Sequence record: NC_061442.1 | Strand: one strand, 5' to 3' | Length of the DNA stretch: 64,000 nt | Shown here: positions 1 through 64,000 of the stretch, in pieces | Layout: every line of letters starts with the position of its first letter | Position numbering within the stretch: position 1 is the first letter of the stretch | Translations under genes and position numbers: made by a program | Notes under the pieces: generated by a model | Seen by the model: only the letters and a program-made list of their open reading frames with translations | The model's database searches: none | Told to the model about the DNA's origin: nothing

Positions 1-629
1 TACTCGGCAACTGCGATCCTGTCAGCAAGCAACTGCCTCTTGTTACTCAAGGCGAAACAACGTATGCTGCGAACTGCCTGTTCATAGACATGGTAGGCGA
101 AGATACCGACACTGGTTCGTTCTCGTTCTGGGTAGAGAAGCTACTGGCTATCGGTATCTATGCTTATGCAGATGAAACTGGTATCTGGATTCCTGGCCTG
201 AACAAACACGAACTGGAAGCGGCTGTAGAGCAGGACGAACTCGGTGCGTTTGCCGGTATCAGTTTTGAAGCGACCTGCCGTCAACGTCAGACTCAAATGC
301 TGACCGTGATTGTCGATCACTTCCCTGAGTTGGTACGTTACGTTCTGGACTATCAGTTGCAGACAGGTGAAGACAAAATCTATCTGGCGCCTGAGAACGA
401 CTTCGCACAAGCGCTTGATCTGATTCTGCATAAAGAGATCGCTGGCTACGATGACATGTATGACCTGCTGATGTTCCAGCTGGCGTATGTTGATGACTGG
501 TACAACTTCGACTCTGCAATTCTGCCTGTGCCGTTTACGCTTCGTGCGCTCGACGAACAGCGTGAGTTCTGGGATGTGAACGTTGAGGAAACTGCGGTAG
601 TTATTACCAACGGCTTCGTCAGTCATAAT
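1..629 (+). mobile_element. Intein (C-terminal part) within recA
   Basis: Block F/G motif EFWDVNVEETAVVITNGFVSHN followed by Ser (+1 at 630-632). Upstream FWVEKLLAIGI resembles a degenerate LAGLIDADG segment. Confidence 0.85.
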
Positions 630-1169
630 AGTGATGTGCGTGTGCGTCTGGCCTCTCGTGCAGTACCTGAAGGTTGGCCGAAGCTGAAAGACGCTCCAGG
701 CATCGTCGGTGAGAAGTCTGTTACCGTCGAAGGTGGTACTGACCGTTATCGCTTCATCGCTGCTAAGACCATCAAGAACAAGATGGGCGGCATCCCGAAC
801 CAACAGACGTGGTTACGTTTGTGGGAAGCTGATGGTAACGGCGAAGCGCGAGGATTTGACCCAGTGTTCGATACGTGGCATTACCTGAAAACTCTCGGTC
901 TGGTTAACGGCACCCGTAAGTCGTTCAAACTGAAAGCACCGTGCCCGCTCGCATCTGATGTTAAGATGGACTGGGATGACTTCCGTACTCTTATCAACGG
1001 CAGCAAAGAACAAGTTGTCGGCGTGTGTAAGAAACTGAAAGTCAAACCATCAGGCCTGCGTTTGTGGTGCTTCAAGTTCGTTCAGTCTGTCAAAGGTAAC
1101 GACATGCTGAAAGCTGCTATCAGTAGGTCTGCCAAGAAGTCTGATGACGACGACGGCGACGACGAGTAA
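3..1169 (+). CDS. recA: RecA/UvsX-like recombinase, 5'-truncated by window edge, intein-containing
   Basis: Frame is open from nt 3. After the intein end, SDVRVRL...KTIKNKMGGIP...GFDPVFDTWHYLKTLGLV aligns with RecA ASVRLDI...KVVKNKIAAP...GINFYGELVDLGVKEKLI. Confidence 0.8.
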   Translation, partial: LGNCDPVSKQLPLVTQGETTYAANCLFIDMVGEDTDTGSFSFWVEKLLAIGIYAYADETGIWIPGLNKHELEAAVEQDELGAFAGISFEATCRQRQTQMLTVIVDHFPELVRYVLDYQLQTGEDKIYLAPENDFAQALDLILHKEIAGYDDMYDLLMFQLAYVDDWYNFDSAILPVPFTLRALDEQREFWDVNVEETAVVITNGFVSHNSDVRVRLASRAVPEGWPKLKDAPGIVGEKSVTVEGGTDRYRFIAAKTIKNKMGGIPNQQTWLRLWEADGNGEARGFDPVFDTWHYLKTLGLVNGTRKSFKLKAPCPLASDVKMDWDDFRTLINGSKEQVVGVCKKLKVKPSGLRLWCFKFVQSVKGNDMLKAAISRSAKKSDDDDGDDE

Positions 1170-1174
1170 TCCCT

Positions 1175-1202
1175 GGGCGGGCTTCGGCCTGCTCTCCTTT
1201 CT
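1175..1202 (+). terminator. Hairpin with UUCG loop, probable intrinsic terminator
   Basis: gggcgggc-ttcg-gcctgctc followed by a pyrimidine run, just after the stop. Confidence 0.55.
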
Positions 1203-1212
1203 GGAGAAAGAA

Positions 1213-1641
1213 ATGCGTACTCAAATCTACACCGCTGATATCGTTAATCTGGAGACCGTTGTCGTTGATGACGAAGGTCAAGAGACACGTAGCCCGACAA
1301 TCGTTCCTAATCTCGAAGGCGAACGTGACCTGACTGTTAGCACTCTCGGTACAATCATGGCTACCGTGACTGCTGAACCAAACGCTGATGCGCGCATGAT
1401 CGTTCTGGTATCTCGCGCTCTGGTTCCTGCTTTCGCAGACCCTGAAGGTGACCTGTTCGATATCTTCGACCCAATCGAACGTGTTGCTGATGTTGTTGCT
1501 GGGAACGTCGGTAGCGTTCTCGGTATGCAGGTAGTAATCAACGATAAGTCAGACGACAACGTTCTGGCCATCGCTGATGTTCTCGACAATGAAGCTGGCG
1601 TTATCATTCGTACCTACGGCGCTGCTATCATTCGCGTTTAA
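1213..1641 (+). CDS. Hypothetical protein (142 aa)
   Basis: ORF track; start moved to ATG 1213 after the GGAG RBS. Confidence 0.75.
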   Translation: MRTQIYTADIVNLETVVVDDEGQETRSPTIVPNLEGERDLTVSTLGTIMATVTAEPNADARMIVLVSRALVPAFADPEGDLFDIFDPIERVADVVAGNVGSVLGMQVVINDKSDDNVLAIADVLDNEAGVIIRTYGAAIIRV

Positions 1642-1683
1642 GTAAACCCTGTGCGGGAGAATGCCCTCTCGCACAATCCCTCT

Positions 1684-1736
1684 CTCGATAGGCAATAAGC
1701 CACGAGAAAACAAATCACTCGATAGGCAATACGCCA
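1684..1736 (+). repeat. Direct repeat ctcgataggcaata(a/c)gcca x2
   Basis: 1684-1702 and 1718-1736, 18/19 identical, directly upstream of the RBS of the 1747 gene. Confidence 0.85.
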
Positions 1737-1746
1737 GGAGTAATGT

Positions 1747-2448
1747 ATGAAAAAGATTCAACACGTAGTTCTTCCGACCGATGCACTCAACGGACTCATT
1801 CATGGTTATTATCACCACAGCAAAGGTACGGACGAATTTTGCAAGTCACTGTTCTACATTGACGTGACTGATCGTAGCGCCTCAGATGCGCTATACTCTA
1901 TTCTCAAACGAGACAGGACCTCAGGCATTGTTCCTATGGGTTACGATAGTCAAAAAGATGCGCGAGGCCACACTTCTCCTGCGTCTTTGGCGGTTGTACT
2001 GTCTAACAATTTACTGCATCTGGATGACAAGAAAATGTCCAGAGGCATTTTAACCATCTTCTCCGCTCTGGCTAGAACCACGCACACCAACAACACACAA
2101 ATAACTGTGTATGGGGAGCCGGGCGTAGACAAAATTCTAAACATAGTGCGTAGCGTTGGCTACAAGGACTATATTGAGGGTGAAGGTGCAGATGTTGTGC
2201 TTGGCGAATTTGATCTTGAGTCAAACATGACTATAGACCATTTCGTTCACATGGCTATCGAGCCTAAGTTCGAAGACGCTATCCGCAACTCGCCTGCGAC
2301 GGAGTTTAAACTGGGAGCAAACTTTATGTTCATGCACCCAGACGAGCTGGATAAGGTTGTCCGCATGATTCGCCGTTGCAGTAAGATCTGCATCATGCAC
2401 CCTGACATCCATCGCTATTACTTTGAGAACGTAATCTGTAAATACTGA
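1747..2448 (+). CDS. Hypothetical protein, paralog of 3586..4353
   Basis: ORF with AGGAG RBS; shares N- and C-terminal motifs with the 3586 ORF. Confidence 0.75.
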   Translation: MKKIQHVVLPTDALNGLIHGYYHHSKGTDEFCKSLFYIDVTDRSASDALYSILKRDRTSGIVPMGYDSQKDARGHTSPASLAVVLSNNLLHLDDKKMSRGILTIFSALARTTHTNNTQITVYGEPGVDKILNIVRSVGYKDYIEGEGADVVLGEFDLESNMTIDHFVHMAIEPKFEDAIRNSPATEFKLGANFMFMHPDELDKVVRMIRRCSKICIMHPDIHRYYFENVICKY

Positions 2449-2495
2449 TCAACAACCGAACACATTGCTGTGTGTAGTCTAGCCCGACTTGGGCA

Positions 2496-2527
2496 GGGGA
2501 GAGCCGGATGGCCTCCCCATTTTTTTT
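2496..2527 (+). terminator. Intrinsic terminator
   Basis: ggggag-a-gcc-ggat-ggc-ctcccc followed by a T run. Confidence 0.75.
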
Positions 2528-2550
2528 ATCTACGGCAGCAGGAGAACAGC

Positions 2551-3540
2551 ATGTCCAAAACGACTCCTCAAATCTTCCTCGACCTGTTTATCAAAGACGT
2601 TAGAATCTTTTTGCCTAAGTTCGACAAAGGTCTGGACGCGTACTTCTTGAAGTGCAAAGGCAAACCTGGAAACTTTGGCGTAGCGATACATCAATACTTG
2701 AAGTGGCTGAGTCCTATAGCAAAGCATCCAGAGAACCCAAGCAAACTCTCTATTACTATATCGGGTTACCTGCATTACTTTTGGCAATTGTCTAAACCAA
2801 ACTTTGTGTTTGAATCGACACTGGTTAATCACTTGGCGGACTCTGAATTGCCAGATAGGCTGCCGACAGAGATCTTGCAGAAACTCCCTTACTGGTGTCA
2901 GTGGGTAACATTGCCTATACATCTGGAGAATGCGTTCAGGACATTGCATCTTGACTTCGATGGTGCTTTTGTTGGGTACTCTCAGATCAACAATAGGCCT
3001 GTACTTGTTTTATGTGCTCCATTTGCTCCAGGTGATGAAAGCATCAAGTCAAATAACTTCACACCGTCTGTAACGTCATTCGTATATCTGGACGAACCTG
3101 TCGACCCTTGGTCAATGCTAAAGAACATGCACCTGTTAAATCTGGTTGATACTCTTGAGGACCCAGACTTTCGGGAACTGATGTTCAGCGTATACCACTA
3201 CCTAACAAAAGTTATGTGTTGTGTGATGTACATCTGTTCGCAGCAGGAAGCGTTATATACAGAAGGTCATACTCAGCCCAAGCCTCAACGTTTAGGCAAG
3301 AGCTATCGTATCACTCCGCCTAAGTCAGATCGCATGATCAATATAGGTTCGGAGATGATGCAGATTATCAAGGACTTCGAATCAGAAGTCGAAACGTGTA
3401 CTCGCGCTTTTAACGGACGCAAACCGCACCTGAGAAAAGCGCACTACCACCACTTCTGGACGGGACCGAAAGCTGGACATCGTAAGCTCGTTTGCAAGTG
3501 GTTGCCGCCAAGCGTTGTTCGAGGCACATCGCCTGAGTGA
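2551..3540 (+). CDS. Hypothetical protein with His-rich C-terminal motif (PHLRKAHYHHFWTGP)
   Basis: ORF track; start moved to ATG 2551 after CAGGAG. Confidence 0.8.
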   Translation: MSKTTPQIFLDLFIKDVRIFLPKFDKGLDAYFLKCKGKPGNFGVAIHQYLKWLSPIAKHPENPSKLSITISGYLHYFWQLSKPNFVFESTLVNHLADSELPDRLPTEILQKLPYWCQWVTLPIHLENAFRTLHLDFDGAFVGYSQINNRPVLVLCAPFAPGDESIKSNNFTPSVTSFVYLDEPVDPWSMLKNMHLLNLVDTLEDPDFRELMFSVYHYLTKVMCCVMYICSQQEALYTEGHTQPKPQRLGKSYRITPPKSDRMINIGSEMMQIIKDFESEVETCTRAFNGRKPHLRKAHYHHFWTGPKAGHRKLVCKWLPPSVVRGTSPE

Positions 3541-3585
3541 CGTAAATCAATACTCCACGTATGGGCGTTATGCCCGGAGGCTATT

Positions 3586-4353
3586 ATGAAATCTCGTGTA
3601 CAACATGCGTATATTCCTGATATGGAATCGTTTGACCCTTACGTCCGTTCTCTGTGCCATATGGCGCGAGCACTGGACACACCGAACTCTAACTACGGTA
3701 AGTTGAAACGTGTCGTGATCATTGGTACGTCGAAGCGCGTGGTCGAAGCCTACGTTAAGCAGTTACTCAACACAAACAACCTGCCACACACTCTCATTTG
3801 TTTTGGTGTAGACGAATCGCCTATCAGCCACAGAGACTATTCCTATGCTGGCGCCCACGTTGTGCTGATGCACGATCTGACTTACGTTGATAGTGGTACA
3901 ATGGGCAAGGTTGCCGCTCGCGTCCTAGAAATCATAGACAGCCTAAAACAGAAAGAAGGCGACACTGAACTCAAAAACAGCGAGCTGTCTTTGGTCTACT
4001 CGAACCCGCACCTGTGGTCTGCTATTCTTGACTACGGCGCTGCTTCATTCATGAACACGGCGGGCCGCAACATTGAATACCGTAGCGGTTTGGTTTCATC
4101 TATCGGTCTTGACGCGTTGATGAAATGCGAAAGCAACCAACAATACCACGAGCTTCGTGCCGAAACGATTACTATAGGCCTGGAGTTCTTCTGCATACAC
4201 ACGGACTACCTGCTATCCAAAGTACATAATCTGTTGTGGTCACTCTCGTGTGATGATTGCAAGTTCAAAAAGAATCACCGCATCATCTTCCATGAAGACT
4301 TTCGTCGTTTATTCTTCGAAGAATACATCCTAAGAGACTTCAAGGGCTTTTAA
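3586..4353 (+). CDS. Hypothetical protein, paralog of 1747..2448
   Basis: ORF with GGAGG RBS; shared motifs. Confidence 0.75.
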   Translation: MKSRVQHAYIPDMESFDPYVRSLCHMARALDTPNSNYGKLKRVVIIGTSKRVVEAYVKQLLNTNNLPHTLICFGVDESPISHRDYSYAGAHVVLMHDLTYVDSGTMGKVAARVLEIIDSLKQKEGDTELKNSELSLVYSNPHLWSAILDYGAASFMNTAGRNIEYRSGLVSSIGLDALMKCESNQQYHELRAETITIGLEFFCIHTDYLLSKVHNLLWSLSCDDCKFKKNHRIIFHEDFRRLFFEEYILRDFKGF

Positions 4354-4426
4354 GAATATTCTTAGCCTGCTCTCTAATTTCAATATGTTGGCAAGTAGTG
4401 CTGACATATCGTTATTGGAGAATAAC

Positions 4427-4687
4427 ATGTGCGGACGTAGCCTCGTTAGGTTGAAGTACCTCGCACGGTCATCGAACTGGTGCAATAATAAAGTAAACGC
4501 TTGTAGTGAGCGGAAGGCGAAGAATGTGCAATGTGAGGAATTTTTGGCAGCGACCAAGAATTGCCGCAGCGAACAGAAGTCGTCCAGTGTAGTTTCTTTC
4601 TTCAAAGGTCATGAGCTTGTTGGTCAGGCTATATGGCATGAGATTGAAGGAGACAGCACACTTCAATTCCGGTTGCTACTTGCTTAA
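4427..4687 (+). CDS. Small hypothetical protein (86 aa)
   Basis: GGAG RBS before ATG 4427; followed by a terminator. Confidence 0.5.
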   Translation: MCGRSLVRLKYLARSSNWCNNKVNACSERKAKNVQCEEFLAATKNCRSEQKSSSVVSFFKGHELVGQAIWHEIEGDSTLQFRLLLA

Positions 4688-4692
4688 CGACA

Positions 4693-4733
4693 GAGGGCCT
4701 TTCAGATTAACATCTGGTGGGCCCTTTCTTCTT
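4693..4733 (+). terminator. Intrinsic terminator
   Basis: agggcc...cagat-taac-atctg...ggccct followed by a T-rich run. Confidence 0.65.
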
Positions 4734-4789
4734 TATATGCTAATTTTCTCCTGTCATTAACACACAAACCTACTTCGGGGTATAACACT

Positions 4790-6862
4790 ATGTCTTTGAT
4801 TAAAATCGAAGGCGTCCAATCATTGTCTGCGCCCACCAAAGCTCAGAAAGACGCCGCTGTTTATATGTTTGGCTCCAAGGGCCATTCAATCGTTGCTGTG
4901 CTTGACAAGTTCAGCCGTGCGAAAGAAGTGCGCACCGCACACATCGACGGTCTGCTAAAGCTGATGAAAGATGGAGACGATGAAGAAATCATCAAGTTCA
5001 CCGCATCTGCTCCTGGTAAGAAAACCATCGCGGCTGCGAAGCAATTCGCTGTAGCAAAAACACTGGCCGCCAGCATCAAAGCACTGAAACTTGTGCGCGT
5101 TCCGATGAAGTGGATAGATGGTCACTCTGATGCCGCTGCTGCTCGTATTACCGAGACAAAAGAAATCCGCGCGCGTAAGACTGCTGGCAATCGACCTGAG
5201 AAGCCAATCAAGCTCGACAACCCACACGCGCCAGAAGCCACCGTAGTGACGCAGACGGATTCAAATTCTCCTCTCAGCAGAATCTACACTCTGCCTAAAT
5301 CAGTTGCTGGCTATGGCTATGCGCTTACTCCTCAGTGGAAAGCAATCATCGTCGCAGCAAACGAAGCGCTTAAAGGCATGTTTGTTCTCAAGTGGGCTAA
5401 GTCCGAAGGCTGTCCTCAGATCATACCAGTAGGCAAAGGCTATCGCTCAATTCCTAACGCTTACTTGGGCGCTGCTGTTGCTGATAATAGCTGGCATCTG
5501 TATGCAGTCGCTCCTTCTGATAAGAAAGGCTCAGGTATTGAAGGCCGCATGATCGGTAACAAGCTGACCATGGCTTCTGTTGCAGCATTCATGCGTGACG
5601 TTATGGCACAGCAAGGCTCACCTCAGACCGCAGCAATCAACAAGATGATCGCTGGCGCTACTGTGTTCGATAAAGAAGTTGTTATCACCGAAGCAAATAA
5701 CCCTGACCTGAAAGCAATTGGTGACGTCAAACGTGCGCAGGACGCAGAGGGTACAGCTAAAGGTGCGATCAACTCTGTTACTAAAATCACCCCGACCAAC
5801 GTGTCTAAGATCACACGCGGCGCACAGGTCAAGATCGAGCAACAACTGGATAGTAAATTGAGCGGTGTGTTGGGTAATGCGCAGTTCCGTGAAAAGGGTA
5901 CCTATCTGGCACTTGACGGTTACCTGTTTGAAATGAGCGCGCCAGAGTCATACAAAGGCGTAGCGAAGCTGGCCAGCTATGCGGTCATTCCACCTCAGAC
6001 CAAAACAGGTCTGGCAGGTAAGAACTGGCGCGTAAGTGCGTTGAAGATTGGTCGTGCTTCCGCTGCTGATATCATTGATATCGGGCCTAAGTTCTCTTTG
6101 GCTAAAGTCAAGTCGGCTGTACGTCAACTTGCTGGTGCCGCTGAATCTACCGTGTACACGCCGTCAGGTAAAACCGACATCGCGCTGGTGGACGAACTCG
6201 CAGAAATCCCTGCACGTAAGATCTCTGCTAAGCCTTTGCAGGCGCGTGAAGAATATTTCAATGCACTGCGCACGGTACTACAGAACAATCTGCCTAAGCG
6301 TGAAGTGTCTGCCACCTCTACCGGTGTTGTGATCGGTGGTAGCAAGCTGCATACCTTACGTCTAGATAACAACACATGGACGTTGCAGACTGGTGTAACA
6401 GGCAAGACGAAGAAAGTCGGATCTACGTTCGATATCGTTGATCTTTTGGCGCTGGTGGACAAGGGTATTCTGCGCCCAAAGCCTGAAGGCGGCTCTACGA
6501 CCATTCGTAAGCAGCCGCCTTTCTTTGACCGCGTAACAAAAGACGCCAAGACAGGTGAGTACCGTACTATCATTCAGGCTAACGAGAACCAAGCGTATCA
6601 GGTTGCCGTGAAGCGTGAAGGAGATACGTTCGTGTTCACCTCTCCTGTGTATCCTGCTGTCCAGCGTTTCGTAACACAGGGTATGACAGAGGCTGACGTT
6701 ATGTGGGAGACGTTCACAGGCAAGAGCGTGACCTTCTCCAAAGAAGACGCTGATAAGTTTGAGAAGTGGCTAAAGTCAATTCGTAAAACTCAGTCTCTGA
6801 CCAGCAATTATCTGTTCCCTGCGATTGCACCAACACGCAGTGGTGGCGGTATGAGTATGTAA
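4790..6862 (+). CDS. Large Ala/Lys-rich hypothetical protein (690 aa), possibly virion-associated
   Basis: Long ORF bounded by terminators; no recognisable motif. Confidence 0.85.
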   Translation: MSLIKIEGVQSLSAPTKAQKDAAVYMFGSKGHSIVAVLDKFSRAKEVRTAHIDGLLKLMKDGDDEEIIKFTASAPGKKTIAAAKQFAVAKTLAASIKALKLVRVPMKWIDGHSDAAAARITETKEIRARKTAGNRPEKPIKLDNPHAPEATVVTQTDSNSPLSRIYTLPKSVAGYGYALTPQWKAIIVAANEALKGMFVLKWAKSEGCPQIIPVGKGYRSIPNAYLGAAVADNSWHLYAVAPSDKKGSGIEGRMIGNKLTMASVAAFMRDVMAQQGSPQTAAINKMIAGATVFDKEVVITEANNPDLKAIGDVKRAQDAEGTAKGAINSVTKITPTNVSKITRGAQVKIEQQLDSKLSGVLGNAQFREKGTYLALDGYLFEMSAPESYKGVAKLASYAVIPPQTKTGLAGKNWRVSALKIGRASAADIIDIGPKFSLAKVKSAVRQLAGAAESTVYTPSGKTDIALVDELAEIPARKISAKPLQAREEYFNALRTVLQNNLPKREVSATSTGVVIGGSKLHTLRLDNNTWTLQTGVTGKTKKVGSTFDIVDLLALVDKGILRPKPEGGSTTIRKQPPFFDRVTKDAKTGEYRTIIQANENQAYQVAVKREGDTFVFTSPVYPAVQRFVTQGMTEADVMWETFTGKSVTFSKEDADKFEKWLKSIRKTQSLTSNYLFPAIAPTRSGGGMSM

Positions 6863-6863
6863 C

Positions 6864-6892
6864 AAAAGGGGTGGCTTCGGCTGCCCCTTTTT
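6864..6892 (+). terminator. Strong (bidirectional-type) intrinsic terminator
   Basis: aaaa-ggggtggc-ttcg-gctgcccc-ttttt. Confidence 0.9.
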
Positions 6893-6920
6893 GCGTCTAT
6901 ATGCGCCTGAAAGCTGACTA

Positions 6921-7002
6921 ACTCTGCATATAATAGGTTGAAATAGCGGTGTACGCATATCAGTCAAAATGATACAATATAGTCTCTAGCGCAATAACGC
7001 GC
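6921..7002 (+). promoter_or_regulatory. Class-A phage promoter (upstream GG box + extended -10 + hairpin)
   Basis: actctgcatataataGGttgaaat; TGaTACAAT at 6970; gcgc-aataac-gcgc hairpin. Confidence 0.8.
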
Positions 7003-7027
7003 ATAACACTGCCGAGGGGCAAAAACA

Positions 7028-7399
7028 ATGACTATCAAATTTAACTCTGTTTACGAAATCTTTGAAGCTATGGAAATGTGCGCCAGCGATTCTGCTTTCA
7101 CCAAACAATGCGGTTTCCCTTATCCTGCGGTAGAAATTTTGCAGTGTGGTTTGCAGGAAGATTTAGGTGTGTATGCGTCAATGGCAGACGGCGTGAATTT
7201 CCTGATTGCAGATACGAGTGACCTGTTTTCTGAACATCTTCAAGGTGATGGTGAAATCACCGTTTGTCGTATCGAAACTCCCAACGGTGAGATGTTCGAC
7301 GAGCCAGAAGCTATCGTTGCGCAGCTGGGGACATTCAACGATTTTGATGAAGCATACGCAGCATTCACCACAGCCATAAACGCTGAACTCAACAAATAA
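7028..7399 (+). CDS. Small acidic hypothetical protein
   Basis: ORF with GAGGGG RBS. Confidence 0.8.
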   Translation: MTIKFNSVYEIFEAMEMCASDSAFTKQCGFPYPAVEILQCGLQEDLGVYASMADGVNFLIADTSDLFSEHLQGDGEITVCRIETPNGEMFDEPEAIVAQLGTFNDFDEAYAAFTTAINAELNK

Positions 7400-7469
7400 T
7401 AGGTCAAAAGCGCTATAGCAATATAGCGCTATTTATCGTACTATATATTCTCTAGCGCAATGATGCGCA
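7387..7469 (+). promoter_or_regulatory. Class-A phage promoter
   Basis: actcaacaaataataGGtcaaaa; TACTAT at 7439 (37 nt from GG); gcgc-aatgat-gcgc hairpin. Confidence 0.7.
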
Positions 7470-7496
7470 CATACAACACTTGCCAAGGGGCATACA

Positions 7497-7871
7497 ATGA
7501 AAGCAGCAAACTTCGATAAAGCATTCAACGCGAAAGATGAAGCAACTCTGAACGCATACGCAGCGCAAATCGTTGAAGCGCTCAACGCTCTGGGACGTAA
7601 TGACCTGAAGATCACTATTATCTTCGGCACTGACCCGTACGGCGAGCGCCCCGACTTCGTTAACGACCCCAACGGTTTTCGTGTCGTGCAGAACGGGGAA
7701 GAAATTTTCGATATCTACACCCCAACTGAAAAACAGATTGAAGGCGATGCGTCTGACGCTTTCATCTACGCTTCATGGGCAGACGGTGTAGCGCCGTGGG
7801 GCAAAGAAGTTTCAGACAATGACGTTGCTGAAATCGCAGCGCACCTGAACACTGCAATCCCAGCTCTGTAA
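7497..7871 (+). CDS. Small acidic hypothetical protein
   Basis: ORF with AAGGGG RBS. Confidence 0.8.
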   Translation: MKAANFDKAFNAKDEATLNAYAAQIVEALNALGRNDLKITIIFGTDPYGERPDFVNDPNGFRVVQNGEEIFDIYTPTEKQIEGDASDAFIYASWADGVAPWGKEVSDNDVAEIAAHLNTAIPAL

Positions 7872-7933
7872 CGAACAACTGACTGCGGGGTTACGGCCCC
7901 GCTTATATGACAACTTGCCAAGAGAACATAATC

Positions 7934-8239
7934 ATGACCAGAGAAGAACTGACTACACTGATTAGCAACTCACTCACACGCACTGACTTCGCAGTAATGA
8001 ACTGCGTAGAGCCTGATGACTACGAACTTGTTTTGCTCTATGAAGTAGACAGCGCTGGTGAATCACTTGGCGAGATGGGTTATGAAGTAGAATTGAATGA
8101 TGACGGCACATTCTCGCTTCACTACCTTGAGATGCCGTGGTCTCCTGAGCCGTTCCCGTCGTTCGCTAAAACTTCGAACTTCGACGAACTGATGGCAGCG
8201 ATAAACAGTATCGAGTTTCACGTTTCAGGTACTAACTAA
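7934..8239 (+). CDS. Small acidic hypothetical protein
   Basis: ORF track; start moved to ATG 7934. Confidence 0.7.
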   Translation: MTREELTTLISNSLTRTDFAVMNCVEPDDYELVLLYEVDSAGESLGEMGYEVELNDDGTFSLHYLEMPWSPEPFPSFAKTSNFDELMAAINSIEFHVSGTN

Positions 8240-8257
8240 CATTAAGAGGCAACAATC

Positions 8258-8503
8258 ATGTCAGAGAAACAAATCATCATCGACGTAATCGCAGACGTAG
8301 CATCACCAACAGAAGTTGTGTTTGAAGATGGCGAGTCTTCTAATCAATGGCTCGCGCCGTTCGATCTGCGCCTGACTGTGGCCCAGGCCTGCGGTCCGGC
8401 GGGCGTACCAGAAGTGAACATCATCGGCGATGAAGATAACCTGCGCCGCTTCTTGGCCGCGAACGATCAGTTCGAAGACGCTGAGATCGTAGACGTTATC
8501 TAA
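8258..8503 (+). CDS. Small acidic hypothetical protein
   Basis: ORF with GAGG RBS. Confidence 0.8.
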   Translation: MSEKQIIIDVIADVASPTEVVFEDGESSNQWLAPFDLRLTVAQACGPAGVPEVNIIGDEDNLRRFLAANDQFEDAEIVDVI

Positions 8504-8512
8504 CAAACAAAG

Positions 8513-8536
8513 AGCGGCGCTTCGGCGCTGCTTTTC
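8513..8536 (+). terminator. Intrinsic terminator
   Basis: agcggcgc-ttcg-gcgctgct-tttc. Confidence 0.8.
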
Positions 8537-8559
8537 TATTTCTGCCTGAGAATGCTGCT

Positions 8560-9117
8560 ATGAAAAATCAATATCTCATTATTCGCATGAACGCCGCAAA
8601 CTTCTACGACAAACAGTTTCTGATGCGTGGCTTTAACGCCAAGCGTATCGAGCAGGTCATTGGCGTTATCGTTATCATAGGCGATGAACATACATACTCG
8701 CTGAAAGACAGCATGTATCATTTAGCAAAAATTCACGTCGAACAGCTTACATCTGACACACAACAAAATTTAGTTAAGCTACGCTGGTCGAGCGTAGACA
8801 GCAAGCGCATAGAAGAAGGCTTGACGCGCATACCCACTGACTTGACAGACGCCATACGTGCGATGCGCAACACTCGATTGTATTATGAAGTCGATACGAC
8901 AATCCCACAGGCGTTTCGTGACTGCCACACTGAATTTGATATACCTACTGGTGCGCAAATGCGTGAGCGCATAAACAAACGACAACGTGAAGACGAGACA
9001 AAGATCAAACTTGTTGACCGCTCGCACGTAACGAAAGCGCTTAACGATTGCACTGTGGAAGAAATTCTAAAGCACCTGAAAGAGCGCACGGGCGCTGAGA
9101 TCACAATCAAGCTGTAA
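8560..9117 (+). CDS. Hypothetical protein
   Basis: ORF track, fills the gap on +. Confidence 0.75.
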   Translation: MKNQYLIIRMNAANFYDKQFLMRGFNAKRIEQVIGVIVIIGDEHTYSLKDSMYHLAKIHVEQLTSDTQQNLVKLRWSSVDSKRIEEGLTRIPTDLTDAIRAMRNTRLYYEVDTTIPQAFRDCHTEFDIPTGAQMRERINKRQREDETKIKLVDRSHVTKALNDCTVEEILKHLKERTGAEITIKL

Positions 9118-9180
9118 CAACTAATCAATGTGTGGCGTTACGGCGCCACATCATCACAACTTAATAGAGAGAATCACATC

Positions 9181-9789
9181 ATGTCTATCGTAACTTTTTT
9201 CGTAAAACGTTCTTATGCTTCACTTGGCGCAGGCAACTTCGCTATCGCTGCCTCACAGGTGCAAGAGCTGGCAGAAGCTGAGTGCTTCATCGTCTACACT
9301 AACACGGGACTGGGTAACACGTTCGCTGTGCGTAACATCACGATCACACCGCTCGATGAAAACAGCGTGACTGTTTCATTCGACCCTCTCACCGATGTTC
9401 ACGCGCTGCCTGCTTCGATTCTCCCTAAAGAGATTTTGAAAGAGTCAGTCGAGCGTATCGTAATGCCAGAAGAAGATATGCGTGAAGTGCCACGCTTCTA
9501 TATCGCCAACGATGCAAATGGCAATAACCCGAACCTGCTTGCGCTTGATCTGAACTGCCGTCAACGTTTCGTGCAGTATCATGGCGGCCTGTGTACGCTG
9601 ACCGATCTTGTGCTGGCGCTGTACGAGTCAGGCATTCATATCTCTGACATTCATCATGGCGTGAAGCAGAAAAGCAACGTTGCTGCCGTACTAGCACAAT
9701 ATCCCCGCACCGTGTTTGAGCTTAACAAAGATAACGGCGTTGTGAACGACAGCCTGCCTGCGCTGGCGCGTATGACCGTACTAATGTAA
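9181..9789 (+). CDS. Hypothetical protein
   Basis: ORF track; start moved past the UACG hairpin to ATG 9181. Confidence 0.75.
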   Translation: MSIVTFFVKRSYASLGAGNFAIAASQVQELAEAECFIVYTNTGLGNTFAVRNITITPLDENSVTVSFDPLTDVHALPASILPKEILKESVERIVMPEEDMREVPRFYIANDANGNNPNLLALDLNCRQRFVQYHGGLCTLTDLVLALYESGIHISDIHHGVKQKSNVAAVLAQYPRTVFELNKDNGVVNDSLPALARMTVLM

Positions 9790-9798
9790 ACAACTATC

Positions 9799-9822
9799 GC
9801 CTCGCATATCGCGGGGCTTTTC
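9799..9822 (+). terminator. Intrinsic terminator
   Basis: gcctcgc-atatc-gcggggc-tttt. Confidence 0.65.
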
Positions 9823-9837
9823 TATTTGGAGAATGTT

Positions 9838-10098
9838 ATGGTATACGAACGCGAAGAACTCGAAGACATGCCTCTCGATGTACTTTATCATCTGGCGAGT
9901 GCCAAAGGCCTGCTGGACGATCTGGACGATGATGACGATGCACCTGATCGTGAAGTGCTGGTGGGTATGATTCTTGACGACCAGAACGAACAGCAACTGG
10001 CTGACGAAGAAGCCGAAGACAAGCAACGTGCCGAAGATGATCGTGATCCACTAATCAATCGCCGTGACGGTCAGGATGGTTCTGACGACTACTGTTAA
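9838..10098 (+). CDS. Small acidic protein with HeH/LEM-like N-terminus
   Basis: EELEDMPLDVLYHLASAKGLL...DREVLVGMIL followed by a D/E tract. Confidence 0.7.
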   Translation: MVYEREELEDMPLDVLYHLASAKGLLDDLDDDDDAPDREVLVGMILDDQNEQQLADEEAEDKQRAEDDRDPLINRRDGQDGSDDYC

Positions 10099-10109
10099 GT
10101 AAACCCAGA

Positions 10110-10128
10110 GGCTGCCAGCGCTGGTGGC
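10110..10128 (+). repeat. Hairpin repeat ggctgccagYgctggtggc, copy 1
   Basis: 18/19 identical to 10512-10530. Confidence 0.8.
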
Positions 10129-10152
10129 TTCACTCACAAAGAAGGAGTAACA

Positions 10153-10503
10153 ATGAAGCGCAAAGTAATATTGATAGACACAGCAGAGTTTCAAAGCAAC
10201 CTACCGATCGCTCTACCGTCGATTATCGACTTCACTGATATTGAGTCAGTGGTTTTTGTCGTGAAGGCGAATGCAGAGTTCGGAGGCATCGAATATCTAG
10301 GCGCGTACCTAGCGTCTGAGATCTTCGTGGACTATACGAAGATACCGTTGGCGCAAACGATCAAGATCAACGCGTACGGTGTCGTGCCGTTAGAAGAAGC
10401 AATGAAGCGCAATCTTCAAAACGGCTATCAGTACACGGACGATGTACCTGACGAGCACAAACGCATTTATTCTGCAACGCCAACAACAATAACGTTCGCG
10501 TAA
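10153..10503 (+). CDS. Hypothetical protein
   Basis: ORF with AAGGAG RBS. Confidence 0.8.
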   Translation: MKRKVILIDTAEFQSNLPIALPSIIDFTDIESVVFVVKANAEFGGIEYLGAYLASEIFVDYTKIPLAQTIKINAYGVVPLEEAMKRNLQNGYQYTDDVPDEHKRIYSATPTTITFA

Positions 10504-10510
10504 TAACTAA

Positions 10511-10538
10511 GGGCTGCCAGTGCTGGTGGCCCTTTTTC
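10511..10538 (+). terminator. Intrinsic terminator (hairpin repeat copy 2)
   Basis: gggctgccag-tg-ctggtggccc-ttttt. Confidence 0.75.
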
Positions 10539-10581
10539 ATTTCTGTAAATACCTCGTACATTAATCAATGCGAGATATTCA

Positions 10582-10953
10582 ATGCGCCGCTTTCTGACAG
10601 TCTTTAACGTCACTCAACAGGAGTTTGACGACCGTCGCTTTTTCCAGCATAAGCTGAACATCATTACGACCATGCGCCGAACTCACGGCGTGTTGTTAGC
10701 TATTCGTGAAACAGGTAAAGTATTCGTAGCCTCTACCGCCTCATATCAAAGGGCAGAAGAATACGATCTGCGTCGTGTGGACTTCTCTGCTCCTAGTGAG
10801 GTTACGCACGAACTGGGTGAACGTTTCACCGAACTGAAACAGGCAATCGCTAACAACCTGCAGGACAAAAGCATTCGCTACTTCGGTCGCACGTTGTCGC
10901 TTAACGATGTACAGCAGGCTCTGTATCGCACACAACTGGAGATTATCTCATGA
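10582..10953 (+). CDS. Hypothetical protein
   Basis: ORF track. Confidence 0.7.
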   Translation: MRRFLTVFNVTQQEFDDRRFFQHKLNIITTMRRTHGVLLAIRETGKVFVASTASYQRAEEYDLRRVDFSAPSEVTHELGERFTELKQAIANNLQDKSIRYFGRTLSLNDVQQALYRTQLEIIS

Positions 10954-11192
10954 CAACAATCGCATCTCTAGGCGCTCGATTCGCCGCCTCTTCCTCTGAG
11001 CGTTGTTCTGCTCGTAAAAAGAAAGACCCAAAGAACAAGACGATCACCTGCGCAGGCACGACAGCCATGTATAACGCCGTAGAGAGACTTGCAATCAAAC
11101 TCAACGTGTCCCGCTCCCGTGCAGTAGAGATCGCCATTGAACAGCTTATGGAGAAACACGGAATTGTCGTGGAGGGTGCCGATGACAACTGA
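10950..11192 (+). CDS. Ribbon-helix-helix (Arc/CopG-like) DNA-binding protein
   Basis: KTITCAGTTAMYNAVERLAIKLNVSRSRAVEIAIEQLM has the RHH pattern. Confidence 0.65.
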   Translation: MTTIASLGARFAASSSERCSARKKKDPKNKTITCAGTTAMYNAVERLAIKLNVSRSRAVEIAIEQLMEKHGIVVEGADDN

Positions 11193-11547
11193 TACGATCT
11201 ACTGTCGTCTATACGGCGTTCAGTATCGTCTGGGTGTCACTGGCATCGACTTCTCACAATCGCCTACTGTCTACACAGTACATGCCTGTGACCTGCTGCG
11301 TATGCTGCCTCGTATTCATGTCGGGGCTGCCTACAGCACGTACACACCGTACCTTGTGCTAAAAGTAGGCCGTGCTGACTTCAAGATCAAACTGATTGAG
11401 AAGATAAGTGCTGACGAGTGGCGCTACTCATTCGTTGATAGCACAGGCAGACCATTCAACACTATTCTGAAACGGAGAAAGTATGACCATTGGTTTGATC
11501 AAAGTCTTAGGCCTAAAGGACAAGGCCCCAAAGGGATTCGATCTTGA
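11182..11547 (+). CDS. Hypothetical protein
   Basis: GGAGG RBS before ATG 11182. Confidence 0.7.
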   Translation: MTTDTIYCRLYGVQYRLGVTGIDFSQSPTVYTVHACDLLRMLPRIHVGAAYSTYTPYLVLKVGRADFKIKLIEKISADEWRYSFVDSTGRPFNTILKRRKYDHWFDQSLRPKGQGPKGIRS

Positions 11548-12115
11548 TATCACACCAGTCTCACGCGATGATGATTGGTGGTCGCTGAGTCCTTTCTATC
11601 TAGGCCCGTGTCGTACTCCTGACGGTATGATGTTCTTGAACATGGAAAACATGTGGCAGTACAGCAAAGTGTACGAAGAACATCTGGTTAATTCGAACGA
11701 CCTATTTCATGGAGAGATATCCCGTGAGTGGTGGGAATGGCATTTGAAAGGCAGTACAACCGAACAGGCGCATCGCTATCCAGCGGGGAAGGGTCGAAAG
11801 GCCCTGTTCTCGAAATGGGGTGACTTGCGCCTTTCGTACATTCCCGCACGAAAACAAATCTACGTTCCAGAGTATGCGAAGCTGGTCATTCACAAGCCGA
11901 AGTTCAAACGCTTGTTGAAGGATTATAAGAAAGGTGCCAAGATAGTCCTCAGAGATTATGACACCTACGATATTCAAAAGGCATACCCAGATTCTCGTAG
12001 CCCGTGGTTGTCTGCCATTCAAAACGAGAATGCAAAGTTCGGCCATGCGTTCGTCATTGCATTGGCCTTGATGTTCCACGAACGACCACTATGGTATAAT
12101 CAATGGGTAATCTGA
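11483..12115 (+). CDS. NADAR-like (DUF6939-type) protein
   Basis: LSPFYLGP...FLNMENMWQYSKVY...ARKQIYVPEY...FGHAFVIA resembles the NADAR SPF / xExxxQxxK pattern. Confidence 0.55.
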   Translation: MTIGLIKVLGLKDKAPKGFDLDITPVSRDDDWWSLSPFYLGPCRTPDGMMFLNMENMWQYSKVYEEHLVNSNDLFHGEISREWWEWHLKGSTTEQAHRYPAGKGRKALFSKWGDLRLSYIPARKQIYVPEYAKLVIHKPKFKRLLKDYKKGAKIVLRDYDTYDIQKAYPDSRSPWLSAIQNENAKFGHAFVIALALMFHERPLWYNQWVI

Positions 12116-12159
12116 CCAGGTACGTAGCCTGCATTGAGTTGTCTACCCGCGAAGGAAAT

Positions 12160-12423
12160 ATGAATCTGCCGATTCTACCTCGCTGTGAACTACAAGCATT
12201 TGTTCTTGATGGACACACGCAAACTAAAGTGCCTATCAAACTTAATGCCACAAACGTCATCAATGTGGCGGGCAAAACGTGTGGTAGTCTGCAATGGTTT
12301 GATTGTGTGAATCTGCTCATATGGTCATCGTTTGAGCCTGGCAGGTTTACGCTGTATATTGAACGTGCTTGCAAAACAGACGAGACTACAGACGACCAGC
12401 AATCTGCTGAACTCTGCAAATAA
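12160..12423 (+). CDS. Hypothetical protein
   Basis: AAGGA RBS before ATG 12160. Confidence 0.6.
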   Translation: MNLPILPRCELQAFVLDGHTQTKVPIKLNATNVINVAGKTCGSLQWFDCVNLLIWSSFEPGRFTLYIERACKTDETTDDQQSAELCK

Positions 12424-12487
12424 TAGGCTGAAATAGCCATTCAGTCAGATACGCTCCTATGATATACTATACGTGAGCGCAGTGCTC
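12411..12487 (+). promoter_or_regulatory. Class-A phage promoter
   Basis: actctgcaaataataGGctgaaat; TGaTATACT at 12460; gagc-gcagt-gctc hairpin. Confidence 0.85.
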
Positions 12488-12513
12488 ATAAAACTAACGC
12501 TGAGGAGCGTATC

Positions 12514-12963
12514 ATGACTACTTTATCTATCGTTGATTTGAAGACCCCTGCGGAATTTACTACACATCTGACTTTCGGTCACATGGAAGAACTGCGGGCC
12601 AGCCTCGAACGCGCCTTAAATCGTTCTGACCTCGAGGTGTATGTTGAATGCGATTCGAACTACACACTCGAAGAAGCAAACACTGATGGCCCTGACCAAC
12701 TGGTGGGCGACCATGAGTGTATTAACGTTCACGTTCGTTATTCGGGAATGTCGTTCGATGAAGCGACGGCGAAAGGCGTGTGGGATATCTTACTGCAAGC
12801 CCCGCACGAAGATAACAGCATGTCCGAGTGGTCTAACTCATACATCATGTATGTGGCCGATGAAAACCTCGACGCGCTGGAAGAAGTGACGATAGAAAAC
12901 GGGAATCCTCGTATGATGGAAACTCTCGTTGATCGTATTAACTACTGGCTGCCAAAACTCTAA
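12514..12963 (+). CDS. Acidic hypothetical protein
   Basis: GAGGAG RBS. Confidence 0.8.
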   Translation: MTTLSIVDLKTPAEFTTHLTFGHMEELRASLERALNRSDLEVYVECDSNYTLEEANTDGPDQLVGDHECINVHVRYSGMSFDEATAKGVWDILLQAPHEDNSMSEWSNSYIMYVADENLDALEEVTIENGNPRMMETLVDRINYWLPKL

Positions 12964-12967
12964 GCGC

Positions 12968-13032
12968 TTTGTGAAGGGCATTTGCGAGTGCCCTTTGAAA
13001 ATCAAACCCCATAAGCTGAGGAGCTTAACATG
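12968..13032 (+). repeat. Intergenic module (hairpin + RBS), copy 1
   Basis: tttgtgaagggcat..gagtgc(c/t)ctttgaaaatcaaacc is shared with 13350; cccataagctgaggagcttaacatg is shared with 13807. Confidence 0.85.
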
Positions 13033-13347
13033 TCATCTTCTACTACTTTGACTTTCATCTTCCCAGAAATGACCACTCTGGAAGTATCTATCGGTAACGG
13101 CGTTGTGCCTGCGTATCTGGGTCTCGCAGAAAACAAAGACATAACATTCAGTGATGTTAAGGCACTGCGTCTGATGGGTGACTCAAACATCGTGGGTGCA
13201 ATGTCACGCTTCGATCAGTCGATGCTTAACATGCTGATCGCTCGCCACGAAACGCATGAGCACATTCGATGCCGTGACGCCATGGACTCGGGCGCAGAGT
13301 ATTTCCCATCTACTTGTCTGTATCTGAAAGTAGCGCATCACCGCTAA
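13030..13347 (+). CDS. Hypothetical protein
   Basis: GAGGAG RBS. Confidence 0.8.
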   Translation: MSSSTTLTFIFPEMTTLEVSIGNGVVPAYLGLAENKDITFSDVKALRLMGDSNIVGAMSRFDQSMLNMLIARHETHEHIRCRDAMDSGAEYFPSTCLYLKVAHHR

Positions 13348-13349
13348 GA

Positions 13350-13413
13350 TTTGTGAAGGGCATTCTAACGAGTGCTCTTTGAAAATCAAACCTGTTCTGA
13401 GGAGGACAACATG
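13350..13413 (+). repeat. Intergenic module, copy 2
   Basis: Near-identical to 12968-13010. Confidence 0.85.
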
Positions 13414-13764
13414 CCCGCAACTGAATTGCCTATCGACGCTCGCGCTTTTGACGATTTGAGCAATAACAACTTCCTGCAAGTGTGCAACGCAATCTCTTTC
13501 TGCGTGTCTCGAGGTGACCTTGAGTTTCGTCATCATATCAAAGGACGCCACATAGACGTTGCCTATCGCGCTGGTGGCAATAACGCTTTCGGCATCAGCA
13601 CTGTTCGCATCTTGATGCCGTCCGAAGTTCTACGTGAAGATATCGTGGAAGACTTCGAAATCATTCATGGCGATGCAGTAATCCAAATTGAACGCCAGAA
13701 AGATTCGTTCTCAACGCTGCAACGTATCGCAGGTGCAGTAGAAGCCTGTATGCCTAAGAAGTGA
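13411..13764 (+). CDS. Hypothetical protein
   Basis: GAGGAGG RBS before ATG 13411. Confidence 0.8.
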   Translation: MPATELPIDARAFDDLSNNNFLQVCNAISFCVSRGDLEFRHHIKGRHIDVAYRAGGNNAFGISTVRILMPSEVLREDIVEDFEIIHGDAVIQIERQKDSFSTLQRIAGAVEACMPKK

Positions 13765-13806
13765 TTGTTGTTCGCAGGTTCTTACGAGAGCCTGCTGTCA
13801 ACATAA

Positions 13807-13831
13807 CCCATAAGCTGAGGAGCTTAACATG
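13807..13831 (+). repeat. 25-nt translation-initiation repeat
   Basis: Identical to 13008-13032. Confidence 0.9.
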
Positions 13832-14236
13832 AAACAATATCCACGCCGTGGCCAAGTGTACTCCCTGAAAGAAATCGAAAACGAGCTGGAGTTGCGTGAT
13901 AGCCCGTTCTTGCGCTTCATCCCGCAGAAGGTTTGTATGGTGGGAGAACGTGAAGCAGGCATTCAGGTCATCCAGACCTCGTCAGTTGCTAATCTATCTG
14001 ACATTGAAGGTTGGGCAGATACGCAGTGGACATACGTGCGCGAGACCGAAGAGTGGATTCCGCTTTTCCGTGCTGTTGATGACGCGGCGATTGAAGCGCT
14101 CTGTGTTATCGAGCCTGACACGTCTGAGTTTCGTTCTGGCGACGGTATGCACATCTACCCTAAGGGTACCGTGTGCAATCAGTATGAGCCGTACGATGAA
14201 AAGCTGCACGGTGATATGCTTGTGAGGGTATCATGA
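13829..14236 (+). CDS. Hypothetical protein
   Basis: GAGGAG RBS. Confidence 0.8.
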   Translation: MKQYPRRGQVYSLKEIENELELRDSPFLRFIPQKVCMVGEREAGIQVIQTSSVANLSDIEGWADTQWTYVRETEEWIPLFRAVDDAAIEALCVIEPDTSEFRSGDGMHIYPKGTVCNQYEPYDEKLHGDMLVRVS

Positions 14237-14457
14237 AGGGATTAATGAATCTTTTCAACGGTTGGGCTACGCGCCTTTCTGAGCGTACAATCAAAATTGC
14301 ATATTGCGTATATGTCGCATTGTTTATTTTGGTTGCTTTCCTGACAAGCCCGTGGGTGTATGACTCGCCCATAGGCATGTGGATATTCTGCTGTGTTACT
14401 GTGTGTTTTGTGACGCCAACGTTCATTGCTGTTCTGATTCGCTCTAAGACTTGTTAA
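14233..14457 (+). CDS. Small membrane protein (2 TM)
   Basis: Two hydrophobic stretches; ATGA overlap. Confidence 0.7.
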   Translation: MKGLMNLFNGWATRLSERTIKIAYCVYVALFILVAFLTSPWVYDSPIGMWIFCCVTVCFVTPTFIAVLIRSKTC

Positions 14458-14515
14458 TAAAACAGGGATGCTCACGATTGTGCGCGTCCCATTTCTCATT
14501 TAAGGACAATTTCCC

Positions 14516-15025
14516 ATGATACCAGAACTCACTCATATCTTTAACGTAATGATGACCAGCCTGAAAGATATTCGCAGCGTTGATCGTCTCCATCTCATTA
14601 ACAAAAGTGCTGTGCGCTTTCATCTCAAAGGCAAACAGTTCGACGTTCGCGGTAAGTTTCCGTTGTTATCCGTTCATGAAGTTGAAAGTCACTGCCTGTC
14701 TTATTCGAAAGCTGCCAAAGAGATTGAAGCACAACTCAATGGCGACCCTATCGAAGAAATCGAAGACAACTCCCATGATACCGCGCTGGATGAAGTGTTA
14801 ATCGCTCACGTCGATAGCATGGAAGAAGATCGTGTTCGGGCGTACAACGAAGAATGTGGAGGCCCTGATTTAGACCCGATCAATATGCAGCGCACTTGGC
14901 TCAAAACACATTTTCTGCATATCGGCCACAACACGCCCGACCTTCTCGAAACAGTTCTGATGATGGAAGGTCAAGAGCGTCATGACGCACTGGCAGGAGC
15001 CGTTAGGGGGACATTATGTTTCTAG
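14516..15025 (+). CDS. Hypothetical protein
   Basis: AAGGA RBS. Confidence 0.75.
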   Translation: MIPELTHIFNVMMTSLKDIRSVDRLHLINKSAVRFHLKGKQFDVRGKFPLLSVHEVESHCLSYSKAAKEIEAQLNGDPIEEIEDNSHDTALDEVLIAHVDSMEEDRVRAYNEECGGPDLDPINMQRTWLKTHFLHIGHNTPDLLETVLMMEGQERHDALAGAVRGTLCF

Positions 15026-15297
15026 CGTGGATTAAATACCTGCGCAGTAGAAAGAACCAGCAGTTTATGATTGAAGTAACAACGGCAATCGGCAAGTTAA
15101 ACCAGCGTGACCGTGACCTACTATGTCGTATATTCAATCTTTCTGCTGATGCGGAAGGTTTGTTTACGTTGTCTAACATGAAGCGTAAGCAATTGGCCGA
15201 GCAGTGCAACATGTATTATGCCAGCGTGTCTGGTAAAAACTGGAACGTGTATGATACGTTCCTCAAAGTCCTACACAACGCAAGAAAAGGAAAGTAA
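15016..15297 (+). CDS. Hypothetical protein
   Basis: GGGGGA RBS. Confidence 0.7.
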   Translation: MFLAWIKYLRSRKNQQFMIEVTTAIGKLNQRDRDLLCRIFNLSADAEGLFTLSNMKRKQLAEQCNMYYASVSGKNWNVYDTFLKVLHNARKGK

Positions 15298-15300
15298 ACC

Positions 15301-15741
15301 ATGAACGAAATAGATATTCTGATCCGTGAGTATGACCGGGCGTATCTGAAAGCAGAAGCATCACCTTTCGGTAACGTCGCATATCACGTACAAGATCAAA
15401 CGGACGGCCTGAAAAACATTGCACTCTATCTGCGTTTTCGTTCTGGCCCGCAAGCTCTTTGGCAGCGTCCGTGTTTAGTGCTCGCCACAATTGATGTTCG
15501 TGACTCAGGTAAAGGTACGTTCAGTGAGTTGCTTCGTCGCACAAAAGACCTGTGCCGCGAACGTGACTGGATTCTTCAAGTTGAAAACGTTCTGACTCCT
15601 CAGTTCAGAAAGTTCTTGCAGCGTGGTGGCTTCAAGCCATTCGGCATTGATAAAGACGTACCGTACGGAAGTCTCTACTGGTTCCATGACGAGACAATCC
15701 CGCAGCAATGCGCTATGTACCCAGAGAGGCCACACCCATGA
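15301..15741 (+). CDS. GNAT-family acetyltransferase
   Basis: LATIDVRDSGKGTFSELL (motif A) and VENVLTPQFRKFLQRGGF (motif B). Confidence 0.6.
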   Translation: MNEIDILIREYDRAYLKAEASPFGNVAYHVQDQTDGLKNIALYLRFRSGPQALWQRPCLVLATIDVRDSGKGTFSELLRRTKDLCRERDWILQVENVLTPQFRKFLQRGGFKPFGIDKDVPYGSLYWFHDETIPQQCAMYPERPHP

Positions 15742-16184
15742 ACATTCCTTGGTATGTGATGTTCGCTATGGGTCTACTTCCTCTGTCCACTTGCTACGTT
15801 GTCTTCCCGTGGTTCCGTGCTGCTGTCAATCGCAGACTGACGTTCAAGCCTCTTGACTATGATGCACTTGACGAGATACTGACTGGTGGTATGCCGGAGC
15901 GTGTTACCATTACGTGTCTGCGAGCCGCATATAGGTCGAACACTCCCGCACATTCTCATGTGGATATCTATCCGCACAAAGAGAACGTTGCAGTGATTCG
16001 AATGCTGGTGGACCCTAACTTCCCTATTGCACGAATCTTTCACAAGGTCCTGATCGATAACTATAGCGCGTTCGCTGTGAAGTCGAACAGAGCACCGCTG
16101 ATCACAATCAATCAGTGCGTATATCCTGTTGTTGAGTATGAGTATGACGATACGTACCTGTTGATTTACGTCAAGCATAAGTAA
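15738..16184 (+). CDS. Hypothetical protein with N-terminal TM segment
   Basis: ATGA overlap; hydrophobic N-terminus. Confidence 0.7.
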   Translation: MNIPWYVMFAMGLLPLSTCYVVFPWFRAAVNRRLTFKPLDYDALDEILTGGMPERVTITCLRAAYRSNTPAHSHVDIYPHKENVAVIRMLVDPNFPIARIFHKVLIDNYSAFAVKSNRAPLITINQCVYPVVEYEYDDTYLLIYVKHK

Positions 16185-16193
16185 GGAAACATC

Positions 16194-16493
16194 ATGGTCA
16201 CCCAACAGCAACTAACAGAGTTTGCCGCAATGCCTGTACTCCACCGTAAAGTGGTACTGCGCAGTATGCAGGTTGAGATGTTGGGTGCCTTGCCTGAGCT
16301 GACTGACATTGTACGTGAGATGCTATACCGTGCGATTGTCGTTGACGTAGCTCAAGCTGAACTGGCACTCCTTGCTGCTCGTCAAATGTGTGAGAATAAG
16401 GACGTTCGTAAAAGCATTGACGACCTGCTTCAATTCGCTGCGCGTCTGCATGACGTTGCAACTGATAACTTTCTTTCTGGAGATTTACTATGA
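16194..16493 (+). CDS. Hypothetical protein
   Basis: AAGGA RBS. Confidence 0.75.
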   Translation: MVTQQQLTEFAAMPVLHRKVVLRSMQVEMLGALPELTDIVREMLYRAIVVDVAQAELALLAARQMCENKDVRKSIDDLLQFAARLHDVATDNFLSGDLL

Positions 16494-17554
16494 ATAAGAC
16501 CGTTGGCCTGATGATTGATGAAGACGTAATGAACTGGCTGGACATGCTGCTTGCTGGTGAACTCAGCAACGTCTTAGGCGCGTTGAACAATATCGTATAC
16601 GCCCGCCGTCAGGAACTGTCTGTCGAACGTCTAACAGAAGACGAAGACATTGCAGCACTTTCTCACAAAGAGTTGGAAATCATCCTGCGTTACGCTTCAC
16701 CTGAGCATGAGTACGACACGTCCGTGCTGTCTAATGAGCAACTGCTTCGTTTGGCGATGGACGCACAAGGGATCATCTCGTACACATTGCCGTGCCACTG
16801 TTCGCCTATCATGGTTCAACGTGCTTTCGCTAACGGCCAGATCAAATCGTTGTTGGGTAGCTTCTCTAATCGTGCTGATATCGTCATGGCAGTTCATCAT
16901 TGGGAATGTGGCCTGACTAACATCTCACTTGATGCTATTGTGGGAAATGATGTGCGCCCAGACGAGCAGGGGCTGTATCTGTGTTACGACGAACATAAAC
17001 AGGTACGTTATGGTCGCCTGTTCCGAAATGCCAACGACGGCTGGACATTCCATGAATCGTATGCTGCTGGTGGTTCGACTTCGTGGTTCGAAGAGGGCGA
17101 AGGTAAAGCTCTTGACGACGATGACCTGCCGATCAATCTGCTGTCTAACTGGGTATTCGTAGCGCCTGATCAATCACCGTCAATCATTCGCAAAGAGACG
17201 GACATTAAACGTCTGTCTGAAACGCAACGCATCTTCCTGTATTTGCGTAGCCTGAGTCCTCACGTCAAAGCAGAAATCGTTGCGCATTTCGATGGCGTGT
17301 TGAACAATCGCGTATTCACTTCTGTTGAGCAGATTGGTCGCCTTACAGAAACTGACTGGCGCAATGCTGCTATCGCTATCGGTGAAGAAGAACGTGGGCA
17401 AGAAGGTAAACACTTCTGGGATGACCGTGGTGCTTGGGCTTGTTTCGTTGCTGTGCTCAACTCTCTGAGCTATGACATGGAGACACGCGACTTCCAACCT
17501 CAATACGAATATCAAGCTAACGACGACACTCTGGAAGAAGACAACAATGGCTAA
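16490..17554 (+). CDS. Hypothetical protein (354 aa)
   Basis: Long ORF, ATGA overlap. Confidence 0.8.
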   Translation: MNKTVGLMIDEDVMNWLDMLLAGELSNVLGALNNIVYARRQELSVERLTEDEDIAALSHKELEIILRYASPEHEYDTSVLSNEQLLRLAMDAQGIISYTLPCHCSPIMVQRAFANGQIKSLLGSFSNRADIVMAVHHWECGLTNISLDAIVGNDVRPDEQGLYLCYDEHKQVRYGRLFRNANDGWTFHESYAAGGSTSWFEEGEGKALDDDDLPINLLSNWVFVAPDQSPSIIRKETDIKRLSETQRIFLYLRSLSPHVKAEIVAHFDGVLNNRVFTSVEQIGRLTETDWRNAAIAIGEEERGQEGKHFWDDRGAWACFVAVLNSLSYDMETRDFQPQYEYQANDDTLEEDNNG

Positions 17555-18086
17555 ATCACTCGGTGTATATATGACTTACATTCTGCGACACAAGCCGCAG
17601 GATATCGGGATCGCAATGGACACTCAGGGTTGGGTGTCCATTCAGGACTTCTTGGAAAAAGCGAGCTACAAGAATAAGCCCATCACACGCGATCAGTTAT
17701 TGGCTGAGGTAGTTGAAGACGAAAAAGGCCGCTTCCAGTTGAACGCCGCGCAGACCCGCATTCGTTGCGTTCAGGGTCACTCGGTTGAGAACGTCATCAT
17801 GAACCTCGAACTATACACGCTAATCACCGACCCCGTGTATCACGGTACTGCGGAAAAGAACGTTGCTTCTATTCTGGCGCAAGGTCTATTGAAAGGTAAA
17901 CGCAAGCACGTTCACATCTCCGCTAATGTGGCTACAGCGAAACAAGTAGGTCAACGTCATGGTTCGCCTGTTGTGTTTGAGATCGACACTTACGCCATGA
18001 TCACGCACGGCTATAAATTCTACCGTGCCGAGAATGGAGTCATCCTGACCGACCACGTACCGTCCCGATATATCAAGTTGGTGTAG
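17547..18086 (+). CDS. kptA: RNA 2'-phosphotransferase (Tpt1/KptA)
   Basis: YILRHKP, KGRFQ, IRCVQGHS, YHGT, KRKHVHIS, RHG motifs; start moved to ATG 17547. Confidence 0.95.
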   Translation: MAKSLGVYMTYILRHKPQDIGIAMDTQGWVSIQDFLEKASYKNKPITRDQLLAEVVEDEKGRFQLNAAQTRIRCVQGHSVENVIMNLELYTLITDPVYHGTAEKNVASILAQGLLKGKRKHVHISANVATAKQVGQRHGSPVVFEIDTYAMITHGYKFYRAENGVILTDHVPSRYIKLV

Positions 18087-18102
18087 TATGGAGAAGACGT
18101 AT

Positions 18103-18489
18103 ATGCGTCATTGGGGATCGCGCTATGTGCGATCCTCCTCCGGCAAGTGGTATTCAGTTCATGGCCGTGAGGGTACGTGGGTAACGAATCGTTACGGTAC
18201 TTCATTCTATCGAAGCGGCTCCGAAGTATGGCGTGACATAACCCGCGCTGACCGCGAATCGCTAGAGCGTGAATTAATCAAACGTACACGCGAAGACTTT
18301 AAGGAGAATAAACTCAAGTATAACCACTGGGGCAATATAGTGAGGGCTATTGCTAGGCAGTCAGAAGACGAAAAGAATGAGCATACGGCAGAACTTGCTG
18401 AGATGCTCGAAGCGCTTAGACAGACTTTCTACGGACAGAAGGTACAGCAACTAAGCACAATTCTGGACGAAATAGCCGTTAAGAAGTAG
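18103..18489 (+). CDS. Hypothetical protein
   Basis: GGAG RBS before ATG 18103. Confidence 0.7.
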   Translation: MRHWGSRYVRSSSGKWYSVHGREGTWVTNRYGTSFYRSGSEVWRDITRADRESLERELIKRTREDFKENKLKYNHWGNIVRAIARQSEDEKNEHTAELAEMLEALRQTFYGQKVQQLSTILDEIAVKK

Positions 18490-18510
18490 GCTGATTCGTG
18501 CTATAATAGA
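18450..18510 (+). promoter_or_regulatory. Class-A phage promoter, upstream box embedded in the preceding ORF
   Basis: aagcacaattctGGacgaaatagc (GG at 18465); TGcTATAAT at 18499. Confidence 0.75.
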
Positions 18511-18556
18511 GATGAACGCTAGACAGTCGTTTAGCTACTTACATGAGGACATGTAT

Positions 18557-20005
18557 ATGAAAAAGATTAAACACACTTTCCGTCTGACCGATTTGGTACA
18601 TATCTCCAAACTTCCTGCAGGTATGTCCAAATTCCATGAAGGTTCGGACGCGATTGTTGTCGGTCGTAATGAAGATAGCGACCAGTATATTCTGCACGTT
18701 AAGCATGTCGGTGAGCTTTCATGGTACGAAGGTAAATCACTGACTCTGATTAGCCATAACAACGGTGAACTGCTTGACCAGTGGGAAGCGGGTGATTATG
18801 GTCGTGACAAGAAAAAGAAACGCAAGATCCCAAAAGAACTGCGTAACTTCACGGCAATCCTGCCTGTGACCTGCAATGCCGATTGTTCGTTCTGCCCTGA
18901 GAAAGAGATGGAGCAGAAAGCCAATCAGAAAGAATGGCAAGATGGTTTGATTGCCCAGATCAAACGCATGTACAAGAAAACGAAGTTCGACCATGTATCA
19001 ATCAGTGGCGGTGAACCTACGTTGCGAACAAAGTTCCTGTTTGAAACGATTGACCGTATTCAGAAAGAAACGCCGATCAAGAAAGTCGGTCTGACTTCTA
19101 ACGGTCAGTTCCTCGAGAAGCCAAACAGCACGTTCGACTTCTTAGACCGTAACACTACGCCTGAGATGACCAGCAAGCTGTCGCATCTGAATATCAGTAT
19201 GCACTCATTCAATCGTGAACGTGCCAACAAGATCATGGGCGTGAACTACAAACAGACCCTGGAAGATTTAGTTCGCTTCCGCCGTCAGCTTGGTCGTGAC
19301 GTTAGCTTCCATATTAACTTCGTGATCAACGATCAGACAGGCTCGATTACGGAAGAGTTCAAAGCTGCTGCTAACTTCATGCGGGCCAACCCATTCATCG
19401 ACGTTGTGTTCCGTGTTGACTACAACGATGTTGAACTGTCAAAAGCACTGCGTGACTACGCTATGGAGTATGAGGAGTACAACACCGCCGTGCGTACTTC
19501 GAAAAGGAAACTCAAGTTACTTGCCCCACGAGCACCTCACATCGTTCAGAAGTTTGATCGCTTCTTCGGTGGCCAGAATCTCGATGACGTTGAAAGCGCT
19601 TGGACTACAGGCTGCCCGTCGTGCTTCACTCATGCGTCGAACCCTGTCAATAATAGTCGCGCATATTTGAAAGCGTCTTCCTACGAACCTAATGAAGACG
19701 AAGCGGAGTACACTGAGCTGGTGTATCACATGGATGGCGCTCTGTATTGGGACTGGACTCGCAATGACCCTGTGCCGCTGCCACGCAGTAAACGTTTTGA
19801 CTTCGAGATGAAGGAAGAGAGGGCCGATAAGCCTATGCCTCGTTTGAAAAGCGCGCCTAAAGCGAAGACTGTGAAGAAAGCAAAAACCACCAAGAAAGAA
19901 ACTCCTACAACGAGTTCCGGAAGCTGTCACTATTCCGCGCCTTGTAGCTACAGCCAGGGCACTGGCGGTTCCTGTAGCTTCCGTAGCGGCGGTTGCAACT
20001 ATTAA
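18557..20005 (+). CDS. Radical SAM enzyme with extra N-terminal domain and Cys/Ser/Gly-rich C-tail
   Basis: CNADCSFC (CxxxCxxC), SGGEPT, TSNG; start moved to ATG 18557 (GAGGA RBS). Confidence 0.9.
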   Translation: MKKIKHTFRLTDLVHISKLPAGMSKFHEGSDAIVVGRNEDSDQYILHVKHVGELSWYEGKSLTLISHNNGELLDQWEAGDYGRDKKKKRKIPKELRNFTAILPVTCNADCSFCPEKEMEQKANQKEWQDGLIAQIKRMYKKTKFDHVSISGGEPTLRTKFLFETIDRIQKETPIKKVGLTSNGQFLEKPNSTFDFLDRNTTPEMTSKLSHLNISMHSFNRERANKIMGVNYKQTLEDLVRFRRQLGRDVSFHINFVINDQTGSITEEFKAAANFMRANPFIDVVFRVDYNDVELSKALRDYAMEYEEYNTAVRTSKRKLKLLAPRAPHIVQKFDRFFGGQNLDDVESAWTTGCPSCFTHASNPVNNSRAYLKASSYEPNEDEAEYTELVYHMDGALYWDWTRNDPVPLPRSKRFDFEMKEERADKPMPRLKSAPKAKTVKKAKTTKKETPTTSSGSCHYSAPCSYSQGTGGSCSFRSGGCNY

Positions 20006-20017
20006 GAGGAAAAGAAC

Positions 20018-20245
20018 ATGGCTAAGAAAGAACAAGTAACATCGAAAGACCTCGACGAACTCTACTCTGTTGTTATGGAGTACACAGGTAGCGAGCGTTA
20101 TCGTTTGTACTCGATGCTGACTGTCCGTAAGTTGCAGGCGATTCACTACGGACATACAATTCCTGCTGACATTCTTCGTCTGACGCACGGAAGCAATGAA
20201 TACGATTTGCAGGAAGCTATTGCCTTGCTGGGGAAAATGAAATGA
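20018..20245 (+). CDS. Hypothetical protein
   Basis: GAGGA RBS. Confidence 0.75.
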   Translation: MAKKEQVTSKDLDELYSVVMEYTGSERYRLYSMLTVRKLQAIHYGHTIPADILRLTHGSNEYDLQEAIALLGKMK

Positions 20246-20604
20246 GAGAACGTCGTAACTATTACTATGATAGCCCGTTCTACTACGGACTGATCACTTG
20301 GCGCAAACGCTTATTCATCGTCGTGGCCTTCTTTGTCTTCATCGTAATGTTCCATGCAGACAAACCTCCAGTCGTACACAATCAGTGGGCGATAACTGCC
20401 ATTATCTTTGGCCTGATGTTTGCTTTCTGCTATATAAGAATGCGTATCTATGAAACGTATCTACTCGAGGCGATGGGGCCATTAGACAACAACACGGTTA
20501 TCGGTAGCCTATCGTTCGACAAACTTGAGCGCCGTCACGAACTCTGGTACGAGAAGAAGTTCGGACACAAACCGCCTAAGACTAACACATGGAGCATCGA
20601 CTAA
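20242..20604 (+). CDS. Membrane protein (2 TM)
   Basis: Two hydrophobic helices; ATGA overlap. Confidence 0.7.
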   Translation: MRERRNYYYDSPFYYGLITWRKRLFIVVAFFVFIVMFHADKPPVVHNQWAITAIIFGLMFAFCYIRMRIYETYLLEAMGPLDNNTVIGSLSFDKLERRHELWYEKKFGHKPPKTNTWSID

Positions 20605-20981
20605 TGGCACTCATGTTTACTGAGAAGCATCGCAAACAATTCGGACGTGACAGCAAAGACCCGCAGTATCATGGAGATGCGTGTGAGGCCGTGTACAACC
20701 ATGGCATGGAATTGTTGCGTGAGCATAAGCGCCTGGCGTTGCTTATCGGAGCGAAACGTAGAACGCGCCTAGACAAAGGTGCGCCTATAACCAAGTGCTT
20801 TCGCAAGCAGTGGATTGAAGATAAGAAACTGGCGAACGAAGACACTCGCCCTATTGCTATGTTGATTGCTCGCTTTAAAGAAGTGGCTGTCTTATTGAAG
20901 CTGGCGCGTATGAACTATACCGACCTACATACTCGTCGTCACGGCTTTACTCGTCCTAGCTACTTCCACTGGAGAGACTAA
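20604..20981 (+). CDS. Hypothetical protein
   Basis: GGAG RBS before ATG 20604. Confidence 0.7.
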   Translation: MALMFTEKHRKQFGRDSKDPQYHGDACEAVYNHGMELLREHKRLALLIGAKRRTRLDKGAPITKCFRKQWIEDKKLANEDTRPIAMLIARFKEVAVLLKLARMNYTDLHTRRHGFTRPSYFHWRD

Positions 20982-20982
20982 C

Positions 20983-21558
20983 ATGGAAAAGAAATTCTGC
21001 AAACTGGCGCACATGGGTGCCGACGTGATTATGCCTGCTATCCTGTACGCATTGAATGAGAAGATGCAGGCAGGAGTCAAAGTAGATCTGGCCGAAGCGT
21101 ATACGTTGTTGAACGATACTCAGGCTGTGTACCTAACTATGGCAGGCGGTCAGCCTGATCGCTATTACGATCAACTCACGCCAACTATTCGTTTTCTTCT
21201 GGCAAAGTATGAAATAGAGTGGGCACTCGACCACGCGGCGCTTACGAAATACTGTCAAGCGTATATGGAGAGCAAGGGCTTCACTCCTGTTGGCGATGGC
21301 GTGTATTCATATCCAGAAGTTGTTTTGTATGGCAACTATGACCGAGTGTTCCTGCGTTCATTGATTAGTGACGCGGACTACAATCTACTGGGCGCTGCAA
21401 TACAGGACGAGATGGACGTTGCGGCCGAGATGGACGAGATTGATAAGAAACTCGATCGAGTAGAAGACGGCTGCTGCTCTGAGTGCGGTGCAAAACTAGA
21501 TCCCGATATTGATGGCCCGTTCATGTGCCTAGCATGTGACGAGGATGATGGAGAATAA
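20983..21558 (+). CDS. Hypothetical protein with C-terminal Zn ribbon
   Basis: CSECG...CLAC. Confidence 0.75.
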   Translation: MEKKFCKLAHMGADVIMPAILYALNEKMQAGVKVDLAEAYTLLNDTQAVYLTMAGGQPDRYYDQLTPTIRFLLAKYEIEWALDHAALTKYCQAYMESKGFTPVGDGVYSYPEVVLYGNYDRVFLRSLISDADYNLLGAAIQDEMDVAAEMDEIDKKLDRVEDGCCSECGAKLDPDIDGPFMCLACDEDDGE

Positions 21559-21560
21559 AA

Positions 21561-21824
21561 ATGGCTGTAGGCTTCGTAAAAGATGATGGCGTTAATGACA
21601 CCATCGAAGCTAACCTGAACAACGAGATTGACCGCGCCCGTGCAGAACTCTTAGGTAAGGGCACTACGCATTGCGTTAACCCTGATTGCGGTGCAGAGAT
21701 TCCCCTCATGCGCCGTGTAGCAATGCCGAATGCACGTTACTGTGTTGCCTGTCAATCAAGCCACGATGGTTCGGCGGTGAGCCTGTACAATCGTCGTGGT
21801 TCAAAAGATTCTCAACTGAGGTAA
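21561..21824 (+). CDS. ybiI: DksA/TraR C4-type zinc finger protein (YbiI-like)
   Basis: DDGVNDTIEANL..EIDRARA..C..CG.EIP..RR.A.P..RYCVACQ..YNRRGSKDSQLR, matching enterobacterial YbiI including the C-terminus. Confidence 0.9.
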   Translation: MAVGFVKDDGVNDTIEANLNNEIDRARAELLGKGTTHCVNPDCGAEIPLMRRVAMPNARYCVACQSSHDGSAVSLYNRRGSKDSQLR

Positions 21825-21828
21825 GATT

Positions 21829-22146
21829 ATGCTGCGTAAACTTTGGGTAGCAATGGGTTTCATGTTCCCTACTGTCCGGGATGCACTAAATAGCGGCGCA
21901 CATTGTACGCGCATTGGATATCGTAACTACTGTGTTCGAAGCTCTGGTGGTTTTGCCGAAGCCTTCTCTGACCACTTGATTCAGTATCGTGGAAGCTCTA
22001 TGTCACTCGCACGAAATGAAGACAGGCATGAAGACGTGTTGAATAAAGCACGTCATCTGGAATATCCGTGCGTAATCTATTTCAACGACAACACGTTCAA
22101 CTCTATGCCTGTAGAAGAGCCTCACATAAGGTACCCGGCACCATGA
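21829..22146 (+). CDS. Hypothetical protein
   Basis: ORF track. Confidence 0.65.
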   Translation: MLRKLWVAMGFMFPTVRDALNSGAHCTRIGYRNYCVRSSGGFAEAFSDHLIQYRGSSMSLARNEDRHEDVLNKARHLEYPCVIYFNDNTFNSMPVEEPHIRYPAP

Positions 22147-22727
22147 AACCTAACAAATGGAAAGTGAAGTTCACGCAGATCGACAAGCCCACTAATACGT
22201 TCACTGCAACGTATGGTAGTCTGGCTGAATTTGAAAAGTGGGCGCAACTGCATAGCAATAACGGATTCACTGTAGAAGTCGAAACGTCCGTTGTCGTTGA
22301 GATTCCTCTTGTTTCGTGGACATACCCTGCTTCGCCTGATCAAAGTGGTGTGCCGCGCCTCTTTCATGTTAAGCACTACTCGTCTGACGAACAGCCTTCG
22401 CTCATTGGTATGAAGCGTTACTTCCATGTTGAAGGCGACCGTGAAGAAGTTGAGGAGTTTGCTGACCTGCTCAACAAAACGATCTATGCTGCGCGTACCT
22501 ACGTAGAGCAAGGCGTGACGTATACTGTTGAAGGTTACGCGCCCTCCGGCGCTGCTTGGCTTACTGTTCAATCTGGTTTGGCAACACTTCAGGCTGTAGA
22601 AGAATGCCTTGCGATGGTTAGAAGCAGGGCACCAAGCGCCGTTAACGTTCTGACTGCGCTTCGCGTCGCACGTATTGTGCGTGAAGTCGGTGAAGAAATA
22701 ACTGATATGGGGAAACACGTATCATGA
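22143..22727 (+). CDS. Hypothetical protein
   Basis: ATGA overlap; start moved to 22143. Confidence 0.7.
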   Translation: MKPNKWKVKFTQIDKPTNTFTATYGSLAEFEKWAQLHSNNGFTVEVETSVVVEIPLVSWTYPASPDQSGVPRLFHVKHYSSDEQPSLIGMKRYFHVEGDREEVEEFADLLNKTIYAARTYVEQGVTYTVEGYAPSGAAWLTVQSGLATLQAVEECLAMVRSRAPSAVNVLTALRVARIVREVGEEITDMGKHVS

Positions 22728-22906
22728 CAGAAGAAGAACGCAAAGTCTTCCTAGAACGTTTGAAAAAGCGCGGGGAAGAACGTAAGTCTATCACCAAATG
22801 CGAAGACTGCCGTACTTCTCTGGAAGAAGGTGAAGTCTATGGCGACTCCGCAGACCTGTGTGAGAATTGCTGTGCTGATCGTGAAGACGAAGGAGAGTCA
22901 ACATGA
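22724..22906 (+). CDS. Small Zn-finger protein
   Basis: CEDC...CENCC. Confidence 0.65.
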   Translation: MTEEERKVFLERLKKRGEERKSITKCEDCRTSLEEGEVYGDSADLCENCCADREDEGEST

Positions 22907-23238
22907 AGAAAGTAACTGCTTCTGTAAATGCTGTACACGGCGAACGTGTTGTCCCAATCTTCTTTGGTGAAGATGATGGAAAGCCGTACATAGGCAAAGC
23001 ATTTTGGGATAGCCTGTGTCTGCGTGATGACTTGTTTAAAGAGCCTGAGACGCAGCAGGTTCTTCATAACGATCAACGGATGAATAGAACGGAGTTCATC
23101 CGCGTGTCTACCTTCCCTGACGTGATTCAGGCATTGCGTCGATGCACAAACTACATTCGTTACTTTGAGTATATCAGTGACGAAGACATTGAAGACCTGA
23201 GTGAAGCTCTCAGTCACTGGGTAAACGAGGACGAATAA
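22903..23238 (+). CDS. Hypothetical protein
   Basis: AAGGAG RBS. Confidence 0.75.
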   Translation: MKKVTASVNAVHGERVVPIFFGEDDGKPYIGKAFWDSLCLRDDLFKEPETQQVLHNDQRMNRTEFIRVSTFPDVIQALRRCTNYIRYFEYISDEDIEDLSEALSHWVNEDE

Positions 23239-23958
23239 ATGGAACACGCACAGCACTTAGAAGCAATCAAGCAAATCACCGTCAACCAGATTCAATCGTT
23301 CAGCTACGTGGCTGCAATCATCCACACGCAGGCTAACAGTCAGCCTGAAGTGCTGTCCGAAGTATGGCAGCGTCATATGTGTACCACGCTCGGCCTGACT
23401 TACGAACACTGGACGTACTACAACGAGCTTGCTAACTACATGGAGCTCGGTATGGTTCCATACATGCCTGTGCTGCAGGTGGCCGTAACTGCTTTCGTTG
23501 GCGCAGACGTTCGTGAGACACTGGCGCGTTTCTCGCATCTCGATAAAGAGCTGGTAGTGTCTGCGTATGAAGTAGGCAACGAGTGGCTGCTGGACAATCA
23601 TCGTTTGATTTGCACATGCCGCGCAATCGACGCGCTGATCAGTCTGTACTCTACGCACAAGCTGGAGATAGACGAGCAGGAAGAAAGTCGCTGCATCGCC
23701 TATCCTGGTATGCCGAATATGCCCCATCAGTTTGTTGAGATGTACAAGCTGATCGAAGAAGCTCGTATGAGTGTTGATGGTCATTGGCGAACACCTCTGC
23801 GTTACTTCCACTCCAAAGAACGTGACTATCTGTGGAACTATCCTCCTAACATGTCCAGTATGCAGAACGTCATCATTCAGACAGACGCAGGTACTATCTA
23901 CCTGACTGGTGTGCCTAAGCGTGGAGATACTAACGCTAACCATCTACGCTCTGTGTGA
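23239..23958 (+). CDS. Hypothetical protein
   Basis: Abuts the upstream stop. Confidence 0.75.
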   Translation: MEHAQHLEAIKQITVNQIQSFSYVAAIIHTQANSQPEVLSEVWQRHMCTTLGLTYEHWTYYNELANYMELGMVPYMPVLQVAVTAFVGADVRETLARFSHLDKELVVSAYEVGNEWLLDNHRLICTCRAIDALISLYSTHKLEIDEQEESRCIAYPGMPNMPHQFVEMYKLIEEARMSVDGHWRTPLRYFHSKERDYLWNYPPNMSSMQNVIIQTDAGTIYLTGVPKRGDTNANHLRSV

Positions 23959-23999
23959 ACTGTAAACCCATAACATCAACCTGATTGAGGTATTGAGAC

Positions 24000-24368
24000 A
24001 TGATTAAGAAAGTGACAGCGTTCATCGCTAAAGATGAAATGACCGTAGAGCAAATGGCGGAGAAACTTAACCTGTCTAGCTACAACGCGATTCATCGTGG
24101 TGGCTATACGGTAGTTTGTGGTACAGACAGTCAAGGTGATCGTATCAGCTTGGTCTGCGGTCCGTATGTATTGCAGCAAAGTATCTGGGGCGTTCAGAAG
24201 ATGCTGGACGCAGGGTTTAGCGAGACAGATGCGCTGCTGGCTTTAGGTCTGACCCGTCCTGCTTACACCGCGCTCAAGAAGAAAGAGCGTGAGCAAAAGA
24301 AAGCGGCCGAGCAAGCTGCTAAACAACAACCTCGTCGCGGCTCTGTCGTGTCTCTCGATGACCTTTAA
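24000..24368 (+). CDS. Hypothetical protein
   Basis: GAGG RBS. Confidence 0.75.
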   Translation: MIKKVTAFIAKDEMTVEQMAEKLNLSSYNAIHRGGYTVVCGTDSQGDRISLVCGPYVLQQSIWGVQKMLDAGFSETDALLALGLTRPAYTALKKKEREQKKAAEQAAKQQPRRGSVVSLDDL

Positions 24369-24378
24369 GGAACAAGCA

Positions 24379-25161
24379 ATGAAACAGTTATTCGTAGGTA
24401 GCCACCCAAACACTGTGAAGTTCTCTGACCTTGACGGACGTGATCGTGTTTGTGAGATTCGCGCGATGATCACTGACGCGTATCGCATGTTGCGTGATTC
24501 AATTGGCGAGCAAGCCAAGAACGAAACGAATACCTTCCACGGCCCGTGGCTTGTGTTCCGCAATCTCATGAACGATCACCCTGCCGCCTGTCTGGAAGAG
24601 TTTCGTCATGCGTCTATCTACTTCGATGCAGATACAGAAGGCAAGGTAACTGAGATTGCTGATCTGATTGAACAGCACATTGAACTGACCAGACAGTCAC
24701 TCGACCTGCGTGGTACTCACAAACATCAGGCCGATGTGATGGTTGGTATCGCAAGAACTGACGATTCAATGCGTGAGGTAACGCTTATGCGTGGGCTGGG
24801 TAAATCTCGAGGCGATGCGGTGCTTGAGACTGAATTGCAGCACAACCCACATCGTGCTCTGGCTGATGATCTGCGTAAGTATCTCGATCATTTCAAAGAG
24901 CGTGACGGTATCTTCGAACTGTGTACGCTGCTGACTAAACGATACGGTAAGCCTTCATTCGATACCTATGCTGATAGCACGGTAGATGAAATGATTGACG
25001 AAACGTGTCAGGCTGTTCAGTCGGTCAATGAGCCTATCGATCAAGTGTACGACTTGGTCTGCCGTGCAATCCTTTCATTTGGTCTGCCTGCGCTTCCTGC
25101 TGATGCAGACGACAAAGATGACCAGGCTGCTGACGATGAAAACTACGCTCTCGCACCTTAA
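24379..25161 (+). CDS. Hypothetical protein
   Basis: AAGGA RBS before ATG 24379. Confidence 0.75.
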   Translation: MKQLFVGSHPNTVKFSDLDGRDRVCEIRAMITDAYRMLRDSIGEQAKNETNTFHGPWLVFRNLMNDHPAACLEEFRHASIYFDADTEGKVTEIADLIEQHIELTRQSLDLRGTHKHQADVMVGIARTDDSMREVTLMRGLGKSRGDAVLETELQHNPHRALADDLRKYLDHFKERDGIFELCTLLTKRYGKPSFDTYADSTVDEMIDETCQAVQSVNEPIDQVYDLVCRAILSFGLPALPADADDKDDQAADDENYALAP

Positions 25162-25342
25162 GCAGTATTGGCGTGAAGCGATGATACTGACTGTGTTGGT
25201 TATTGTCGCTATCGCTCTTCCTTTTCTCGAAGTACGCAACCCAACGTTAGTGATGCTTGTTGCTGTTATCGTTGCTGCGTACTTCATTGCTACTTGGGCA
25301 TGTAAGCCTATATACGGACCCGACGATGAAGAAGAAAAATGA
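25136..25342 (+). CDS. Small membrane protein (2 TM, acidic tail)
   Basis: Two hydrophobic segments; start inferred. Confidence 0.55.
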   Translation: MKTTLSHLKQYWREAMILTVLVIVAIALPFLEVRNPTLVMLVAVIVAAYFIATWACKPIYGPDDEEEK

Positions 25343-25880
25343 AATCAAACTGAGTGCTGCTGATATCGCAACGGGTATCATCTGCATCAACGAAGCTCTG
25401 GCTAAGCACGGCCTGTCGTGTGCAGAGGGCGATGTTGGTTACGAAACTGTGTACACTGACGAGCATGGTGAAACGCAGGGTGGCTGGTACGCCGAGTTTG
25501 ATAAGAAGTCTCGTGAGAAGCTGCGCGAATCTAAGCAGGTGCACTGGCGCAATACTGGAATGCTCGGCGGCGATACGATTGACGAGATCCTTCGCACAAT
25601 CGCCAGTCTCAAATTTCGCAATCACGCCAAAGAGCCGACGCCATTGCAGTTGAAGAAAGCAGAGACGGCTTTGACCAAAGAAGAGGCTACTAAGAAGGCA
25701 CTGGAGATCTACAACTCTGCATTGCCTCTGTCTGATGCAGACTTAAAGCTATGTATCGATCACTTCCGTATGCTGGAGAAGATGATTCGTATTGACCCAA
25801 TGTTAAAGCTCGCGCAGCCGTACGTTGTGAACAATCTATATCAACTCGAAAACTATCTACACGCACGTAAGTGTAAGTAA
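25326..25880 (+). CDS. Hypothetical protein
   Basis: ORF track; start moved to 25326. Confidence 0.7.
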   Translation: MKKKNEIKLSAADIATGIICINEALAKHGLSCAEGDVGYETVYTDEHGETQGGWYAEFDKKSREKLRESKQVHWRNTGMLGGDTIDEILRTIASLKFRNHAKEPTPLQLKKAETALTKEEATKKALEIYNSALPLSDADLKLCIDHFRMLEKMIRIDPMLKLAQPYVVNNLYQLENYLHARKCK

Positions 25881-25886
25881 CCAATC

Positions 25887-25912
25887 AGGGAGGTCCTTAA
25901 CTGGATCTCCCT
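25887..25912 (+). terminator. Hairpin (ttaact loop), possible terminator or processing site
   Basis: agggaggtcc-ttaact-ggatctccct; same loop as 34588. Confidence 0.5.
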
Positions 25913-25935
25913 CTGTCATTTCTGGAGCATTTCTC

Positions 25936-26916
25936 ATGCGATTTGGTTTCGCCTGCAAGCTGATTGACCCACAAGGCAAACAGCCGTACACAAACAAAAG
26001 TCTAAGCTATAAACATTTCTCTGCCTTATCTGCACCTGACCAACATGACAAGCTCTTGGACGTCGTTACGCATAACCTGACTTCACTGCTATCTATGATC
26101 AAACACGTTGGTCAGTTACGTACGGATATGCGCATGTTCCGAATCACAAGTGAGTTGCTGCCTCTATACACGCACCCTAAGGTGTTTCACATGTACATGC
26201 GACATGATGTTGTGCGCCTGACTGAAACTATGCTGGCGCTATGTGGCAAAGCAGCAAGACGACATGGTGTGAGGCTTTCATTCCACCCAGGACAATTCAC
26301 GGTGCTCGCGTCTGATCGACCAGACGTTGTTCAAAACTCGATTGCTGAACTTGAGTACCACGCTTACTGCGCCTATCACATGGGATACGGTAGACGCTTT
26401 CAAGACTTCAAGATCAACATTCACCTTAGCGGTAGATTAGGTGCAGTAGGATTCAGAGCAGCCTTTAGCAAACTCTCTACCCACTGTCGAAAGATGCTGA
26501 CTGTGGAGAACGATGAAATCACTTCGAGCATTGAGGACGTACTGACATTATCCGACCTGTGTCCTATCGTGCTGGATATACATCACCACTGGGTAATGAC
26601 TAACGAGTATATACGACCAGAAGATGATCGTGTGCGACAAGTCATAGATTCTTGGCGAGGTGTTCGACCTGTAGCGCATTACTCTGTGTCTAAGCCTGAG
26701 TTTGTTCCTTCTCGCGGTCTGCCTGATCAAAACAAGCTGCCTGCTAATCGTATGCAGTTACGAGCACACTCTGATTACTATCATAATGAAGACGTGAGCG
26801 AGTGGGCGCTTTCATTCACTGATTTTGACCTAATGTGTGAGTCAAAAGCGAAGAATCTAGCACGTACAAAATTGGCATGTTTTTCAGGCAACTCTGCAAA
26901 TAACTGGACAAAATGA
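25936..26916 (+). CDS. uvsE: UV DNA damage endonuclease (UvsE/UVDE)
   Basis: MRFGFACK, RMFRITS, RLSFHPGQF, LEYH, INIH, TVENDE, LDIHHH, HYS, HSD, MCESKAK. Confidence 0.95.
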   Translation: MRFGFACKLIDPQGKQPYTNKSLSYKHFSALSAPDQHDKLLDVVTHNLTSLLSMIKHVGQLRTDMRMFRITSELLPLYTHPKVFHMYMRHDVVRLTETMLALCGKAARRHGVRLSFHPGQFTVLASDRPDVVQNSIAELEYHAYCAYHMGYGRRFQDFKINIHLSGRLGAVGFRAAFSKLSTHCRKMLTVENDEITSSIEDVLTLSDLCPIVLDIHHHWVMTNEYIRPEDDRVRQVIDSWRGVRPVAHYSVSKPEFVPSRGLPDQNKLPANRMQLRAHSDYYHNEDVSEWALSFTDFDLMCESKAKNLARTKLACFSGNSANNWTK

Positions 26917-26968
26917 GGCTTGTATCTGAATATAGCCCTGTGATACACTAGATATGAGCATTATCGCT
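26891..26968 (+). promoter_or_regulatory. Class-A phage promoter
   Basis: actctgcaaataactGGacaaaat; TGaTACACT at 26941; gagc-attatc-gctc hairpin. Confidence 0.85.
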
Positions 26969-26998
26969 CGTCAGAATAACTAGAATCGAGGAATCGCT

Positions 26999-27292
26999 AT
27001 GTTCACAACTACTATGACTCAAAAGAAACCTGCAATGTCTCTCACGTACTCACGGTCTAATCACTATGAGACACGTAATAGAATCTCTTGCATCTGGCCT
27101 GGTGCGCTGGACGTACCTATGCCAATCAAACGTTGGTGCCGTGCAAATGAAATCCTGATCGACCTCGACGCTTACATGCGTGTTCGATTCAGGGGCCGTC
27201 GCCAAGATATCCTTACGTTGATTGCTAATCACATTGCAGTCAATAACCCTGACCTTGCCACTCGCATCGCCGCGACAATCACTGAGGCTTAA
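26999..27292 (+). CDS. Hypothetical protein
   Basis: GAGGA RBS. Confidence 0.7.
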   Translation: MFTTTMTQKKPAMSLTYSRSNHYETRNRISCIWPGALDVPMPIKRWCRANEILIDLDAYMRVRFRGRRQDILTLIANHIAVNNPDLATRIAATITEA

Positions 27293-27293
27293 A

Positions 27294-27557
27294 ATGAAAC
27301 TTCAACCTGTGGAAGCTGTTTACGGTGCATACAACACCAACACTCCTCTAGTGGAGAAACGCGGCTTTCGTTCTGTCGAATCGCAGTACGTCGATGGCAC
27401 GGAGGTTAGATTACAGCGGCTCGCACATGATATACATGAACGTGTGGTTGTGGGCTACGACCAATTTGGTCGGGCAGTGTACGGAACACGCGTACCACAA
27501 TCAACGTTCGAAGTGCGTGACAGCAAGGAAAGCGAACCGAATAAGACGGCGCCCTAG
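27294..27557 (+). CDS. Hypothetical protein
   Basis: GAGG RBS before ATG 27294. Confidence 0.7.
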   Translation: MKLQPVEAVYGAYNTNTPLVEKRGFRSVESQYVDGTEVRLQRLAHDIHERVVVGYDQFGRAVYGTRVPQSTFEVRDSKESEPNKTAP

Positions 27558-27629
27558 CAAGCTCACAACCAGAAGCCATAGAATAACAATAACCAATTCA
27601 TGCGCTGACCTATCGTGGGGTGTCTTAAA

Positions 27630-28007
27630 ATGATCGTTATATGTAATAGCTCGAAAGAATTTTCAGCCGACCGTTTGGCTCATGGGGACGCATTTGTTTT
27701 TGGAAAGACACGCATGTTGTTACGTGCGGACTTCATCATCCTGACAGACAAAAACAATGCAGTCTTCGTAGTACGCAAATCTGATGTTGTTTGGTCTCCC
27801 GAGCTTACGGGTGCAACGCATGTGATTAAAATCCGGGCGTTCGCCCAGATTAAGCCTTTTGAACTTAACGCAGCATGTCCGCAATTTAATAGTCGTGTGT
27901 TCGGAACAATTGCATTCCGTAACCCACACTTCGAGCACCGCCTTGGTAGCTTGAAATATGTAGAGACAATCTTCGGAGGTTTACATGGCACGGTATCATG
28001 TGTTTAG
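27630..28007 (+). CDS. Hypothetical protein
   Basis: ORF track; start moved to 27630. Confidence 0.65.
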   Translation: MIVICNSSKEFSADRLAHGDAFVFGKTRMLLRADFIILTDKNNAVFVVRKSDVVWSPELTGATHVIKIRAFAQIKPFELNAACPQFNSRVFGTIAFRNPHFEHRLGSLKYVETIFGGLHGTVSCV

Positions 28008-28236
28008 TGCGACCCATAAATACTACGGTGAAGCATACGAAGGGACTTGGCTGAAAGAGATAACTCTCAATGGGCATCAAGTCCTCAACGCAGAGTTCCC
28101 CAACTTTGAGGCGGCGAAAGAATGTGCCGATAAGTTGCATGAGGTTTGCGATATTGGGTGGATCGTGTATAACGCTTTTTCTGAACGCGCTATGTACGAT
28201 ACCCGTACAGTACAGGGCGAGTCTGTAAACAACTAA
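27985..28236 (+). CDS. Hypothetical protein
   Basis: GGAGG RBS. Confidence 0.7.
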   Translation: MARYHVFSATHKYYGEAYEGTWLKEITLNGHQVLNAEFPNFEAAKECADKLHEVCDIGWIVYNAFSERAMYDTRTVQGESVNN

Positions 28237-28306
28237 CAGGCCCGCTAGTAATCCCTAATCGTGATGCTCACGGGCGTCACACAAATTCATAATACGAGGC
28301 TATAAA

Positions 28307-28816
28307 ATGAAATTCACCGCAATCGCTATCGCACTGGTTATGTCTGCTTCCGCTTCTGCTGCAAACTACGTTGCTCCCGCACCTGCCGCCGGCATGAAAT
28401 CTTCTGGCATGACTATCAGCGACAAGCTGGACGATAGCTGCCAGAAGAAGCTGGAGAAAGCTATCGACCTGCGTCATTCAGTGATCGACTTTGCTGTTTC
28501 GAAAGATGCTATCGACACTGTGGCTGCATGGCCGCTAGTGTGTTCCCCGACTGTTGAATCTGCAACGGTTACTGTTGAACGTATCGGCAGTGACATTACG
28601 ATCACTTACGTCAACAAGGACAAGAAGCTGGCCAACCTGAGCCTCGTATTGCAGCGAGTAGAGTCCACTACTGAGGATGATGCTCCTGCGTATCAAGTTG
28701 TCCAGATTGGTGACCTGAACGCTATGGGTTATCCAGAGCAGAACGTTGTGAAAGAGTGGCTGCTGGATTGCTATGCGGCTACAGTTCAGGACAACATGGC
28801 TATGGCGAAGAATTGA
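28307..28816 (+). CDS. Secreted/periplasmic protein
   Basis: Sec signal MKFTAIAIALVMSASASA|A. Confidence 0.8.
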   Translation: MKFTAIAIALVMSASASAANYVAPAPAAGMKSSGMTISDKLDDSCQKKLEKAIDLRHSVIDFAVSKDAIDTVAAWPLVCSPTVESATVTVERIGSDITITYVNKDKKLANLSLVLQRVESTTEDDAPAYQVVQIGDLNAMGYPEQNVVKEWLLDCYAATVQDNMAMAKN

Positions 28817-29121
28817 TGAAAGGGAAGAAGCTAAACGTATTCTTGCAGCAACGAACGGCAGTAAACAAAGTTGCGTCCAGTCCACAAGACTGGGAGACGT
28901 ACAAAGAAATGCTGCTGAACATACGGCTTGCCGTAGCGGTCGACCCGCGCCCTGATGCTGCTATTCGCCATTTGGCTCGTACTTGGTATGCTGAATCAAA
29001 GTACGCGCTCCCTGTTTGTCAGGCTACGCTTTTAAAACTCATGACGTTGAAGAAAGCAAACCAGACACTCGAAGAAATGATTGCTCTTTATATTGACCTA
29101 GAGGAAGGAACTGAGAAATGA
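28816..29121 (+). CDS. Hypothetical protein
   Basis: TGATG overlap. Confidence 0.7.
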   Translation: MKGKKLNVFLQQRTAVNKVASSPQDWETYKEMLLNIRLAVAVDPRPDAAIRHLARTWYAESKYALPVCQATLLKLMTLKKANQTLEEMIALYIDLEEGTEK

Positions 29122-30332
29122 CCGAAGCTGAACTGAACAACGACTACATCGTTAACGCAGCAAAAACTATCTTCACCGCAGGGACAGTGCAACAACGTGA
29201 CGCCTTGCGAACTATCGCTAATACTGTCCTTTCAGGCAAAGCTGCTTTCGCTTACGAAGACTGTTCGTTGGATATTGAAACAACGTATCGTCTGTTAGAA
29301 GAAATCCAGTTTACTGGTGATGGCCGTCGAATGTTGCCTGCCGATGAAATTGTCGCGCTTGATAACATCTTGCGCAAGAACTGGCGCAAAGACTTCTTCA
29401 CCGCAGTATCGAACATGGCTCTGACTATGTACAGTACAGACCCACGTACTGCTGGACGCGGCTTCTGGCCGACGAGTCATAGCGAGTGTGCGCTGCTTGT
29501 GCATCGTGCGTTCTTGTGGGTTGTCGCCCAGAACGGTCTTACTAATCTGCTGCGTGAGAACTATATGGGTGTGAGTCATACTCGCCTGCCTCAGTTTATC
29601 GTAGCGTTTCAAGTCGCAGGTAAAGACGAAGGTGTTGCGCGTCATTACACTCTGTATAATGCGCAGGAAGATTGCGGGACCATCACTACGAACAATCTTC
29701 TGCCTGAGGACTACAAAGAGAAACTGGCGGCAGAGCTTTTAGCGAATCGTCCTGCTGAGTATGATGCCGTAGAGCACATGGATTTTGACGAACTGATCGA
29801 ACTGTGCGAACGTCTGAACGTTATCGGACCAAACTCGACCAAGCGCCAGGCCACTTGCGATTGTAGCATTGACGATGATTGTGAGTGTGACGAAGAAGAC
29901 GAGCCTATGACCCGCGACGACTTCGATAAAGATGAAGTCGGTGACCTGCGCGATCACTTCTGGCAGAAGTACGGTTACCCAGACGACGAGCCTGAAATCC
30001 CAGACGAAGATGTGTGGATTCCCGGTGTGTCTCAAATGGAAGTCCGTATCGATCTTCCTGTAGTAACTCTGTCTGACCCAGACAAACAGATTGTCCCACG
30101 TGCTGGCATGAAGATGAAGTCCCGCGCGAAAAAGCCTATGGGCAAAAGTGAGCCTGTTGTGCTGTCTTACGCCCAACAAATCTGGCATGAGCTGGATAGC
30201 AAGAAAGAGTTTGGTGATCGTAGTTTCGCAATCACTCTCGTTTCTCGCCATACGTGCGGAGTTAGTCGCGCAGTCGCTACGACCCGTGAAGCGCTGGCAA
30301 TCGCTACTGCACTGATGGATGTAAGCAAATAA
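29118..30332 (+). CDS. Hypothetical protein with helical module and acidic tract
   Basis: EHMDFDELIELCERL followed by a D/E-rich segment. Confidence 0.8.
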   Translation: MTEAELNNDYIVNAAKTIFTAGTVQQRDALRTIANTVLSGKAAFAYEDCSLDIETTYRLLEEIQFTGDGRRMLPADEIVALDNILRKNWRKDFFTAVSNMALTMYSTDPRTAGRGFWPTSHSECALLVHRAFLWVVAQNGLTNLLRENYMGVSHTRLPQFIVAFQVAGKDEGVARHYTLYNAQEDCGTITTNNLLPEDYKEKLAAELLANRPAEYDAVEHMDFDELIELCERLNVIGPNSTKRQATCDCSIDDDCECDEEDEPMTRDDFDKDEVGDLRDHFWQKYGYPDDEPEIPDEDVWIPGVSQMEVRIDLPVVTLSDPDKQIVPRAGMKMKSRAKKPMGKSEPVVLSYAQQIWHELDSKKEFGDRSFAITLVSRHTCGVSRAVATTREALAIATALMDVSK

Positions 30333-30400
30333 CTGGTCAGAATAGCGCTTCTTCGTGAGGCGCTTCTATGATATAATCATAGATAGAGCAACAATGCTCT
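30320..30400 (+). promoter_or_regulatory. Class-A phage promoter
   Basis: gtaagcaaataactGGtcagaat; TGaTATAAT at 30369; agagca-acaa-tgctct hairpin. Confidence 0.85.
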
Positions 30401-30445
30401 CAACGTTCTATTCAACCATACGTTTAAACACGGGATTGTCATAAA

Positions 30446-30748
30446 ATGTCACGTACTATTTCACGCAAGAAAGCTCTCGAATTAATGTCTAAAACTTACA
30501 ACGCAAAGCATCCTGAATATCTGCCTCGCCTGATGGCAGAAGATATGGATTCTTCCAGCTTGTTTGAATTTCGTGAAGATGTTGTTGCCCAGATTCGTGA
30601 AGGCAAAGATCCCGTTGCTGTTGTTGATGCTATGATCGACAACGCTATTCGTGTGACTCTGGTTCGTCGTCGTTCTAGCAACGATTACAATCCAAAGATC
30701 GCCGATGTACTTACTGATGAAATTCGTGATCTGCTCCGTAACCTATAA
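30446..30748 (+). CDS. Hypothetical protein
   Basis: ORF track. Confidence 0.75.
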   Translation: MSRTISRKKALELMSKTYNAKHPEYLPRLMAEDMDSSSLFEFREDVVAQIREGKDPVAVVDAMIDNAIRVTLVRRRSSNDYNPKIADVLTDEIRDLLRNL

Positions 30749-30756
30749 GGAATAAA

Positions 30757-31308
30757 ATGAAAAGCTACGGTTACTTTTATATGTTGAATCACATTGCGAT
30801 GGCCGTAGACGCACCCAGCAAGGACGCTGGGTTTAAAGCTATGGTTGAGTTGGACATGTTCAACCGTGCGTCTATCTTCACCCGCCCTGACGCTGAGCCT
30901 CGTGCTGCTCAACTCGTCAAAGACTTGACTGCTTCAATCTATCCTGTCGGCGACTGTCACCCGACTATCGAACAGCGCATGATGCTTGTTCGCGCTCTGC
31001 ATGATCAAGAGCTGGAAAAGATTGTAGGCTCGATTCGTTTCTTCGTGCCGTTCGCATACACGAAAGAAGAACTGTGCGACACGTTCGGCTTCTTCGACAA
31101 CGGAGACACGTTGAGCATTCCGTATTTCTTGCGTCATCATTTCATGGACGACCAAGCTGTCTTCTGTGAAGGTAAGCTAACCAGCTTCGCTTACTCCTGC
31201 ACTCATGGAGAAGTGTCGCAGACGGCTCGCCAGTACGGTTTGTTCCCTGCATACGCTTATGGTAAGAACGATATACCTGAGCAATTCAAACATCTGCCTC
31301 TGTTCTAG
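30757..31308 (+). CDS. Hypothetical protein
   Basis: AAGGA RBS. Confidence 0.75.
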   Translation: MKSYGYFYMLNHIAMAVDAPSKDAGFKAMVELDMFNRASIFTRPDAEPRAAQLVKDLTASIYPVGDCHPTIEQRMMLVRALHDQELEKIVGSIRFFVPFAYTKEELCDTFGFFDNGDTLSIPYFLRHHFMDDQAVFCEGKLTSFAYSCTHGEVSQTARQYGLFPAYAYGKNDIPEQFKHLPLF

Positions 31309-31317
31309 GAGCTTCTC

Positions 31318-31779
31318 ATGGGAGTAGTTAAAGGCATAACCGCTACCACGTTCCCTTCGAGGGGACGTGACGAGGGCCAGAAGATTGCTCTCAAAACTCG
31401 CTGGGGAATTTTCCCTGCGTCTGTTGTTCGTCAGGACAACGATCATCCGTACAACGAGATATGGAAGATTGACGGTAAGAACTTACCGCGTCGCTACTTC
31501 TCGGAAGACGCAGACCTGTTCGTGTCCAGACAGTTCATCGAGAACTTCCCGAAGCGCTCTCTAGTCTGCGCTAAAGGTGAAAGTGAAAACCAATTCGTTG
31601 ACGTTGTGTTTGACCACGACACGCAGAATACCTGCGAAGGCGTTATCGTGACGCATCGTGATCTGTTAATCGTCATCTTGATTACGACGGGCCCTCATGC
31701 AGGCCGATACGTTACAGGAAAAGAATGCCAGTACGCACCTAAGCCGCGTAAGGTTAAGGAGCTGATCGATGAAAGTTGA
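31318..31779 (+). CDS. Hypothetical protein, apparent internal domain duplication
   Basis: Two FP(S/K)R...(V/I)V...(R)RY(F/V) units. Confidence 0.7.
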   Translation: MGVVKGITATTFPSRGRDEGQKIALKTRWGIFPASVVRQDNDHPYNEIWKIDGKNLPRRYFSEDADLFVSRQFIENFPKRSLVCAKGESENQFVDVVFDHDTQNTCEGVIVTHRDLLIVILITTGPHAGRYVTGKECQYAPKPRKVKELIDES

Positions 31780-32050
31780 TAAAGGTAATTTCCTTGAGCG
31801 TTTGAGGTCAGGCGAAACCTTTTACATGCACGTTAGCGGCAAGAAGAAAGGTCAACCTCGTCAAGGTGTTTCGTTGGGTCATGATGCTCGATACAAAGAC
31901 CTGATGATGGCCGTAGGTGGAGTTGCATTCACTCACGGGTATAAGAACGTTCATGTATCATTTAGCCGCAACATTATGGCAGATGCTGATGGTGTTGTGG
32001 TGTTTCGTGTTAAACAATCAATCACTGTTAAAGAAGAAAGGACGTACTAA
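31769..32050 (+). CDS. Hypothetical protein
   Basis: AAGGAG RBS. Confidence 0.75.
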   Translation: MKVDKGNFLERLRSGETFYMHVSGKKKGQPRQGVSLGHDARYKDLMMAVGGVAFTHGYKNVHVSFSRNIMADADGVVVFRVKQSITVKEERTY

Positions 32051-32577
32051 TGCAATTCTTAATCAAGCCAGAAGATCGTTTCCCGAATTTCATTCCGCCT
32101 AAGCGCGCCACAGCTAAAGCTGCTGGCTTCGACCTGTTTGCGCAGGAAGATATGATCATCACTGGTGAAACAGTGTTGTTCGATCTGGGCTTCCGCACTA
32201 AAGTGCCGAAAGACCACGTTGCTGTCATCTTCCCTCGTAGTGGTCTGGGTGCTAAGTTTCAGGTGCAGTTGTCAAACACGAACGGTGTTATCGACGAAGA
32301 CTACACGGGTATCTGGATGGCGGCGTTGCATCTCGGCGGTAAAGGTACTCAGGTGCAGCAACTCGATTGGTTGAGCGCCGCCTACGAGCAATCAAGCCAC
32401 AAAGAAATCCCTGACATTGACGATGACGAAGACCAGAAAGCATTGTTGATCAAACGCGGCGATGCGTTCGCGCAAGTGCTGTTCTTCCCAGTGCCAGAAG
32501 TCGAAGTGGTTATCACCCATGAACCTCTGCCTGAAACAGATCGTGGTGACGGTGGATTCGGTTCCACGACGAAGTGA
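32050..32577 (+). CDS. dut: Trimeric dUTPase
   Basis: Motifs AAGFDL, PRSGL, GVIDEDYTG, GDAFAQ, RGDGGFGST. Confidence 0.97.
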   Translation: MQFLIKPEDRFPNFIPPKRATAKAAGFDLFAQEDMIITGETVLFDLGFRTKVPKDHVAVIFPRSGLGAKFQVQLSNTNGVIDEDYTGIWMAALHLGGKGTQVQQLDWLSAAYEQSSHKEIPDIDDDEDQKALLIKRGDAFAQVLFFPVPEVEVVITHEPLPETDRGDGGFGSTTK

Positions 32578-32789
32578 ATTACTTCTGGCTAATCTTTGCA
32601 GCGTACTACGTTGTCGGCATTGTCGTATTCGTCCGGGACCTGAGGGAATCGACAGATGATGTAATGCTGATGCGCCAGTTCAATGAAGAACTGAATCGCA
32701 TGTCCAATCTCGAACTCGTTTGGGATGCGACAAAACTTTTGCTGTTCGTGGTATTCATTCACATTCCGTGCTGGATTCTCCGCGTATAG
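32574..32789 (+). CDS. Small membrane protein
   Basis: GTGA overlap; two hydrophobic segments. Confidence 0.6.
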   Translation: MNYFWLIFAAYYVVGIVVFVRDLRESTDDVMLMRQFNEELNRMSNLELVWDATKLLLFVVFIHIPCWILRV

Positions 32790-32847
32790 TGATATCGTTC
32801 ACACAAGGAGCCTTACGTGGGCTCCTTATTATCGTAATATAAATGCT

Positions 32848-33162
32848 ATGGGAAAGAAAACTTATCTGCTGCCACGCGAACGCCCTAGCCCTCTGCCGAA
32901 CTTACGTGCCTATCTCGCGTATCTCGCCCGGAAGCCTAACGCTAACCGCGAAGTATTAGAAACGTATTGTGATGCAAGCCTAGCTCAAATGCGCCGCGAA
33001 CGGTTTTTCGTCGGTAAGCTCTTTGCCTACAAAGTGTATACGAAATCGAACAAACTCGCGTACACGGTTGTGTGGATTGACCCATACAACTACGACTGCC
33101 TTGTTCTCAATCACCAAAGGAGATGTGTAGAGTTCAAAAACTTATACGGCCTGCTATTATAG
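32848..33162 (+). CDS. Hypothetical protein
   Basis: ORF track; start moved past the 32803-32827 hairpin. Confidence 0.6.
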   Translation: MGKKTYLLPRERPSPLPNLRAYLAYLARKPNANREVLETYCDASLAQMRRERFFVGKLFAYKVYTKSNKLAYTVVWIDPYNYDCLVLNHQRRCVEFKNLYGLLL

Positions 33163-33200
33163 TTGGGTCCTAGCGCCTTCACACTAGGGGAAATATTCCG

Positions 33201-33881
33201 ATGATAACTGTCCTTAACAATCGTACCGACGAGGTAATGAAACGCCTGAACGTAGCAGTATGGGTATGCGTGGTAGTTGCGTTCGCTGTCTTAATAGCGT
33301 TGCGTATCTCACCTGCATTCGCCAGTATGTCTACAGGCCCTGACAATGCCATTGATATGTCCTCCGCCGTGTCACTCGATCCCTCCAATCGCGTGGCGAC
33401 AAAATACAAGGAGATAGAAAAGGCAGTAGCAGTCAAAGACGAACGAAGGCCAAAACGCTATGTAACACGCGAGCGCCTCCGACAACTTTACGCGCACTTG
33501 CCTCACCCGTCTGACTTAGGCAAGCAGATTGATTTGGCCGCAGAGAAGTATGGAGTAGACGCAAAACTCGTTCTCTCTATCTGTGTCTCCGAGTCGCATC
33601 TTCGTGCAAAGGTCAGGAATAAGTCTGGTGCTACTGGTATGTGTCAAATCATGCCTGACATGCACGGACGTTCTGCACGGGAACTCATGGACTACCGAGT
33701 CAACATTGATCAGGCAGCCCAGATTGTTGCGTTACTAAACAAGCAGTGTAAGGGACGACGCGCCTGCGTTATCCAAAGTTACAACACTGGTTGGGGAGCA
33801 TACTTAAAAGGTGTACGTTCACCACAATACTTAGCGAAAGTTCAGACCGAGTATCGCCGCAAGCATACTCCTTCTTCCTGA
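33201..33881 (+). CDS. SLT-family lytic transglycosylase with N-terminal membrane anchor/signal
   Basis: AAEKYGVDAKLVLSICVSES...SGATGMCQIMP...NIDQAA...SYNTG. Confidence 0.9.
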   Translation: MITVLNNRTDEVMKRLNVAVWVCVVVAFAVLIALRISPAFASMSTGPDNAIDMSSAVSLDPSNRVATKYKEIEKAVAVKDERRPKRYVTRERLRQLYAHLPHPSDLGKQIDLAAEKYGVDAKLVLSICVSESHLRAKVRNKSGATGMCQIMPDMHGRSARELMDYRVNIDQAAQIVALLNKQCKGRRACVIQSYNTGWGAYLKGVRSPQYLAKVQTEYRRKHTPSS

Positions 33882-33895
33882 TAGAGGATATAATA

Positions 33896-34582
33896 ATGAG
33901 CATGAATATCACCGCACTGTACAAAATGCAATTCCAGTTGTTGAAGCCGCTGTCTCCACGTCAGGAGTATGCACTGGTAGTGCTGCTGTGTGACAACATT
34001 GTTGATGGTGACGTTGCAGCAATGGCAGAAGTGATCGTCCGTGACTATCCGCACGTTGCGCGCCTGTATGATGCGTTTGCTGCGGCTAATCAATACGAGA
34101 ACGCAGTACCGTTCATCGTACCTGTGTTGAACTCCGAAGAAGTTACAGAAGAAATCTTCTGCATTCGTGACCACGCACTCGTAGTTGCACCTGACCTGCG
34201 CGAACTTCTTAATCAGGCTCTCACTCGCGTTATTCTGATGCGTGAAACACCTGATGAATTGCTGATACGTGAAGGCGCCGAGTTGCTGCTCTGTGAAGAT
34301 GCACTGCCGTTTGTTCTAGGTCAGTTCATCGACAGTATGCTCGATGCTTACAACTGCGGTGTGCTCCCAATGATCGTGCGCCCTTCGAAAGAGCAACAGG
34401 CAATGCGCCCTGAGCGTCTGCTCTCGTTCGATATGCTGCGCGAACATAACATGTTCTCTGGAAGTCTGGACTTTACTAAAGCTCTACAGCCGAGTGCTAA
34501 AGCAAAGGTGATTGCTGCCCAGCTTATCTCTCGTCTGCATAGCGTCAAAGCTAAACAAGGCTTCGATGCGGTAACACAATAA
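33896..34582 (+). CDS. Hypothetical protein
   Basis: GAGGA RBS before ATG 33896. Confidence 0.75.
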   Translation: MSMNITALYKMQFQLLKPLSPRQEYALVVLLCDNIVDGDVAAMAEVIVRDYPHVARLYDAFAAANQYENAVPFIVPVLNSEEVTEEIFCIRDHALVVAPDLRELLNQALTRVILMRETPDELLIREGAELLLCEDALPFVLGQFIDSMLDAYNCGVLPMIVRPSKEQQAMRPERLLSFDMLREHNMFSGSLDFTKALQPSAKAKVIAAQLISRLHSVKAKQGFDAVTQ

Positions 34583-34587
34583 ACTCA

Positions 34588-34618
34588 ACGGGAGACCTTA
34601 ACTGGTTTCCCGTTTTTC
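34588..34618 (+). terminator. Intrinsic terminator
   Basis: acgggagacc-ttaact-ggtttcccgt-tttt. Confidence 0.75.
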
Positions 34619-34649
34619 ATTTCTGCGCAAATTTTTAAGGACTACACAA

Positions 34650-35591
34650 ATGACCAAAATGGTTGCACTGCCTTTCGCTTCTTCTGAACAACGCAATCGC
34701 TTCTTCGATCAACGCGTGGGTGACCTAAAACTTAACGCCGTCTGGAACTACGTTGTATCAAACAACAATCCGAACTGGAAAGGCGATCCTCTGCTGCACC
34801 ACATGCACTACCATTCGACCGAGCATATGAAGCAGGTAACTGCTCTGGCTCTCTGGCTGCTGGATAAAGAAGCGCAACAGCCGTGGCAATACGATACTGG
34901 GGCCTTGCCTCTTGCTGTGGCCTGTATGTTCCACGACATGGACCACTCACTTGGTCGCCTCAACGATGCAAGTAATATTCGTCTGGCGCAAGAGGCTTTC
35001 AAGAAGTATCTGACCGTGTGTGAAGATGAACGTATTAAAGATCACGAAGCAATTATCCTAGACCTGATTGACATTACGCGCTTCCCGTACATGAAGAACC
35101 GTCAGCCGAAGAATCTGATTGAGCGTTGCATTCGTGATGCGGATATTCTCTACGGTATGCAGGACGATGCACTGGACGTTGTGATATTCTCGCTGCGCCG
35201 TGAAGTAAACCGTAACGTAAATGAAAACGTGTATTTCCAGGCAGACCAGTGGGCACAAGGCCGTGTTGACTTCGTTCGCAGTGTTGAAATCTACTGCCCG
35301 TCTGCTGACGCAATGATGGAATGGCTACTGGCGGAAGACAACGATCACAACCATCAAGATAAGATTGACGACTGGATGCGTCACGAAGTCAGTTTCCGAG
35401 ACACGTCCGCGCATAAACTCAAAGCCAATGACGTGCTGTTCATCGACACGCAGGAAGACAGCACACCGAAGCGCCGTCTGATTGAACGTGTCGAAACAGT
35501 TCACCCGTATCTCAATATCTACTTTGACGGAGGCGAATCTATCTCGCTACGTGATGGTGAGAGTTGTGTGGTTGTCGAACGTCGCAAATAA
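34650..35591 (+). CDS. HD-domain phosphohydrolase
   Basis: YHSTEH...FHDMDH...RDAD. Confidence 0.85.
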   Translation: MTKMVALPFASSEQRNRFFDQRVGDLKLNAVWNYVVSNNNPNWKGDPLLHHMHYHSTEHMKQVTALALWLLDKEAQQPWQYDTGALPLAVACMFHDMDHSLGRLNDASNIRLAQEAFKKYLTVCEDERIKDHEAIILDLIDITRFPYMKNRQPKNLIERCIRDADILYGMQDDALDVVIFSLRREVNRNVNENVYFQADQWAQGRVDFVRSVEIYCPSADAMMEWLLAEDNDHNHQDKIDDWMRHEVSFRDTSAHKLKANDVLFIDTQEDSTPKRRLIERVETVHPYLNIYFDGGESISLRDGESCVVVERRK

Positions 35592-35640
35592 TAGGCTGAA
35601 ATAGTCATGTACTGACTAGGCGCCTGTGATATAATACGCA
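35579..35640 (+). promoter_or_regulatory. Class-A phage promoter
   Basis: gtcgcaaataataGGctgaaat; TGaTATAAT at 35627. Confidence 0.85.
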
Positions 35641-35667
35641 TAGGCACACATAATAGAGAGAACTCGA

Positions 35668-36360
35668 ATGGTACACATAAAGCGTCTGCATCTGAACTCC
35701 GACACCAACTTCTTTGCGATTAACGGAATCGTAATACCGATGGCTTTCTACTACATGGACGTTACCATGCACACGGCAGAGCGCGGTGACAGAGAATTAA
35801 AAATTGGTGTGCGTATGAATCCGCATGTTGCCCGTGAGTCGTATCTGCGTGGAGTGGACTACAGAACGTTTATACCTGTTCTGGCCTGTCATCCTTCTTC
35901 GGACGAAGAATTTTATACAGAGCTTGGCTACATTGATGTTAACAGTCGATTCTTCGACATGCACCACCAGAAGCGTTCGCACTTGGCGTATCTTGGTGTG
36001 CTGCCTGATGTTGCCGAGTCGGATGTGCGGGACTCACGATATGTAACACCGATTGATGTGTATCAAGTGCAACTGCCTGAACGCGCCCGCACCTTTGCTA
36101 AGGTGTACGGCGCTACGCTACGCACGGACTACCTACGCACTTCCGCAATCAATAAGATTGACGATGATATGTGGGAAGCGTTGCGTACCGTAGATCATCC
36201 TAAAGGTATCTCGTGGTCCCGCTTCTTAGATGAAGCAACGTCAGGCCGCTTCACGCCGCACGATGACCTGTCTAACTGCTTAGAGGCATTCGATCAAGAG
36301 TACATGCCTGAGCATATCTTTAAACGCATTCGTCTGGCCCAGTTCGACAAACGAGGTTAA
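35668..36360 (+). CDS. Hypothetical protein
   Basis: ORF track. Confidence 0.75.
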   Translation: MVHIKRLHLNSDTNFFAINGIVIPMAFYYMDVTMHTAERGDRELKIGVRMNPHVARESYLRGVDYRTFIPVLACHPSSDEEFYTELGYIDVNSRFFDMHHQKRSHLAYLGVLPDVAESDVRDSRYVTPIDVYQVQLPERARTFAKVYGATLRTDYLRTSAINKIDDDMWEALRTVDHPKGISWSRFLDEATSGRFTPHDDLSNCLEAFDQEYMPEHIFKRIRLAQFDKRG

Positions 36361-36362
36361 TC

Positions 36363-36593
36363 ATGATGCACGATTTGTATAAGGTGAGTGCTATCCTGTT
36401 CTACACGCTAGGCGCTATGGCTTTCCTTGCACATATCGTGGGCTTCATGAAGAACTGGATGAAAATTCAGGAGATGCGCCAGAAGGCAAAAGCGAAAGCC
36501 GCTAAGGTGCGCTCTCCTGTTGAAGACATTAAGCGCCGTCTGCGTAAAGCAGAAGAACGCGCACGGCATCGCCCACGTAAATTGAGAGACTAA
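36363..36593 (+). CDS. Small single-TM protein with basic tail
   Basis: Hydrophobic segment followed by a K/R-rich tail. Confidence 0.65.
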   Translation: MMHDLYKVSAILFYTLGAMAFLAHIVGFMKNWMKIQEMRQKAKAKAAKVRSPVEDIKRRLRKAEERARHRPRKLRD

Positions 36594-36595
36594 TC

Positions 36596-36904
36596 ATGGC
36601 TGAATCAACGCACGACAACAATCTGGCAAACAAAGTACAACGTGCTTTGGAGATCTGCTGGGAAGAAACAACAAAGCGCAACGAAGGCGAACACACCTAT
36701 GCGTTTCTCGCCTCCGAGTTTGCTGCTAACGGTAAGAACTTGTTTGATGGTGAATTGCGGATGCTGAACGTTATGCTACGTGACGCCGTTAACATCAACA
36801 TGTACGGCCGTTATGTTGCGACTGTCTATACAGGCAACAAGGGCATCATGGTCGCGTTCCAGCCTGTTGCTGATCTGGAAGATATCATCGAGATGAGGTT
36901 CTAG
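36596..36904 (+). CDS. Hypothetical protein
   Basis: ORF track. Confidence 0.7.
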   Translation: MAESTHDNNLANKVQRALEICWEETTKRNEGEHTYAFLASEFAANGKNLFDGELRMLNVMLRDAVNINMYGRYVATVYTGNKGIMVAFQPVADLEDIIEMRF

Positions 36905-36905
36905 C

Positions 36906-37481
36906 ATGGACCAGATTGATATGTTTGAAACGTACGGCGCTCATGAGATCTCTGAATACACTCAACTTGAGTATGAGCGTCTGGCCGGTGAGTACATAGC
37001 GAAATGTGATCGCAGAGTGCAGGCTGCCTTCGGTGACCCAATGCCTACGGCAGAGTTTCTGGATAAATACCCGATGCTTGTGCCTGGCAAATTGAAGTTT
37101 CGTAAGAAGCTGGCTATGGTCCAGGAGTTCGTGCTCGTTACACACGACAAGCTCAAGGCGAGCCTGCTCAAGAAACAGGGCAACGTTCGACAGACAGGTA
37201 ATATCGACCCGCAGTACCTAATCAACGTGTACAATCACAATGAGAAGCTCGCGCTGTTCTTGAGTGACTTCCACGACTTCATGAGCGACTTCATGAATGC
37301 CGTTCACCTGTTCACAGTTGCAACCGTGTATGATGGTCGCTTGCTTGTCTACGCAGAGAACGGAGAGCCTTTGGTTACTACCAAAGAAACGCTGGAGATG
37401 CTCACCGAGATAGAGCACTTCATCAACAAGAGCAAGGTCTACCGCGTACACTCACAAAACGCCATCTACCGTACAATTTAA
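36906..37481 (+). CDS. Hypothetical protein
   Basis: GAGG RBS. Confidence 0.75.
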   Translation: MDQIDMFETYGAHEISEYTQLEYERLAGEYIAKCDRRVQAAFGDPMPTAEFLDKYPMLVPGKLKFRKKLAMVQEFVLVTHDKLKASLLKKQGNVRQTGNIDPQYLINVYNHNEKLALFLSDFHDFMSDFMNAVHLFTVATVYDGRLLVYAENGEPLVTTKETLEMLTEIEHFINKSKVYRVHSQNAIYRTI

Positions 37482-37517
37482 CCTGAGCGCTTACGGGCGC
37501 TCTACTGGAGAAACATT

Positions 37518-39164
37518 ATGTCATTCGATCTTCGTCAAAACTTACTGCTTGTCCGTGACGCTACTCTGACAGGCAAACCGCTGTTCTATTTCTACAACGC
37601 TATGGGTCGTGAGATGGTACTCACAGGTGACGTGCTACGTGAGATTCTTGAGCGTCAGAAAGAAGGTACGCTCTGCACCAACACTTACTGGGGTTTTGCT
37701 ACTGACCCAACACTGGAAGTTTGGTCGTTCGATGATAACAATGACCTAATGCTTCACCATCGCGTAGGCAAGTCCTGCACCACATTCCTGCCTTACGAAA
37801 TGATTGCAAATGCCCATGACGGATTCAAGCCAATCAACGGCATGTTCATTGAAGACAGCCTGCGCCGTATCATTGCTATTCACCTAAAGGCGACTTGCCG
37901 TGAAGAACAAAAGATTACGTGGTTCGCTGACCTACCTGAGCCTGAGATGCGTAGCATGTTGCTTTCGTTTGGTCTGGGCCCTCTGCGGGTATCGCGTGAA
38001 GACAAAGAAGGTCTGATCAAACTGCATGACCAGTGGCTGGACGACTTCGACGACAAATACAAATATACGCACAACGCAATCGGCCTCGACGCTGACGAGA
38101 AGATTCCTGCTGACTATCGCCCTGAACGTATTCGTGACATTATGAAGCGTATGATGCACAACACCAAGACGCAGAAGATCATGGTTCAGACTCTGAATGA
38201 CCTGTTACGTCAGTGTAGTATCAGGGGCGATATCCCAATGCCTGGCGCCAACTTTAATCTCCAACAGTTGACCTGCTATTACGCAACACACTTAATCTTT
38301 GCGCACGATGCTGATGCGAAGCTACGCAGCCTGATAGATAATCCTCAGTTTGTTGTCAACTTCATCTACGGTTGGTACCCGGACTATTCTTGGATTATGG
38401 TCAATGAGGAAACGTTCGACTATCAACAATCACTGGTACGCGCCGCGCTGATCTCGTTAAAGCGTCATGTGGAGAATGAAATCGGTACGTACAAAATCGT
38501 TCACGGCATGGTTAAGTTCGCAGACGGTTTTGACCCTCATGTACCTGAGAAGGTAGAAATCGAAGAAGAGGACTTCGAAGAGGAAGAGGACCTCGAAGAG
38601 GAAGAGGAAGAAACTGACGATCAAGAGAAAGAAGTCATCGACTACCTGCGTACCAAAAGCGAAGATGAATTACGCAAAGTTGCGACAAGAAAGAAAATGG
38701 CGCGTCCTAATAAGTTGAAGTCTATGGACAAAGAAGAATTGATTGAGCTGTGTGCTGACTACTACGGCACTGAGATGCCTGAAGACTTCGACGAAGAGGA
38801 AGAGGAAGAAGAAAAAGAACAGGAGCGTGTGCGCATCGCCCGCAAGTTCCCCGTAGTGTTGCGTTATGATCGCATAGATTATGACTATGTTCATCGTGCA
38901 TTAGTTAAAATGGGCATACTTAAAAAGAACAAGACCCGCAAGCAGATGGACAAATCGCAGAAGCTGACCGTTGCTCAACAACACGCCGCACTGCTTGTCA
39001 CACTCAAAGAAGCTGTCTTGGACTCAGGTCAGGACGTTCTGTCTAAATTGGACGAAATAACGTTGTACCAGCTGGCCGCCTGCATGACGAAATTGAAAGA
39101 AGGTGATAGCTATCCTCGTGACGCTGCGTACCTGAAAGAACTAATTAAACACGCGGTCAAGTAA
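37518..39164 (+). CDS. Hypothetical protein with acidic tracts and shared helical module
   Basis: GGAG RBS; SEDELRKVATRKKMARPNKLKSMDKEELIELC between E-tracts. Confidence 0.85.
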   Translation: MSFDLRQNLLLVRDATLTGKPLFYFYNAMGREMVLTGDVLREILERQKEGTLCTNTYWGFATDPTLEVWSFDDNNDLMLHHRVGKSCTTFLPYEMIANAHDGFKPINGMFIEDSLRRIIAIHLKATCREEQKITWFADLPEPEMRSMLLSFGLGPLRVSREDKEGLIKLHDQWLDDFDDKYKYTHNAIGLDADEKIPADYRPERIRDIMKRMMHNTKTQKIMVQTLNDLLRQCSIRGDIPMPGANFNLQQLTCYYATHLIFAHDADAKLRSLIDNPQFVVNFIYGWYPDYSWIMVNEETFDYQQSLVRAALISLKRHVENEIGTYKIVHGMVKFADGFDPHVPEKVEIEEEDFEEEEDLEEEEEETDDQEKEVIDYLRTKSEDELRKVATRKKMARPNKLKSMDKEELIELCADYYGTEMPEDFDEEEEEEEKEQERVRIARKFPVVLRYDRIDYDYVHRALVKMGILKKNKTRKQMDKSQKLTVAQQHAALLVTLKEAVLDSGQDVLSKLDEITLYQLAACMTKLKEGDSYPRDAAYLKELIKHAVK

Positions 39165-39203
39165 GACCTGCGTAAACAATACCTAACATTGACGGGAAAT
39201 AAA

Positions 39204-39626
39204 ATGAAATTTGAACAAAACATTCTGGTAGTAAATCGCATTGCTCTTATCATGGACGACGAATTAGTTCAGAAGTGGGGCGAAGCTGCAAATGCAAATC
39301 GTGACGCTACTGCGTATGCGACGGCCATTATTCTTGCCAAACTCCAGCAGAAGATTATAGCCGCAGTTGCTGAGGAGAATCCGGAAGCCTGTGTTCGTCC
39401 TGAGATATTGTGGACAGACTACGGCTCCATCTCCATCAACGGCCTGTTTATCATTGCGTCGGGTGCGGATGCTGAGTTGTTGAATCACGTAGAAGACCAC
39501 GATTACTTGAACCACCTGCACACCATCAAACGTGTTGCTGAGGAGAATGGATTCAAGCTGACGGTTCTCCCTGTGAAGCACCTGTTCCCATTCACCAACA
39601 CTGAAATCCCTGAATCCATGAAGTGA
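39204..39626 (+). CDS. Hypothetical protein
   Basis: GGGA RBS before ATG 39204. Confidence 0.7.
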   Translation: MKFEQNILVVNRIALIMDDELVQKWGEAANANRDATAYATAIILAKLQQKIIAAVAEENPEACVRPEILWTDYGSISINGLFIIASGADAELLNHVEDHDYLNHLHTIKRVAEENGFKLTVLPVKHLFPFTNTEIPESMK

Positions 39627-39634
39627 GGTGCCCT

Positions 39635-39934
39635 ATGTCACACAAACAAATCCTGATGAATGATGTTGCTATCGTCCTAACTATGAGTGAGCGCCGCGCG
39701 TTCCTCGGACCGAAAGCTGACGGCTTTGTGTATCTGCCATCTAAGGATGCTCTCACGAAATTTGAGGCGCATATCAAGAAGTATGGCAATCGTGATGACT
39801 ATGCGTTTATTGACCATCGTGAGCTACATTCTATTAGCTCTGCGGGCATTGTCGCTATTGCTCATGCTGTCGAGTCTGATTCTGAGCAGCCATGGCTGTG
39901 GACGAAAGAAGACTTCCGCGTCAAGCTGTGGTAA
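39635..39934 (+). CDS. Hypothetical protein
   Basis: GAGG RBS before ATG 39635. Confidence 0.7.
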   Translation: MSHKQILMNDVAIVLTMSERRAFLGPKADGFVYLPSKDALTKFEAHIKKYGNRDDYAFIDHRELHSISSAGIVAIAHAVESDSEQPWLWTKEDFRVKLW

Positions 39935-40008
39935 GCATAAAACTGGCTAAAATCGTGGTATCAGTCTGAACCGTCCTATGATATAATAGAAGCGTAGCTT
40001 GTGCTGCG
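39930..40008 (+). promoter_or_regulatory. Class-A phage promoter
   Basis: gtaagcataaaactGGctaaaat; TGaTATAAT at 39979; gcgtagc..gctgcgc hairpin. Confidence 0.85.
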
Positions 40009-40040
40009 CTTTTTTAACATATGTCTGAGGAGACAACAAA

Positions 40041-40505
40041 ATGCTCGAAGAAATCAAACCAACCCCATCCGACTTAGAACTGCAAGACCAGATGGTCGAT
40101 GCGGCCGCCCAGAAGATTATCGAATTGAAACCTGAATGGGTTGACGTTTGTGCCGCAGGTCTGCGCCTGTATCTGTCCGTGTGTGAACAACTTGGTGGTC
40201 CTATTCCTGAATTGCGTTTCGTCCACAACGGCAAGCCATGCCGCATTCAGTTTAACTTGAATGAAGTATCGGAAGGTACCGAGTTCGTAGCAAATGAAAT
40301 CGACAAAGAAAAGCAAATGGCAATTGCCGACGAAATGCTGAAAACTGCCGAAGCATGTCCGAACGGCCACTCGCTGCTGGATATAGCTATTTGCTCTGGT
40401 CGCCTGTTCATGATTGGTTATGACGGCCTTGCAGGTACTCTCGATAAGATCTGCATTCGTTGTAATCAGAAGAACTACACCATGAATCTGGTTAAAGGTG
40501 AATAA
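40041..40505 (+). CDS. Hypothetical protein with C-terminal Zn ribbon
   Basis: GAGGAG RBS; CPNGH...CIRC. Confidence 0.8.
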   Translation: MLEEIKPTPSDLELQDQMVDAAAQKIIELKPEWVDVCAAGLRLYLSVCEQLGGPIPELRFVHNGKPCRIQFNLNEVSEGTEFVANEIDKEKQMAIADEMLKTAEACPNGHSLLDIAICSGRLFMIGYDGLAGTLDKICIRCNQKNYTMNLVKGE

Positions 40506-40506
40506 C

Positions 40507-41166
40507 ATGAAACCTGAATACACTTTACTCAAACGCAGCAAGGTCGATGTTAACCGTTTTGCTTTCGTACATGACGGCAAGATACTAGCTAACTTCACCG
40601 ATGGCCAGTTGTACAGAACATTGGAGAAGCTCGGTCGATCAACATCCTTTAAAGACGTTGATGTGATTTGGAGAGACGGCACTCGCACCGTCGAAGAACT
40701 GCGAGTGACTGAGCACCGCCACTTTGTTCGTTTTGATACTTGCGAGTACGATCATGCAATCTGTCTGATGATGCGGGCGCAAGGTCTGCCTGTCGAACTC
40801 TCTGTTCCTGTAGACGTGCGTAAGCTGTTTGACGAGCACGGCCCGCTTATTACTTCAATCTGTGTACCTTGTGAACTCGCAGATGACCTAAAGCCTGCAC
40901 TTGCGCGTTTCATCCCAGACGAAGATGACGACGAAGATGAAGATGACGACGAGTGGGTTGACTTAGAGGATGATGTAGATGAAGATGACTTCGGATTCCG
41001 CCCAGAAGATTTACGTCCTCAACTGAGTGACTTCGGATATCGTGCCGCGGACTGGGTTGTCACTTTGACTGATGATCAAATCAGCGATGTGCATAGTCTT
41101 GAAGTCGGTATGGACCCAGATATTGAACTGCCTCGTGCTGATGATGCGAAGGAAGAATTTTTCTAA
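40507..41166 (+). CDS. Hypothetical protein with acidic tract
   Basis: AAAGGTG RBS before ATG 40507. Confidence 0.75.
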   Translation: MKPEYTLLKRSKVDVNRFAFVHDGKILANFTDGQLYRTLEKLGRSTSFKDVDVIWRDGTRTVEELRVTEHRHFVRFDTCEYDHAICLMMRAQGLPVELSVPVDVRKLFDEHGPLITSICVPCELADDLKPALARFIPDEDDDEDEDDDEWVDLEDDVDEDDFGFRPEDLRPQLSDFGYRAADWVVTLTDDQISDVHSLEVGMDPDIELPRADDAKEEFF

Positions 41167-41357
41167 TGAAAACGATTAACGAACAGGTCAACGAATTGAA
41201 ACAGCGCGGCGTGCTTATCATCGAAGAACACCAGAAGCATACGCTACCTGATTTGACCTTCACGCTTGATTGTCTGTGTATCACTCATACGAAGCGGGAA
41301 GTAGAGACAACCACGCGCGGCCGCGTTGTTAAGATTCGCCTGACACACATTCACTAA
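41166..41357 (+). CDS. Small hypothetical protein
   Basis: TAATG overlap. Confidence 0.6.
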   Translation: MKTINEQVNELKQRGVLIIEEHQKHTLPDLTFTLDCLCITHTKREVETTTRGRVVKIRLTHIH

Positions 41358-41369
41358 CTTTGTGGTCTT

Positions 41370-41445
41370 GGCCCGCCCGTCCAGAGATGCTCACCCCCAA
41401 TGAGGTGCCTCGCGCAGAGGCATGACGGTCACCGGGTCCTTTTTA
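41370..41445 (+). ncRNA. Candidate multi-stem structured RNA
   Basis: Nested helices ggcccg/cgggtc and ccgtc/gacgg enclosing ctca/tgag and tgcctc/gaggca, followed by a T run. Confidence 0.4.
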
Positions 41446-41499
41446 GAGCGCACTACCCTAGTACGCTGTACAAAGTAAAACAATCAACAGGAGGCTGTT

Positions 41500-41859
41500 A
41501 TGAAGTTCAACGAAGTATCCAAAGAGGCGCAAGTCGCCCTAATGTCAAGTGCCTTGGCTGGCGTAATCGAAGCGTTCACGCGTGAAGATGGAGACGAAGG
41601 TCGCAAGATTCTAGTCTTAGCACTCAAGCAAGTCGGTCTGACTGTAGACGAGTTCGGCGCTCTTATCTCTGACTTGTCTCCAGAAGTTGAGCTTGAAATT
41701 GTCAGTGTTATGGAAGCTGCCGATGCAGAGCCGGACGAAGATGACGACGACGAAGAACCTGCTGACGACGACTCTGATACAGACGCAGACGGCTGGCAGA
41801 ACCTGCATGAAGATCGCGTGTGTCTTGTATGCAACCATGAAAGCTGCATCTGTCACTAA
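41500..41859 (+). CDS. Acidic hypothetical protein
   Basis: AGGAGG RBS; C-terminal CxxC..C.CH. Confidence 0.8.
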   Translation: MKFNEVSKEAQVALMSSALAGVIEAFTREDGDEGRKILVLALKQVGLTVDEFGALISDLSPEVELEIVSVMEAADAEPDEDDDDEEPADDDSDTDADGWQNLHEDRVCLVCNHESCICH

Positions 41860-41915
41860 TCTGCATAAATCTGGACAAAACGACGGTTGTCTCAAATAGC
41901 TGCCTGAACTATACT
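41858..41915 (+). promoter_or_regulatory. Class-A phage promoter
   Basis: aatctgcataaatctGGacaaaac; TATACT at 41910 (37 nt from GG). Confidence 0.75.
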
Positions 41916-41919
41916 ATAT

Positions 41920-42095
41920 AGACAGCGAGACAACGTTCTCTCTGAATGCCTTTGTTATGCTTTAGTCGTGTGTTTTCTATTTTCCCGGGCACACGGCTCT
42001 TTTTAGAGTGACTTCACTGAGGTTGCTTTAAAAAGAGTTCGATACTCTTTGAGCGCGTCGGGCTTTACGCGGTTTCCGCCTTACGTGCTCTCATG
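41920..42095 (+). ncRNA. Long structured 5' leader or candidate ncRNA
   Basis: About 200 nt non-coding, with four or more hairpins including a T-loop-like aagag-TTCGATA-ctctt. Confidence 0.4.
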
Positions 42096-42117
42096 CTAAA
42101 CCGCAAAGGAAATTGAA

Positions 42118-42825
42118 ATGCCTACTACTTCATGTCCTAAGACAGAAGACAAGTTCTCCCGTGCTCGCGCTGCTAAGAACTCTCCTGAGCGTCAGGCCGC
42201 GGCCATCAAGAAAACGCCACGAGGACCTTCCTCGGTTCGCCCTAAATCGACGGCAGATCGTGAGCCTAAGATTCGTGACGAGGAGCGTGTGTACAATCTC
42301 GTACATGCAATTCTGAGCGCGTGGAAAGCTGATGTGGGACATGCTGAAAACACGGCAGCATCTGCTGGTATCATCAAAGTGTCACGTCGTAATATTGAAG
42401 GTGCCCTGCGTGACCTCAAGAATACGCGCTTCACTAAAATCCCGACGCTCATTAACGATATCTTGACAGGCTCCGATATCTGCGCTGAGTTTGGTCGTTG
42501 GGTATACGTCGAGCACGATAGCCCTGATTGGATTTTCGTGCGTCTGCCTGAAAACAGCACACCTGTGATTCGTGCTGATGTAAGCGTAGGTAAAACGGAC
42601 GAAACGGCAACGTCCGTGACGACCTCTAGCGAAGTGCTTCTGGAAGCGTTCGAGGCCAGTGACGACGAAATTGAGATACTCGAATGTAACGATCAGGATA
42701 TTGAAGACCTCGAATCTGCTGGGATGCGCAAGCGTCTGATAGATGCGAAAATCATCAAACCGGAAGCTGCCTCGAAGCTGTCACGCAATGACTTAATGAA
42801 GCTCTGCGCGTACTACAGCGCATAA
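42118..42825 (+). CDS. Hypothetical protein: basic N-terminus, shared helical module at C-terminus
   Basis: AAGGA RBS; DIEDLESAGMRKRLIDAKIIKPEAASKLSRNDLMKLC. Confidence 0.8.
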   Translation: MPTTSCPKTEDKFSRARAAKNSPERQAAAIKKTPRGPSSVRPKSTADREPKIRDEERVYNLVHAILSAWKADVGHAENTAASAGIIKVSRRNIEGALRDLKNTRFTKIPTLINDILTGSDICAEFGRWVYVEHDSPDWIFVRLPENSTPVIRADVSVGKTDETATSVTTSSEVLLEAFEASDDEIEILECNDQDIEDLESAGMRKRLIDAKIIKPEAASKLSRNDLMKLCAYYSA

Positions 42826-42868
42826 GCAATAATAAGCAGGCAGTCTACATGCTGCCTGCTATCTGCGA

Positions 42869-42950
42869 AGTATGCAGAAAACTGGACAAAATCGTGGTTG
42901 TTATCTGACGGCCACCTATGCTATAATAGATTCAGACGCAATAGTGCGTC
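42869..42950 (+). promoter_or_regulatory. Class-A phage promoter
   Basis: gtatgcagaaaactGGacaaaat; TGcTATAAT at 42919; gacgca-atag-tgcgtc hairpin. Confidence 0.85.
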
Positions 42951-42984
42951 GCAAACAAAACACTTATACTGAGGAGTATTAATC

Positions 42985-44604
42985 ATGGCACGTATCGAAA
43001 CTAACACTAACCTGGTTGGCAAAACTATCGTCCTGCTGAACGGCACCAAAGCTAAAATCGAAGATGCAATCGCGTCTGGTTACAAAGTGAAAGGCCAGAC
43101 CAAGCGTATCGCCACTCGCTGCGTTATCAAAGAAGGCGCTCACTTTAAAGAAATCGAGCGCATGAACATGAGCCAGCTGGAAGATACAGGCGAAGGTTAC
43201 GTGAAGCTGAAAGATGCGAAAGCTGCGAAAGCGTCAACCAAGAAACCTTCTGCGAAAGAGAAGGCGCCAAAAGCAGGCAAGAAAGCCGCCCAGCCAGCGA
43301 AAGAAAAAGAACCTAAGGTTCGTCGCAAATCTTCTAAAGAGAAAGAAGACGAATATCAGGACTTGGCTCACGCTATCATCAAAGGTGGTAAACGTGCGGC
43401 GCCTGTTGAAATCGCTGAGATCGACGGCGACCTGACTGACTGCGTTGCTCAACGTCTGGTAGACGTGCTGAATAATAGCGAAGTTGCGAAGCTGTGCGCT
43501 GATAACAAAACGCCGATCGCAAACGCAATTGAAGTGACGTACGGCGCTGAGTTCGCCCCTGAGACCAACGTCATGCAGATCACGCTGAGTCTGCAATACG
43601 CTAAGCCTGTTCAAACGCTGTCACGTCCGACGCTGGAAAACGCAGAAGCTATCGCGTTACGTGCTGAGAAAATGGCGGCGCCTAAGCTGTCGATGAAACT
43701 CAAGAAAGCGATTCGTGAAGCATTCAGCCTCGAAGACGCGAATGACCTTGAGCTTGGAACTGTGTTGCTGTCTGACGGCGCTGAATTTGTTTACTTCGGC
43801 GAATCTGCGAAGCATGTCGGCAAAGCGCTGCTGTATGTTGTAGAGACCGACAAGTTCAAATCTGTGCTGGGCTCTACGCTGGGTGAGTACGAAATCCCAG
43901 ACGCAGAGGAAGAAGAGGAAGAGGAGGAAGAAGTTGAAGACGAATCCGAAGAGGAGGAAGAAGAAGACGGCGAAGAAGAAGACGGCGAAGAAGAAGACGG
44001 CGAAGAAGAAGACGGCGAAGAAGAAGACGGCGAAGAAGAAGACGGCGAAGAAGATTCTGCCGAATACGACTACGTTGCCGTGAACAAAGATCAGCTCGAT
44101 ATGGTCAACAAGAAAGTGACCGCTAAGTATCACGCTGCGCTGGCCGAACGTTTCAACACGACCGAAGAAGTTCTGATTCCGGGTCTGGTACTAACAGACG
44201 GCGAAACAACCTTCGCTTACCTGGGTTGCGATAGCAAAGGCGGTCTGCTGGTAATCGACTGTGGTGATGACGGCGAAGGCGAAGACGTGCTGATGTATAG
44301 CAAGTCTGATATCAAGTCTCTGGATGACTTCAATCCTGTGATGGGCGAAGCTGACGAAGACGGCGAAGAATCAGACGGCGGCGAAGAATCAGACGATGAA
44401 GATCTGGACGAAGAAGACGGCGAAGAAGAAGAAGAAGACGGCGAAGATGACGACTTCGACTTTGACGATGTGCCAGAAGCTGATATCGAAGATCTGACCG
44501 AAGACGAACTGCGTGACCGCGTAGTCGAAGCCGGCCTGACCACTCCGCGTAAAGCTGAGAACATGAATGAAGCTAAACTGCGCAAGCTGCTGAAAAGCGC
44601 ATAA
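42985..44604 (+). CDS. Highly acidic low-complexity protein (539 aa), paralog of 44687 gene
   Basis: GAGGAG RBS; D/E tracts; duplicated G(T/L)VL.DG..F.Y.G domain; C-terminal helical module. Confidence 0.9.
   Translation: MARIETNTNLVGKTIVLLNGTKAKIEDAIASGYKVKGQTKRIATRCVIKEGAHFKEIERMNMSQLEDTGEGYVKLKDAKAAKASTKKPSAKEKAPKAGKKAAQPAKEKEPKVRRKSSKEKEDEYQDLAHAIIKGGKRAAPVEIAEIDGDLTDCVAQRLVDVLNNSEVAKLCADNKTPIANAIEVTYGAEFAPETNVMQITLSLQYAKPVQTLSRPTLENAEAIALRAEKMAAPKLSMKLKKAIREAFSLEDANDLELGTVLLSDGAEFVYFGESAKHVGKALLYVVETDKFKSVLGSTLGEYEIPDAEEEEEEEEEVEDESEEEEEEDGEEEDGEEEDGEEEDGEEEDGEEEDGEEDSAEYDYVAVNKDQLDMVNKKVTAKYHAALAERFNTTEEVLIPGLVLTDGETTFAYLGCDSKGGLLVIDCGDDGEGEDVLMYSKSDIKSLDDFNPVMGEADEDGEESDGGEESDDEDLDEEDGEEEEEDGEDDDFDFDDVPEADIEDLTEDELRDRVVEAGLTTPRKAENMNEAKLRKLLKSA
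43957..44046 (+). repeat. Perfect tandem repeat (GAAGAAGAAGACGGC)x6 encoding (EEEDG)6
   Basis: Six identical 15-nt units. Confidence 0.95.
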
Positions 44605-44686
44605 CGAACTACCGTAACTACGAAATAGTGTGCGGCTCTTACTGGGTCGCATATTTGACAAATAAAGCTGATTGAGGAATCACACT

Positions 44687-45946
44687 ATGTCAAACGCAAA
44701 CAAAATTCTGCTTAACGCTCGTGTACGCCGTTTAGATGGGACCATTACTTACATCAACAAAGTGAACGCTAACGGCTATAGCACCGATGCGAAAGGCCCG
44801 CAGATTCCTGTGAAACGCATTGTGCTTGCAGGCAAAACGCTCAAAGAGATTGAAGCGCCGTTCGAGAGAGGCGAGTATATCATTGTACAGGGCATTGCAG
44901 TGAAACTGAACAAGCGCCAGCAACGTGAACTTGCAGACAAGACGCTGGATGAGAAAGCGCTGCGTCCTGACTTCGGGCGTCTGGCGTTCATTGACCGCGA
45001 CGACGGCAAAGCAACTGACGGTAAGAAAGTGAAGCCGAAAGCTGCGAAGAAAGAAGGCGGGTTGAAAGCGACTCGTAAGCAGAACGGCGATACACGCACA
45101 AAGAAAGAGCGTAAGGCAGAAGCTGCCGCCGCCGCTGAATCGCTCGACACAATCAAGTCAACTCCAGTTGATCGCAAGGGCGAACTGATAGCGACCATCG
45201 ACGCGACCATTGAAGACGCGACAAGCAAAGAGCGCCGTAAGTTGTTGTCTGAATCGTTCGACATGGACTGGAAAGACATTAAGAAGCACGGCGGTAAGGG
45301 TGTCGTTAAACATCTGGGCCGTAAAGCTGCGCAATCTGCCGTAAGCAAAATGCGCGCGACTGTTACGCAGGACGCATTCATTAAGCAGATGCCTGCTGAG
45401 TTGAAGCGCTTGATTCAAGATCGTCGGCTCGTACTGAACAAGCGCCAGATTGAAGCTGTGCTCTCTGCGCTTGGGCTTGATGTGAAGTTCTATAACATCG
45501 CCATGCAGACGTTGCTTGGCAATCTGTCGCTGGCTGTAGACGACACGCTGGCTGACGACAAAGCAGATAAGAAAGTGAAGAAGCTGAAAAAGCATAAAGC
45601 CTCTAAGCCGCAGTATCTGTCAGAGAAAGACCAGCAACGTCGTATGAAGAAAATGAAAGTGAAGCTGCTGGCTCCTACTGAGAAAGGCATGAAGAAAGCC
45701 AAAGCGAAATTGAAGCAGGCGAAAGTTACGCTTGCCGACAAGCTGGGCATCTCGCCGAAAGAAATCAAACGCGGTCTGATTGCATACCGTCCTAACGGCG
45801 TTGATTACATGTTTGTTGCCAGTGATGCTCGCGGCCCAATCTTCATCGACAAAGACGGTGACCCGTGCGTGTATACTTACGAGAATCTCGAATCGACATT
45901 CGACTTCCGTCTGACTCAACCTTCTGAACTGGACGCTACTGTATGA
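44687..45946 (+). CDS. Lys-rich basic protein, paralog of 42985 gene
   Basis: GAGGA RBS before ATG 44687; shares N- and C-terminal domains with the 42985 protein. Confidence 0.85.
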   Translation: MSNANKILLNARVRRLDGTITYINKVNANGYSTDAKGPQIPVKRIVLAGKTLKEIEAPFERGEYIIVQGIAVKLNKRQQRELADKTLDEKALRPDFGRLAFIDRDDGKATDGKKVKPKAAKKEGGLKATRKQNGDTRTKKERKAEAAAAAESLDTIKSTPVDRKGELIATIDATIEDATSKERRKLLSESFDMDWKDIKKHGGKGVVKHLGRKAAQSAVSKMRATVTQDAFIKQMPAELKRLIQDRRLVLNKRQIEAVLSALGLDVKFYNIAMQTLLGNLSLAVDDTLADDKADKKVKKLKKHKASKPQYLSEKDQQRRMKKMKVKLLAPTEKGMKKAKAKLKQAKVTLADKLGISPKEIKRGLIAYRPNGVDYMFVASDARGPIFIDKDGDPCVYTYENLESTFDFRLTQPSELDATV

Positions 45947-46326
45947 CCAACAATGAGATCATCCTGACTGGTGTTTTCGCTCAACTGTATTCGCGGCTAG
46001 TAATGGCCGCTATACAGCGCGTCCATGTATACTACTCTGATCTCGCTCCTGTGGTGTTTGGTGTGCAGTTCACTCGCGTAGGGAAAGCGCAGTACAAAGC
46101 ACTGGAGGCGCTCATTGCCGAGACGATGCGCCTCGATATTCAAAACGGCAGGCCACCACTTGCGGCCTTATACGTGTCACGCGCAAACGACACCAAGAAA
46201 CCTACCCAGTCATTCTTCAATGAGTATCTCAAATTGACTGGCAAATATCTTTCTGACGATGAATGGTTGATGCTCGTTGAACATGTGTGGAAACAATATA
46301 CACCAGACCTTCGGGAGCCATCATGA
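45943..46326 (+). CDS. Putative winged-helix DNA-binding protein
   Basis: LVMAA...VYYSDLA...GRPPLAALYV...P...FF pattern. Confidence 0.6.
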   Translation: MTNNEIILTGVFAQLYSRLVMAAIQRVHVYYSDLAPVVFGVQFTRVGKAQYKALEALIAETMRLDIQNGRPPLAALYVSRANDTKKPTQSFFNEYLKLTGKYLSDDEWLMLVEHVWKQYTPDLREPS

Positions 46327-46784
46327 AAAAGTCAAAAGTTGTAATCAGTCGCGGTGGGTATCGACCCGTCTCGCCGGAAGAGGCCAAGAAGTTGGTTGTT
46401 GAAATGCTGCTTGCTTCAATCGGCGTTAACCCAACGATTATGAGCCAGCAGATGTTGCTGAACATTGCGAACTACAATTACCTCACGTCTATCGCAGACA
46501 CGGGTAAGGCAAATACAGCGAACCAGATAGTTCTACATAAAACTGTAAAAGAACTTAATGCGTTCTGTAGATTGCACAAGATTCCTCTGGGCTTACTAAT
46601 TATGCCCCATACATCGGCGAGCGATTACTCCGGTGACGAGGTTGTAGCGATTCCCTGGGAGTCTGTGCGCAAGAATGCACCGAGCCAGTCCGCTGTCAAC
46701 TCCCTGTTCCAAACAGTCGAAGCTGATGGCTATCCGCAGTTTGTGACTGATGCGAAAACAGTAGAGGACTACAATGTTTTATGA
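46323..46784 (+). CDS. Hypothetical protein
   Basis: GGGAG RBS, ATGA overlap. Confidence 0.75.
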   Translation: MKKSKVVISRGGYRPVSPEEAKKLVVEMLLASIGVNPTIMSQQMLLNIANYNYLTSIADTGKANTANQIVLHKTVKELNAFCRLHKIPLGLLIMPHTSASDYSGDEVVAIPWESVRKNAPSQSAVNSLFQTVEADGYPQFVTDAKTVEDYNVL

Positions 46785-48054
46785 TCACGTATTCAGCCAT
46801 GACGAGAAGCAACTTCTCTTGTCTGTAGCTGAGTCTAAATATCTGGTGCGGCTTGATTGCCCTGAGTATTTGAAGAAATCAAAACACTCGATTGAAATTC
46901 GTCATACAGTGACCAACCGTGGCGAACAACGTCGAAGCGGTGTTATCAATACAACGTTTGTACCGCGTATTCATGCCTCAACTGTGCAGCGCCTGTTACG
47001 TGAGATTCGTGACAACGCAACTATCAGTTCGGCTAACAGCCTTGCCTCGTTATTTGAACTTGGGCTTGGCGTACCGAAGCAACGTGATATCGCAACGTAC
47101 TTGCACGACTACTCTCGGGAGAATGACAAGAAGGGCGTTGGTATCAAGTACATCCGCAAACTGATTAACGAGTATCACCGCAAGCACCGTCATAGTTTTG
47201 CTGGCAGTCGCTGGATGATGCCTGCTGCGTATACAGCGAACATGCTGAACATGCAGTCTTTCATTCATCTGAAAGAAAACGGCTACAGCAAGAAAGTGAA
47301 AGTGCCTGACGGTCTGCCTGTTGTTCTGATCTATCAGAATACGAATCACGCCGAAGCTGAGTTCTCTATGTGTGACGCCTTCGCTATTAGCCCTCTGGGT
47401 TATCCGATGCCGTTCGCCCAGATTGCGATGCGCCCTGAGTTCAAAGCTGCGCCGAAGACCTTTCAATCTAAAGCGCTGCGTGGGCAAGGCATGTATAGCA
47501 TGATCATGGGTATCGTTCACTGGGACAAAGGTGACGCACTGACGAACATACGCGAACTGAACGCCATTGACGACGAGCCGTACCTGACGTTGTTGTGTGA
47601 CGAGCAATACGCAGATCGTCGTTCGCCTGAGTATCAGAAGCTGCTGGACAAACGTGCTGAGTTTGCTGAACAGCGGCATGAGTGGGCAGAAGTGATTGCG
47701 AAGTATGGCAACACAACTCGCACACTCAAGCCCAAGCAGTTAGAGCGACTGGAGCAGGCAGAGAACTTCTTCAAAGAACGCAAAACGTTTATGGACGAGT
47801 TTGATAAGTTCGAGAAGAAAGAGAACCATCAGGCTGCTAAGAAGTTTGCAGTAGCCAGTGCGAAGTTCGCTGCCGTTGATTGTGGAACTATTGCTGACCG
47901 TTCGACGTATATGTCAGTAGCGTCGGGCCTCGACAAAGTTAATAAGATTCTCACTAAGTGGGGATTCACCACGGTTGATACTGTTAATAGTAGTTTGAAG
48001 AAGTCTATCCTTACATTCGACCCAACAACCGCTACTCGCGTGTGGTCACTGTAA
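46774..48054 (+). CDS. Hypothetical protein (426 aa)
   Basis: GAGGA RBS; long ORF. Confidence 0.8.
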   Translation: MFYDHVFSHDEKQLLLSVAESKYLVRLDCPEYLKKSKHSIEIRHTVTNRGEQRRSGVINTTFVPRIHASTVQRLLREIRDNATISSANSLASLFELGLGVPKQRDIATYLHDYSRENDKKGVGIKYIRKLINEYHRKHRHSFAGSRWMMPAAYTANMLNMQSFIHLKENGYSKKVKVPDGLPVVLIYQNTNHAEAEFSMCDAFAISPLGYPMPFAQIAMRPEFKAAPKTFQSKALRGQGMYSMIMGIVHWDKGDALTNIRELNAIDDEPYLTLLCDEQYADRRSPEYQKLLDKRAEFAEQRHEWAEVIAKYGNTTRTLKPKQLERLEQAENFFKERKTFMDEFDKFEKKENHQAAKKFAVASAKFAAVDCGTIADRSTYMSVASGLDKVNKILTKWGFTTVDTVNSSLKKSILTFDPTTATRVWSL

Positions 48055-48078
48055 ACCTTTTATCTGAGGAGATAACGT

Positions 48079-51075
48079 ATGTCGGAAAATAACCTGGGCG
48101 CTGCTGCAACCTTCGGCTCTGAGACTCAAAAGCAATTAAACGACCAACAGCGTCGTGCGCATTCTGCTGAGTCCGGCCACGTAAACAAATGTACCATCGT
48201 CGTTCTTACTGCGCTTAACGCGCATGGTCGATTCTCTTACCTGACTGCTGACGAGCAACTGCGTGAGCGTTCAATCGAAGGTAAGGTGATGGACCGTCTG
48301 CCGGATCTGATTGGCCGTGCATCGGGTCCTTCTACTGATCCGAACAGCGCGTACCACATCCTGCATCCAAACAATGGCGTGCCTACTCGTATCGACGAGC
48401 GTATCAAAGTTGGCGAAGCGGATTCGGTCATCATTTCATATACTGTAAATAAAGCAGTGTCAGAGATGTATGGCAGTTTATCGCTGGCGCTGTTTAGTGC
48501 TGGTGAAAGTGATATCGCTGATTTGGCGGCTGAGTATGGTATTCACTCCATCTCAATCGTCGAAGAGGCGAAAGCGCCTGACTATATCAAAGCTCTTACT
48601 GAACAGGTAGAAGCTCTGAATATTGTAAATCTCACTAGCATTGATGAAGCTGACGGTGCTTTTGAGAAACCAGTAATCAACTACAGCGCCCTGCCGGGTA
48701 ATCCAATCAACGTACTGTCCGGCGCTGTGCGTACTTTCATTATGCAAACTCTAAACGGCGAAGTATTCGCTGCGATTCCAAATAACGGAGAACTGAACGT
48801 GAAACAACCTACTAACGCAACGCCGGTCAATCTGGACGAAGACTTCGATTCAGAAGACGAAGTGGTTGATCAGCAGGGCGGCGAAAGCGACGACGAAGAA
48901 GTGACAGGCACTGACCTGTTCGGCTATAAAGCTGAAACACTGACCGTCGCGCAAATGACAGAAGCTCTTGAAGCTCTGTCCTACGATGTTAGCGCGATGG
49001 ACGAAGCGGGCATCCGTGAGTCGTTCGAAACTGAACAGCAAATCTGGATGGAAGGTAACGACGCTGCCGAAGAAGACGGCGAAGAAGAAGATGCCGAAGA
49101 CGAAGAAGAATCTGATGATGAAGATTCCGAATTCGATCCTTCTCTGTATCTGGGCCACCTGCTGTCTGCTGACCAGCTGGACCGTTCTGCACTGAAAGTT
49201 CTGGTGCGTACTCAAGACCTCAAAGTCATGAAGTCCGACACCGAAGAAACGCTGACTGCGAAACTGCTCGAACTGGTCGAAGGTGCAACCGAGCAGGAAA
49301 TGGCTGAACTGATTGACACCTTCGTAGGCGCGCTGCAAGAGCGTGAGATCGATTGTCCTAACCTGCTGGCCGCGCTGTCGTCTGACGAAGACGAAGAAGA
49401 AGACGCGGAAGAGTCAGAAGAAGAAGATGAAGAAGAATCTGAGGATGAAGAATCCGAAGATGAAGATGATTCTGATTCTGTGCAAGACCAGATCGATGCC
49501 GTTACTGACCCGCTCGACTACTTCCAGTTCGCTGGTGGTTCGCTGACTGCTGAACAGCGTGTTGCTGCTGTCGAAGCGATGGGCGAAGACGTTACCGGCT
49601 TGAACATCGTGCAGGTAATGAAAGCGTTCTCTCGCATTCAGGGTCAGACTAACGAAATCGACGTTGACGCAGAAGAAAGCGAAAGCAACGTTGCTGAACT
49701 CGAAGCGCTGCTGGGCCAGTACGACGATGCTACCGTGCAGCACGTCGCAGAAAGCCTGGGCGTTAACGTTGACGAATGCGAAACCGCAGAAGACATGATC
49801 GAAGCGATTGTCAATGGCGGTACCGAAGACCAGTTCGCTGCGGTTGAAGAAATCGCAACCAGCTACGGTGTTGACCTGTCAGAAGTTGCTGACGGCGAAG
49901 ACCTGGACTTTGTTGACGCGGTTCTGTCTGTGCTGCCGTCCTTCCTGTCAGACGACGAGCAGGAAGAAGATGAAGAAGATGAAGAATCTGAGGAAGAAGA
50001 ATCCGAAGACGGCGAAGAAGAAGATGAAGACGAGCAGGACTCTGAGATCGATTCTTCTGAAAACGAAAGCCTGAAATTCATCAAGTCTGTTAACTCTGAC
50101 AACGCCGTGGGCACTCTGCTGGCAGTCGATATGGATCAGACTGTAGTTATCAACTTTACTCTGACTGACGGCGATACCTACAGCGCTGTTGAATCTGAGC
50201 TGGTCGATATCAATGGTTTCAACTACCGCTTCCCATTCAACCTGGGCAAAGCGTCTAAAGGTACTGCGCCGGGTTCAATGCTGCTGCCAGCTCAATCCCT
50301 GCTGGACATTGTTGAGCGCGTGAACACTACTCGCTTCCTTGCCGATCCGAAAACGTTCGACATTGGCGCATGGGCTGAAAGTCTGGAAGCAACGCTGGCA
50401 GAAGAAATTCCTGTCGCGCTGTATGCAGATCGTATTGAAGACGGCGTTGACCCAAGCGAAGCTGGTCTGGTTGTTGGTGACTTCCTCGACGAAGAAGAAC
50501 TGGAAGCCGCAACTGAGCTGGGTCACATCGACGCTGACGATGCCTCTGAACTGAACGGCGATCATCTGCCACTGGCAAGCCTGTATAACGCTCGCTCTCG
50601 CGTTCGCCCGGTTCGTGTAGACAGCGCTTACGTTGCACTGCACACCACAGTGATGAACGTCGCACTGCCTGGCTTCTGGAGCGAAGCACCTGTACAGCGC
50701 ATGATTCAGGCGGCAGTTAACCGTGTCATCAATCTGGCTGAATCTGTTGAGAACGTTAAAGTGTATGCTGCGTTCACCATGGAGTCTGCTGCACTGCTGA
50801 ACAACGGCCGTCTGTTTGAAGCGCTGGCAACTCTGCGTGAGTTTGAGCACGTCCAGTCTTACTCTGCTGCTGACGCTGCTAACTTCGACGATGCCGAAGA
50901 CGTGATCGAAGTAGCTGGTTCACTCGACACCCGTGACCTGCCGCTGTCTGTACTGGCTGGTGGTCTGGCTGGCGCATCGTTCGACAACGGCGGTGACCTG
51001 ACCATTCTGGTTCCGTGCTTCACACAAGAAGAAGACGCGGACGAAGAAGAAGGCGACGACGGCGACGACGAATAA
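48079..51075 (+). CDS. Very large acidic protein (998 aa) with repeated HeH/SAP-like helical units
   Basis: GAGGAG RBS; several D/E tracts; LDRSALKVLVRTQDLKVMKSDTEETLTAKLLELV. Confidence 0.9.
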   Translation: MSENNLGAAATFGSETQKQLNDQQRRAHSAESGHVNKCTIVVLTALNAHGRFSYLTADEQLRERSIEGKVMDRLPDLIGRASGPSTDPNSAYHILHPNNGVPTRIDERIKVGEADSVIISYTVNKAVSEMYGSLSLALFSAGESDIADLAAEYGIHSISIVEEAKAPDYIKALTEQVEALNIVNLTSIDEADGAFEKPVINYSALPGNPINVLSGAVRTFIMQTLNGEVFAAIPNNGELNVKQPTNATPVNLDEDFDSEDEVVDQQGGESDDEEVTGTDLFGYKAETLTVAQMTEALEALSYDVSAMDEAGIRESFETEQQIWMEGNDAAEEDGEEEDAEDEEESDDEDSEFDPSLYLGHLLSADQLDRSALKVLVRTQDLKVMKSDTEETLTAKLLELVEGATEQEMAELIDTFVGALQEREIDCPNLLAALSSDEDEEEDAEESEEEDEEESEDEESEDEDDSDSVQDQIDAVTDPLDYFQFAGGSLTAEQRVAAVEAMGEDVTGLNIVQVMKAFSRIQGQTNEIDVDAEESESNVAELEALLGQYDDATVQHVAESLGVNVDECETAEDMIEAIVNGGTEDQFAAVEEIATSYGVDLSEVADGEDLDFVDAVLSVLPSFLSDDEQEEDEEDEESEEEESEDGEEEDEDEQDSEIDSSENESLKFIKSVNSDNAVGTLLAVDMDQTVVINFTLTDGDTYSAVESELVDINGFNYRFPFNLGKASKGTAPGSMLLPAQSLLDIVERVNTTRFLADPKTFDIGAWAESLEATLAEEIPVALYADRIEDGVDPSEAGLVVGDFLDEEELEAATELGHIDADDASELNGDHLPLASLYNARSRVRPVRVDSAYVALHTTVMNVALPGFWSEAPVQRMIQAAVNRVINLAESVENVKVYAAFTMESAALLNNGRLFEALATLREFEHVQSYSAADAANFDDAEDVIEVAGSLDTRDLPLSVLAGGLAGASFDNGGDLTILVPCFTQEEDADEEEGDDGDDE

Positions 51076-51087
51076 TATCGTCTAAAC

Positions 51088-51117
51088 GAGTGGCTCGAAA
51101 GGGCCACTCACTTTCTT
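51088..51117 (+). terminator. Intrinsic terminator
   Basis: gagtggctc-gaaa-gggccactc followed by ctttctt. Confidence 0.7.
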
Positions 51118-51131
51118 GGGGATCTGTAAAC

Positions 51132-51953
51132 ATGACACAAGAAGTAGACCACGGCGCAAACATCATTAAGATGGTAAGTGACCGTGACGCTAAAATCCGT
51201 GAACTATCTGCTGACCTGACAGTGACTTCTGGAGGCAAAGCAGACGTGGAAGCGGAACTGCGTGAACTGTCTCTCGATCATCTGGCACTCAAAATCAAGA
51301 TGCGTAGCCGTGAGCGCGAACACGCCTCGGAGATTGCGCTGCGTGATGAACGCATTAAAGAAGTTGTTGGGTTCTGCAACGAACAAACAGTTGAAGTGAA
51401 GAACATCCGTGCTGAACTCGAATCTGTAAAACAAAAGAGTGAACCGGCTGCTGCACTGCCATTCGTTCTGCAATTGATAATGTCTGCTGGTGTCGCGCAC
51501 TACCATGCGATTATCGCACAATGCGCTATCGCTACTGTCAACAAAGCAACAAATAAAGTTGCCCGTGAACTGCGCGAAATTTATGATATTGATAATGTAG
51601 TGAAGCATCCTTCACTCTATCGTGTCGCTGTCCGACTGTGTACTCAGCTCGGTGTTTCGCCACCATCTCGCACCGAACTATCGGCCGAGATTAAAGAGTA
51701 TGTGGCCCAGAACATCGACCTGTACGTGAAAGACCCGCAGTACGCTACATCTGAATCCGCCTTGCGCCAGATTATCGCGGCGAAAAACAATGCCGCACAT
51801 TATGGCTCTTATGGCCGTGACGTGTGCCGAATGTTCGACTGGCTCCCTGCACTAGCTGCTGGCCTGGACGACATTGAAGATGACTACAACGATTTGGTGG
51901 AACAATCTGTCTATCAAGTCTGTCGTAATCTGATTAACGATAGCTTTTCATAA
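51132..51953 (+). CDS. Coiled-coil hypothetical protein
   Basis: ORF track; start moved to ATG 51132. Confidence 0.75.
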   Translation: MTQEVDHGANIIKMVSDRDAKIRELSADLTVTSGGKADVEAELRELSLDHLALKIKMRSREREHASEIALRDERIKEVVGFCNEQTVEVKNIRAELESVKQKSEPAAALPFVLQLIMSAGVAHYHAIIAQCAIATVNKATNKVARELREIYDIDNVVKHPSLYRVAVRLCTQLGVSPPSRTELSAEIKEYVAQNIDLYVKDPQYATSESALRQIIAAKNNAAHYGSYGRDVCRMFDWLPALAAGLDDIEDDYNDLVEQSVYQVCRNLINDSFS

Positions 51954-51996
51954 TCTGTAAAAGTTACCTGTAATCGAATCTGTAAACACTAATTGA
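51952..51996 (+). promoter_or_regulatory. Class-B motif cluster (AATCTGTAAA x2)
   Basis: aatctgtaaaagtt at 51952 and aatctgtaaacactaattgaag at 51977. Confidence 0.55.
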
Positions 51997-52046
51997 AGTT
52001 CGAACCGAGCGACAAGCTCACACTTATAAAATCCCGGAGCATTACA

Positions 52047-52601
52047 ATGGCTAAAGCAATTAAGTCCTCTAACCTGTCACCTACCCTGATCTCTCGTATT
52101 CAGAAAAAGTCTGGCTCCATCGGTACTTCTAAAGCTAAGCCTTCTGAACTGCCGCACGACATTCTGATCGAAACGGTGCAGGCTGTTGAGCTGATTGGCT
52201 TCATTACTGACCGCACCGAAAACAGCGTCACCATTCGTCACAAACGTGGTCATGGTTCTTCTGCGCAAGTTGTTTCTACCTTCGGCCCGAATCAAACTCT
52301 GTCTGTGCTGGGCGAAGCTGGCGGTCACGGTAGCGTAATCGCTCTGATCAACGCGCCGGTTCGTGAGTACAAGGGCTTCACTATCAAATACAAAGGCGCG
52401 ACCATCGTTGCTACCTCTGTTGAGACTGGCGAAGTGATTGAAGTGAACACCGCACTGCCTGGCTTCACTGTTCGCGCAACCGTGAACGAAACTGCTGCTG
52501 CTAAAAAGTACGGCACGCCTGCTCCTACCAAAGCTAAGAAGCTGGACAAAGGCGACAAAGCTGGTAAGACTGCGAAAGTGGCAAAGAAAGTAAAAAAGTA
52601 A
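52047..52601 (+). CDS. Hypothetical protein with Lys-rich termini
   Basis: GGAG RBS before ATG 52047; strong codon bias. Confidence 0.8.
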   Translation: MAKAIKSSNLSPTLISRIQKKSGSIGTSKAKPSELPHDILIETVQAVELIGFITDRTENSVTIRHKRGHGSSAQVVSTFGPNQTLSVLGEAGGHGSVIALINAPVREYKGFTIKYKGATIVATSVETGEVIEVNTALPGFTVRATVNETAAAKKYGTPAPTKAKKLDKGDKAGKTAKVAKKVKK

Positions 52602-52628
52602 GTAAGTCTGACGAAGACTTCTAACTTT

Positions 52629-52710
52629 CGAAATCTGTAAACATTAAGTATGCAGCGAGATAAAAATGTTTCGCTGCCTGTCTCTCGAAATCTGTAAATC
52701 TTAATTGAAG
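52629..52710 (+). promoter_or_regulatory. Class-B motif cluster (CGAAATCTGTAAA x2) flanking a hairpin
   Basis: Copies at 52629 and 52686; gcagcga/tcgctgc stem between them. Confidence 0.55.
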
Positions 52711-52745
52711 CAACGTCGCTTCTAATCAAACAGGAAATAAATATC

Positions 52746-53531
52746 ATGGCTAAAGCTAAAGCAACCGCAAACACCGCAGCAACCGTTCTGGCTAAAATGC
52801 TGGGCGTCGTAGTCGAAAACGCCAGCGCTGCTGACATTGCAGCAATTCTGAAAGAAGCCGGCCTGACTGTTGTTGGCGGTAAAGTTGTTAAAGCTGAAAA
52901 AGGCGGTAAAGCTGCTAAAGGCAAAAAGGCCAAAGCACCTACCGTTGCTGAAATCGTCGCTGCTGTTAAGGACGAAGAAGAACTGGACATCTCCGGCGTA
53001 AGCGAAGATGACCTGCGCGCCGCAGTTGTTAAGGCCAAGCTGTCTACCGCTAAGAAAGCGAAAGCGCTGGACGAAGATGAACTGCGCGAACTGCTGAACG
53101 ATAACCTGGGCGGCGAGTCCGAAGAGGACGAAGACGAAGAAGAAGAGGACGACGAAGACGAGGACGAAGACGACTCGGACGACGAAGATGAAGACGGCGA
53201 CGACGAAGACGAAGACGACGAAGACTCTGATGATGAAGAAGAGGACGACGAAGACGACGAAGACGGCGACGATGAAGACGAAGATGAAGACGAAGATGAA
53301 GACGAGGACGATGAAGACGAACTCGACCTCGACTCACTCGACAAGAAAGAGCTGTTAGCTCTCGTCCTGGAACACAAGCTGGCCCCGGCCAAGAAAGCTA
53401 AGAAAATGGACGAAGATGAACTGCGCGAACTCTGCGAAGAACACTTCGGTGGTGAAGACGACGAAGACGAAGATGAAGACGAAGACGACGAAGACTTCGA
53501 CGATGAAGACGAAGACGAAGACGACGAATAA
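52746..53531 (+). CDS. Highly acidic protein with two copies of the shared helical module
   Basis: AKKAKALDEDELRELL / AKKAKKMDEDELRELC separated by a ~70-residue D/E tract. Confidence 0.9.
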   Translation: MAKAKATANTAATVLAKMLGVVVENASAADIAAILKEAGLTVVGGKVVKAEKGGKAAKGKKAKAPTVAEIVAAVKDEEELDISGVSEDDLRAAVVKAKLSTAKKAKALDEDELRELLNDNLGGESEEDEDEEEEDDEDEDEDDSDDEDEDGDDEDEDDEDSDDEEEDDEDDEDGDDEDEDEDEDEDEDDEDELDLDSLDKKELLALVLEHKLAPAKKAKKMDEDELRELCEEHFGGEDDEDEDEDEDDEDFDDEDEDEDDE

Positions 53532-53751
53532 GTCCTGATCTGAACCGGCGGCCCCTCTAGTTCTAACGAATGAGCGAGGGGCAAATAATCGAAAAAAAAA
53601 TATCTAGATTATTTTCGTAAAAAGTTTTAAAATTCCTGTTGTTGTATGTTGAACATAATAATGTATGACTACAGGAACACAAACCTGAACAAATTTATCT
53701 TTTCATCCAGCGGTGAAAACGCCGCATCAAATATAAAGTAAGGAATATCGT

Positions 53752-54279
53752 ATGTCTAAGAAAGCAATCAGCGGCCTGAACAAAGAAATCAAAGCCCTGG
53801 AAAAATCTGAAAAAGCTCTGACCAAAACTTCTGCTGAAATCACCAAGCAGGCTGAATCCATCGCTGAACGTCGTGCCGGTCTGACTGCCCAGGTTGAAGC
53901 GTTGCAGAACGACGGTGCTGCTCCGGCCAAAGCTGCTAAGGCGCCGAAAGCTGGCAAAGCAGAGAAAGCTGCTAAGCCTGCCAAAGCTGAAAAAGCTGGC
54001 AAGAAAGCGAAAGCTGAAAAGGCTGAGAAGCCTGCTAAAGCTAAGAAAGCGAAAGCAGAGAAAGCTGAGAAGCCTGCTAAAGCTGACAAAAAAGCGAAAG
54101 CTGCCAAAGCTGAAAAGCCAGCTAAAGCAGAAAAGTCTGGTAAAAAAGCCAAAGCTGAAAAAGCTGCTAAGCCTGCCAAAGCTGAAAAAGCTGGCAAGAA
54201 AGTGAAAGCGGACAAAGCTGCTAAGGCCGGTAAGAAAAGCAAAAAAGAAGCCGAAGACTTCGACTTCGATATGGAATAA
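53752..54279 (+). CDS. Histone H1-like / AlgP-like Lys-Ala repeat protein
   Basis: N-terminal coiled coil, repeated KAEKA(A/E)KPAKA units, acidic C-tail EDFDFDME. Confidence 0.85.
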   Translation: MSKKAISGLNKEIKALEKSEKALTKTSAEITKQAESIAERRAGLTAQVEALQNDGAAPAKAAKAPKAGKAEKAAKPAKAEKAGKKAKAEKAEKPAKAKKAKAEKAEKPAKADKKAKAAKAEKPAKAEKSGKKAKAEKAAKPAKAEKAGKKVKADKAAKAGKKSKKEAEDFDFDME

Positions 54280-54310
54280 GCAAGCGCCGCGCAATAGCGG
54301 TACTTGATCT

Positions 54311-54343
54311 AAAAGGGCAGCGCTGACGAGCGTTTGCCCTTTT
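54311..54343 (+). terminator. Intrinsic terminator
   Basis: aaaagggca...tgccctttt. Confidence 0.8.
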
Positions 54344-54376
54344 GTCATATCTGTCTCAAATTTTGAGGTAAACCGA

Positions 54377-54871
54377 ATGTCTGCTGAACATTTGCTTAAC
54401 GATGACCTACCGGACGATACTCTCTCCACGAAAGTACCCACCTCTCCTGAAAAGCCCAACTACTACGCGTTAATGACTATGCGACTTGAAGCTGGCGCTC
54501 GTCTTGCTCGTGCTCTGAAAACCCTGAAAGATGCCAACGTGTTTGGTGATGATAATACCGTGAACGGTAGTCTCATGTTGACTGAGGCTCTGAAGGTTGC
54601 AGAAGCTAACTGGGCACACATCTGCATGGGATACACGCCTGTAAAAGATTCTAATGACCGAGAGTCTCTGCGTGATAACCTTCCTGCCTGCATCGAAGCA
54701 TTCCGTGTTGTCGTAATGGAACATGCTCAACGCGAAGCATTGGAGCGTGAGTGCAAACTCATGATTAGCCACGCAGAAGGTTTCAAAATTCTGACCCAGC
54801 CTCAAACAATACAGATTGAGCCACTACACTTCTGCGATGGAACCTGCGACCATGACACAAAAACTGTCTGA
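54377..54871 (+). CDS. Hypothetical protein
   Basis: GAGG RBS. Confidence 0.75.
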   Translation: MSAEHLLNDDLPDDTLSTKVPTSPEKPNYYALMTMRLEAGARLARALKTLKDANVFGDDNTVNGSLMLTEALKVAEANWAHICMGYTPVKDSNDRESLRDNLPACIEAFRVVVMEHAQREALERECKLMISHAEGFKILTQPQTIQIEPLHFCDGTCDHDTKTV

Positions 54872-55382
54872 GCAAATCAACCGCTATTTTAATCTCATGG
54901 AGAAAATCCGTGAGCAACTGTTCCGTGTGTTGAACGTGTCCGATCGCTACCTGTGCATCGTGAGCTTTAACACCCAGCATCAGGCAATGCAGTGCGACCT
55001 AGTTAGTCGTGAGAGCCTGCTGCCCGCCAAGCTACTTGAAGGTCTTAGTGGTCAGGAGCTTGTAGTGTACGGCACCATTACTGCCCAGATTGAGAAATGG
55101 GTAGCAGACGGTATGAGCGACGACTTCCCGATTACGCAAGACGCCGATACCTACGCGCAGTATCGCAAGCTGGTGGACCCTGAGCAAGAGCCTGCTATCT
55201 CTGACGCTAACTTGGCAGAGCATGTTGCCTCTCTACCTAAGTCAGATGCCCTGAAATACGTTGACCCTCTGAGCAAGTACGAGCTTGCGATTATCTGCAA
55301 AGCATGGGGACTTGAACAAGATGCCAGCGAGACTGTTATGCTATCTCTCGTCAAGGGCTATATTCTGCGCCGTGACTCGTAG
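54852..55382 (+). CDS. Hypothetical protein with C-terminal HeH-like segment
   Basis: LSKYELAIICKAWGL; start moved to 54852. Confidence 0.7.
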   Translation: MTQKLSEQINRYFNLMEKIREQLFRVLNVSDRYLCIVSFNTQHQAMQCDLVSRESLLPAKLLEGLSGQELVVYGTITAQIEKWVADGMSDDFPITQDADTYAQYRKLVDPEQEPAISDANLAEHVASLPKSDALKYVDPLSKYELAIICKAWGLEQDASETVMLSLVKGYILRRDS

Positions 55383-55387
55383 CTTGA

Positions 55388-55466
55388 ACTCTGCAAATAG
55401 TTGGACAGAACGTGGGTAGCGTCTAATACTTTAGTATGATATAATAGCCGTAGGACAAGTAGTGTC
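55388..55466 (+). promoter_or_regulatory. Class-A phage promoter
   Basis: actctgcaaatagttGGacagaac; TGaTATAAT at 55437; ggaca..tgtct hairpin. Confidence 0.85.
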
Positions 55467-55515
55467 TGCATATGCTAATATCGAGTAGTAATGCTACTCA
55501 TAGGAGATCACGAAA

Positions 55516-57543
55516 ATGGCCAAAGCGCCGAAAGCTGCCAAAGTAAAAAAGAAAACGGGTGATGGTTCCCAAGAAGGTTTCGTAATTCACGAAGGCTTAT
55601 CGGGTATCAGAGAAAACCCCGGCATGTACATGGGTCAACGTGGCGAAGACATGGCGTATCGCGCGGTCAAAGAACCTGTGGACAATGACTACGATGAATA
55701 CATCGCTGGACGTAACAAGTTGATCGAAGTGGTCATTGATTACGACAACGACCTGAACATCGTAGCTGACCAAGCTGGCGGCATCCCTACCGACTTCAAG
55801 AAGTTGAAAGACGGTACGAAAGAAACGATCATGACCGCAGCATTTAGCCGCGTTCATGCGGGTGGTAAATTTAACGATCAGGCGTATAAGACTTCTGCTG
55901 GTACGCACGGTGTTGGCGTCGCGGCACTGAACGCCATATCCAGTCAGTTGCGCGTGTGGTCAATGTACAAAGGCGGCTGCGTCTATCAGATGTGGCAGTG
56001 TGGTGAAGTCAAGTCAGGCAAAGACCCTAAGAAAGTCAAGACCATCGACAAAGACGTTATGAGCCTGCTGCGTGATAAGAAACACAGCAAGTACGGTACA
56101 GTGGTTGCGTGGACGCTCGACCAGACAGTTGTGTCTGCTGACGTTATGCGCGGTAAGAAGCTGCCGAAGAACTATCGACACGCAGCGCCGAACCCTGCTC
56201 AACTGGGCGAGTGGTTGCGTAACATGTCGATGCTCAACCCAGGCCTTGAGATTCGTTTGACGTTGATCAAGAAGGGCAAGCGCAAAGAGTTCACGTTCCA
56301 CAACAAGAAAGACCTGAACTTCGTTGTGAAGACGATGTGCGAAGAACGTGAGCTGGGCACTGTCGGTAAGCCGTTCATCTTCAAGTCAGATAATATCACT
56401 GCTGCACTTGTCTGGACCGATCACGCCGACACTGATAACTTCCTGACGTTCGTTAACACAAGCCCGACAGTTGATGGCGGGTGGCACGTTGTTGGTTTCC
56501 GTGACGCGCTGTTTGATGCTATCAAGCCGTTCATGAAAGAATCGAAGGGCAAAGGCAAGAAGAAGCAGAACTTCAAACAGGAAGATTTGCTTATCGGTCT
56601 GACTGGTATGTTCGACTGGCGTATGCACGGTGCGCAGTATACGTCACAGGTAAAAGACAAGCTGGCCAGCCGTGTAGAGAAAGACGTATACGCAGAACTG
56701 AACAAGGCGTTTGTCGAATACTTCAAGACGAACAAGAAAGTTGCTACGACGATCATCAAACGCGCCGAAGCAATGAACAAGGGACGTGAAGAACTCAGCG
56801 CCGTCGTCAAGTCTATGGCTGACACGAAGAAGAAGCTGAAAGGTAACGCACTCCCTGCGGACCTGATCACTGCAAACAAGTGCAAGCCTCATGAGCGTGA
56901 ACTGATTGTTGTGGAAGGGGACTCTGCTGGTGGTACTGCACAGGATGCGCGTAACCCTGACTATCAGGAAGTTATGCTCGCTGGCGGTAAGCCGCTGAAC
57001 GGACTGAAAGCAAGTCTGGCTGATGTGCTCAAGCACAAAGAAGTGCAGGGCCTGTTAGTGAGTATGGGTGCTGACTTGAAATCGCTCGACCCGAAAGCAG
57101 ACGCACCGATTCTCAGTACGAAGAATCTGCGTATCGGTAATTTGCTGCTGCTGATGGATGCTGATGCTGACGGCTTCCACATCGCAACGTTGTTCCTAGG
57201 TGTTATCTATCGCCTGCTGCCTGACATGTTCCGTGAAGGGCGTGTGTGGATCGTCGATGCGCCTCTGTATAACGTCGTACACAAAGGCAAGCACTACGGT
57301 GGCATGACGTTTGAAGAATGCCGATCGCTCGCACCATCGTCTGTGAAAGACAAAGACATTGTACGTGCTAAAGGTTGGGGTGAAGTCGAGCCTGACGTGC
57401 TGGAAGCTATCGCATTCGATCCGAAGACGCGTCGTGTCATTCGCGTGAATCCATTCGAAAGCGTAGAGCAGGAACGTTTCTTCCGTGGTGTTCTCGCAGA
57501 AGATGCCGTGCACCGTCGTCGCTTACTGGGTCTGGAGAGCTAA
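55516..57543 (+). CDS. gyrB: Type IIA DNA topoisomerase, ATPase/TOPRIM subunit (GyrB/ParE family)
   Basis: IRENPGMYMG, KEPVDN, HAGGKF, GTHGVG, VEGDSAGG, MDADADG.HI. Confidence 0.95.
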   Translation: MAKAPKAAKVKKKTGDGSQEGFVIHEGLSGIRENPGMYMGQRGEDMAYRAVKEPVDNDYDEYIAGRNKLIEVVIDYDNDLNIVADQAGGIPTDFKKLKDGTKETIMTAAFSRVHAGGKFNDQAYKTSAGTHGVGVAALNAISSQLRVWSMYKGGCVYQMWQCGEVKSGKDPKKVKTIDKDVMSLLRDKKHSKYGTVVAWTLDQTVVSADVMRGKKLPKNYRHAAPNPAQLGEWLRNMSMLNPGLEIRLTLIKKGKRKEFTFHNKKDLNFVVKTMCEERELGTVGKPFIFKSDNITAALVWTDHADTDNFLTFVNTSPTVDGGWHVVGFRDALFDAIKPFMKESKGKGKKKQNFKQEDLLIGLTGMFDWRMHGAQYTSQVKDKLASRVEKDVYAELNKAFVEYFKTNKKVATTIIKRAEAMNKGREELSAVVKSMADTKKKLKGNALPADLITANKCKPHERELIVVEGDSAGGTAQDARNPDYQEVMLAGGKPLNGLKASLADVLKHKEVQGLLVSMGADLKSLDPKADAPILSTKNLRIGNLLLLMDADADGFHIATLFLGVIYRLLPDMFREGRVWIVDAPLYNVVHKGKHYGGMTFEECRSLAPSSVKDKDIVRAKGWGEVEPDVLEAIAFDPKTRRVIRVNPFESVEQERFFRGVLAEDAVHRRRLLGLES

Positions 57544-57544
57544 C

Positions 57545-57799
57545 ATGTTCAACATTGCAAAGTTGCCTGACGGGACGCAGGTTCGTTTTCTCGATATGCC
57601 TGACGTGCAGTACCCACCAATGACTGACGAGCAACGTAGCCAGTGTGAGGCGCTGTATGGTAAAGCGCGTGAGCTTGCGAAGAACGTTACCGTGTCTGGG
57701 TTCACTGTAGTTGACGGACTACCGAACGAACGTGTGCAGATTCAAATGCGCCGCACAACTCTCGATAAGATTAATGCGATTGCCAAAGGAGAACAGTAA
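57545..57799 (+). CDS. Small hypothetical protein between the topoisomerase genes
   Basis: GGAG RBS before ATG 57545; TAATG overlap with the next gene. Confidence 0.7.
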
Positions 57800-59457
57800 T
57801 GGCAATTACGCCGAAGAAAGTGAAAGTCAAAAAGGTTAAGCCGACCGCTGTGGCGAAAGCCGCTAAGCCTGCAAAACTCAAAGCGAAAGCCGTGTCAGTC
57901 GATGATATCAAAAAGAAGAAGAAGAAAAGCACCGACGTTGCTGCATCGAACGCTGTTGGTACTTCGCTTTATCCCCTGCTTGGGCAGGACCCAAAGCTGA
58001 TTCACGATGAAGGCCTGTCTGACTATACTCGACGGGCGCTGTCTCACTATGGCGCATACGTTGTTGAAGACCGTGCTATCGCTGACTATCGTGACGGCCT
58101 CAAGCCTGTGCACCGCGCACTGCTGTGGTCGCTGTCTGACTTGGGCTTACGACCAAGCGCGGCGTTCAAGAAGTCGGCTCGTACTGTAGGCGACACAATC
58201 GGTAAGTATCACCCACACGGTGACGCTGCCTGCTACGGTGCGATGGTTACGATTGCGAATACAGTACCTCCTGCTGTAGCGGGTCAAGGTAACTGGGGCA
58301 ACCCTGTGTCTGCTGCTGCTGCGCAACGTTATACCGAAGCGCGTATGTCAAAGTTCACAGGCTCGTTCCTGCTTGACCCTGACTATCTCGAAGTTGTGCC
58401 TCGTGTGCCGAACTTCTCGAATGACCTTGAGATTCCTCTGTACTTGCCAGCGTTGCTTCCGTACATGCTATTCAATAGCTCGGTACCAGCGCCAGCATAT
58501 GGTGTGAAGTGCGGTAACCCACCGTTCAGCTTTAGCTCCGTCAGCAAAGTTGTGTGTGACATGCTCAACGGCGTTCAATACGATGCGAAGAAGCTCGCTA
58601 AGACGCTCAAGATCGTCCACACGTACGGCTGTGAAGACGTGACGACTGACGAGGAGATGCTGCAACTGATCTCTACAGGCAAGGGCAAAGTCACGTACCA
58701 GCCGCTAATGCACGTCGATGAAAAGAACAAGCTGGTCATCATCCAGACCTATGTACCTGCTGGTATGTCGAAGCTCGACGCCATCACGAAGAAGCTGGAG
58801 AAGATTGGCGAGTGGAACGGCGTTGTGTCTGCGCGTAACGCAAGCGGTAAGAAGAACAAGCACTCTGGTCCGTATGGCGCGGCATTCGAAATCAAATGCC
58901 GAGGCAGCGAAGACCTGTTGTATGAGACTGCGAAGAAGGTCATGCGGGAAGTGACTTCGAGCGTCAACTATACGCTGGGTGTAACCGTTCGTCGTGCTGA
59001 TGCTTCAAACAAGTTCATGTACCTCGACTACCTGAAGTATTTCAAAGCGTGGATTGCGTATCGCATTAAGCTCGAAACTGCGATGCTCCAGAACAAGCTG
59101 ACGAAAGCAGAGAAGGCATTGCACTTACAGCAAGTCTACCTATGGGCTGTAGACAACATGGACAAGCTGCTCAAAGTGTTGCCGAAAGTGTTGGTCGCTG
59201 CTGACCCTGACGCGATGCTTGCGAAGCTGTGTAAGATTCCTGTTGAAGATGCGAAGATCATCCTCGACCGTCAGGTACGTAAACTGGCGAAACTGGAACG
59301 CAGTGGTCTGCTCGCTAAGATTAAAGAAATCAAGGCAGAGATTGCTGGATATAAAGCAGGTCTGAAAGAGCCGGGCAAATACGCGGCAGAAGGTACTGCG
59401 GCGAAAGTTAAGGCGTATATGAAATCGCCTGACGACAAGATGCCTGTCAATCTGTAA
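57799..59457 (+). CDS. gyrA: Type IIA DNA topoisomerase, breakage-reunion subunit (GyrA/ParC family, no CTD)
   Basis: [37 protein letters not shown] (catalytic Tyr). Confidence 0.95.
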
Positions 59458-59473
59458 TAGATCTGTAAATACA

Positions 59474-59530
59474 ACTCAGCATATTCTAGGACGAAACGCG
59501 GTTGTGTCTGTATGTCATTTATGTTACAAT
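59474..59530 (+). promoter_or_regulatory. Class-A phage promoter
   Basis: actcagcatattctaGGacgaaac; TGtTACAAT at 59522. Confidence 0.75.
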
Positions 59531-59730
59531 GACGTGTCTGTGGGTAGCTGTCTGTTTGGGAGATAGACAGCTATTCGAACTCATAACAGGAGGGTACGTT
59601 AGCGCAGCAAATATATTCACTCAGGAAAAATAAACGAGCCTAAAAAGGCCAACCAGCCTGACTGTAGACTATAACTACGGCAGAGCAATACTATAATCGA
59701 CCCATGCAATGCTAATATGTTAGAGCAACA

Positions 59731-61071
59731 TTGGCATTCAAAGTGTCGCTAGGGCCGGCAGGATATGGTCCTCAACTCTTAATGAAGTTTGGAAATCCAT
59801 ACATGAAAAATCAGGTAGCCAACCTCAAAGCTGGTTTGGAGAAAGTCAATGCAGTTCTGACCTCTCTGCGTTCAGGAAAGAACTTGAAACGCCAGCATGT
59901 TGTTGATTCATTAGGTCAACCGACCTCTGTTTTAGCTGATCTCACGAAGGCATTAAAGAGTAATACCTACAAGTCATACCCCGATGTAATACAGTTGCGT
60001 GATTCAGTTCGTGCAACCTGTACTTCCTGCCTAAGCCTGTCAGAGCAAGTGGCTGCTCGTCGTATCAAGCCACGTGAACTGATGGAAAAGCTCGGAGAAA
60101 TTGTAAAGTCGTTCGACGCCGACGCCAAGTTGGCTAAGTCGTGCTTGGGCTACCTGCCTGAATCACGCAAAACTCTCAGTCTCGATGATCTCCCAGAAGA
60201 CAGCAAAGAGCGCTTAGAAGCTCTCAAAGCTATCGACAAAGAGGTGTACGAGAACGAAGCGAACGATAAAGCTATACGCCGTGAGCAACGCGAAGACGCA
60301 GCGACTGCCAAAACAAGTCGTGTGTTACAGCGCCTCAAGGACGCTTACTCTCACAAGGTCCCGAGAACGTTCAACAAAGCTATTCAAATAATCCAACTTC
60401 CTGTGATGGCTCGATTCGGTACACTCGCCATGAGTCCTGAATCGCTCTCTCGTATGGGCTTCAAAATCGAAACCGCCGGTCTGCACTCAACCCCTAGTTC
60501 GGACTTAGGTATCGTCTTTGAAAACCAACTTCTACTGTTCTTCCGTATGTCCGACGCGAAAGGCATGGCAGAAGAAGCTGCGAAAGATCACAAGATGCTT
60601 GATGGAACTCTCGTCGAACGCAAACGCCTCCAGAAAGAACGCAACGCAGAACGCCGCGATCTCAAGAAGCTGAACAAGCTCCTCGAAGAATCGAAGTCGC
60701 TCAAAGCTCGTCGTGCTCTCCGTGAACAAATCGCAGAGACTCAGACAGAGATTGACGACATTACGGCGAAGCTCGATGCGATGGAGTACAAAGTGCGTGA
60801 GTCCGGTTCCCGCGAGCGTGTGTATCGTCAGATGAAAACATCTAGCGATCATGCGATGCTGGATTATCTTAACCCCATTGTCGATATGATTAACGAGAAG
60901 GGAAGTTCCACGTTAGGTCTGTTTACTACCATGCCGTTACGCGGTGTGATGAAGGATTCAGACGTGCATTGTGCTTGGCTTATGGAGAAATCAGCGATCA
61001 ACTTGTTGCTGCGCCACACTGGCGGCGATATGAAGTTGCAGAACTGGTTCCTGCCGTGGACTAATGGCTAA
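59731..61071 (+). CDS. Hypothetical protein with internal coiled coil (start uncertain)
   Basis: Long ORF; TTG 59731 or ATG 59782. Confidence 0.8.
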   Translation: MAFKVSLGPAGYGPQLLMKFGNPYMKNQVANLKAGLEKVNAVLTSLRSGKNLKRQHVVDSLGQPTSVLADLTKALKSNTYKSYPDVIQLRDSVRATCTSCLSLSEQVAARRIKPRELMEKLGEIVKSFDADAKLAKSCLGYLPESRKTLSLDDLPEDSKERLEALKAIDKEVYENEANDKAIRREQREDAATAKTSRVLQRLKDAYSHKVPRTFNKAIQIIQLPVMARFGTLAMSPESLSRMGFKIETAGLHSTPSSDLGIVFENQLLLFFRMSDAKGMAEEAAKDHKMLDGTLVERKRLQKERNAERRDLKKLNKLLEESKSLKARRALREQIAETQTEIDDITAKLDAMEYKVRESGSRERVYRQMKTSSDHAMLDYLNPIVDMINEKGSSTLGLFTTMPLRGVMKDSDVHCAWLMEKSAINLLLRHTGGDMKLQNWFLPWTNG

Positions 61072-61603
61072 CGAGAACCGTTTACCGGCGGTGCAGAAGG
61101 GTGATTTGTCACAGTGTATCATCTGCCAGAAGTTCAGTAGATCGATTCACTACCATCACACCATTCCCCGCTCACTGGGTGGCGAAGATAGTCTTCAAAT
61201 CCCTATAGACGGTGACTGCCACACAACGCTTCACGCAAAAGCAGAAGCTGTGGTAGCGAAGTTAGCAGGTAACCGTAAGCAACCAATCGGGACGTTTTGG
61301 GATAACCCTGAGACAGAACGACGAGCACAAACGTGGCTAGACATTCTAGTTGATGCTATGCTTAACCCACCGGTGCAGCCCGGACAGAAAGAAGTGCTGC
61401 TACCGATGATCAAGGTTGACATGGAAACTAGACATGCTCTCGAACTCTTGAAGCGCGACACGCCTGGCATTACTAATATGAGCCAAGTGTTGCGATATTG
61501 TATTGAGACAACATTAAAAGCGAAGGGGTTAAAAAATGGCGAATCAAAAAGTACGCACTCTGGACATCAAAGCACTCGTAAAAAACGAACTGACCTGTGG
61601 TGA
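61064..61603 (+). CDS. HNH endonuclease with C-terminal RHH-like segment
   Basis: CIIC...HHTIPRSLGG...IPIDGDCHTTLH. Confidence 0.8.
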   Translation: MANENRLPAVQKGDLSQCIICQKFSRSIHYHHTIPRSLGGEDSLQIPIDGDCHTTLHAKAEAVVAKLAGNRKQPIGTFWDNPETERRAQTWLDILVDAMLNPPVQPGQKEVLLPMIKVDMETRHALELLKRDTPGITNMSQVLRYCIETTLKAKGLKNGESKSTHSGHQSTRKKRTDLW

Positions 61604-62402
61604 TTGCCGAGGTCTGACTCGTGATGCTCTTTTACCGACTGCGGAGAAACCGTGTGCTACGCAAGGTCAGTTGGCCGATTCTAAGATCTGCAAACACTAT
61701 CGCTCCGACAGCCAATCGCTGACCGAGTTGATGACCGAGCATGGTGATTCACTTGTTGGGCTTTTCAATACGTTCAAAAACTTCACAGACAAAGACCTGC
61801 GCGTTGTCGCTGGTATGTTGTTAGCTGAATCGAAAACTCGCCGCCACGGTGTGCGCATGGGGCAAGCAGTATTCGTGCGCTATCAAGGGCGCGAGACACG
61901 CAACTACCTGAACAACTTCATGGCAGCGCGTGTGTTGGATGTAGACGACGATACGATTCGCCTGATCAGTGAGAAGGGTGACATTGTGTTGACGTATGCA
62001 AACACAGGATTCAATGGTCCGTCCGTATATACTAAGAAGCAATTTGCTAAACTGCGTAAAGAGATGATCAGTGCTGGCAAGCTGATTGACCCTGAACGCG
62101 AGATCAAGACTGCCAAGCGCAATCTCCCGCAAGAAGACAACGTTAACTTCTCCGCACCGAGCGACCTCGATGGGTTCTCTATTCCTCTTATGGAAGACGT
62201 GGCCAAAGGCCGTGGCGGTAAGCGTAAAGGTAAGAAGACCCAGACGTTGGTCGATATTGTGAGCATGATCGAAAGTGGTCATGACATGGGAGCGGAGCAA
62301 GACGAGTCTGGCGTAATGTCACTCGGCGGCAACAGCTATCGCCACAAGAAGAAGAAACTTAACGTCGGTAAGAATGGCGTGGTTGAACTTGGTGATATGT
62401 AA
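61536..62402 (+). CDS. Hypothetical protein with Cys4 metal site and SH3/Tudor-like region
   Basis: CGDC..C..C; MGQAVFVRY...ARVLDVD. Confidence 0.75.
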   Translation: MANQKVRTLDIKALVKNELTCGDCRGLTRDALLPTAEKPCATQGQLADSKICKHYRSDSQSLTELMTEHGDSLVGLFNTFKNFTDKDLRVVAGMLLAESKTRRHGVRMGQAVFVRYQGRETRNYLNNFMAARVLDVDDDTIRLISEKGDIVLTYANTGFNGPSVYTKKQFAKLRKEMISAGKLIDPEREIKTAKRNLPQEDNVNFSAPSDLDGFSIPLMEDVAKGRGGKRKGKKTQTLVDIVSMIESGHDMGAEQDESGVMSLGGNSYRHKKKKLNVGKNGVVELGDM

Positions 62403-62460
62403 GTTAAGGTCTACACAGCAAATATACTTCCAAAAACAATACGAATAGGATCTCGGAAAA

Positions 62461-63603
62461 ATGATCACAACAGAAGAATCAGGCCTTAACGAATATCTTT
62501 CACGCCGTCTGGGTATCGAGGAGAACTCAGAGGAATTCCGTCAAGTATACGCTGCAACGATACGTTACATAGGCAGCGGGTATAAATCTATCGCGGATTA
62601 TCACCGTGATTTGCAAGCAGCAATTGACTTTAAGCAGTTCGAATTTACTGCTCCTGACTTGCGTATTGATATCTCTTCCGTGTGTCGCTTCACGTTGAAG
62701 ATGCGTTACTTTGTGTTGGCTGTTTGTCTGCACAAAGACCCAGTAGCAACAATTAAAAAATATGCGTCGTATGGCCTGTCTCACCGCGAAGCTGTCCTCG
62801 CTTGGAACCTGATTCTCAAGCACGACAATCAACGTAAGCAGATGCGCCGTACGGCTAAAGCGCGAGCGAAGACAAAAGGCGGATTGGATATCACAATGGT
62901 GTCCAGCCGTGAACTACGCTTGCGTCTTGATCAAACGACTAGCCTGTTTGGTGAGTTACATCGTAACGCCAAGCGTCTGGTCAGAAAGAATTTGCAGTGG
63001 GTGTCAGTCAGCCATAACATTCCGATTGCTGATCTGACTTGCGATATCATGTGCAAGGTGTTGTTGTCGTACTATCAATCCTTGCCTAATCGTTTCAGCG
63101 AGGGCCACCAGCTCAACTATCTTCGTGCCTCATTGACGAACCGCATTAACAACATGAACAACTACTACGGCGCAGAGAAGCGCAAGCGTATGAAGAAAGT
63201 TGGCGAAGACAAGTATGAGATTGTGGTTATGTCTGACAATCAGATGTGGCACAATCCAGACGACGACAGCTCCAACTCATACGAAGACATGTTGGGTGAG
63301 GATGCTCGTGTGCATACCGAGCAGATGGAAAACAATCTGACTATCAATCGTCTTCTGGAAGAGGCCGAGGGCACTAAGCGCCACAAACTGTATCAGACTG
63401 TTCTCGGACGGGATTGCGCCGAGTTCACTGAATATCTGCGTGAGAACGGGCTACTCAAACAGACCATGACATGCGCCACTCAGTGGATCATGGCTAAACC
63501 TACGAAGTTCATACGCAAGACCTTAGCCAGTTGGTTGCAGGTCAGCGTTGACGCTATCACAGGCGGTCTGGAAACGTTACGCGGTTCATTACAGGTAGCA
63601 TGA
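62461..63603 (+). CDS. Putative divergent sigma-70-family factor
   Basis: Region-2-like LVRKN...IADLTCDIMCKVL...NYLRASLTNRI; region 3.2/4.1-like DSSNSYEDML...INRLL; HTH-like RKTLASWLQVSVDAITGGLETLR. Confidence 0.6.
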   Translation: MITTEESGLNEYLSRRLGIEENSEEFRQVYAATIRYIGSGYKSIADYHRDLQAAIDFKQFEFTAPDLRIDISSVCRFTLKMRYFVLAVCLHKDPVATIKKYASYGLSHREAVLAWNLILKHDNQRKQMRRTAKARAKTKGGLDITMVSSRELRLRLDQTTSLFGELHRNAKRLVRKNLQWVSVSHNIPIADLTCDIMCKVLLSYYQSLPNRFSEGHQLNYLRASLTNRINNMNNYYGAEKRKRMKKVGEDKYEIVVMSDNQMWHNPDDDSSNSYEDMLGEDARVHTEQMENNLTINRLLEEAEGTKRHKLYQTVLGRDCAEFTEYLRENGLLKQTMTCATQWIMAKPTKFIRKTLASWLQVSVDAITGGLETLRGSLQVA

Positions 63604-63992
63604 GAGGTCACCGTATAGTTATGCAGCAGGCAATCATTAACACTGACGTAGAGCGCTCTGCACTCGCGCTGTTCAGTCGTCCTCAGTTGGATGAGGACTA
63701 TAAGCGTACCGTGTTGTATCTCGTGTATAAGACTGTAAATCGTAATGGCATGATGCAAGTCAATCGTCTGCTGTTCGAATTGAGCCAGAAGTATGAACTC
63801 AACAAAGAAGATGTGAAGTCTGCTATCGGTGCGCTCAAAGCTCCGTACGCATTCAACGCGCTCTCTGTGTTTGTACCTCGCGCAGATACAAAAGCAAATC
63901 GTGTGTGTCGTGTGAACTCCACACTGGCAATCGAAAGTTGGATTGCAGAAGTGGAACAAACCCGTCCACATATCGCACACTTGTTGCAGTAG
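63600..63992 (+). CDS. Hypothetical protein (possible winged helix)
   Basis: ATGA overlap. Confidence 0.7.
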   Translation: MRGHRIVMQQAIINTDVERSALALFSRPQLDEDYKRTVLYLVYKTVNRNGMMQVNRLLFELSQKYELNKEDVKSAIGALKAPYAFNALSVFVPRADTKANRVCRVNSTLAIESWIAEVEQTRPHIAHLLQ

Positions 63993-64000
63993 GGGCATAA

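Follow-up and report, generated by a model that had tools for sequence, protein, structure and literature searches.

The window analysed here comprises the last 64 kb of the genome of Erwinia phage pEa_SNUABM_35 (Alexandravirus, 262 kb; NC_061442.1), a jumbo phage whose host is the fire-blight bacterium. Within it lies a 16-gene block, gp316–gp331, which encodes strongly acidic proteins, strongly basic proteins and both subunits of a type II topoisomerase (Table 1). Every open reading frame used in a first-pass annotation of the block was present on the plus strand as one of these RefSeq genes, and the compositions described there proved real when charges were recomputed. Long minus-strand reading frames over the D/E tracts (e.g. 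52325–53584) were rejected as antisense artefacts of GAA/GAC repeats.

Table 1. Genes and sequence features in and around the block, with positions in the 64-kb window.
Feature	Position	Strand	Description
gp309	37518–39164		Possible further copy of the shared helical module
gp313	40507–41166	+	219 aa, 26% D+E, net −31; just upstream of the block
gp315	41500–41859	+	119 aa, 28% D+E, net −26; additional acidic protein
Sigma-70-like promoter-like site	41873–41917	+	Upstream of gp316; the genome has five such sites
gp316	42118–42825	+	235 aa; N-part basic, Pro-rich
Shared module in gp316	42673–42822	+	Residues 186–235, C-terminal
Sigma-70-like promoter-like site	42884–42927	+	Upstream of gp317; second hexamer TG-extended
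gp317	42985–44604	+	539 aa, 27% D+E, net −81
gp318	44687–45946	+	419 aa, pI 9.9, net +34
gp319, gp320, gp321	45943–48054	+	Conserved proteins; gp321 426 aa, pI 9.3
gp322	48079–51075	+	998 aa, 24% D+E, net −193
Terminator-like hairpin	51088–51109	+	3′ of gp322
ATCTGTAAA, one copy	51122–51130	+	Replication-class promoter-like motif directly before gp323
gp323	51132–51953	+	273 aa, coiled-coil-like
ATCTGTAAA, two in tandem	51953–51986	+	Upstream of gp324; position kept in six other lineages
gp324	52047–52601	+	184 aa, pI 10.1
ATCTGTAAA, two in tandem	52633–52698	+	Upstream of gp325; tandem arrangement kept in six other lineages
gp325	52746–53531	+	261 aa, 46% D+E, net −91
Conserved inverted repeat/hairpin	53635–53675	+	Upstream of gp326; overlaps a sigma-70-like promoter-like site
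gp326	53752–54279	+	175 aa, 30% K+R
gp327, gp328	54377–55382	+	Small, mildly acidic
Sigma-70-like promoter-like site	55403–55445	+	Upstream of the topoisomerase genes
gp329	55516–57543	+	Type IIA topoisomerase large subunit: GyrB-type ATPase, Toprim and C-terminal domains; Lys-rich N-end
gp330	57545–57799	+	84 aa; between both topoisomerase genes
gp331	57799–59457	+	Type IIA topoisomerase A subunit (GyrA/ParC-type); Lys-rich N-tail of ~50 residues
gp334	61536–62402	+	Match to PHROG family "DNA topoisomerase"

Acidic, basic and Lys-tailed proteins

In a ranking of our own 322 gene calls, the block accounts for three of the genome's four most acidic proteins: gp322, gp325 and gp317. Compared with shuffled sequences, their charge segregation occupied ranks 2–4 of 250 (z 11–17). 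These proteins had been described as extremely acidic and disordered. Their extreme acidity stands, but full disorder does not, because the AlphaFold model of gp322 has a pLDDT of at least 70 for 396 of its 998 residues and falls below 50 in the D/E tracts only. Its five tracts (residues ~250–265, 325–355, 431–471, 621–661 and 980–998) are separated by helical modules and an alpha/beta domain near the C-terminus, all modelled with confidence.

At its N-terminus, gp317 has a small domain that also occurs in gp318. The rest of the protein comprises a Lys-rich linker, folded parts that are conserved, and two D/E tracts, one of which is encoded by a perfect 15-nt repeat of 6.5 copies. Its C-end is a helical module of ~45 residues. 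This shared module, already recognised in the first-pass annotation, also forms the C-end of gp316 and occurs twice in gp325, where an N-terminal helical part and a Lys-rich stretch are followed by module, D/E tract, module and D/E tail. Upstream of the block as originally delimited lie two more acidic proteins, gp313 and gp315, for which family searches gave no family match, and the possible module copy in gp309.

The basic character of gp318, gp324 and gp326 was likewise upheld. Residues 2–58 of gp318 are related to residues 4–60 of gp317 (hhalign probability 89%). The family to which gp324 belongs comprises at least 63 clusters. In gp324, an all-beta core (residues 37–146, pLDDT 83–95) lies between a basic N-part and a Lys-rich C-tail. 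In many of its relatives this tail ends in an acidic/aromatic tip, which is lacking in gp324 of pEa_SNUABM_35. In gp326, an N-terminal coiled coil is followed by Lys/Ala/Glu/Pro repeats of 9–18 residues and by a short acidic/aromatic tip that is kept across genera. The label "H1-like" applies to gp326 in composition only; neither a histone fold nor an H1 globular domain was found. Domain and fold searches with the charged block proteins returned no DNA-binding, histone or chaperone fold and no match to any known family or fold, and comparison of the gp322 and gp324 models with the PDB gave no significant structural neighbour.

Domain matches support the assignment of gp329 and gp331 as the two topoisomerase II subunits, and their Lys-rich N-ends, which had also been pointed out before, are kept in all relatives examined. 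Genome-wide, 9 of the 17 annotated DNA enzymes carry Lys-rich end tails, versus 11 of 300 other proteins, a class that holds many proteins of unknown function (Fisher p = 4e-8). Two unrelated large phages, BcepSauron and a Rhizobium phage, likewise have Lys-rich ends on their topoisomerase II subunits. Hence, a Lys-tailed topoisomerase is not specific to this module, and the tails may simply increase DNA affinity without any scaffold. In the tail of the phage SSB, which is 150 residues long and ends in a poly-Lys run, D/E blocks alternate with K/S blocks; the alternating charge of this tail is conserved in JA29 and PaBG. Outside the stretch covered by the first-pass annotation, gp334 is possibly a third topoisomerase-associated protein.

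Conservation, regulatory motifs and codon usage

Conservation across related jumbo phages had been proposed as a check, and the block proved to be a conserved unit. Synteny of the module extends over ~57 related phages and to two distantly related metagenomic contigs. Phages of Erwinia, Dickeya and Yersinia, Pseudomonas phage PaBG and the two contigs all have the gene order gp317 ... gp324-gp325-gp326, and gp328 relatives are present in both contigs. Synteny and net charge are conserved across five genera, the contigs and PaBG, but the tract sequences are not. In every relative, the block is placed among replication genes. In PaBG, the conserved module lies elsewhere, 8–15 kb from the topoisomerase genes, so that a close link with topoisomerase II does not hold for all relatives. 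In three distant members of the gp324 family, the gene is located 1–3.5 kb upstream of the topoisomerase II genes.

The 9-mer ATCTGTAAA has 22 copies in the genome, against ~2 expected, and every copy is co-oriented with the genes. It is found upstream of the DNA polymerase, sigma-factor, methylase and ParB genes, and upstream of gp323, gp324 and gp325. The expression class of the block genes is read from such motifs, and by this measure the promoter-like motifs of gp323–gp325 are of the replication class, not the structural class. The late-type motif CTAATTT, which precedes structural and lysis genes, has no copies in the block; it does occur upstream of a gp326-like gene in one distant contig. 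The hairpin before gp326 shows compensatory changes in three pairs among five phages.

The reference set for codon adaptation (CAI) consisted of the capsid, sheath and tube genes of the phage itself. Among the 295 other genes, gp326 ranked first, gp324 second, gp325 fifth, gp317 sixth and gp322 seventh, and these ranks held without the D/E/K codons. The codon usage typical of highly expressed genes, reported earlier for several block members, is therefore confirmed for these five. They are the most charged members of the block and equal the capsid and sheath genes in codon adaptation, which suggests that their products are very abundant.

Comparison with known systems

HbhA of Mycobacterium tuberculosis binds DNA non-specifically, bends and loops it, and stimulates topoisomerase (PMC10665949). 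The layout of gp326 is alike, with a coiled coil at the N-terminus and Lys/Ala/Pro-type repeats after it, and the protein is encoded beside topoisomerase genes. However, no sequence homology between the two was detected, and gp326, a putative DNA binder encoded by a phage, ends in a conserved acidic/aromatic tip and has many Glu residues in its repeats. The putative pairing of strongly basic low-complexity proteins with strongly acidic ones resembles that of H1 and prothymosin alpha, which form a very tight yet disordered polyelectrolyte complex (PMC7661507). Yet, gp326 has no winged-helix globular domain, and gp325, gp322 and gp317 are far larger than prothymosin alpha, contain folded modules and share no homology with it.

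The tips of gp326 and of many gp324-family proteins are reminiscent of bacterial SSB, whose C-terminal acidic/aromatic motif serves protein docking (PMC7293020). E. coli SSB also condenses via its disordered linker (PMC7584906), to which the charge-block tail of the phage SSB may be compared. In contrast to bacterial SSB, the core of gp324 is not recognisably an OB fold, the gp324 copy studied here is tipless, and the phage SSB terminates in poly-Lys instead of an acidic tip. As in T4-type type IIA topoisomerases, GyrB-type and GyrA/ParC-type domains are on separate subunits, and the PHROG match of gp334 adds to this likeness. The Lys-rich extensions on both subunits differ from the T4 type; their presence in other large phages indicates a widespread variant.

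Like the Chimalliviridae with their chimallin-based phage nucleus, Alexandra-like phages are jumbo phages with a large replicating genome to organise and protect. In contrast, they serve as a non-chimallin comparison group in the literature, and they encode a sigma factor but no multisubunit RNA polymerase. None of the 30 window proteins scanned was shell-like, in agreement with the earlier statement that no chimallin is seen in the window. Some eukaryotic DNA viruses form membrane-less replication compartments from abundant DNA-binding proteins whose charged regions are disordered (adenovirus DBP, vaccinia H5, herpesvirus ICP4). Their hosts are different, and they share no homology with the phage module, for which a comparable role would be a prediction from sequence features.

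Possible roles of the charged proteins

The first-pass annotation proposed a phage chromatin or condensate system. Our results make this reading plausible and support it in part: the conserved unit, conserved charges, codon adaptation, replication-type motifs and place of the phage group among non-chimallin phages agree with it, but a DNA-binding, histone or chaperone fold and a topoisomerase tail specific to the system do not emerge. Our preferred, tentative explanation, to which we assign a probability of roughly one in three, regards the block as a replication-phase module for DNA organisation that does not encode parts of the virion. The basic proteins gp326, gp324 and gp318 would bind replicating phage DNA regardless of sequence, coating or bridging it. 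The polyanionic gp325, gp322 and gp317, with D/E tracts interrupted by small folded modules, would act as counter-polyelectrolytes that maintain the solubility and exchange of the basic proteins and Lys-tailed enzymes, and their repeated helical module would tether both. Lys-rich end tails would concentrate DNA enzymes locally in the DNA-protein phase, namely both topoisomerase subunits, SSB, the clamp loader, the UvsX-like recombinase, the family A DNA polymerase, the ParB-like protein and a C5 methylase. The acidic/aromatic tips of the basic proteins could be docking peptides or self-inhibitory tails. Physically, this might result in a coated nucleoid, in a condensate that is truly liquid, or in no more than transient complexes.

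An alternative explanation, which we consider rather unlikely, might be that the genes form no integrated system and are neighbours with separate jobs (topoisomerase II accessory factors, a second SSB-like protein, solubility tails), their charge reflecting a lineage-wide habit of low-complexity expansion. Charged low-complexity tails are indeed found genome-wide (SSB, clamp loader, UvsX, head-module proteins), D/E tracts grow by recent repeat slippage, as in the 15-nt array of gp317, and the position of the module relative to the topoisomerase differs in PaBG. However, over large evolutionary distances the gp324-gp325-gp326 order persists and each net charge retains its sign and size, while the tract sequences change. 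Moreover, one helical module is common to three proteins, the N-domains of gp317 and gp318 are paralogous parts of oppositely charged proteins, and the regulatory motifs are shared and conserved.

Acidic DNA mimics such as Ocr, ArdA and Arn are a known phage strategy. With this precedent, the abundant polyanions might instead be decoys that resemble DNA and titrate away nucleoid proteins of the host, restriction enzymes or other DNA-binding defences, with the basic proteins coating phage DNA or compacting the host nucleoid, so that replication is protected or cleared but not organised. The extreme negative charge and apparent high abundance would suit this role, as would the sigma-70-like sites before gp316, gp317 and gp326, which suggest expression by the host polymerase from early on, and the lack, according to the literature, of a chimallin shell, which would require other protection. 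Yet this take-over or anti-defence role seems improbable: there were no matches to DNA-mimic families in Pfam, NCBIfam or PHROG, and known mimics are compact and folded, without D/E tracts of 30–140 residues. The module is linked to replication genes, not to early host-shutoff genes, and its retention across very different hosts (Erwinia, Pseudomonas and those of the metagenomic relatives) argues for a phage-side target.

Least probable is that the proteins are head-internal, scaffold-like or packed with the genome as DNA condensers. In favour of this, capsid-like codon adaptation could reflect structural stoichiometry, an acidic tract occurs in the probable head-assembly ORF "ATPase" between the capsid and protease genes (102907–104937 of the record, net −141), a very basic late protein, gp182 (+67), is also encoded, and one distant contig has CTAATTT before its gp326-like gene. 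Against it, the block itself is without this motif, gp323–gp325 share their upstream motif with polymerase and sigma-factor genes, and replication genes surround the block in every relative. Furthermore, none of the PaBG counterparts (gp124–gp127 and gp131) appears among the 14 major virion proteins of that phage, which comprise Coomassie-visible bands only (PMC7412058 Table 1). This absence speaks against purely virion structural components, the case that would have contradicted the original proposal, and the replication-class motifs point the same way.

For the replication-phase module that we favour, our analysis adds synteny, the 9-mer class, the PaBG virion comparison, the Lys-tail enrichment and the charge-block tail of SSB to what had been noted before. 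In this jumbo phage, a conserved, codon-optimised cluster of extremely acidic and basic orphan proteins adjoins the topoisomerase genes.

Genome setting and conservation of the block

The plus-strand block gp316-gp331 of Erwinia phage pEa_SNUABM_35 is conserved as a unit, its proteins have complementary and conserved charges and share sequence modules, its codon adaptation is at the level of the structural genes, and its regulatory motifs are of the replication class. The best-supported reading is tentative, with a probability of roughly one in three: the block may be a replication-phase, DNA-organising polyelectrolyte module.

The window is 100% identical to the phage record (NC_061442.1; 261,719 bp; genus Alexandravirus), where it spans positions 197,720-261,719. 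The genome consists of two arms. The minus-strand arm carries most structural genes and several replication genes. The plus-strand arm carries the sigma factor, the single-strand binding protein (SSB), the UvsX-like recombinase, the block with all of its genes in this orientation, the topoisomerase genes and, on the far side of the record's origin, the terminase and portal genes. The phage group is that of the PaBG or 'Lupandier' jumbo myoviruses (PMC7412058). Callisto, a jumbo phage that does not form a nucleus, was set aside as a relative of this group, its paper making no mention of PaBG or Baikalvirus. Alexandra served as a comparison phage in a study of chimallin phages, beside phages stated to lack chimallin. 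In agreement with the first-pass annotation, a scan of 30 window proteins detected no chimallin. Multisubunit RNA polymerases were likewise lacking in these proteins, and the genome annotation contains neither, listing a sigma factor without a multisubunit RNA polymerase.

Among phages of Erwinia, Dickeya and Yersinia, ~57 records show the block in synteny, and it recurs in Pseudomonas phage PaBG and in two distant metagenomic contigs, which bears out its conservation across related jumbo phages. Net charge per orthologue is nearly constant over five genera (gp322, -174 to -201; gp325, -89 to -100; gp326, +27 to +30; gp324, +13 to +16), while the charged tracts themselves vary. Each of three distant members of the gp324 family is followed, 1-3.5 kb downstream, by topoisomerase II genes. 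The two metagenomic contigs contain the full set: besides large acidic proteins and topoisomerase subunits with Lys tails, they encode a poly-D/E protein like gp325 and a protein like gp326 that bears an acidic/aromatic tip. Because low-complexity sequence is masked, gene calling in these contigs was partly incomplete for the module; the counterparts of gp325 and gp326 are in uncalled, partly N-masked stretches, and protein databases cover such low-complexity genes poorly.

PaBG might seem to lack the module, since adjacency to the topoisomerase genes is absent, yet a profile search located it 8-15 kb away, between these genes and the sigma, SSB and UvsX genes. It is complete and in unchanged order: a gp317-like protein (-60), a protein like the C-terminal part of gp322, a gp324-like protein, a poly-D/E protein of 150 residues (66% D+E), and one of 202 residues (34% K+R) that bears an acidic/aromatic tip. 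The annotation of the poly-D/E protein, PaBG_00125, gives a likeness to a eukaryotic ribosome assembly factor, which is most probably an artefact of low complexity.

Coordinates of features in the phage record, the window and the comparison sequences
Feature	Reference	Position	Detail
C5 cytosine DNA methylase gp043	record	27554-29683	internal Hint and intein-splicing Pfam matches; Lys-rich C-end
ORF annotated 'ATPase'	record	102907-104937	net -141; single ~140-residue D/E tract; no Pfam match
gp182	record	155738-156418	226 aa; 33% K+R; net +67
SSB gp238	record	195036-196295	just upstream of window
UvsX-like recombinase gp239	record	196354-198888	844 aa; 3' part at window 1-1169
Perfect tandem array in first D/E tract of gp317	window	43957-44054	15-nt unit x 6.5
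ATCTGTAAA, example sites	window	51122, 51953, 51978, 52633, 52690, 59461	
Inverted repeat/hairpin upstream of gp326	window	53635-53675	overlaps sigma-70-like site
Uncalled stretch, metagenomic contig	L011	10570-11820	
Uncalled stretch, metagenomic contig	L012	11403-12326	
PaBG_00125	L013	31210-31662	poly-D/E

Charged proteins and the shared module

The charges and sizes reported for the block proteins by the first-pass annotation agree with our values. Genome-wide, gp322 (-193), gp325 (-91) and gp317 (-81) are three of the four most acidic proteins; the other, annotated 'ATPase', is encoded in the cluster of head-assembly genes. When charge segregation was compared with shuffled sequences, gp325, gp322 and gp317 took ranks 2-4 of 250, followed by the SSB. 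The D/E tracts are encoded by GAA/GAC repeat arrays, and the long antisense ORFs over them are artefacts. Part of the first tract of gp317 is a perfect tandem array, which points to recent expansion.

These acidic proteins had been described as disordered, which holds for the D/E tracts but not for the whole of gp322. In its AlphaFold model (mean pLDDT 61), low-confidence D/E tracts separate confident helical modules and a moderately confident C-terminal alpha/beta domain. Foldseek found no significant neighbour of this model in the PDB, gp317, gp322 and gp325 had no matches in Pfam, NCBIfam or PDB, and word-based homologue searches with gp322 and gp325 returned close relatives only. A ribosomal-stalk-like identity of gp325 was set aside, as it has no Pfam match. 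The acidic proteins also lack a family or fold match to the acidic histone chaperones prothymosin alpha, nucleoplasmin and NAP1; they do have long D/E tracts of conserved charge, which may bind basic partners.

The shared helical module noticed earlier comprises ~45 residues. It forms the C-ends of gp316 and gp317, occurs twice in gp325, and is kept in orthologues from four other genera; gp309 may contain a further copy. Single copies had no Pfam match even at E up to 10. The module profile found nothing significant among PDB chains, the only sequences returned being LAP2 LEM-like chains (E 1.3 and 4.5), at most a hint of a possible helix-extended-helix motif of the SAP, LEM or Rho N-terminal type. 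Another shared segment links gp317 and gp318, oppositely charged neighbours that have their N-terminal 57 residues in common (hhalign probability 89%).

Among the basic proteins, gp326 (30% K+R) contains tandem Lys/Ala/Glu/Pro repeats of 9-18 residues. Its earlier designation as H1-like holds for composition only: it has a Lys/Ala/Pro-rich low-complexity tail like that of linker histone H1 but not the globular winged-helix domain, with no match to Pfam Linker_histone. Its sole Pfam match is a weak one to a coiled-coil DUF (residues 5-54, E 0.003, below the cut-off), and there was no noteworthy NCBIfam or PDB sequence match. Its N-part is a predicted coiled coil, with the Lys-rich repeat tail behind it; PaBG and the metagenomic relatives keep this layout, which resembles that of the HbhA-type nucleoid-associated proteins with Lys/Pro/Ala tails.

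The model of gp324 has a confident all-beta core and disordered basic ends. Foldseek found no significant PDB neighbour and no OB fold (best E 0.026, TM below 0.3), and a BFVD search returned uncharacterised relatives only. The idea of an OB-fold SSB was set aside for this fold mismatch. A profile search of 1.84 billion representatives placed gp324 in a family of at least 63 clusters, all unnamed, whose members combine a beta core with a basic N-part and a Lys-rich tail. This tail has an acidic tip and a hydrophobic or aromatic end residue in 31 of 60 representatives and also in many close orthologues, whereas the copy in this phage lacks them; a few relatives have long D/E tails instead of the tip.

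Sequence searches of PDB chains with gp318, gp321, gp322 and gp326 gave nothing significant. Scans of all block proteins against Pfam, NCBIfam and PHROGs returned, the topoisomerase apart, phage families of unknown function only. None of the charged proteins has a curated family, a solved structure or a fold neighbour.

Lysine-rich tails, codon usage and promoter-like motifs

The block encodes both subunits of a type IIA topoisomerase, as previously proposed. They carry the defining domains of phage enzymes with split subunits: gp329 is of the GyrB type (Pfam DNA_gyraseB, 3e-25; Toprim, 6e-9; DNA_gyraseB_C, 6e-7), and gp331 of the GyrA/ParC type (DNA_topoisoIV, 4e-57). Their Lys-rich N-tails, also noted earlier, are part of a wider pattern. 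Defined as at least 6 Lys in a terminal stretch of 25 residues (genome mean 1.8), such tails occur on 9 of 17 annotated DNA enzymes versus 11 of 300 other proteins (Fisher p = 4e-8). The nine are ParB, the C5 methylase, NAD ligase, family A polymerase, clamp loader, SSB, the UvsX-like protein and both topoisomerase subunits. Lys tails on the topoisomerase alone are not clade-specific and were rejected as a hallmark, because the control phages BcepSauron and a Rhizobium phage have similar ends on their topoisomerase subunits.

The C-terminal ~150 residues of the SSB alternate between poly-D/E and poly-K/S and finish in poly-Lys; JA29 and PaBG share this alternating design. An identical string, acidic and then poly-Lys, terminates both the SSB and the clamp loader gp206. 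JA29 and PaBG also keep the Lys-rich N-tail of UvsX, and in both the recombinase is 501 aa long. The greater length of gp239 suggests an insertion of ~340 residues, possibly an intein.

Codon usage of the highly expressed type, reported earlier for several block genes, is confirmed by codon adaptation to the phage's own capsid, sheath and tube genes. Ranked among 295 other genes, gp326 is 1st, gp324 2nd, gp325 5th, gp317 6th and gp322 7th. Without D, E and K codons, the ranks are 4, 1, 14, 8 and 7, respectively.

Two promoter-like motifs appear to divide the gene classes. The 9-mer ATCTGTAAA has 22 genomic copies versus ~2 expected, all co-oriented with genes. Copies stand 20-60 nt ahead of the start codons of the sigma factor, ParB, a DNA methylase, the family A polymerase and the small DNA polymerase gene; in the block, gp323 has the motif upstream, and gp324 and gp325 have two copies each. 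The distances of the gp324 site and the gp325 tandem pair are unchanged in Y3, Yoloswag, JA29, fHe-Yen9-02 and both metagenomic contigs. The phage's own sigma factor, gp237, is itself preceded by this motif. The second motif, CTAATTT, lies 25-45 nt upstream of structural and lysis genes and has no copy inside the block. Expression of the block in the replication class would follow from these motifs.

Sigma-70-like sites that share one type lie ahead of gp316, gp317, the topoisomerase operon and gp332. A conserved sigma-70-like site of gp326's own overlaps a hairpin, which is kept in five phages with compensatory changes in three pairs and may act as an operator or as a structured 5' RNA element. 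An Rfam scan of window 41300-60000, which includes the hairpin, found nothing.

A proposed polyelectrolyte module and its alternatives

In the proposed module, the basic proteins would coat DNA, the acidic proteins would serve as counter-ion, chaperone or scaffold, and Lys tails and acidic tips would recruit. Each element of this scheme has a precedent among HbhA (PMC10665949), H1 with prothymosin alpha (PMC7661507), SSB condensation (PMC7584906) and the replication condensates of eukaryotic DNA viruses. The condensate proposed by the first-pass annotation is conceivable but goes a step beyond the evidence.

An alternative explanation might be that these genes form no integrated system. Charged low-complexity tails on other proteins of the genome and the different position of the module in PaBG would fit this view; on the other side stand the gene order kept as far as PaBG and the constancy of the opposite charges. 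We regard this alternative as doubtful. The acidic proteins might also act as decoy or anti-defence polyanions. Their charge would suit such a role, but they consist of tracts plus modules instead of a compact mimic such as Ocr or ArdA, and the block proteins have no Pfam or PHROG match to these DNA mimics; this explanation seems unlikely. Least probable is that they are packaged or assembly proteins: codon adaptation like that of structural genes would fit, but the PaBG counterparts gp124-gp127 and gp131 are absent from 14 major virion proteins (Coomassie-visible bands only; that paper and the record agree in gene numbering, gene 118 being the sigma factor in each), and the replication-class 9-mer stands in place of the late motif. 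The GenBank entry of Y3 carries no virion label on the block proteins.

Two proteins outside the block deserve mention. In charge segregation, no protein of the phage exceeds the ORF annotated 'ATPase'. Flanked by the capsid-side gene gp137 and by gp139/prohead protease, it is probably a head scaffold and not the enzyme that its annotation names. The highest net positive charge belongs to gp182, the most basic of all proteins of the phage; it has the late-type CTAATTT upstream and codon adaptation rank 3 of 295, and is a candidate packaged DNA-binding protein.

Returning to the polyelectrolyte module, a bolder extension may be considered, although we hold it to be quite unlikely. The non-chimallin jumbo phages of this lineage might maintain a shell-less replication compartment held together by charge, with abundant polyanionic scaffolds and polycationic coaters of DNA forming a DNA-rich phase. 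Poly-Lys ends would then be address tags that partition replisome, recombination, methylation and topoisomerase enzymes into this phase. If true, such tags would do by electrostatics what nuclear import signals do in other cells.

This newly described module is made up of orphan proteins, but in general terms nucleoid-associated basic proteins, acidic chaperones and viral replication scaffolds are all familiar. The module offers concrete candidates for the shell-less organisation and protection of a replicating 260-kb genome, in the form of apparently abundant proteins, conserved throughout the lineage and without a known fold, and the Lys-rich tails on DNA enzymes across the genome suggest a testable sorting rule. 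If the charge pairing fails, these proteins remain among the most strongly codon-optimised genes in these phages. If it is true, the physics of linker histones with acidic chaperones and of viral condensates would enter phage biology.

Follow-up and report, generated by a model that had tools for sequence, protein, structure and literature searches.

A probable, very divergent sigma-70-family protein encoded beside the replicative helicase gene of Erwinia jumbo phage pEa_SNUABM_35 and its relatives

The window analysed here, a stretch of 64,000 nucleotides from sequence record NC_061442.1, is the right end of the genome of the jumbo phage pEa_SNUABM_35, a fire-blight phage of Erwinia. Close to its end lies an ORF, confirmed exactly where a preliminary description of this DNA had placed it, whose product is annotated as 'hypothetical' in every record searched. 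The features of the locus are the following.

62461..63603, + strand: sigma-70-family-like ORF of 380 aa, ATG start, phrog_19229, orthologue of PaBG gene 112 and Lu11 gp184
62461..62901, + strand: its N-terminal domain (residues 1–147), nine helices, no fold relative recognized
62902..63198, + strand: its sigma-2-like domain (residues 148–246), with the motifs D191-L, L208-P-N and H216-QLNYLR...N231
63199..63312, + strand: its linker (residues 247–284), a short beta-hairpin with an S-(D/E)-N-Q motif followed by the disordered acidic stretch DDDSSNSYEDML
63313..63600, + strand: its sigma-4-like domain (residues 285–380), with extra helices at about 316–345 and a C-terminal helix-turn-helix (HTH) at 352–379
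63600..63992, + strand: downstream neighbour, ORF of 130 aa, phrog_27753, whose ATG overlaps the stop codon of the sigma-like gene (ATGA)
61536..62402, + strand: upstream neighbour, ORF of 288 aa, phrog_17701
59463..59471, + strand: CTGTAAATA box, one copy of a promoter-like single-box motif that occurs 35 times in the genome
62416..62424, + strand: CAGCAAATA, a putative degenerate variant of this box (7/9 match), 37 nt upstream of the ATG of the sigma-like gene

At least 80 sequenced jumbo phages of Erwinia, Dickeya, Yersinia, Pseudomonas, Vibrio, Xanthomonas and Ralstonia carry a member of the family of the sigma-like protein, to which about 300 protein clusters from metagenomes also belong. 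The order of an ORF of about 250–290 aa, the sigma-like gene, an ORF of about 130 aa and the DnaB helicase gene is invariant and spans the Erwinia phages, PaBG, Lu11 and a metagenomic phage of 215 kb whose protein is about 24% identical. The counterpart of the 288-aa ORF always precedes the sigma-like gene, and that of the 130-aa ORF always stands between it and DnaB; these flanking ORFs are tightly and anciently linked to the sigma-like gene. A search of a protein atlas returned nothing for the 288-aa ORF, which some records label 'DNA topoisomerase' without Pfam support, and, for the 130-aa ORF, winged-helix leads that all stayed below threshold; the product of the latter ORF is a candidate partner (anti-sigma or co-factor) of the sigma-like protein. 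The preliminary description had suggested that both flanking genes might encode co-activators. All these genes belong to a co-directional string that starts at the CTGTAAATA box (59463), runs through the ORFs at 59731, 61064 and 61536, the sigma-like gene and the ORF at 63600, and continues at the genome start with DnaB and, further on, TerL. Neither a sigma-70-type promoter nor a convincing terminator could be detected on the + strand between this box and the sigma-like gene.

The AlphaFold model of the full-length protein (pLDDT 81) is composed of four parts, namely the N-terminal domain (1–147), the sigma-2-like domain (148–246), the acidic linker and the sigma-4-like domain with its HTH (285–380). 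Residues 250–284 (pLDDT <50) form the sole long stretch of low confidence, and they include the acidic segment DDDSSNSYEDML (residues 267–278) that the preliminary description had likened to the linker of sigma region 3.2. When this model was compared exhaustively with the PDB, eight of the nine best chains were sigma factors. The best match, to the sigma-2 domain of RpoE (5uxx_C), covers 82 aligned residues within 148–246 with a Z-score of 10.3 and an rmsd of 2.2 Å, a score lying within the range that, by the tool's own note, helical bundles can reach by chance. SigR (1h3l_B) matched the same residues with a Z-score of 8.8, and 2o7g, 1sig and 3ugo were likewise listed, while SigH, SigL and other chains of ECF sigma factors align over 135–158 residues across 148–380. 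Searches with Foldseek gave, in AFDB, a top cluster named 'RNA polymerase sigma factor' with a probability of 0.98 over residues 156–378, and, in the PDB, weak matches only, mixed with bestrophin channels; all E-values in both libraries exceed 0.1. Among the viral models of BFVD, phage sigma factors were the first matches outside the protein's own family. The model contains the helical bundle of regions 2.1–2.4 that characterizes the sigma-2 fold of the sigma-70 superfamily (residues 148–246) and, after it and the linker, a sigma-4 domain ending in an HTH, which supports the core of the preliminary description, a hidden and divergent sigma factor.

Sequence profiles lead in the same direction. 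Since homologue searches seeded with RpoE recovered nearly RpoE orthologues alone, we compared an alignment of 77 members of the family by hhalign with an ECF profile of 20 sequences built from paralogues in five genomes; an earlier comparison with six sigma paralogues of Escherichia coli had been marginal (P 0.041). Over the whole length the two profiles are co-linear, with a score of 27.0 (P 0.0042), as compared with 12.0 for the reversed template, 11.6 ± 1.9 (maximum 17.3) for 100 column-shuffled templates and 17.1 ± 3.4 (maximum 30.3) for shuffles of 10-column blocks, in which local motifs are retained. The sigma-2-like domain matched ECF sigma-2 over 80 columns with a P of 2.7e-4 (controls 0.08–0.31), and the HTH matched that of ECF sigma-4 with a P of 4.5e-4 (controls 0.04–0.24), the latter alignment being confined to the 31 columns of the HTH in a domain that bears extra helices. 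Cross-domain and reversed controls ranged overall from 0.04 to 0.64. Judged from these profiles, the resemblance to ECF sigma factors exceeds chance. In addition, the NCBIfam model TIGR02937 (sigma70-ECF) is matched by 15 of the 77 family members (best E 2.6e-6) and TIGR02985 by 10 of them, always at the position of the sigma-2-like domain, and no unrelated model is matched by more than three. All these matches are below cut-off: none of the 77 members reaches the curated threshold of a sigma model, the best TIGR02937 score being 27.2 bits against 42.9. Pfam gave no match for the protein itself and weak touches of Sigma70_r2 in two of the 77 relatives, and searches of the PDB sequences, made with the single sequence as well as with a profile HMM, returned nothing relevant.

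The sigma idea is not wholly new for this family. The product of PaBG gene 112 was tentatively named a possible sigma factor in 2020, explicitly with low confidence, after HHpred had linked it at 97.2% to sigma factors and at 96.9% to SigmaE (PMC7412058). This call never entered any database annotation, and all records still read 'hypothetical protein'. Together with our own data, the published result bears on the possibility that the resemblance is a chance similarity between helical bundles and that the protein is unrelated to sigma factors. Such a reading could appeal to Z-scores of 8–10 that are unexceptional for all-helical models, to the weak E-values of Foldseek and to the curated cut-offs that are never reached. 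We nevertheless consider it highly improbable, since two domains match their own counterparts and do so in the expected order, reversed, cross-domain and shuffled controls score clearly lower, sigma factors come first in three structure libraries, the 15 family members agree both in the sigma model that they match and in where they match it, and the HHpred result for the PaBG orthologue was obtained independently.

The most conserved part of the family is the L-P-N...HQLNYLR...N segment, which aligns with the −10-recognition loop and helix of ECF sigma factors. The letter pattern from which region 2 had been suspected does lie in the segment that hhalign aligns with ECF regions 2.1–2.4, although its spacings do not fit those of the protein (D191 L192 ... 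Y220 L221 ... N227). In the linker, which occupies the position of region 3.2 between sigma-2 and sigma-4, S258 and Q261 are conserved, and G316, F322 and L326 are nearly invariant in the extra helices of the sigma-4-like domain. The segment proposed to form the region 4 HTH, TLASWLQVSVDAITGGLETLR, corresponds to residues 354–374 and makes up the last two helices. Its recognition helix is poorly conserved and contains few basic residues, which makes DNA reading of the −35 type doubtful.

The N-terminal domain appears to be a new, confidently folded domain joined to a sigma core. Modelled alone, residues 1–147 reach a pLDDT of 94.5 and a pTM of 0.89; the extension is about 147 aa long, not about 130 aa as first estimated, and its lack of a sigma counterpart was borne out. 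The best PDB fold match had a Z-score of 4.8, not one of the 48,161 chains compared reached a Z-score of 5, Foldseek searches of AFDB and the PDB gave nothing, and hhalign detected no match to sigma-2 or sigma-4. Across the family R68 is invariant and D110 nearly so. Short database entries of about 190–240 aa might suggest natural forms devoid of this domain. Those examined are gene-call artefacts or truncations: in one the reading frame continues upstream of the annotated start and encodes the domain there, and another retains the last third of it.

We further modelled the protein together with residues 240–330 of E. coli beta-prime. The predicted complex scored 0.50, against 0.17 for the best control, which the tool rates as 'weak support'; of 78 solved complexes, 51 attain the mark for this score, as do two of 108 mismatched pairs, and scores of 0.60 or less comprise just five of the 78 solved complexes, yet all four mismatches that passed. 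As sigma-2/beta-prime complexes have already been solved, the score may also reflect the memory of the model. The predicted interface is the canonical one and brings beta-prime residues 267–298 together with residues 159–167 and 186–205 of the sigma-like protein.

From these observations, we think it probable that the product of the ORF at 62461–63603 belongs, though very divergent, to the sigma-70 superfamily and would most likely bind the core of the host RNA polymerase (RNAP) to serve a class of phage promoters. An ECF-like core made of sigma-2, a flexible acidic linker and the sigma-4 HTH would stand behind the family-specific helical domain of 147 residues; helix 186–205, the equivalent of region 2.1/2.2, would dock onto the beta-prime clamp helices of the Erwinia polymerase, and the enzyme would be steered to phage-specific promoters in middle or late infection, alongside an RpoD-like phage sigma factor. 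The N-terminal domain, the translationally coupled 130-aa neighbour or both may control this protein or link it with the replication module.

This RpoD-like protein is encoded at 193937–194983 of the phage's own genome, just upstream of the window and about 66 kb upstream of the sigma-like gene, directly behind a CTGTAAATA box. It is 349 aa long, is named 'RNA polymerase sigma factor' in RefSeq and resembles PaBG gene 118 ('RpoD subfamily'), which is among the core genes of this jumbo-phage clade and whose PaBG version matches Pfam Sigma70_r2 with an E-value of 3.2e-5. A pairwise comparison between the two phage proteins detected no similarity. At least two single-box promoter-like classes specific to the phage are found in the genome: CTGTAAAYA, with 35 copies where about four are expected, and GCTAATTT, with 13 copies. 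CTGTAAAYA is conserved in Lu11, where it likewise occurs 35 times, its reversed control twice, and where the annotation lists it as a putative middle/late promoter. The preliminary description had presented the sigma-like protein as the likely reader of such a class. It is a candidate for this role, as is the second, more recognizable sigma factor, which could read the boxes alone, and neither class could be assigned to either protein. An attempt to assign boxes by comparing pEa_SNUABM_35, which has both, with Lu11, which has only CTGTAAATA, and PaBG, which has only GCTAATTT, failed because all three phages encode both sigma families. Two further candidate motifs were discarded: the PaBG 8-mer CGAACATG is merely start-codon context, and CAGCAAATATA has only two copies, the second of them upstream of the 59731 ORF. 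The 'YbiI' homologue mentioned in the same description is real, in that the phage encodes a DksA/TraR homologue. A search for a phage RNA polymerase of the T7 type gave no match, but its controls were blank too, so that it is no evidence that such an enzyme is missing. The public RNA data contained no infection transcriptome, only metagenomic DNA runs and a single metagenomic RNA run (6% of words).

It is also conceivable that the sigma-like protein binds core RNAP without reading promoters itself, as a decoy or inhibitor that displaces host sigma factors and shuts off host or early transcription, or as an adaptor that tethers RNAP to a phage factor through its N-terminal domain. A more canonical sigma would then be at hand for promoter reading. 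This reading is also favoured by a conserved core-binding helix in sigma-2, for which docking on the clamp helices is predicted, by an HTH whose recognition helix varies across the family and has few basic residues, and by the large size of the extra N-terminal domain. On the other hand, conservation peaks precisely in the segment aligned with the ECF −10-recognition elements, which is more readily explained by sequence-specific reading of DNA than by a passive decoy, and the single-box classes present in these phages require no −35 reading. We hold a role of this kind to be quite unlikely.

The genomic context raises a different question, as the gene sits at a fixed place in the replication/packaging module beside DnaB, a setting that would also suit a role outside transcription. 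The sigma fold could serve DNA replication, for instance in helicase loading or origin binding with DnaB and the two small neighbours, its sigma-like domains being generic helical modules that bind DNA or protein. The invariant gene order, the overlap between stop codon and next start, the nearby genes for RecA, SSB and topoisomerase, and the lack of an annotated helicase loader in the stretches inspected are all compatible with this idea. Yet the nearest structures and profiles are specifically those of sigma factors, not of loaders or initiators, and the predicted contact with the beta-prime clamp helices is the canonical sigma interface. The late-transcription factor genes of T4 likewise lie among replication genes (gene 33 beside 59 and 32), so that the surroundings of the gene are by themselves no argument against a sigma factor. 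A purely replicative function strikes us as rather unlikely. A sigma factor coupled to replication, in which the N-terminal domain and the two small neighbours tie host RNAP to the phage replisome through DnaB, is a speculative variant to which we would give little weight; it could act either by licensing a promoter class only on replicating DNA or by transcription close to the origin, which would prime the DNA or open it so that the helicase can be loaded.

Most jumbo phages have no RNAP of their own and must reprogramme the host enzyme, a process that to our knowledge is poorly understood outside T4 and the phiKZ-like phages. A divergent sigma factor in this position would offer a hypothesis on function for a gene that belongs to the core set of a jumbo-phage clade and is labelled 'hypothetical'. 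If it is correct, two sigma factors share the transcription programme of these phages, in which at least two phage-specific classes of single-box promoters are used. With three genes forming a fixed cassette next to that of the replicative helicase, a coupling of transcription and replication becomes testable, and annotation could be corrected across the clade, including phages used in the biocontrol of fire blight.

Among known systems, the best structural and profile matches are the ECF sigma factors, such as E. coli RpoE/SigmaE, Mycobacterium tuberculosis SigH and SigL, and Bartonella RpoE (PDB 5uxx, 5zx2, 6dv9 and 1or7). Both they and the phage protein join sigma-2 to sigma-4 by a flexible linker without sigma-3, and a helix of the region 2.1/2.2 type in the phage protein is predicted, with weak support, to lie on the beta-prime clamp helices. 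ECF anti-sigma genes often overlap the 3′ end of their sigma gene, and the small gene overlapping the 3′ end here may be a counterpart by analogy. ECF sigma factors are minimal proteins of about 170–220 aa that consist of sigma-2 and sigma-4 only. In contrast, the phage protein has 380 aa with a family-wide N-terminal domain of 147 aa, about 30 extra residues inside sigma-4 and a long acidic linker with S-(D/E)-N-Q; it is encoded by a lytic jumbo phage within a replication module and remains below every curated cut-off. The product of PaBG gene 112 (AGS81997) and Lu11 gp184 are orthologues with 24–25% full-length identity (25.4% and 27.9% in local tblastn matches), with the same neighbours and no essential difference. 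The other sigma factor of the phage is of similar length and also of the sigma-70 family, albeit more canonical.

T4 gp55 provides a functional parallel, although no sequence relationship was detected and its structural match (7d7d_F, Z 6.3) is weak and falls far under those of the ECF sigma factors. This very divergent late sigma factor recognizes a single-box promoter, TATAAATA, without a −35 element, comparable to the CTGTAAATA box of pEa_SNUABM_35, and its action is coupled to replication proteins. It is a sigma-2-only protein of 185 aa that works with the gp45 clamp and leaves the role of sigma-4 to gp33, a separate flap-binding protein, whereas the phage protein described here has sigma-4-like and N-terminal domains of its own. 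Should the replication-coupled variant be true, one polypeptide would do the work that T4 divides among gp55, gp33 and gp45.

Erwinia phage pEa_SNUABM_35 (Alexandravirus, 261,719 bp) is a jumbo phage infecting the fire-blight bacterium; the window covers its bases 197720-261719. The open reading frame at window positions 62461-63603 (+ strand) encodes 380 aa, as the preliminary description had reported. Its product is assigned to PHROG 19229, labelled 'unknown function'; homologues are called 'hypothetical protein' in every phage record holding one, and a Pfam search of the protein detected no domain. Close and intermediate homologues are encoded by jumbo phages of Erwinia, Dickeya and Yersinia, and distant ones (24-25% identity in the alignment) by the Pseudomonas phages PaBG (gene 112) and Lu11 (gp184). 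Further relatives were recovered by tblastn with distant queries in Pseudomonas HRDY3, Lauda-like phages, Vibrio GR11A, Xanthomonas PhiXhv and Ralstonia phiRSL1. An exhaustive profile search yielded 298 cluster representatives at E<=1e-3, including 152 at E<=1e-10, and nearly all are 350-400 aa long.

The AlphaFold2 model computed from a 25-sequence alignment is all-helical (mean pLDDT 81), with residues 250-284 as its sole long low-confidence stretch. The protein can be divided as follows:

Residues 1-147 (window 62461-62901, + strand): N-terminal domain of nine helices
Residues 148-246: sigma-2-like domain
Residues 247-284: linker with a conserved S-(D/E)-N-Q motif and an acidic stretch
Residues 285-380: sigma-4-like domain with a terminal HTH

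In an exhaustive comparison of the model with 48,161 PDB chains, sigma factors occupied eight of the nine top rows. The best match was the sigma-2 domain of Bartonella RpoE (Z 10.3, rmsd 2.2 A over 82 residues, model 149-244); SigR sigma-2 scored Z 8.8 and T4 gp55 Z 6.3, and Mycobacterium tuberculosis SigH, SigL and others aligned over 135-158 residues across positions 148-380. Among AFDB clusters, the top Foldseek match was an 'RNA polymerase sigma factor' (probability 0.98, residues 156-378), with many sigma-70 family entries ranked beneath it, and in a viral structure library phage sigma factors were the first matches beyond the protein's own family. Foldseek E-values were weak in all searches, as expected when two small domains are oriented differently relative to each other, so that structure alone is not conclusive for the sigma reading.

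Profile comparisons address the same question at the sequence level. We aligned 77 family members by hhalign with an ECF profile of 20 sequences (E. coli RpoE and FecI, RpoE orthologues and ECF paralogues from five genomes) and obtained a single co-linear alignment, family 142-377 to ECF 14-180, with a score of 27.0 (P 0.0042). The reversed template scored 12.0, 100 column-shuffled templates 11.6 +/- 1.9 (maximum 17.3), and block shuffles of 10 columns, in which local motifs survive, 17.1 +/- 3.4 (maximum 30.3). Taken separately, the sigma-2-like part matched ECF sigma-2 with P 2.7e-4 over 80 columns and the sigma-4-like part matched the ECF sigma-4 HTH with P 4.5e-4, against P 0.04-0.64 for cross-domain and reversed controls. 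The NCBIfam model TIGR02937 (sigma70-ECF) was matched by 15 of the 77 members (best E 2.6e-6) and TIGR02985 by 10, always at residues about 140-290; all of these matches stayed under the curated cut-off (best 27.2 bits, against 42.9), and no unrelated model was matched by more than 3 of the 77. Our profile results agree with the published HHpred analysis of PaBG gene 112, which gave 97.2% to sigma factors and 96.9% to SigmaE, a match that its authors judged too weak for confidence (PMC7412058). Together, the profile tests, the TIGR matches and the PaBG result therefore support well a remote homology of this family to the sigma-70 superfamily, which we regard as highly probable.

Within the sigma-2-like domain, helix 189-207 (DLTCDIMCKVLLSYYQS) aligns with ECF region 2.1/2.2 (DVVQEAFIKAY), and its D191 is invariant in two alignments of the family (A1 and A2). 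The strongly conserved segment L208-P-N ... H216-QLNYLR ... N231 falls, in the alignment, on the ECF loop and helix used for the -10 element; by established ECF knowledge, it would be the -10-reading element here. The acidic linker proposed from inspection of the sequence is present. The sigma-4-like domain carries about 30 extra residues, with G316, F322 and L326 nearly invariant, and the recognition helix of its HTH varies within the family and contains few basic residues.

The N-terminal extension had been described as lacking a sigma counterpart, and residues 1-147 indeed matched neither ECF sigma-2 nor sigma-4 in hhalign. Folded alone, this domain reached pLDDT 94.5 and pTM 0.89. It is integral to the family, and the few short family entries in databases are not clean forms without it. 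None of the 48,161 PDB chains matched it at Z>=5 (best Z 4.8) and Foldseek found no relative among AFDB clusters or in the PDB; the predicted structure may represent a new helical fold. Two short family versions (199 and 242 aa), on the metagenomic contigs L155 and L156 that hold P0131 and P0127, are miscalled: on L156 the reading frame continues upstream of the called start and there encodes the N-terminal domain, and on L155 the family match runs on for ~60 residues ahead of the called start.

A complex prediction with residues 140-250 and E. coli beta-prime 240-330 scored 0.50 versus 0.17 for the best control, graded 'weak support' by the tool. Of 78 solved complexes, 51 reached the mark for this score, as did 2 of 108 mismatched pairs, and scores <=0.60 comprised only 5 of the 78 solved complexes, yet all 4 mismatches that passed. 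The predicted interface is canonical (159-167 and 186-205 against beta-prime 267-298), but since sigma-2/clamp-helix complexes have already been solved, the score reflects likeness more than binding.

The gene lies in a conserved order: an ORF of about 250-290 aa, the sigma-like gene, an ORF of about 130 aa overlapping its stop codon, the DnaB helicase, a further ORF and the large terminase. PaBG and Lu11 share this arrangement, as do a 6-kb contig and, at about 24% identity, a 215-kb metagenomic contig. The upstream neighbour (phrog_17701, window 61536-62402, + strand) is labelled 'DNA topoisomerase', and its PaBG copy 'topoisomerase 4 subunit A'; the label looks unsupported, as a Pfam search gave no match at E<=1, and a true gene for a topoisomerase II A subunit, whose product has a Lys-rich N-terminal tail, is found at window 57799-59457. 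Just upstream of the three-gene cassette, within the conserved string, a 179-aa ORF (window 61064-61603, + strand) matches HNH endonucleases below threshold (Pfam E 0.0028; phrog_7370 E 0.005). The flanking genes could be co-activators, as initially proposed, an idea neither supported nor excluded because no recognisable domain was found in either; the overlapping 130-aa ORF might just as reasonably encode an anti-sigma factor.

The genome encodes another sigma factor of 349 aa, the PaBG gene 118 homologue (genome positions 193937-194983), which lies outside the window, about 2.7 kb ahead of it. RefSeq copies alone name it 'RNA polymerase sigma factor'; it is marginal in Pfam (Sigma70_r2, E 0.059) and shows no pairwise similarity to the 380-aa protein. 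A genome search for sigma domains gave none above threshold. The search for a T7-type RNA polymerase found no match in this genome and equally none in control genomes, so that absence is not shown. The 'YbiI homologue' of the preliminary description proved real, with a zinc-finger motif above cut-off (PF01258, E 1.4e-10):

Window 21684-21764 (genome 219403-219483), + strand: DksA/TraR-type motif in a 91-aa open frame

The protein likely binds the RNAP secondary channel.

In a search for k-mers enriched in upstream regions, two promoter-like single boxes emerged, plus terminator hairpins. CTGTAAA[T/C]A occurs 35 times in the genome (about 4 expected; reversed pattern 1), with at least 21 copies no more than 75 nt ahead of a start in the same orientation, usually 18-55 nt before it and often preceded by (A/T)AAT. 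One copy directly precedes the gp118-like sigma gene, where the box CTGTAAATA is found. Another, at window 59463-59471, heads the gene string containing the 380-aa ORF; between them we found no sigma-70-type promoter or convincing terminator, and 37 nt ahead of the ORF's ATG stands a degenerate variant, CAGCAAATA. The second box occurs 13 times. About 9 copies stand 25-40 nt ahead of a start; in most cases the gene belongs to the minus-strand structural region, and a terminator hairpin often comes immediately before the box:

Genome positions 5360, 60939, 74096, 80885, 114166, 155603, 164520, 202458 (= window 4739) and others: GCTAATTT

The distantly related Lu11 (NC_017972) has 35 copies of CTGTAAA[T/C]A (reversed control 2), the first coinciding with the start of an annotated 'putative middle/late promoter' feature, and PaBG just 3. 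The second box is nearly absent in Lu11 (2 copies) and present 10 times in PaBG, in promoter-like contexts. Because all three phages encode both sigma families, assigning boxes to sigmas failed. A look through public sequencing data turned up no infection transcriptome.

The proposal of a divergent sigma factor is thus supported for fold and homology; a function as sigma factor is plausible but unproven, and the protein might be the reader of one promoter class. It is best described as an ECF-like sigma core joined to a novel N-terminal domain, its gene holding a fixed place in the replication module in a large clade of jumbo phages. This reading, reflected in no annotation, was foreshadowed by a low-confidence remark on PaBG (PMC7412058).
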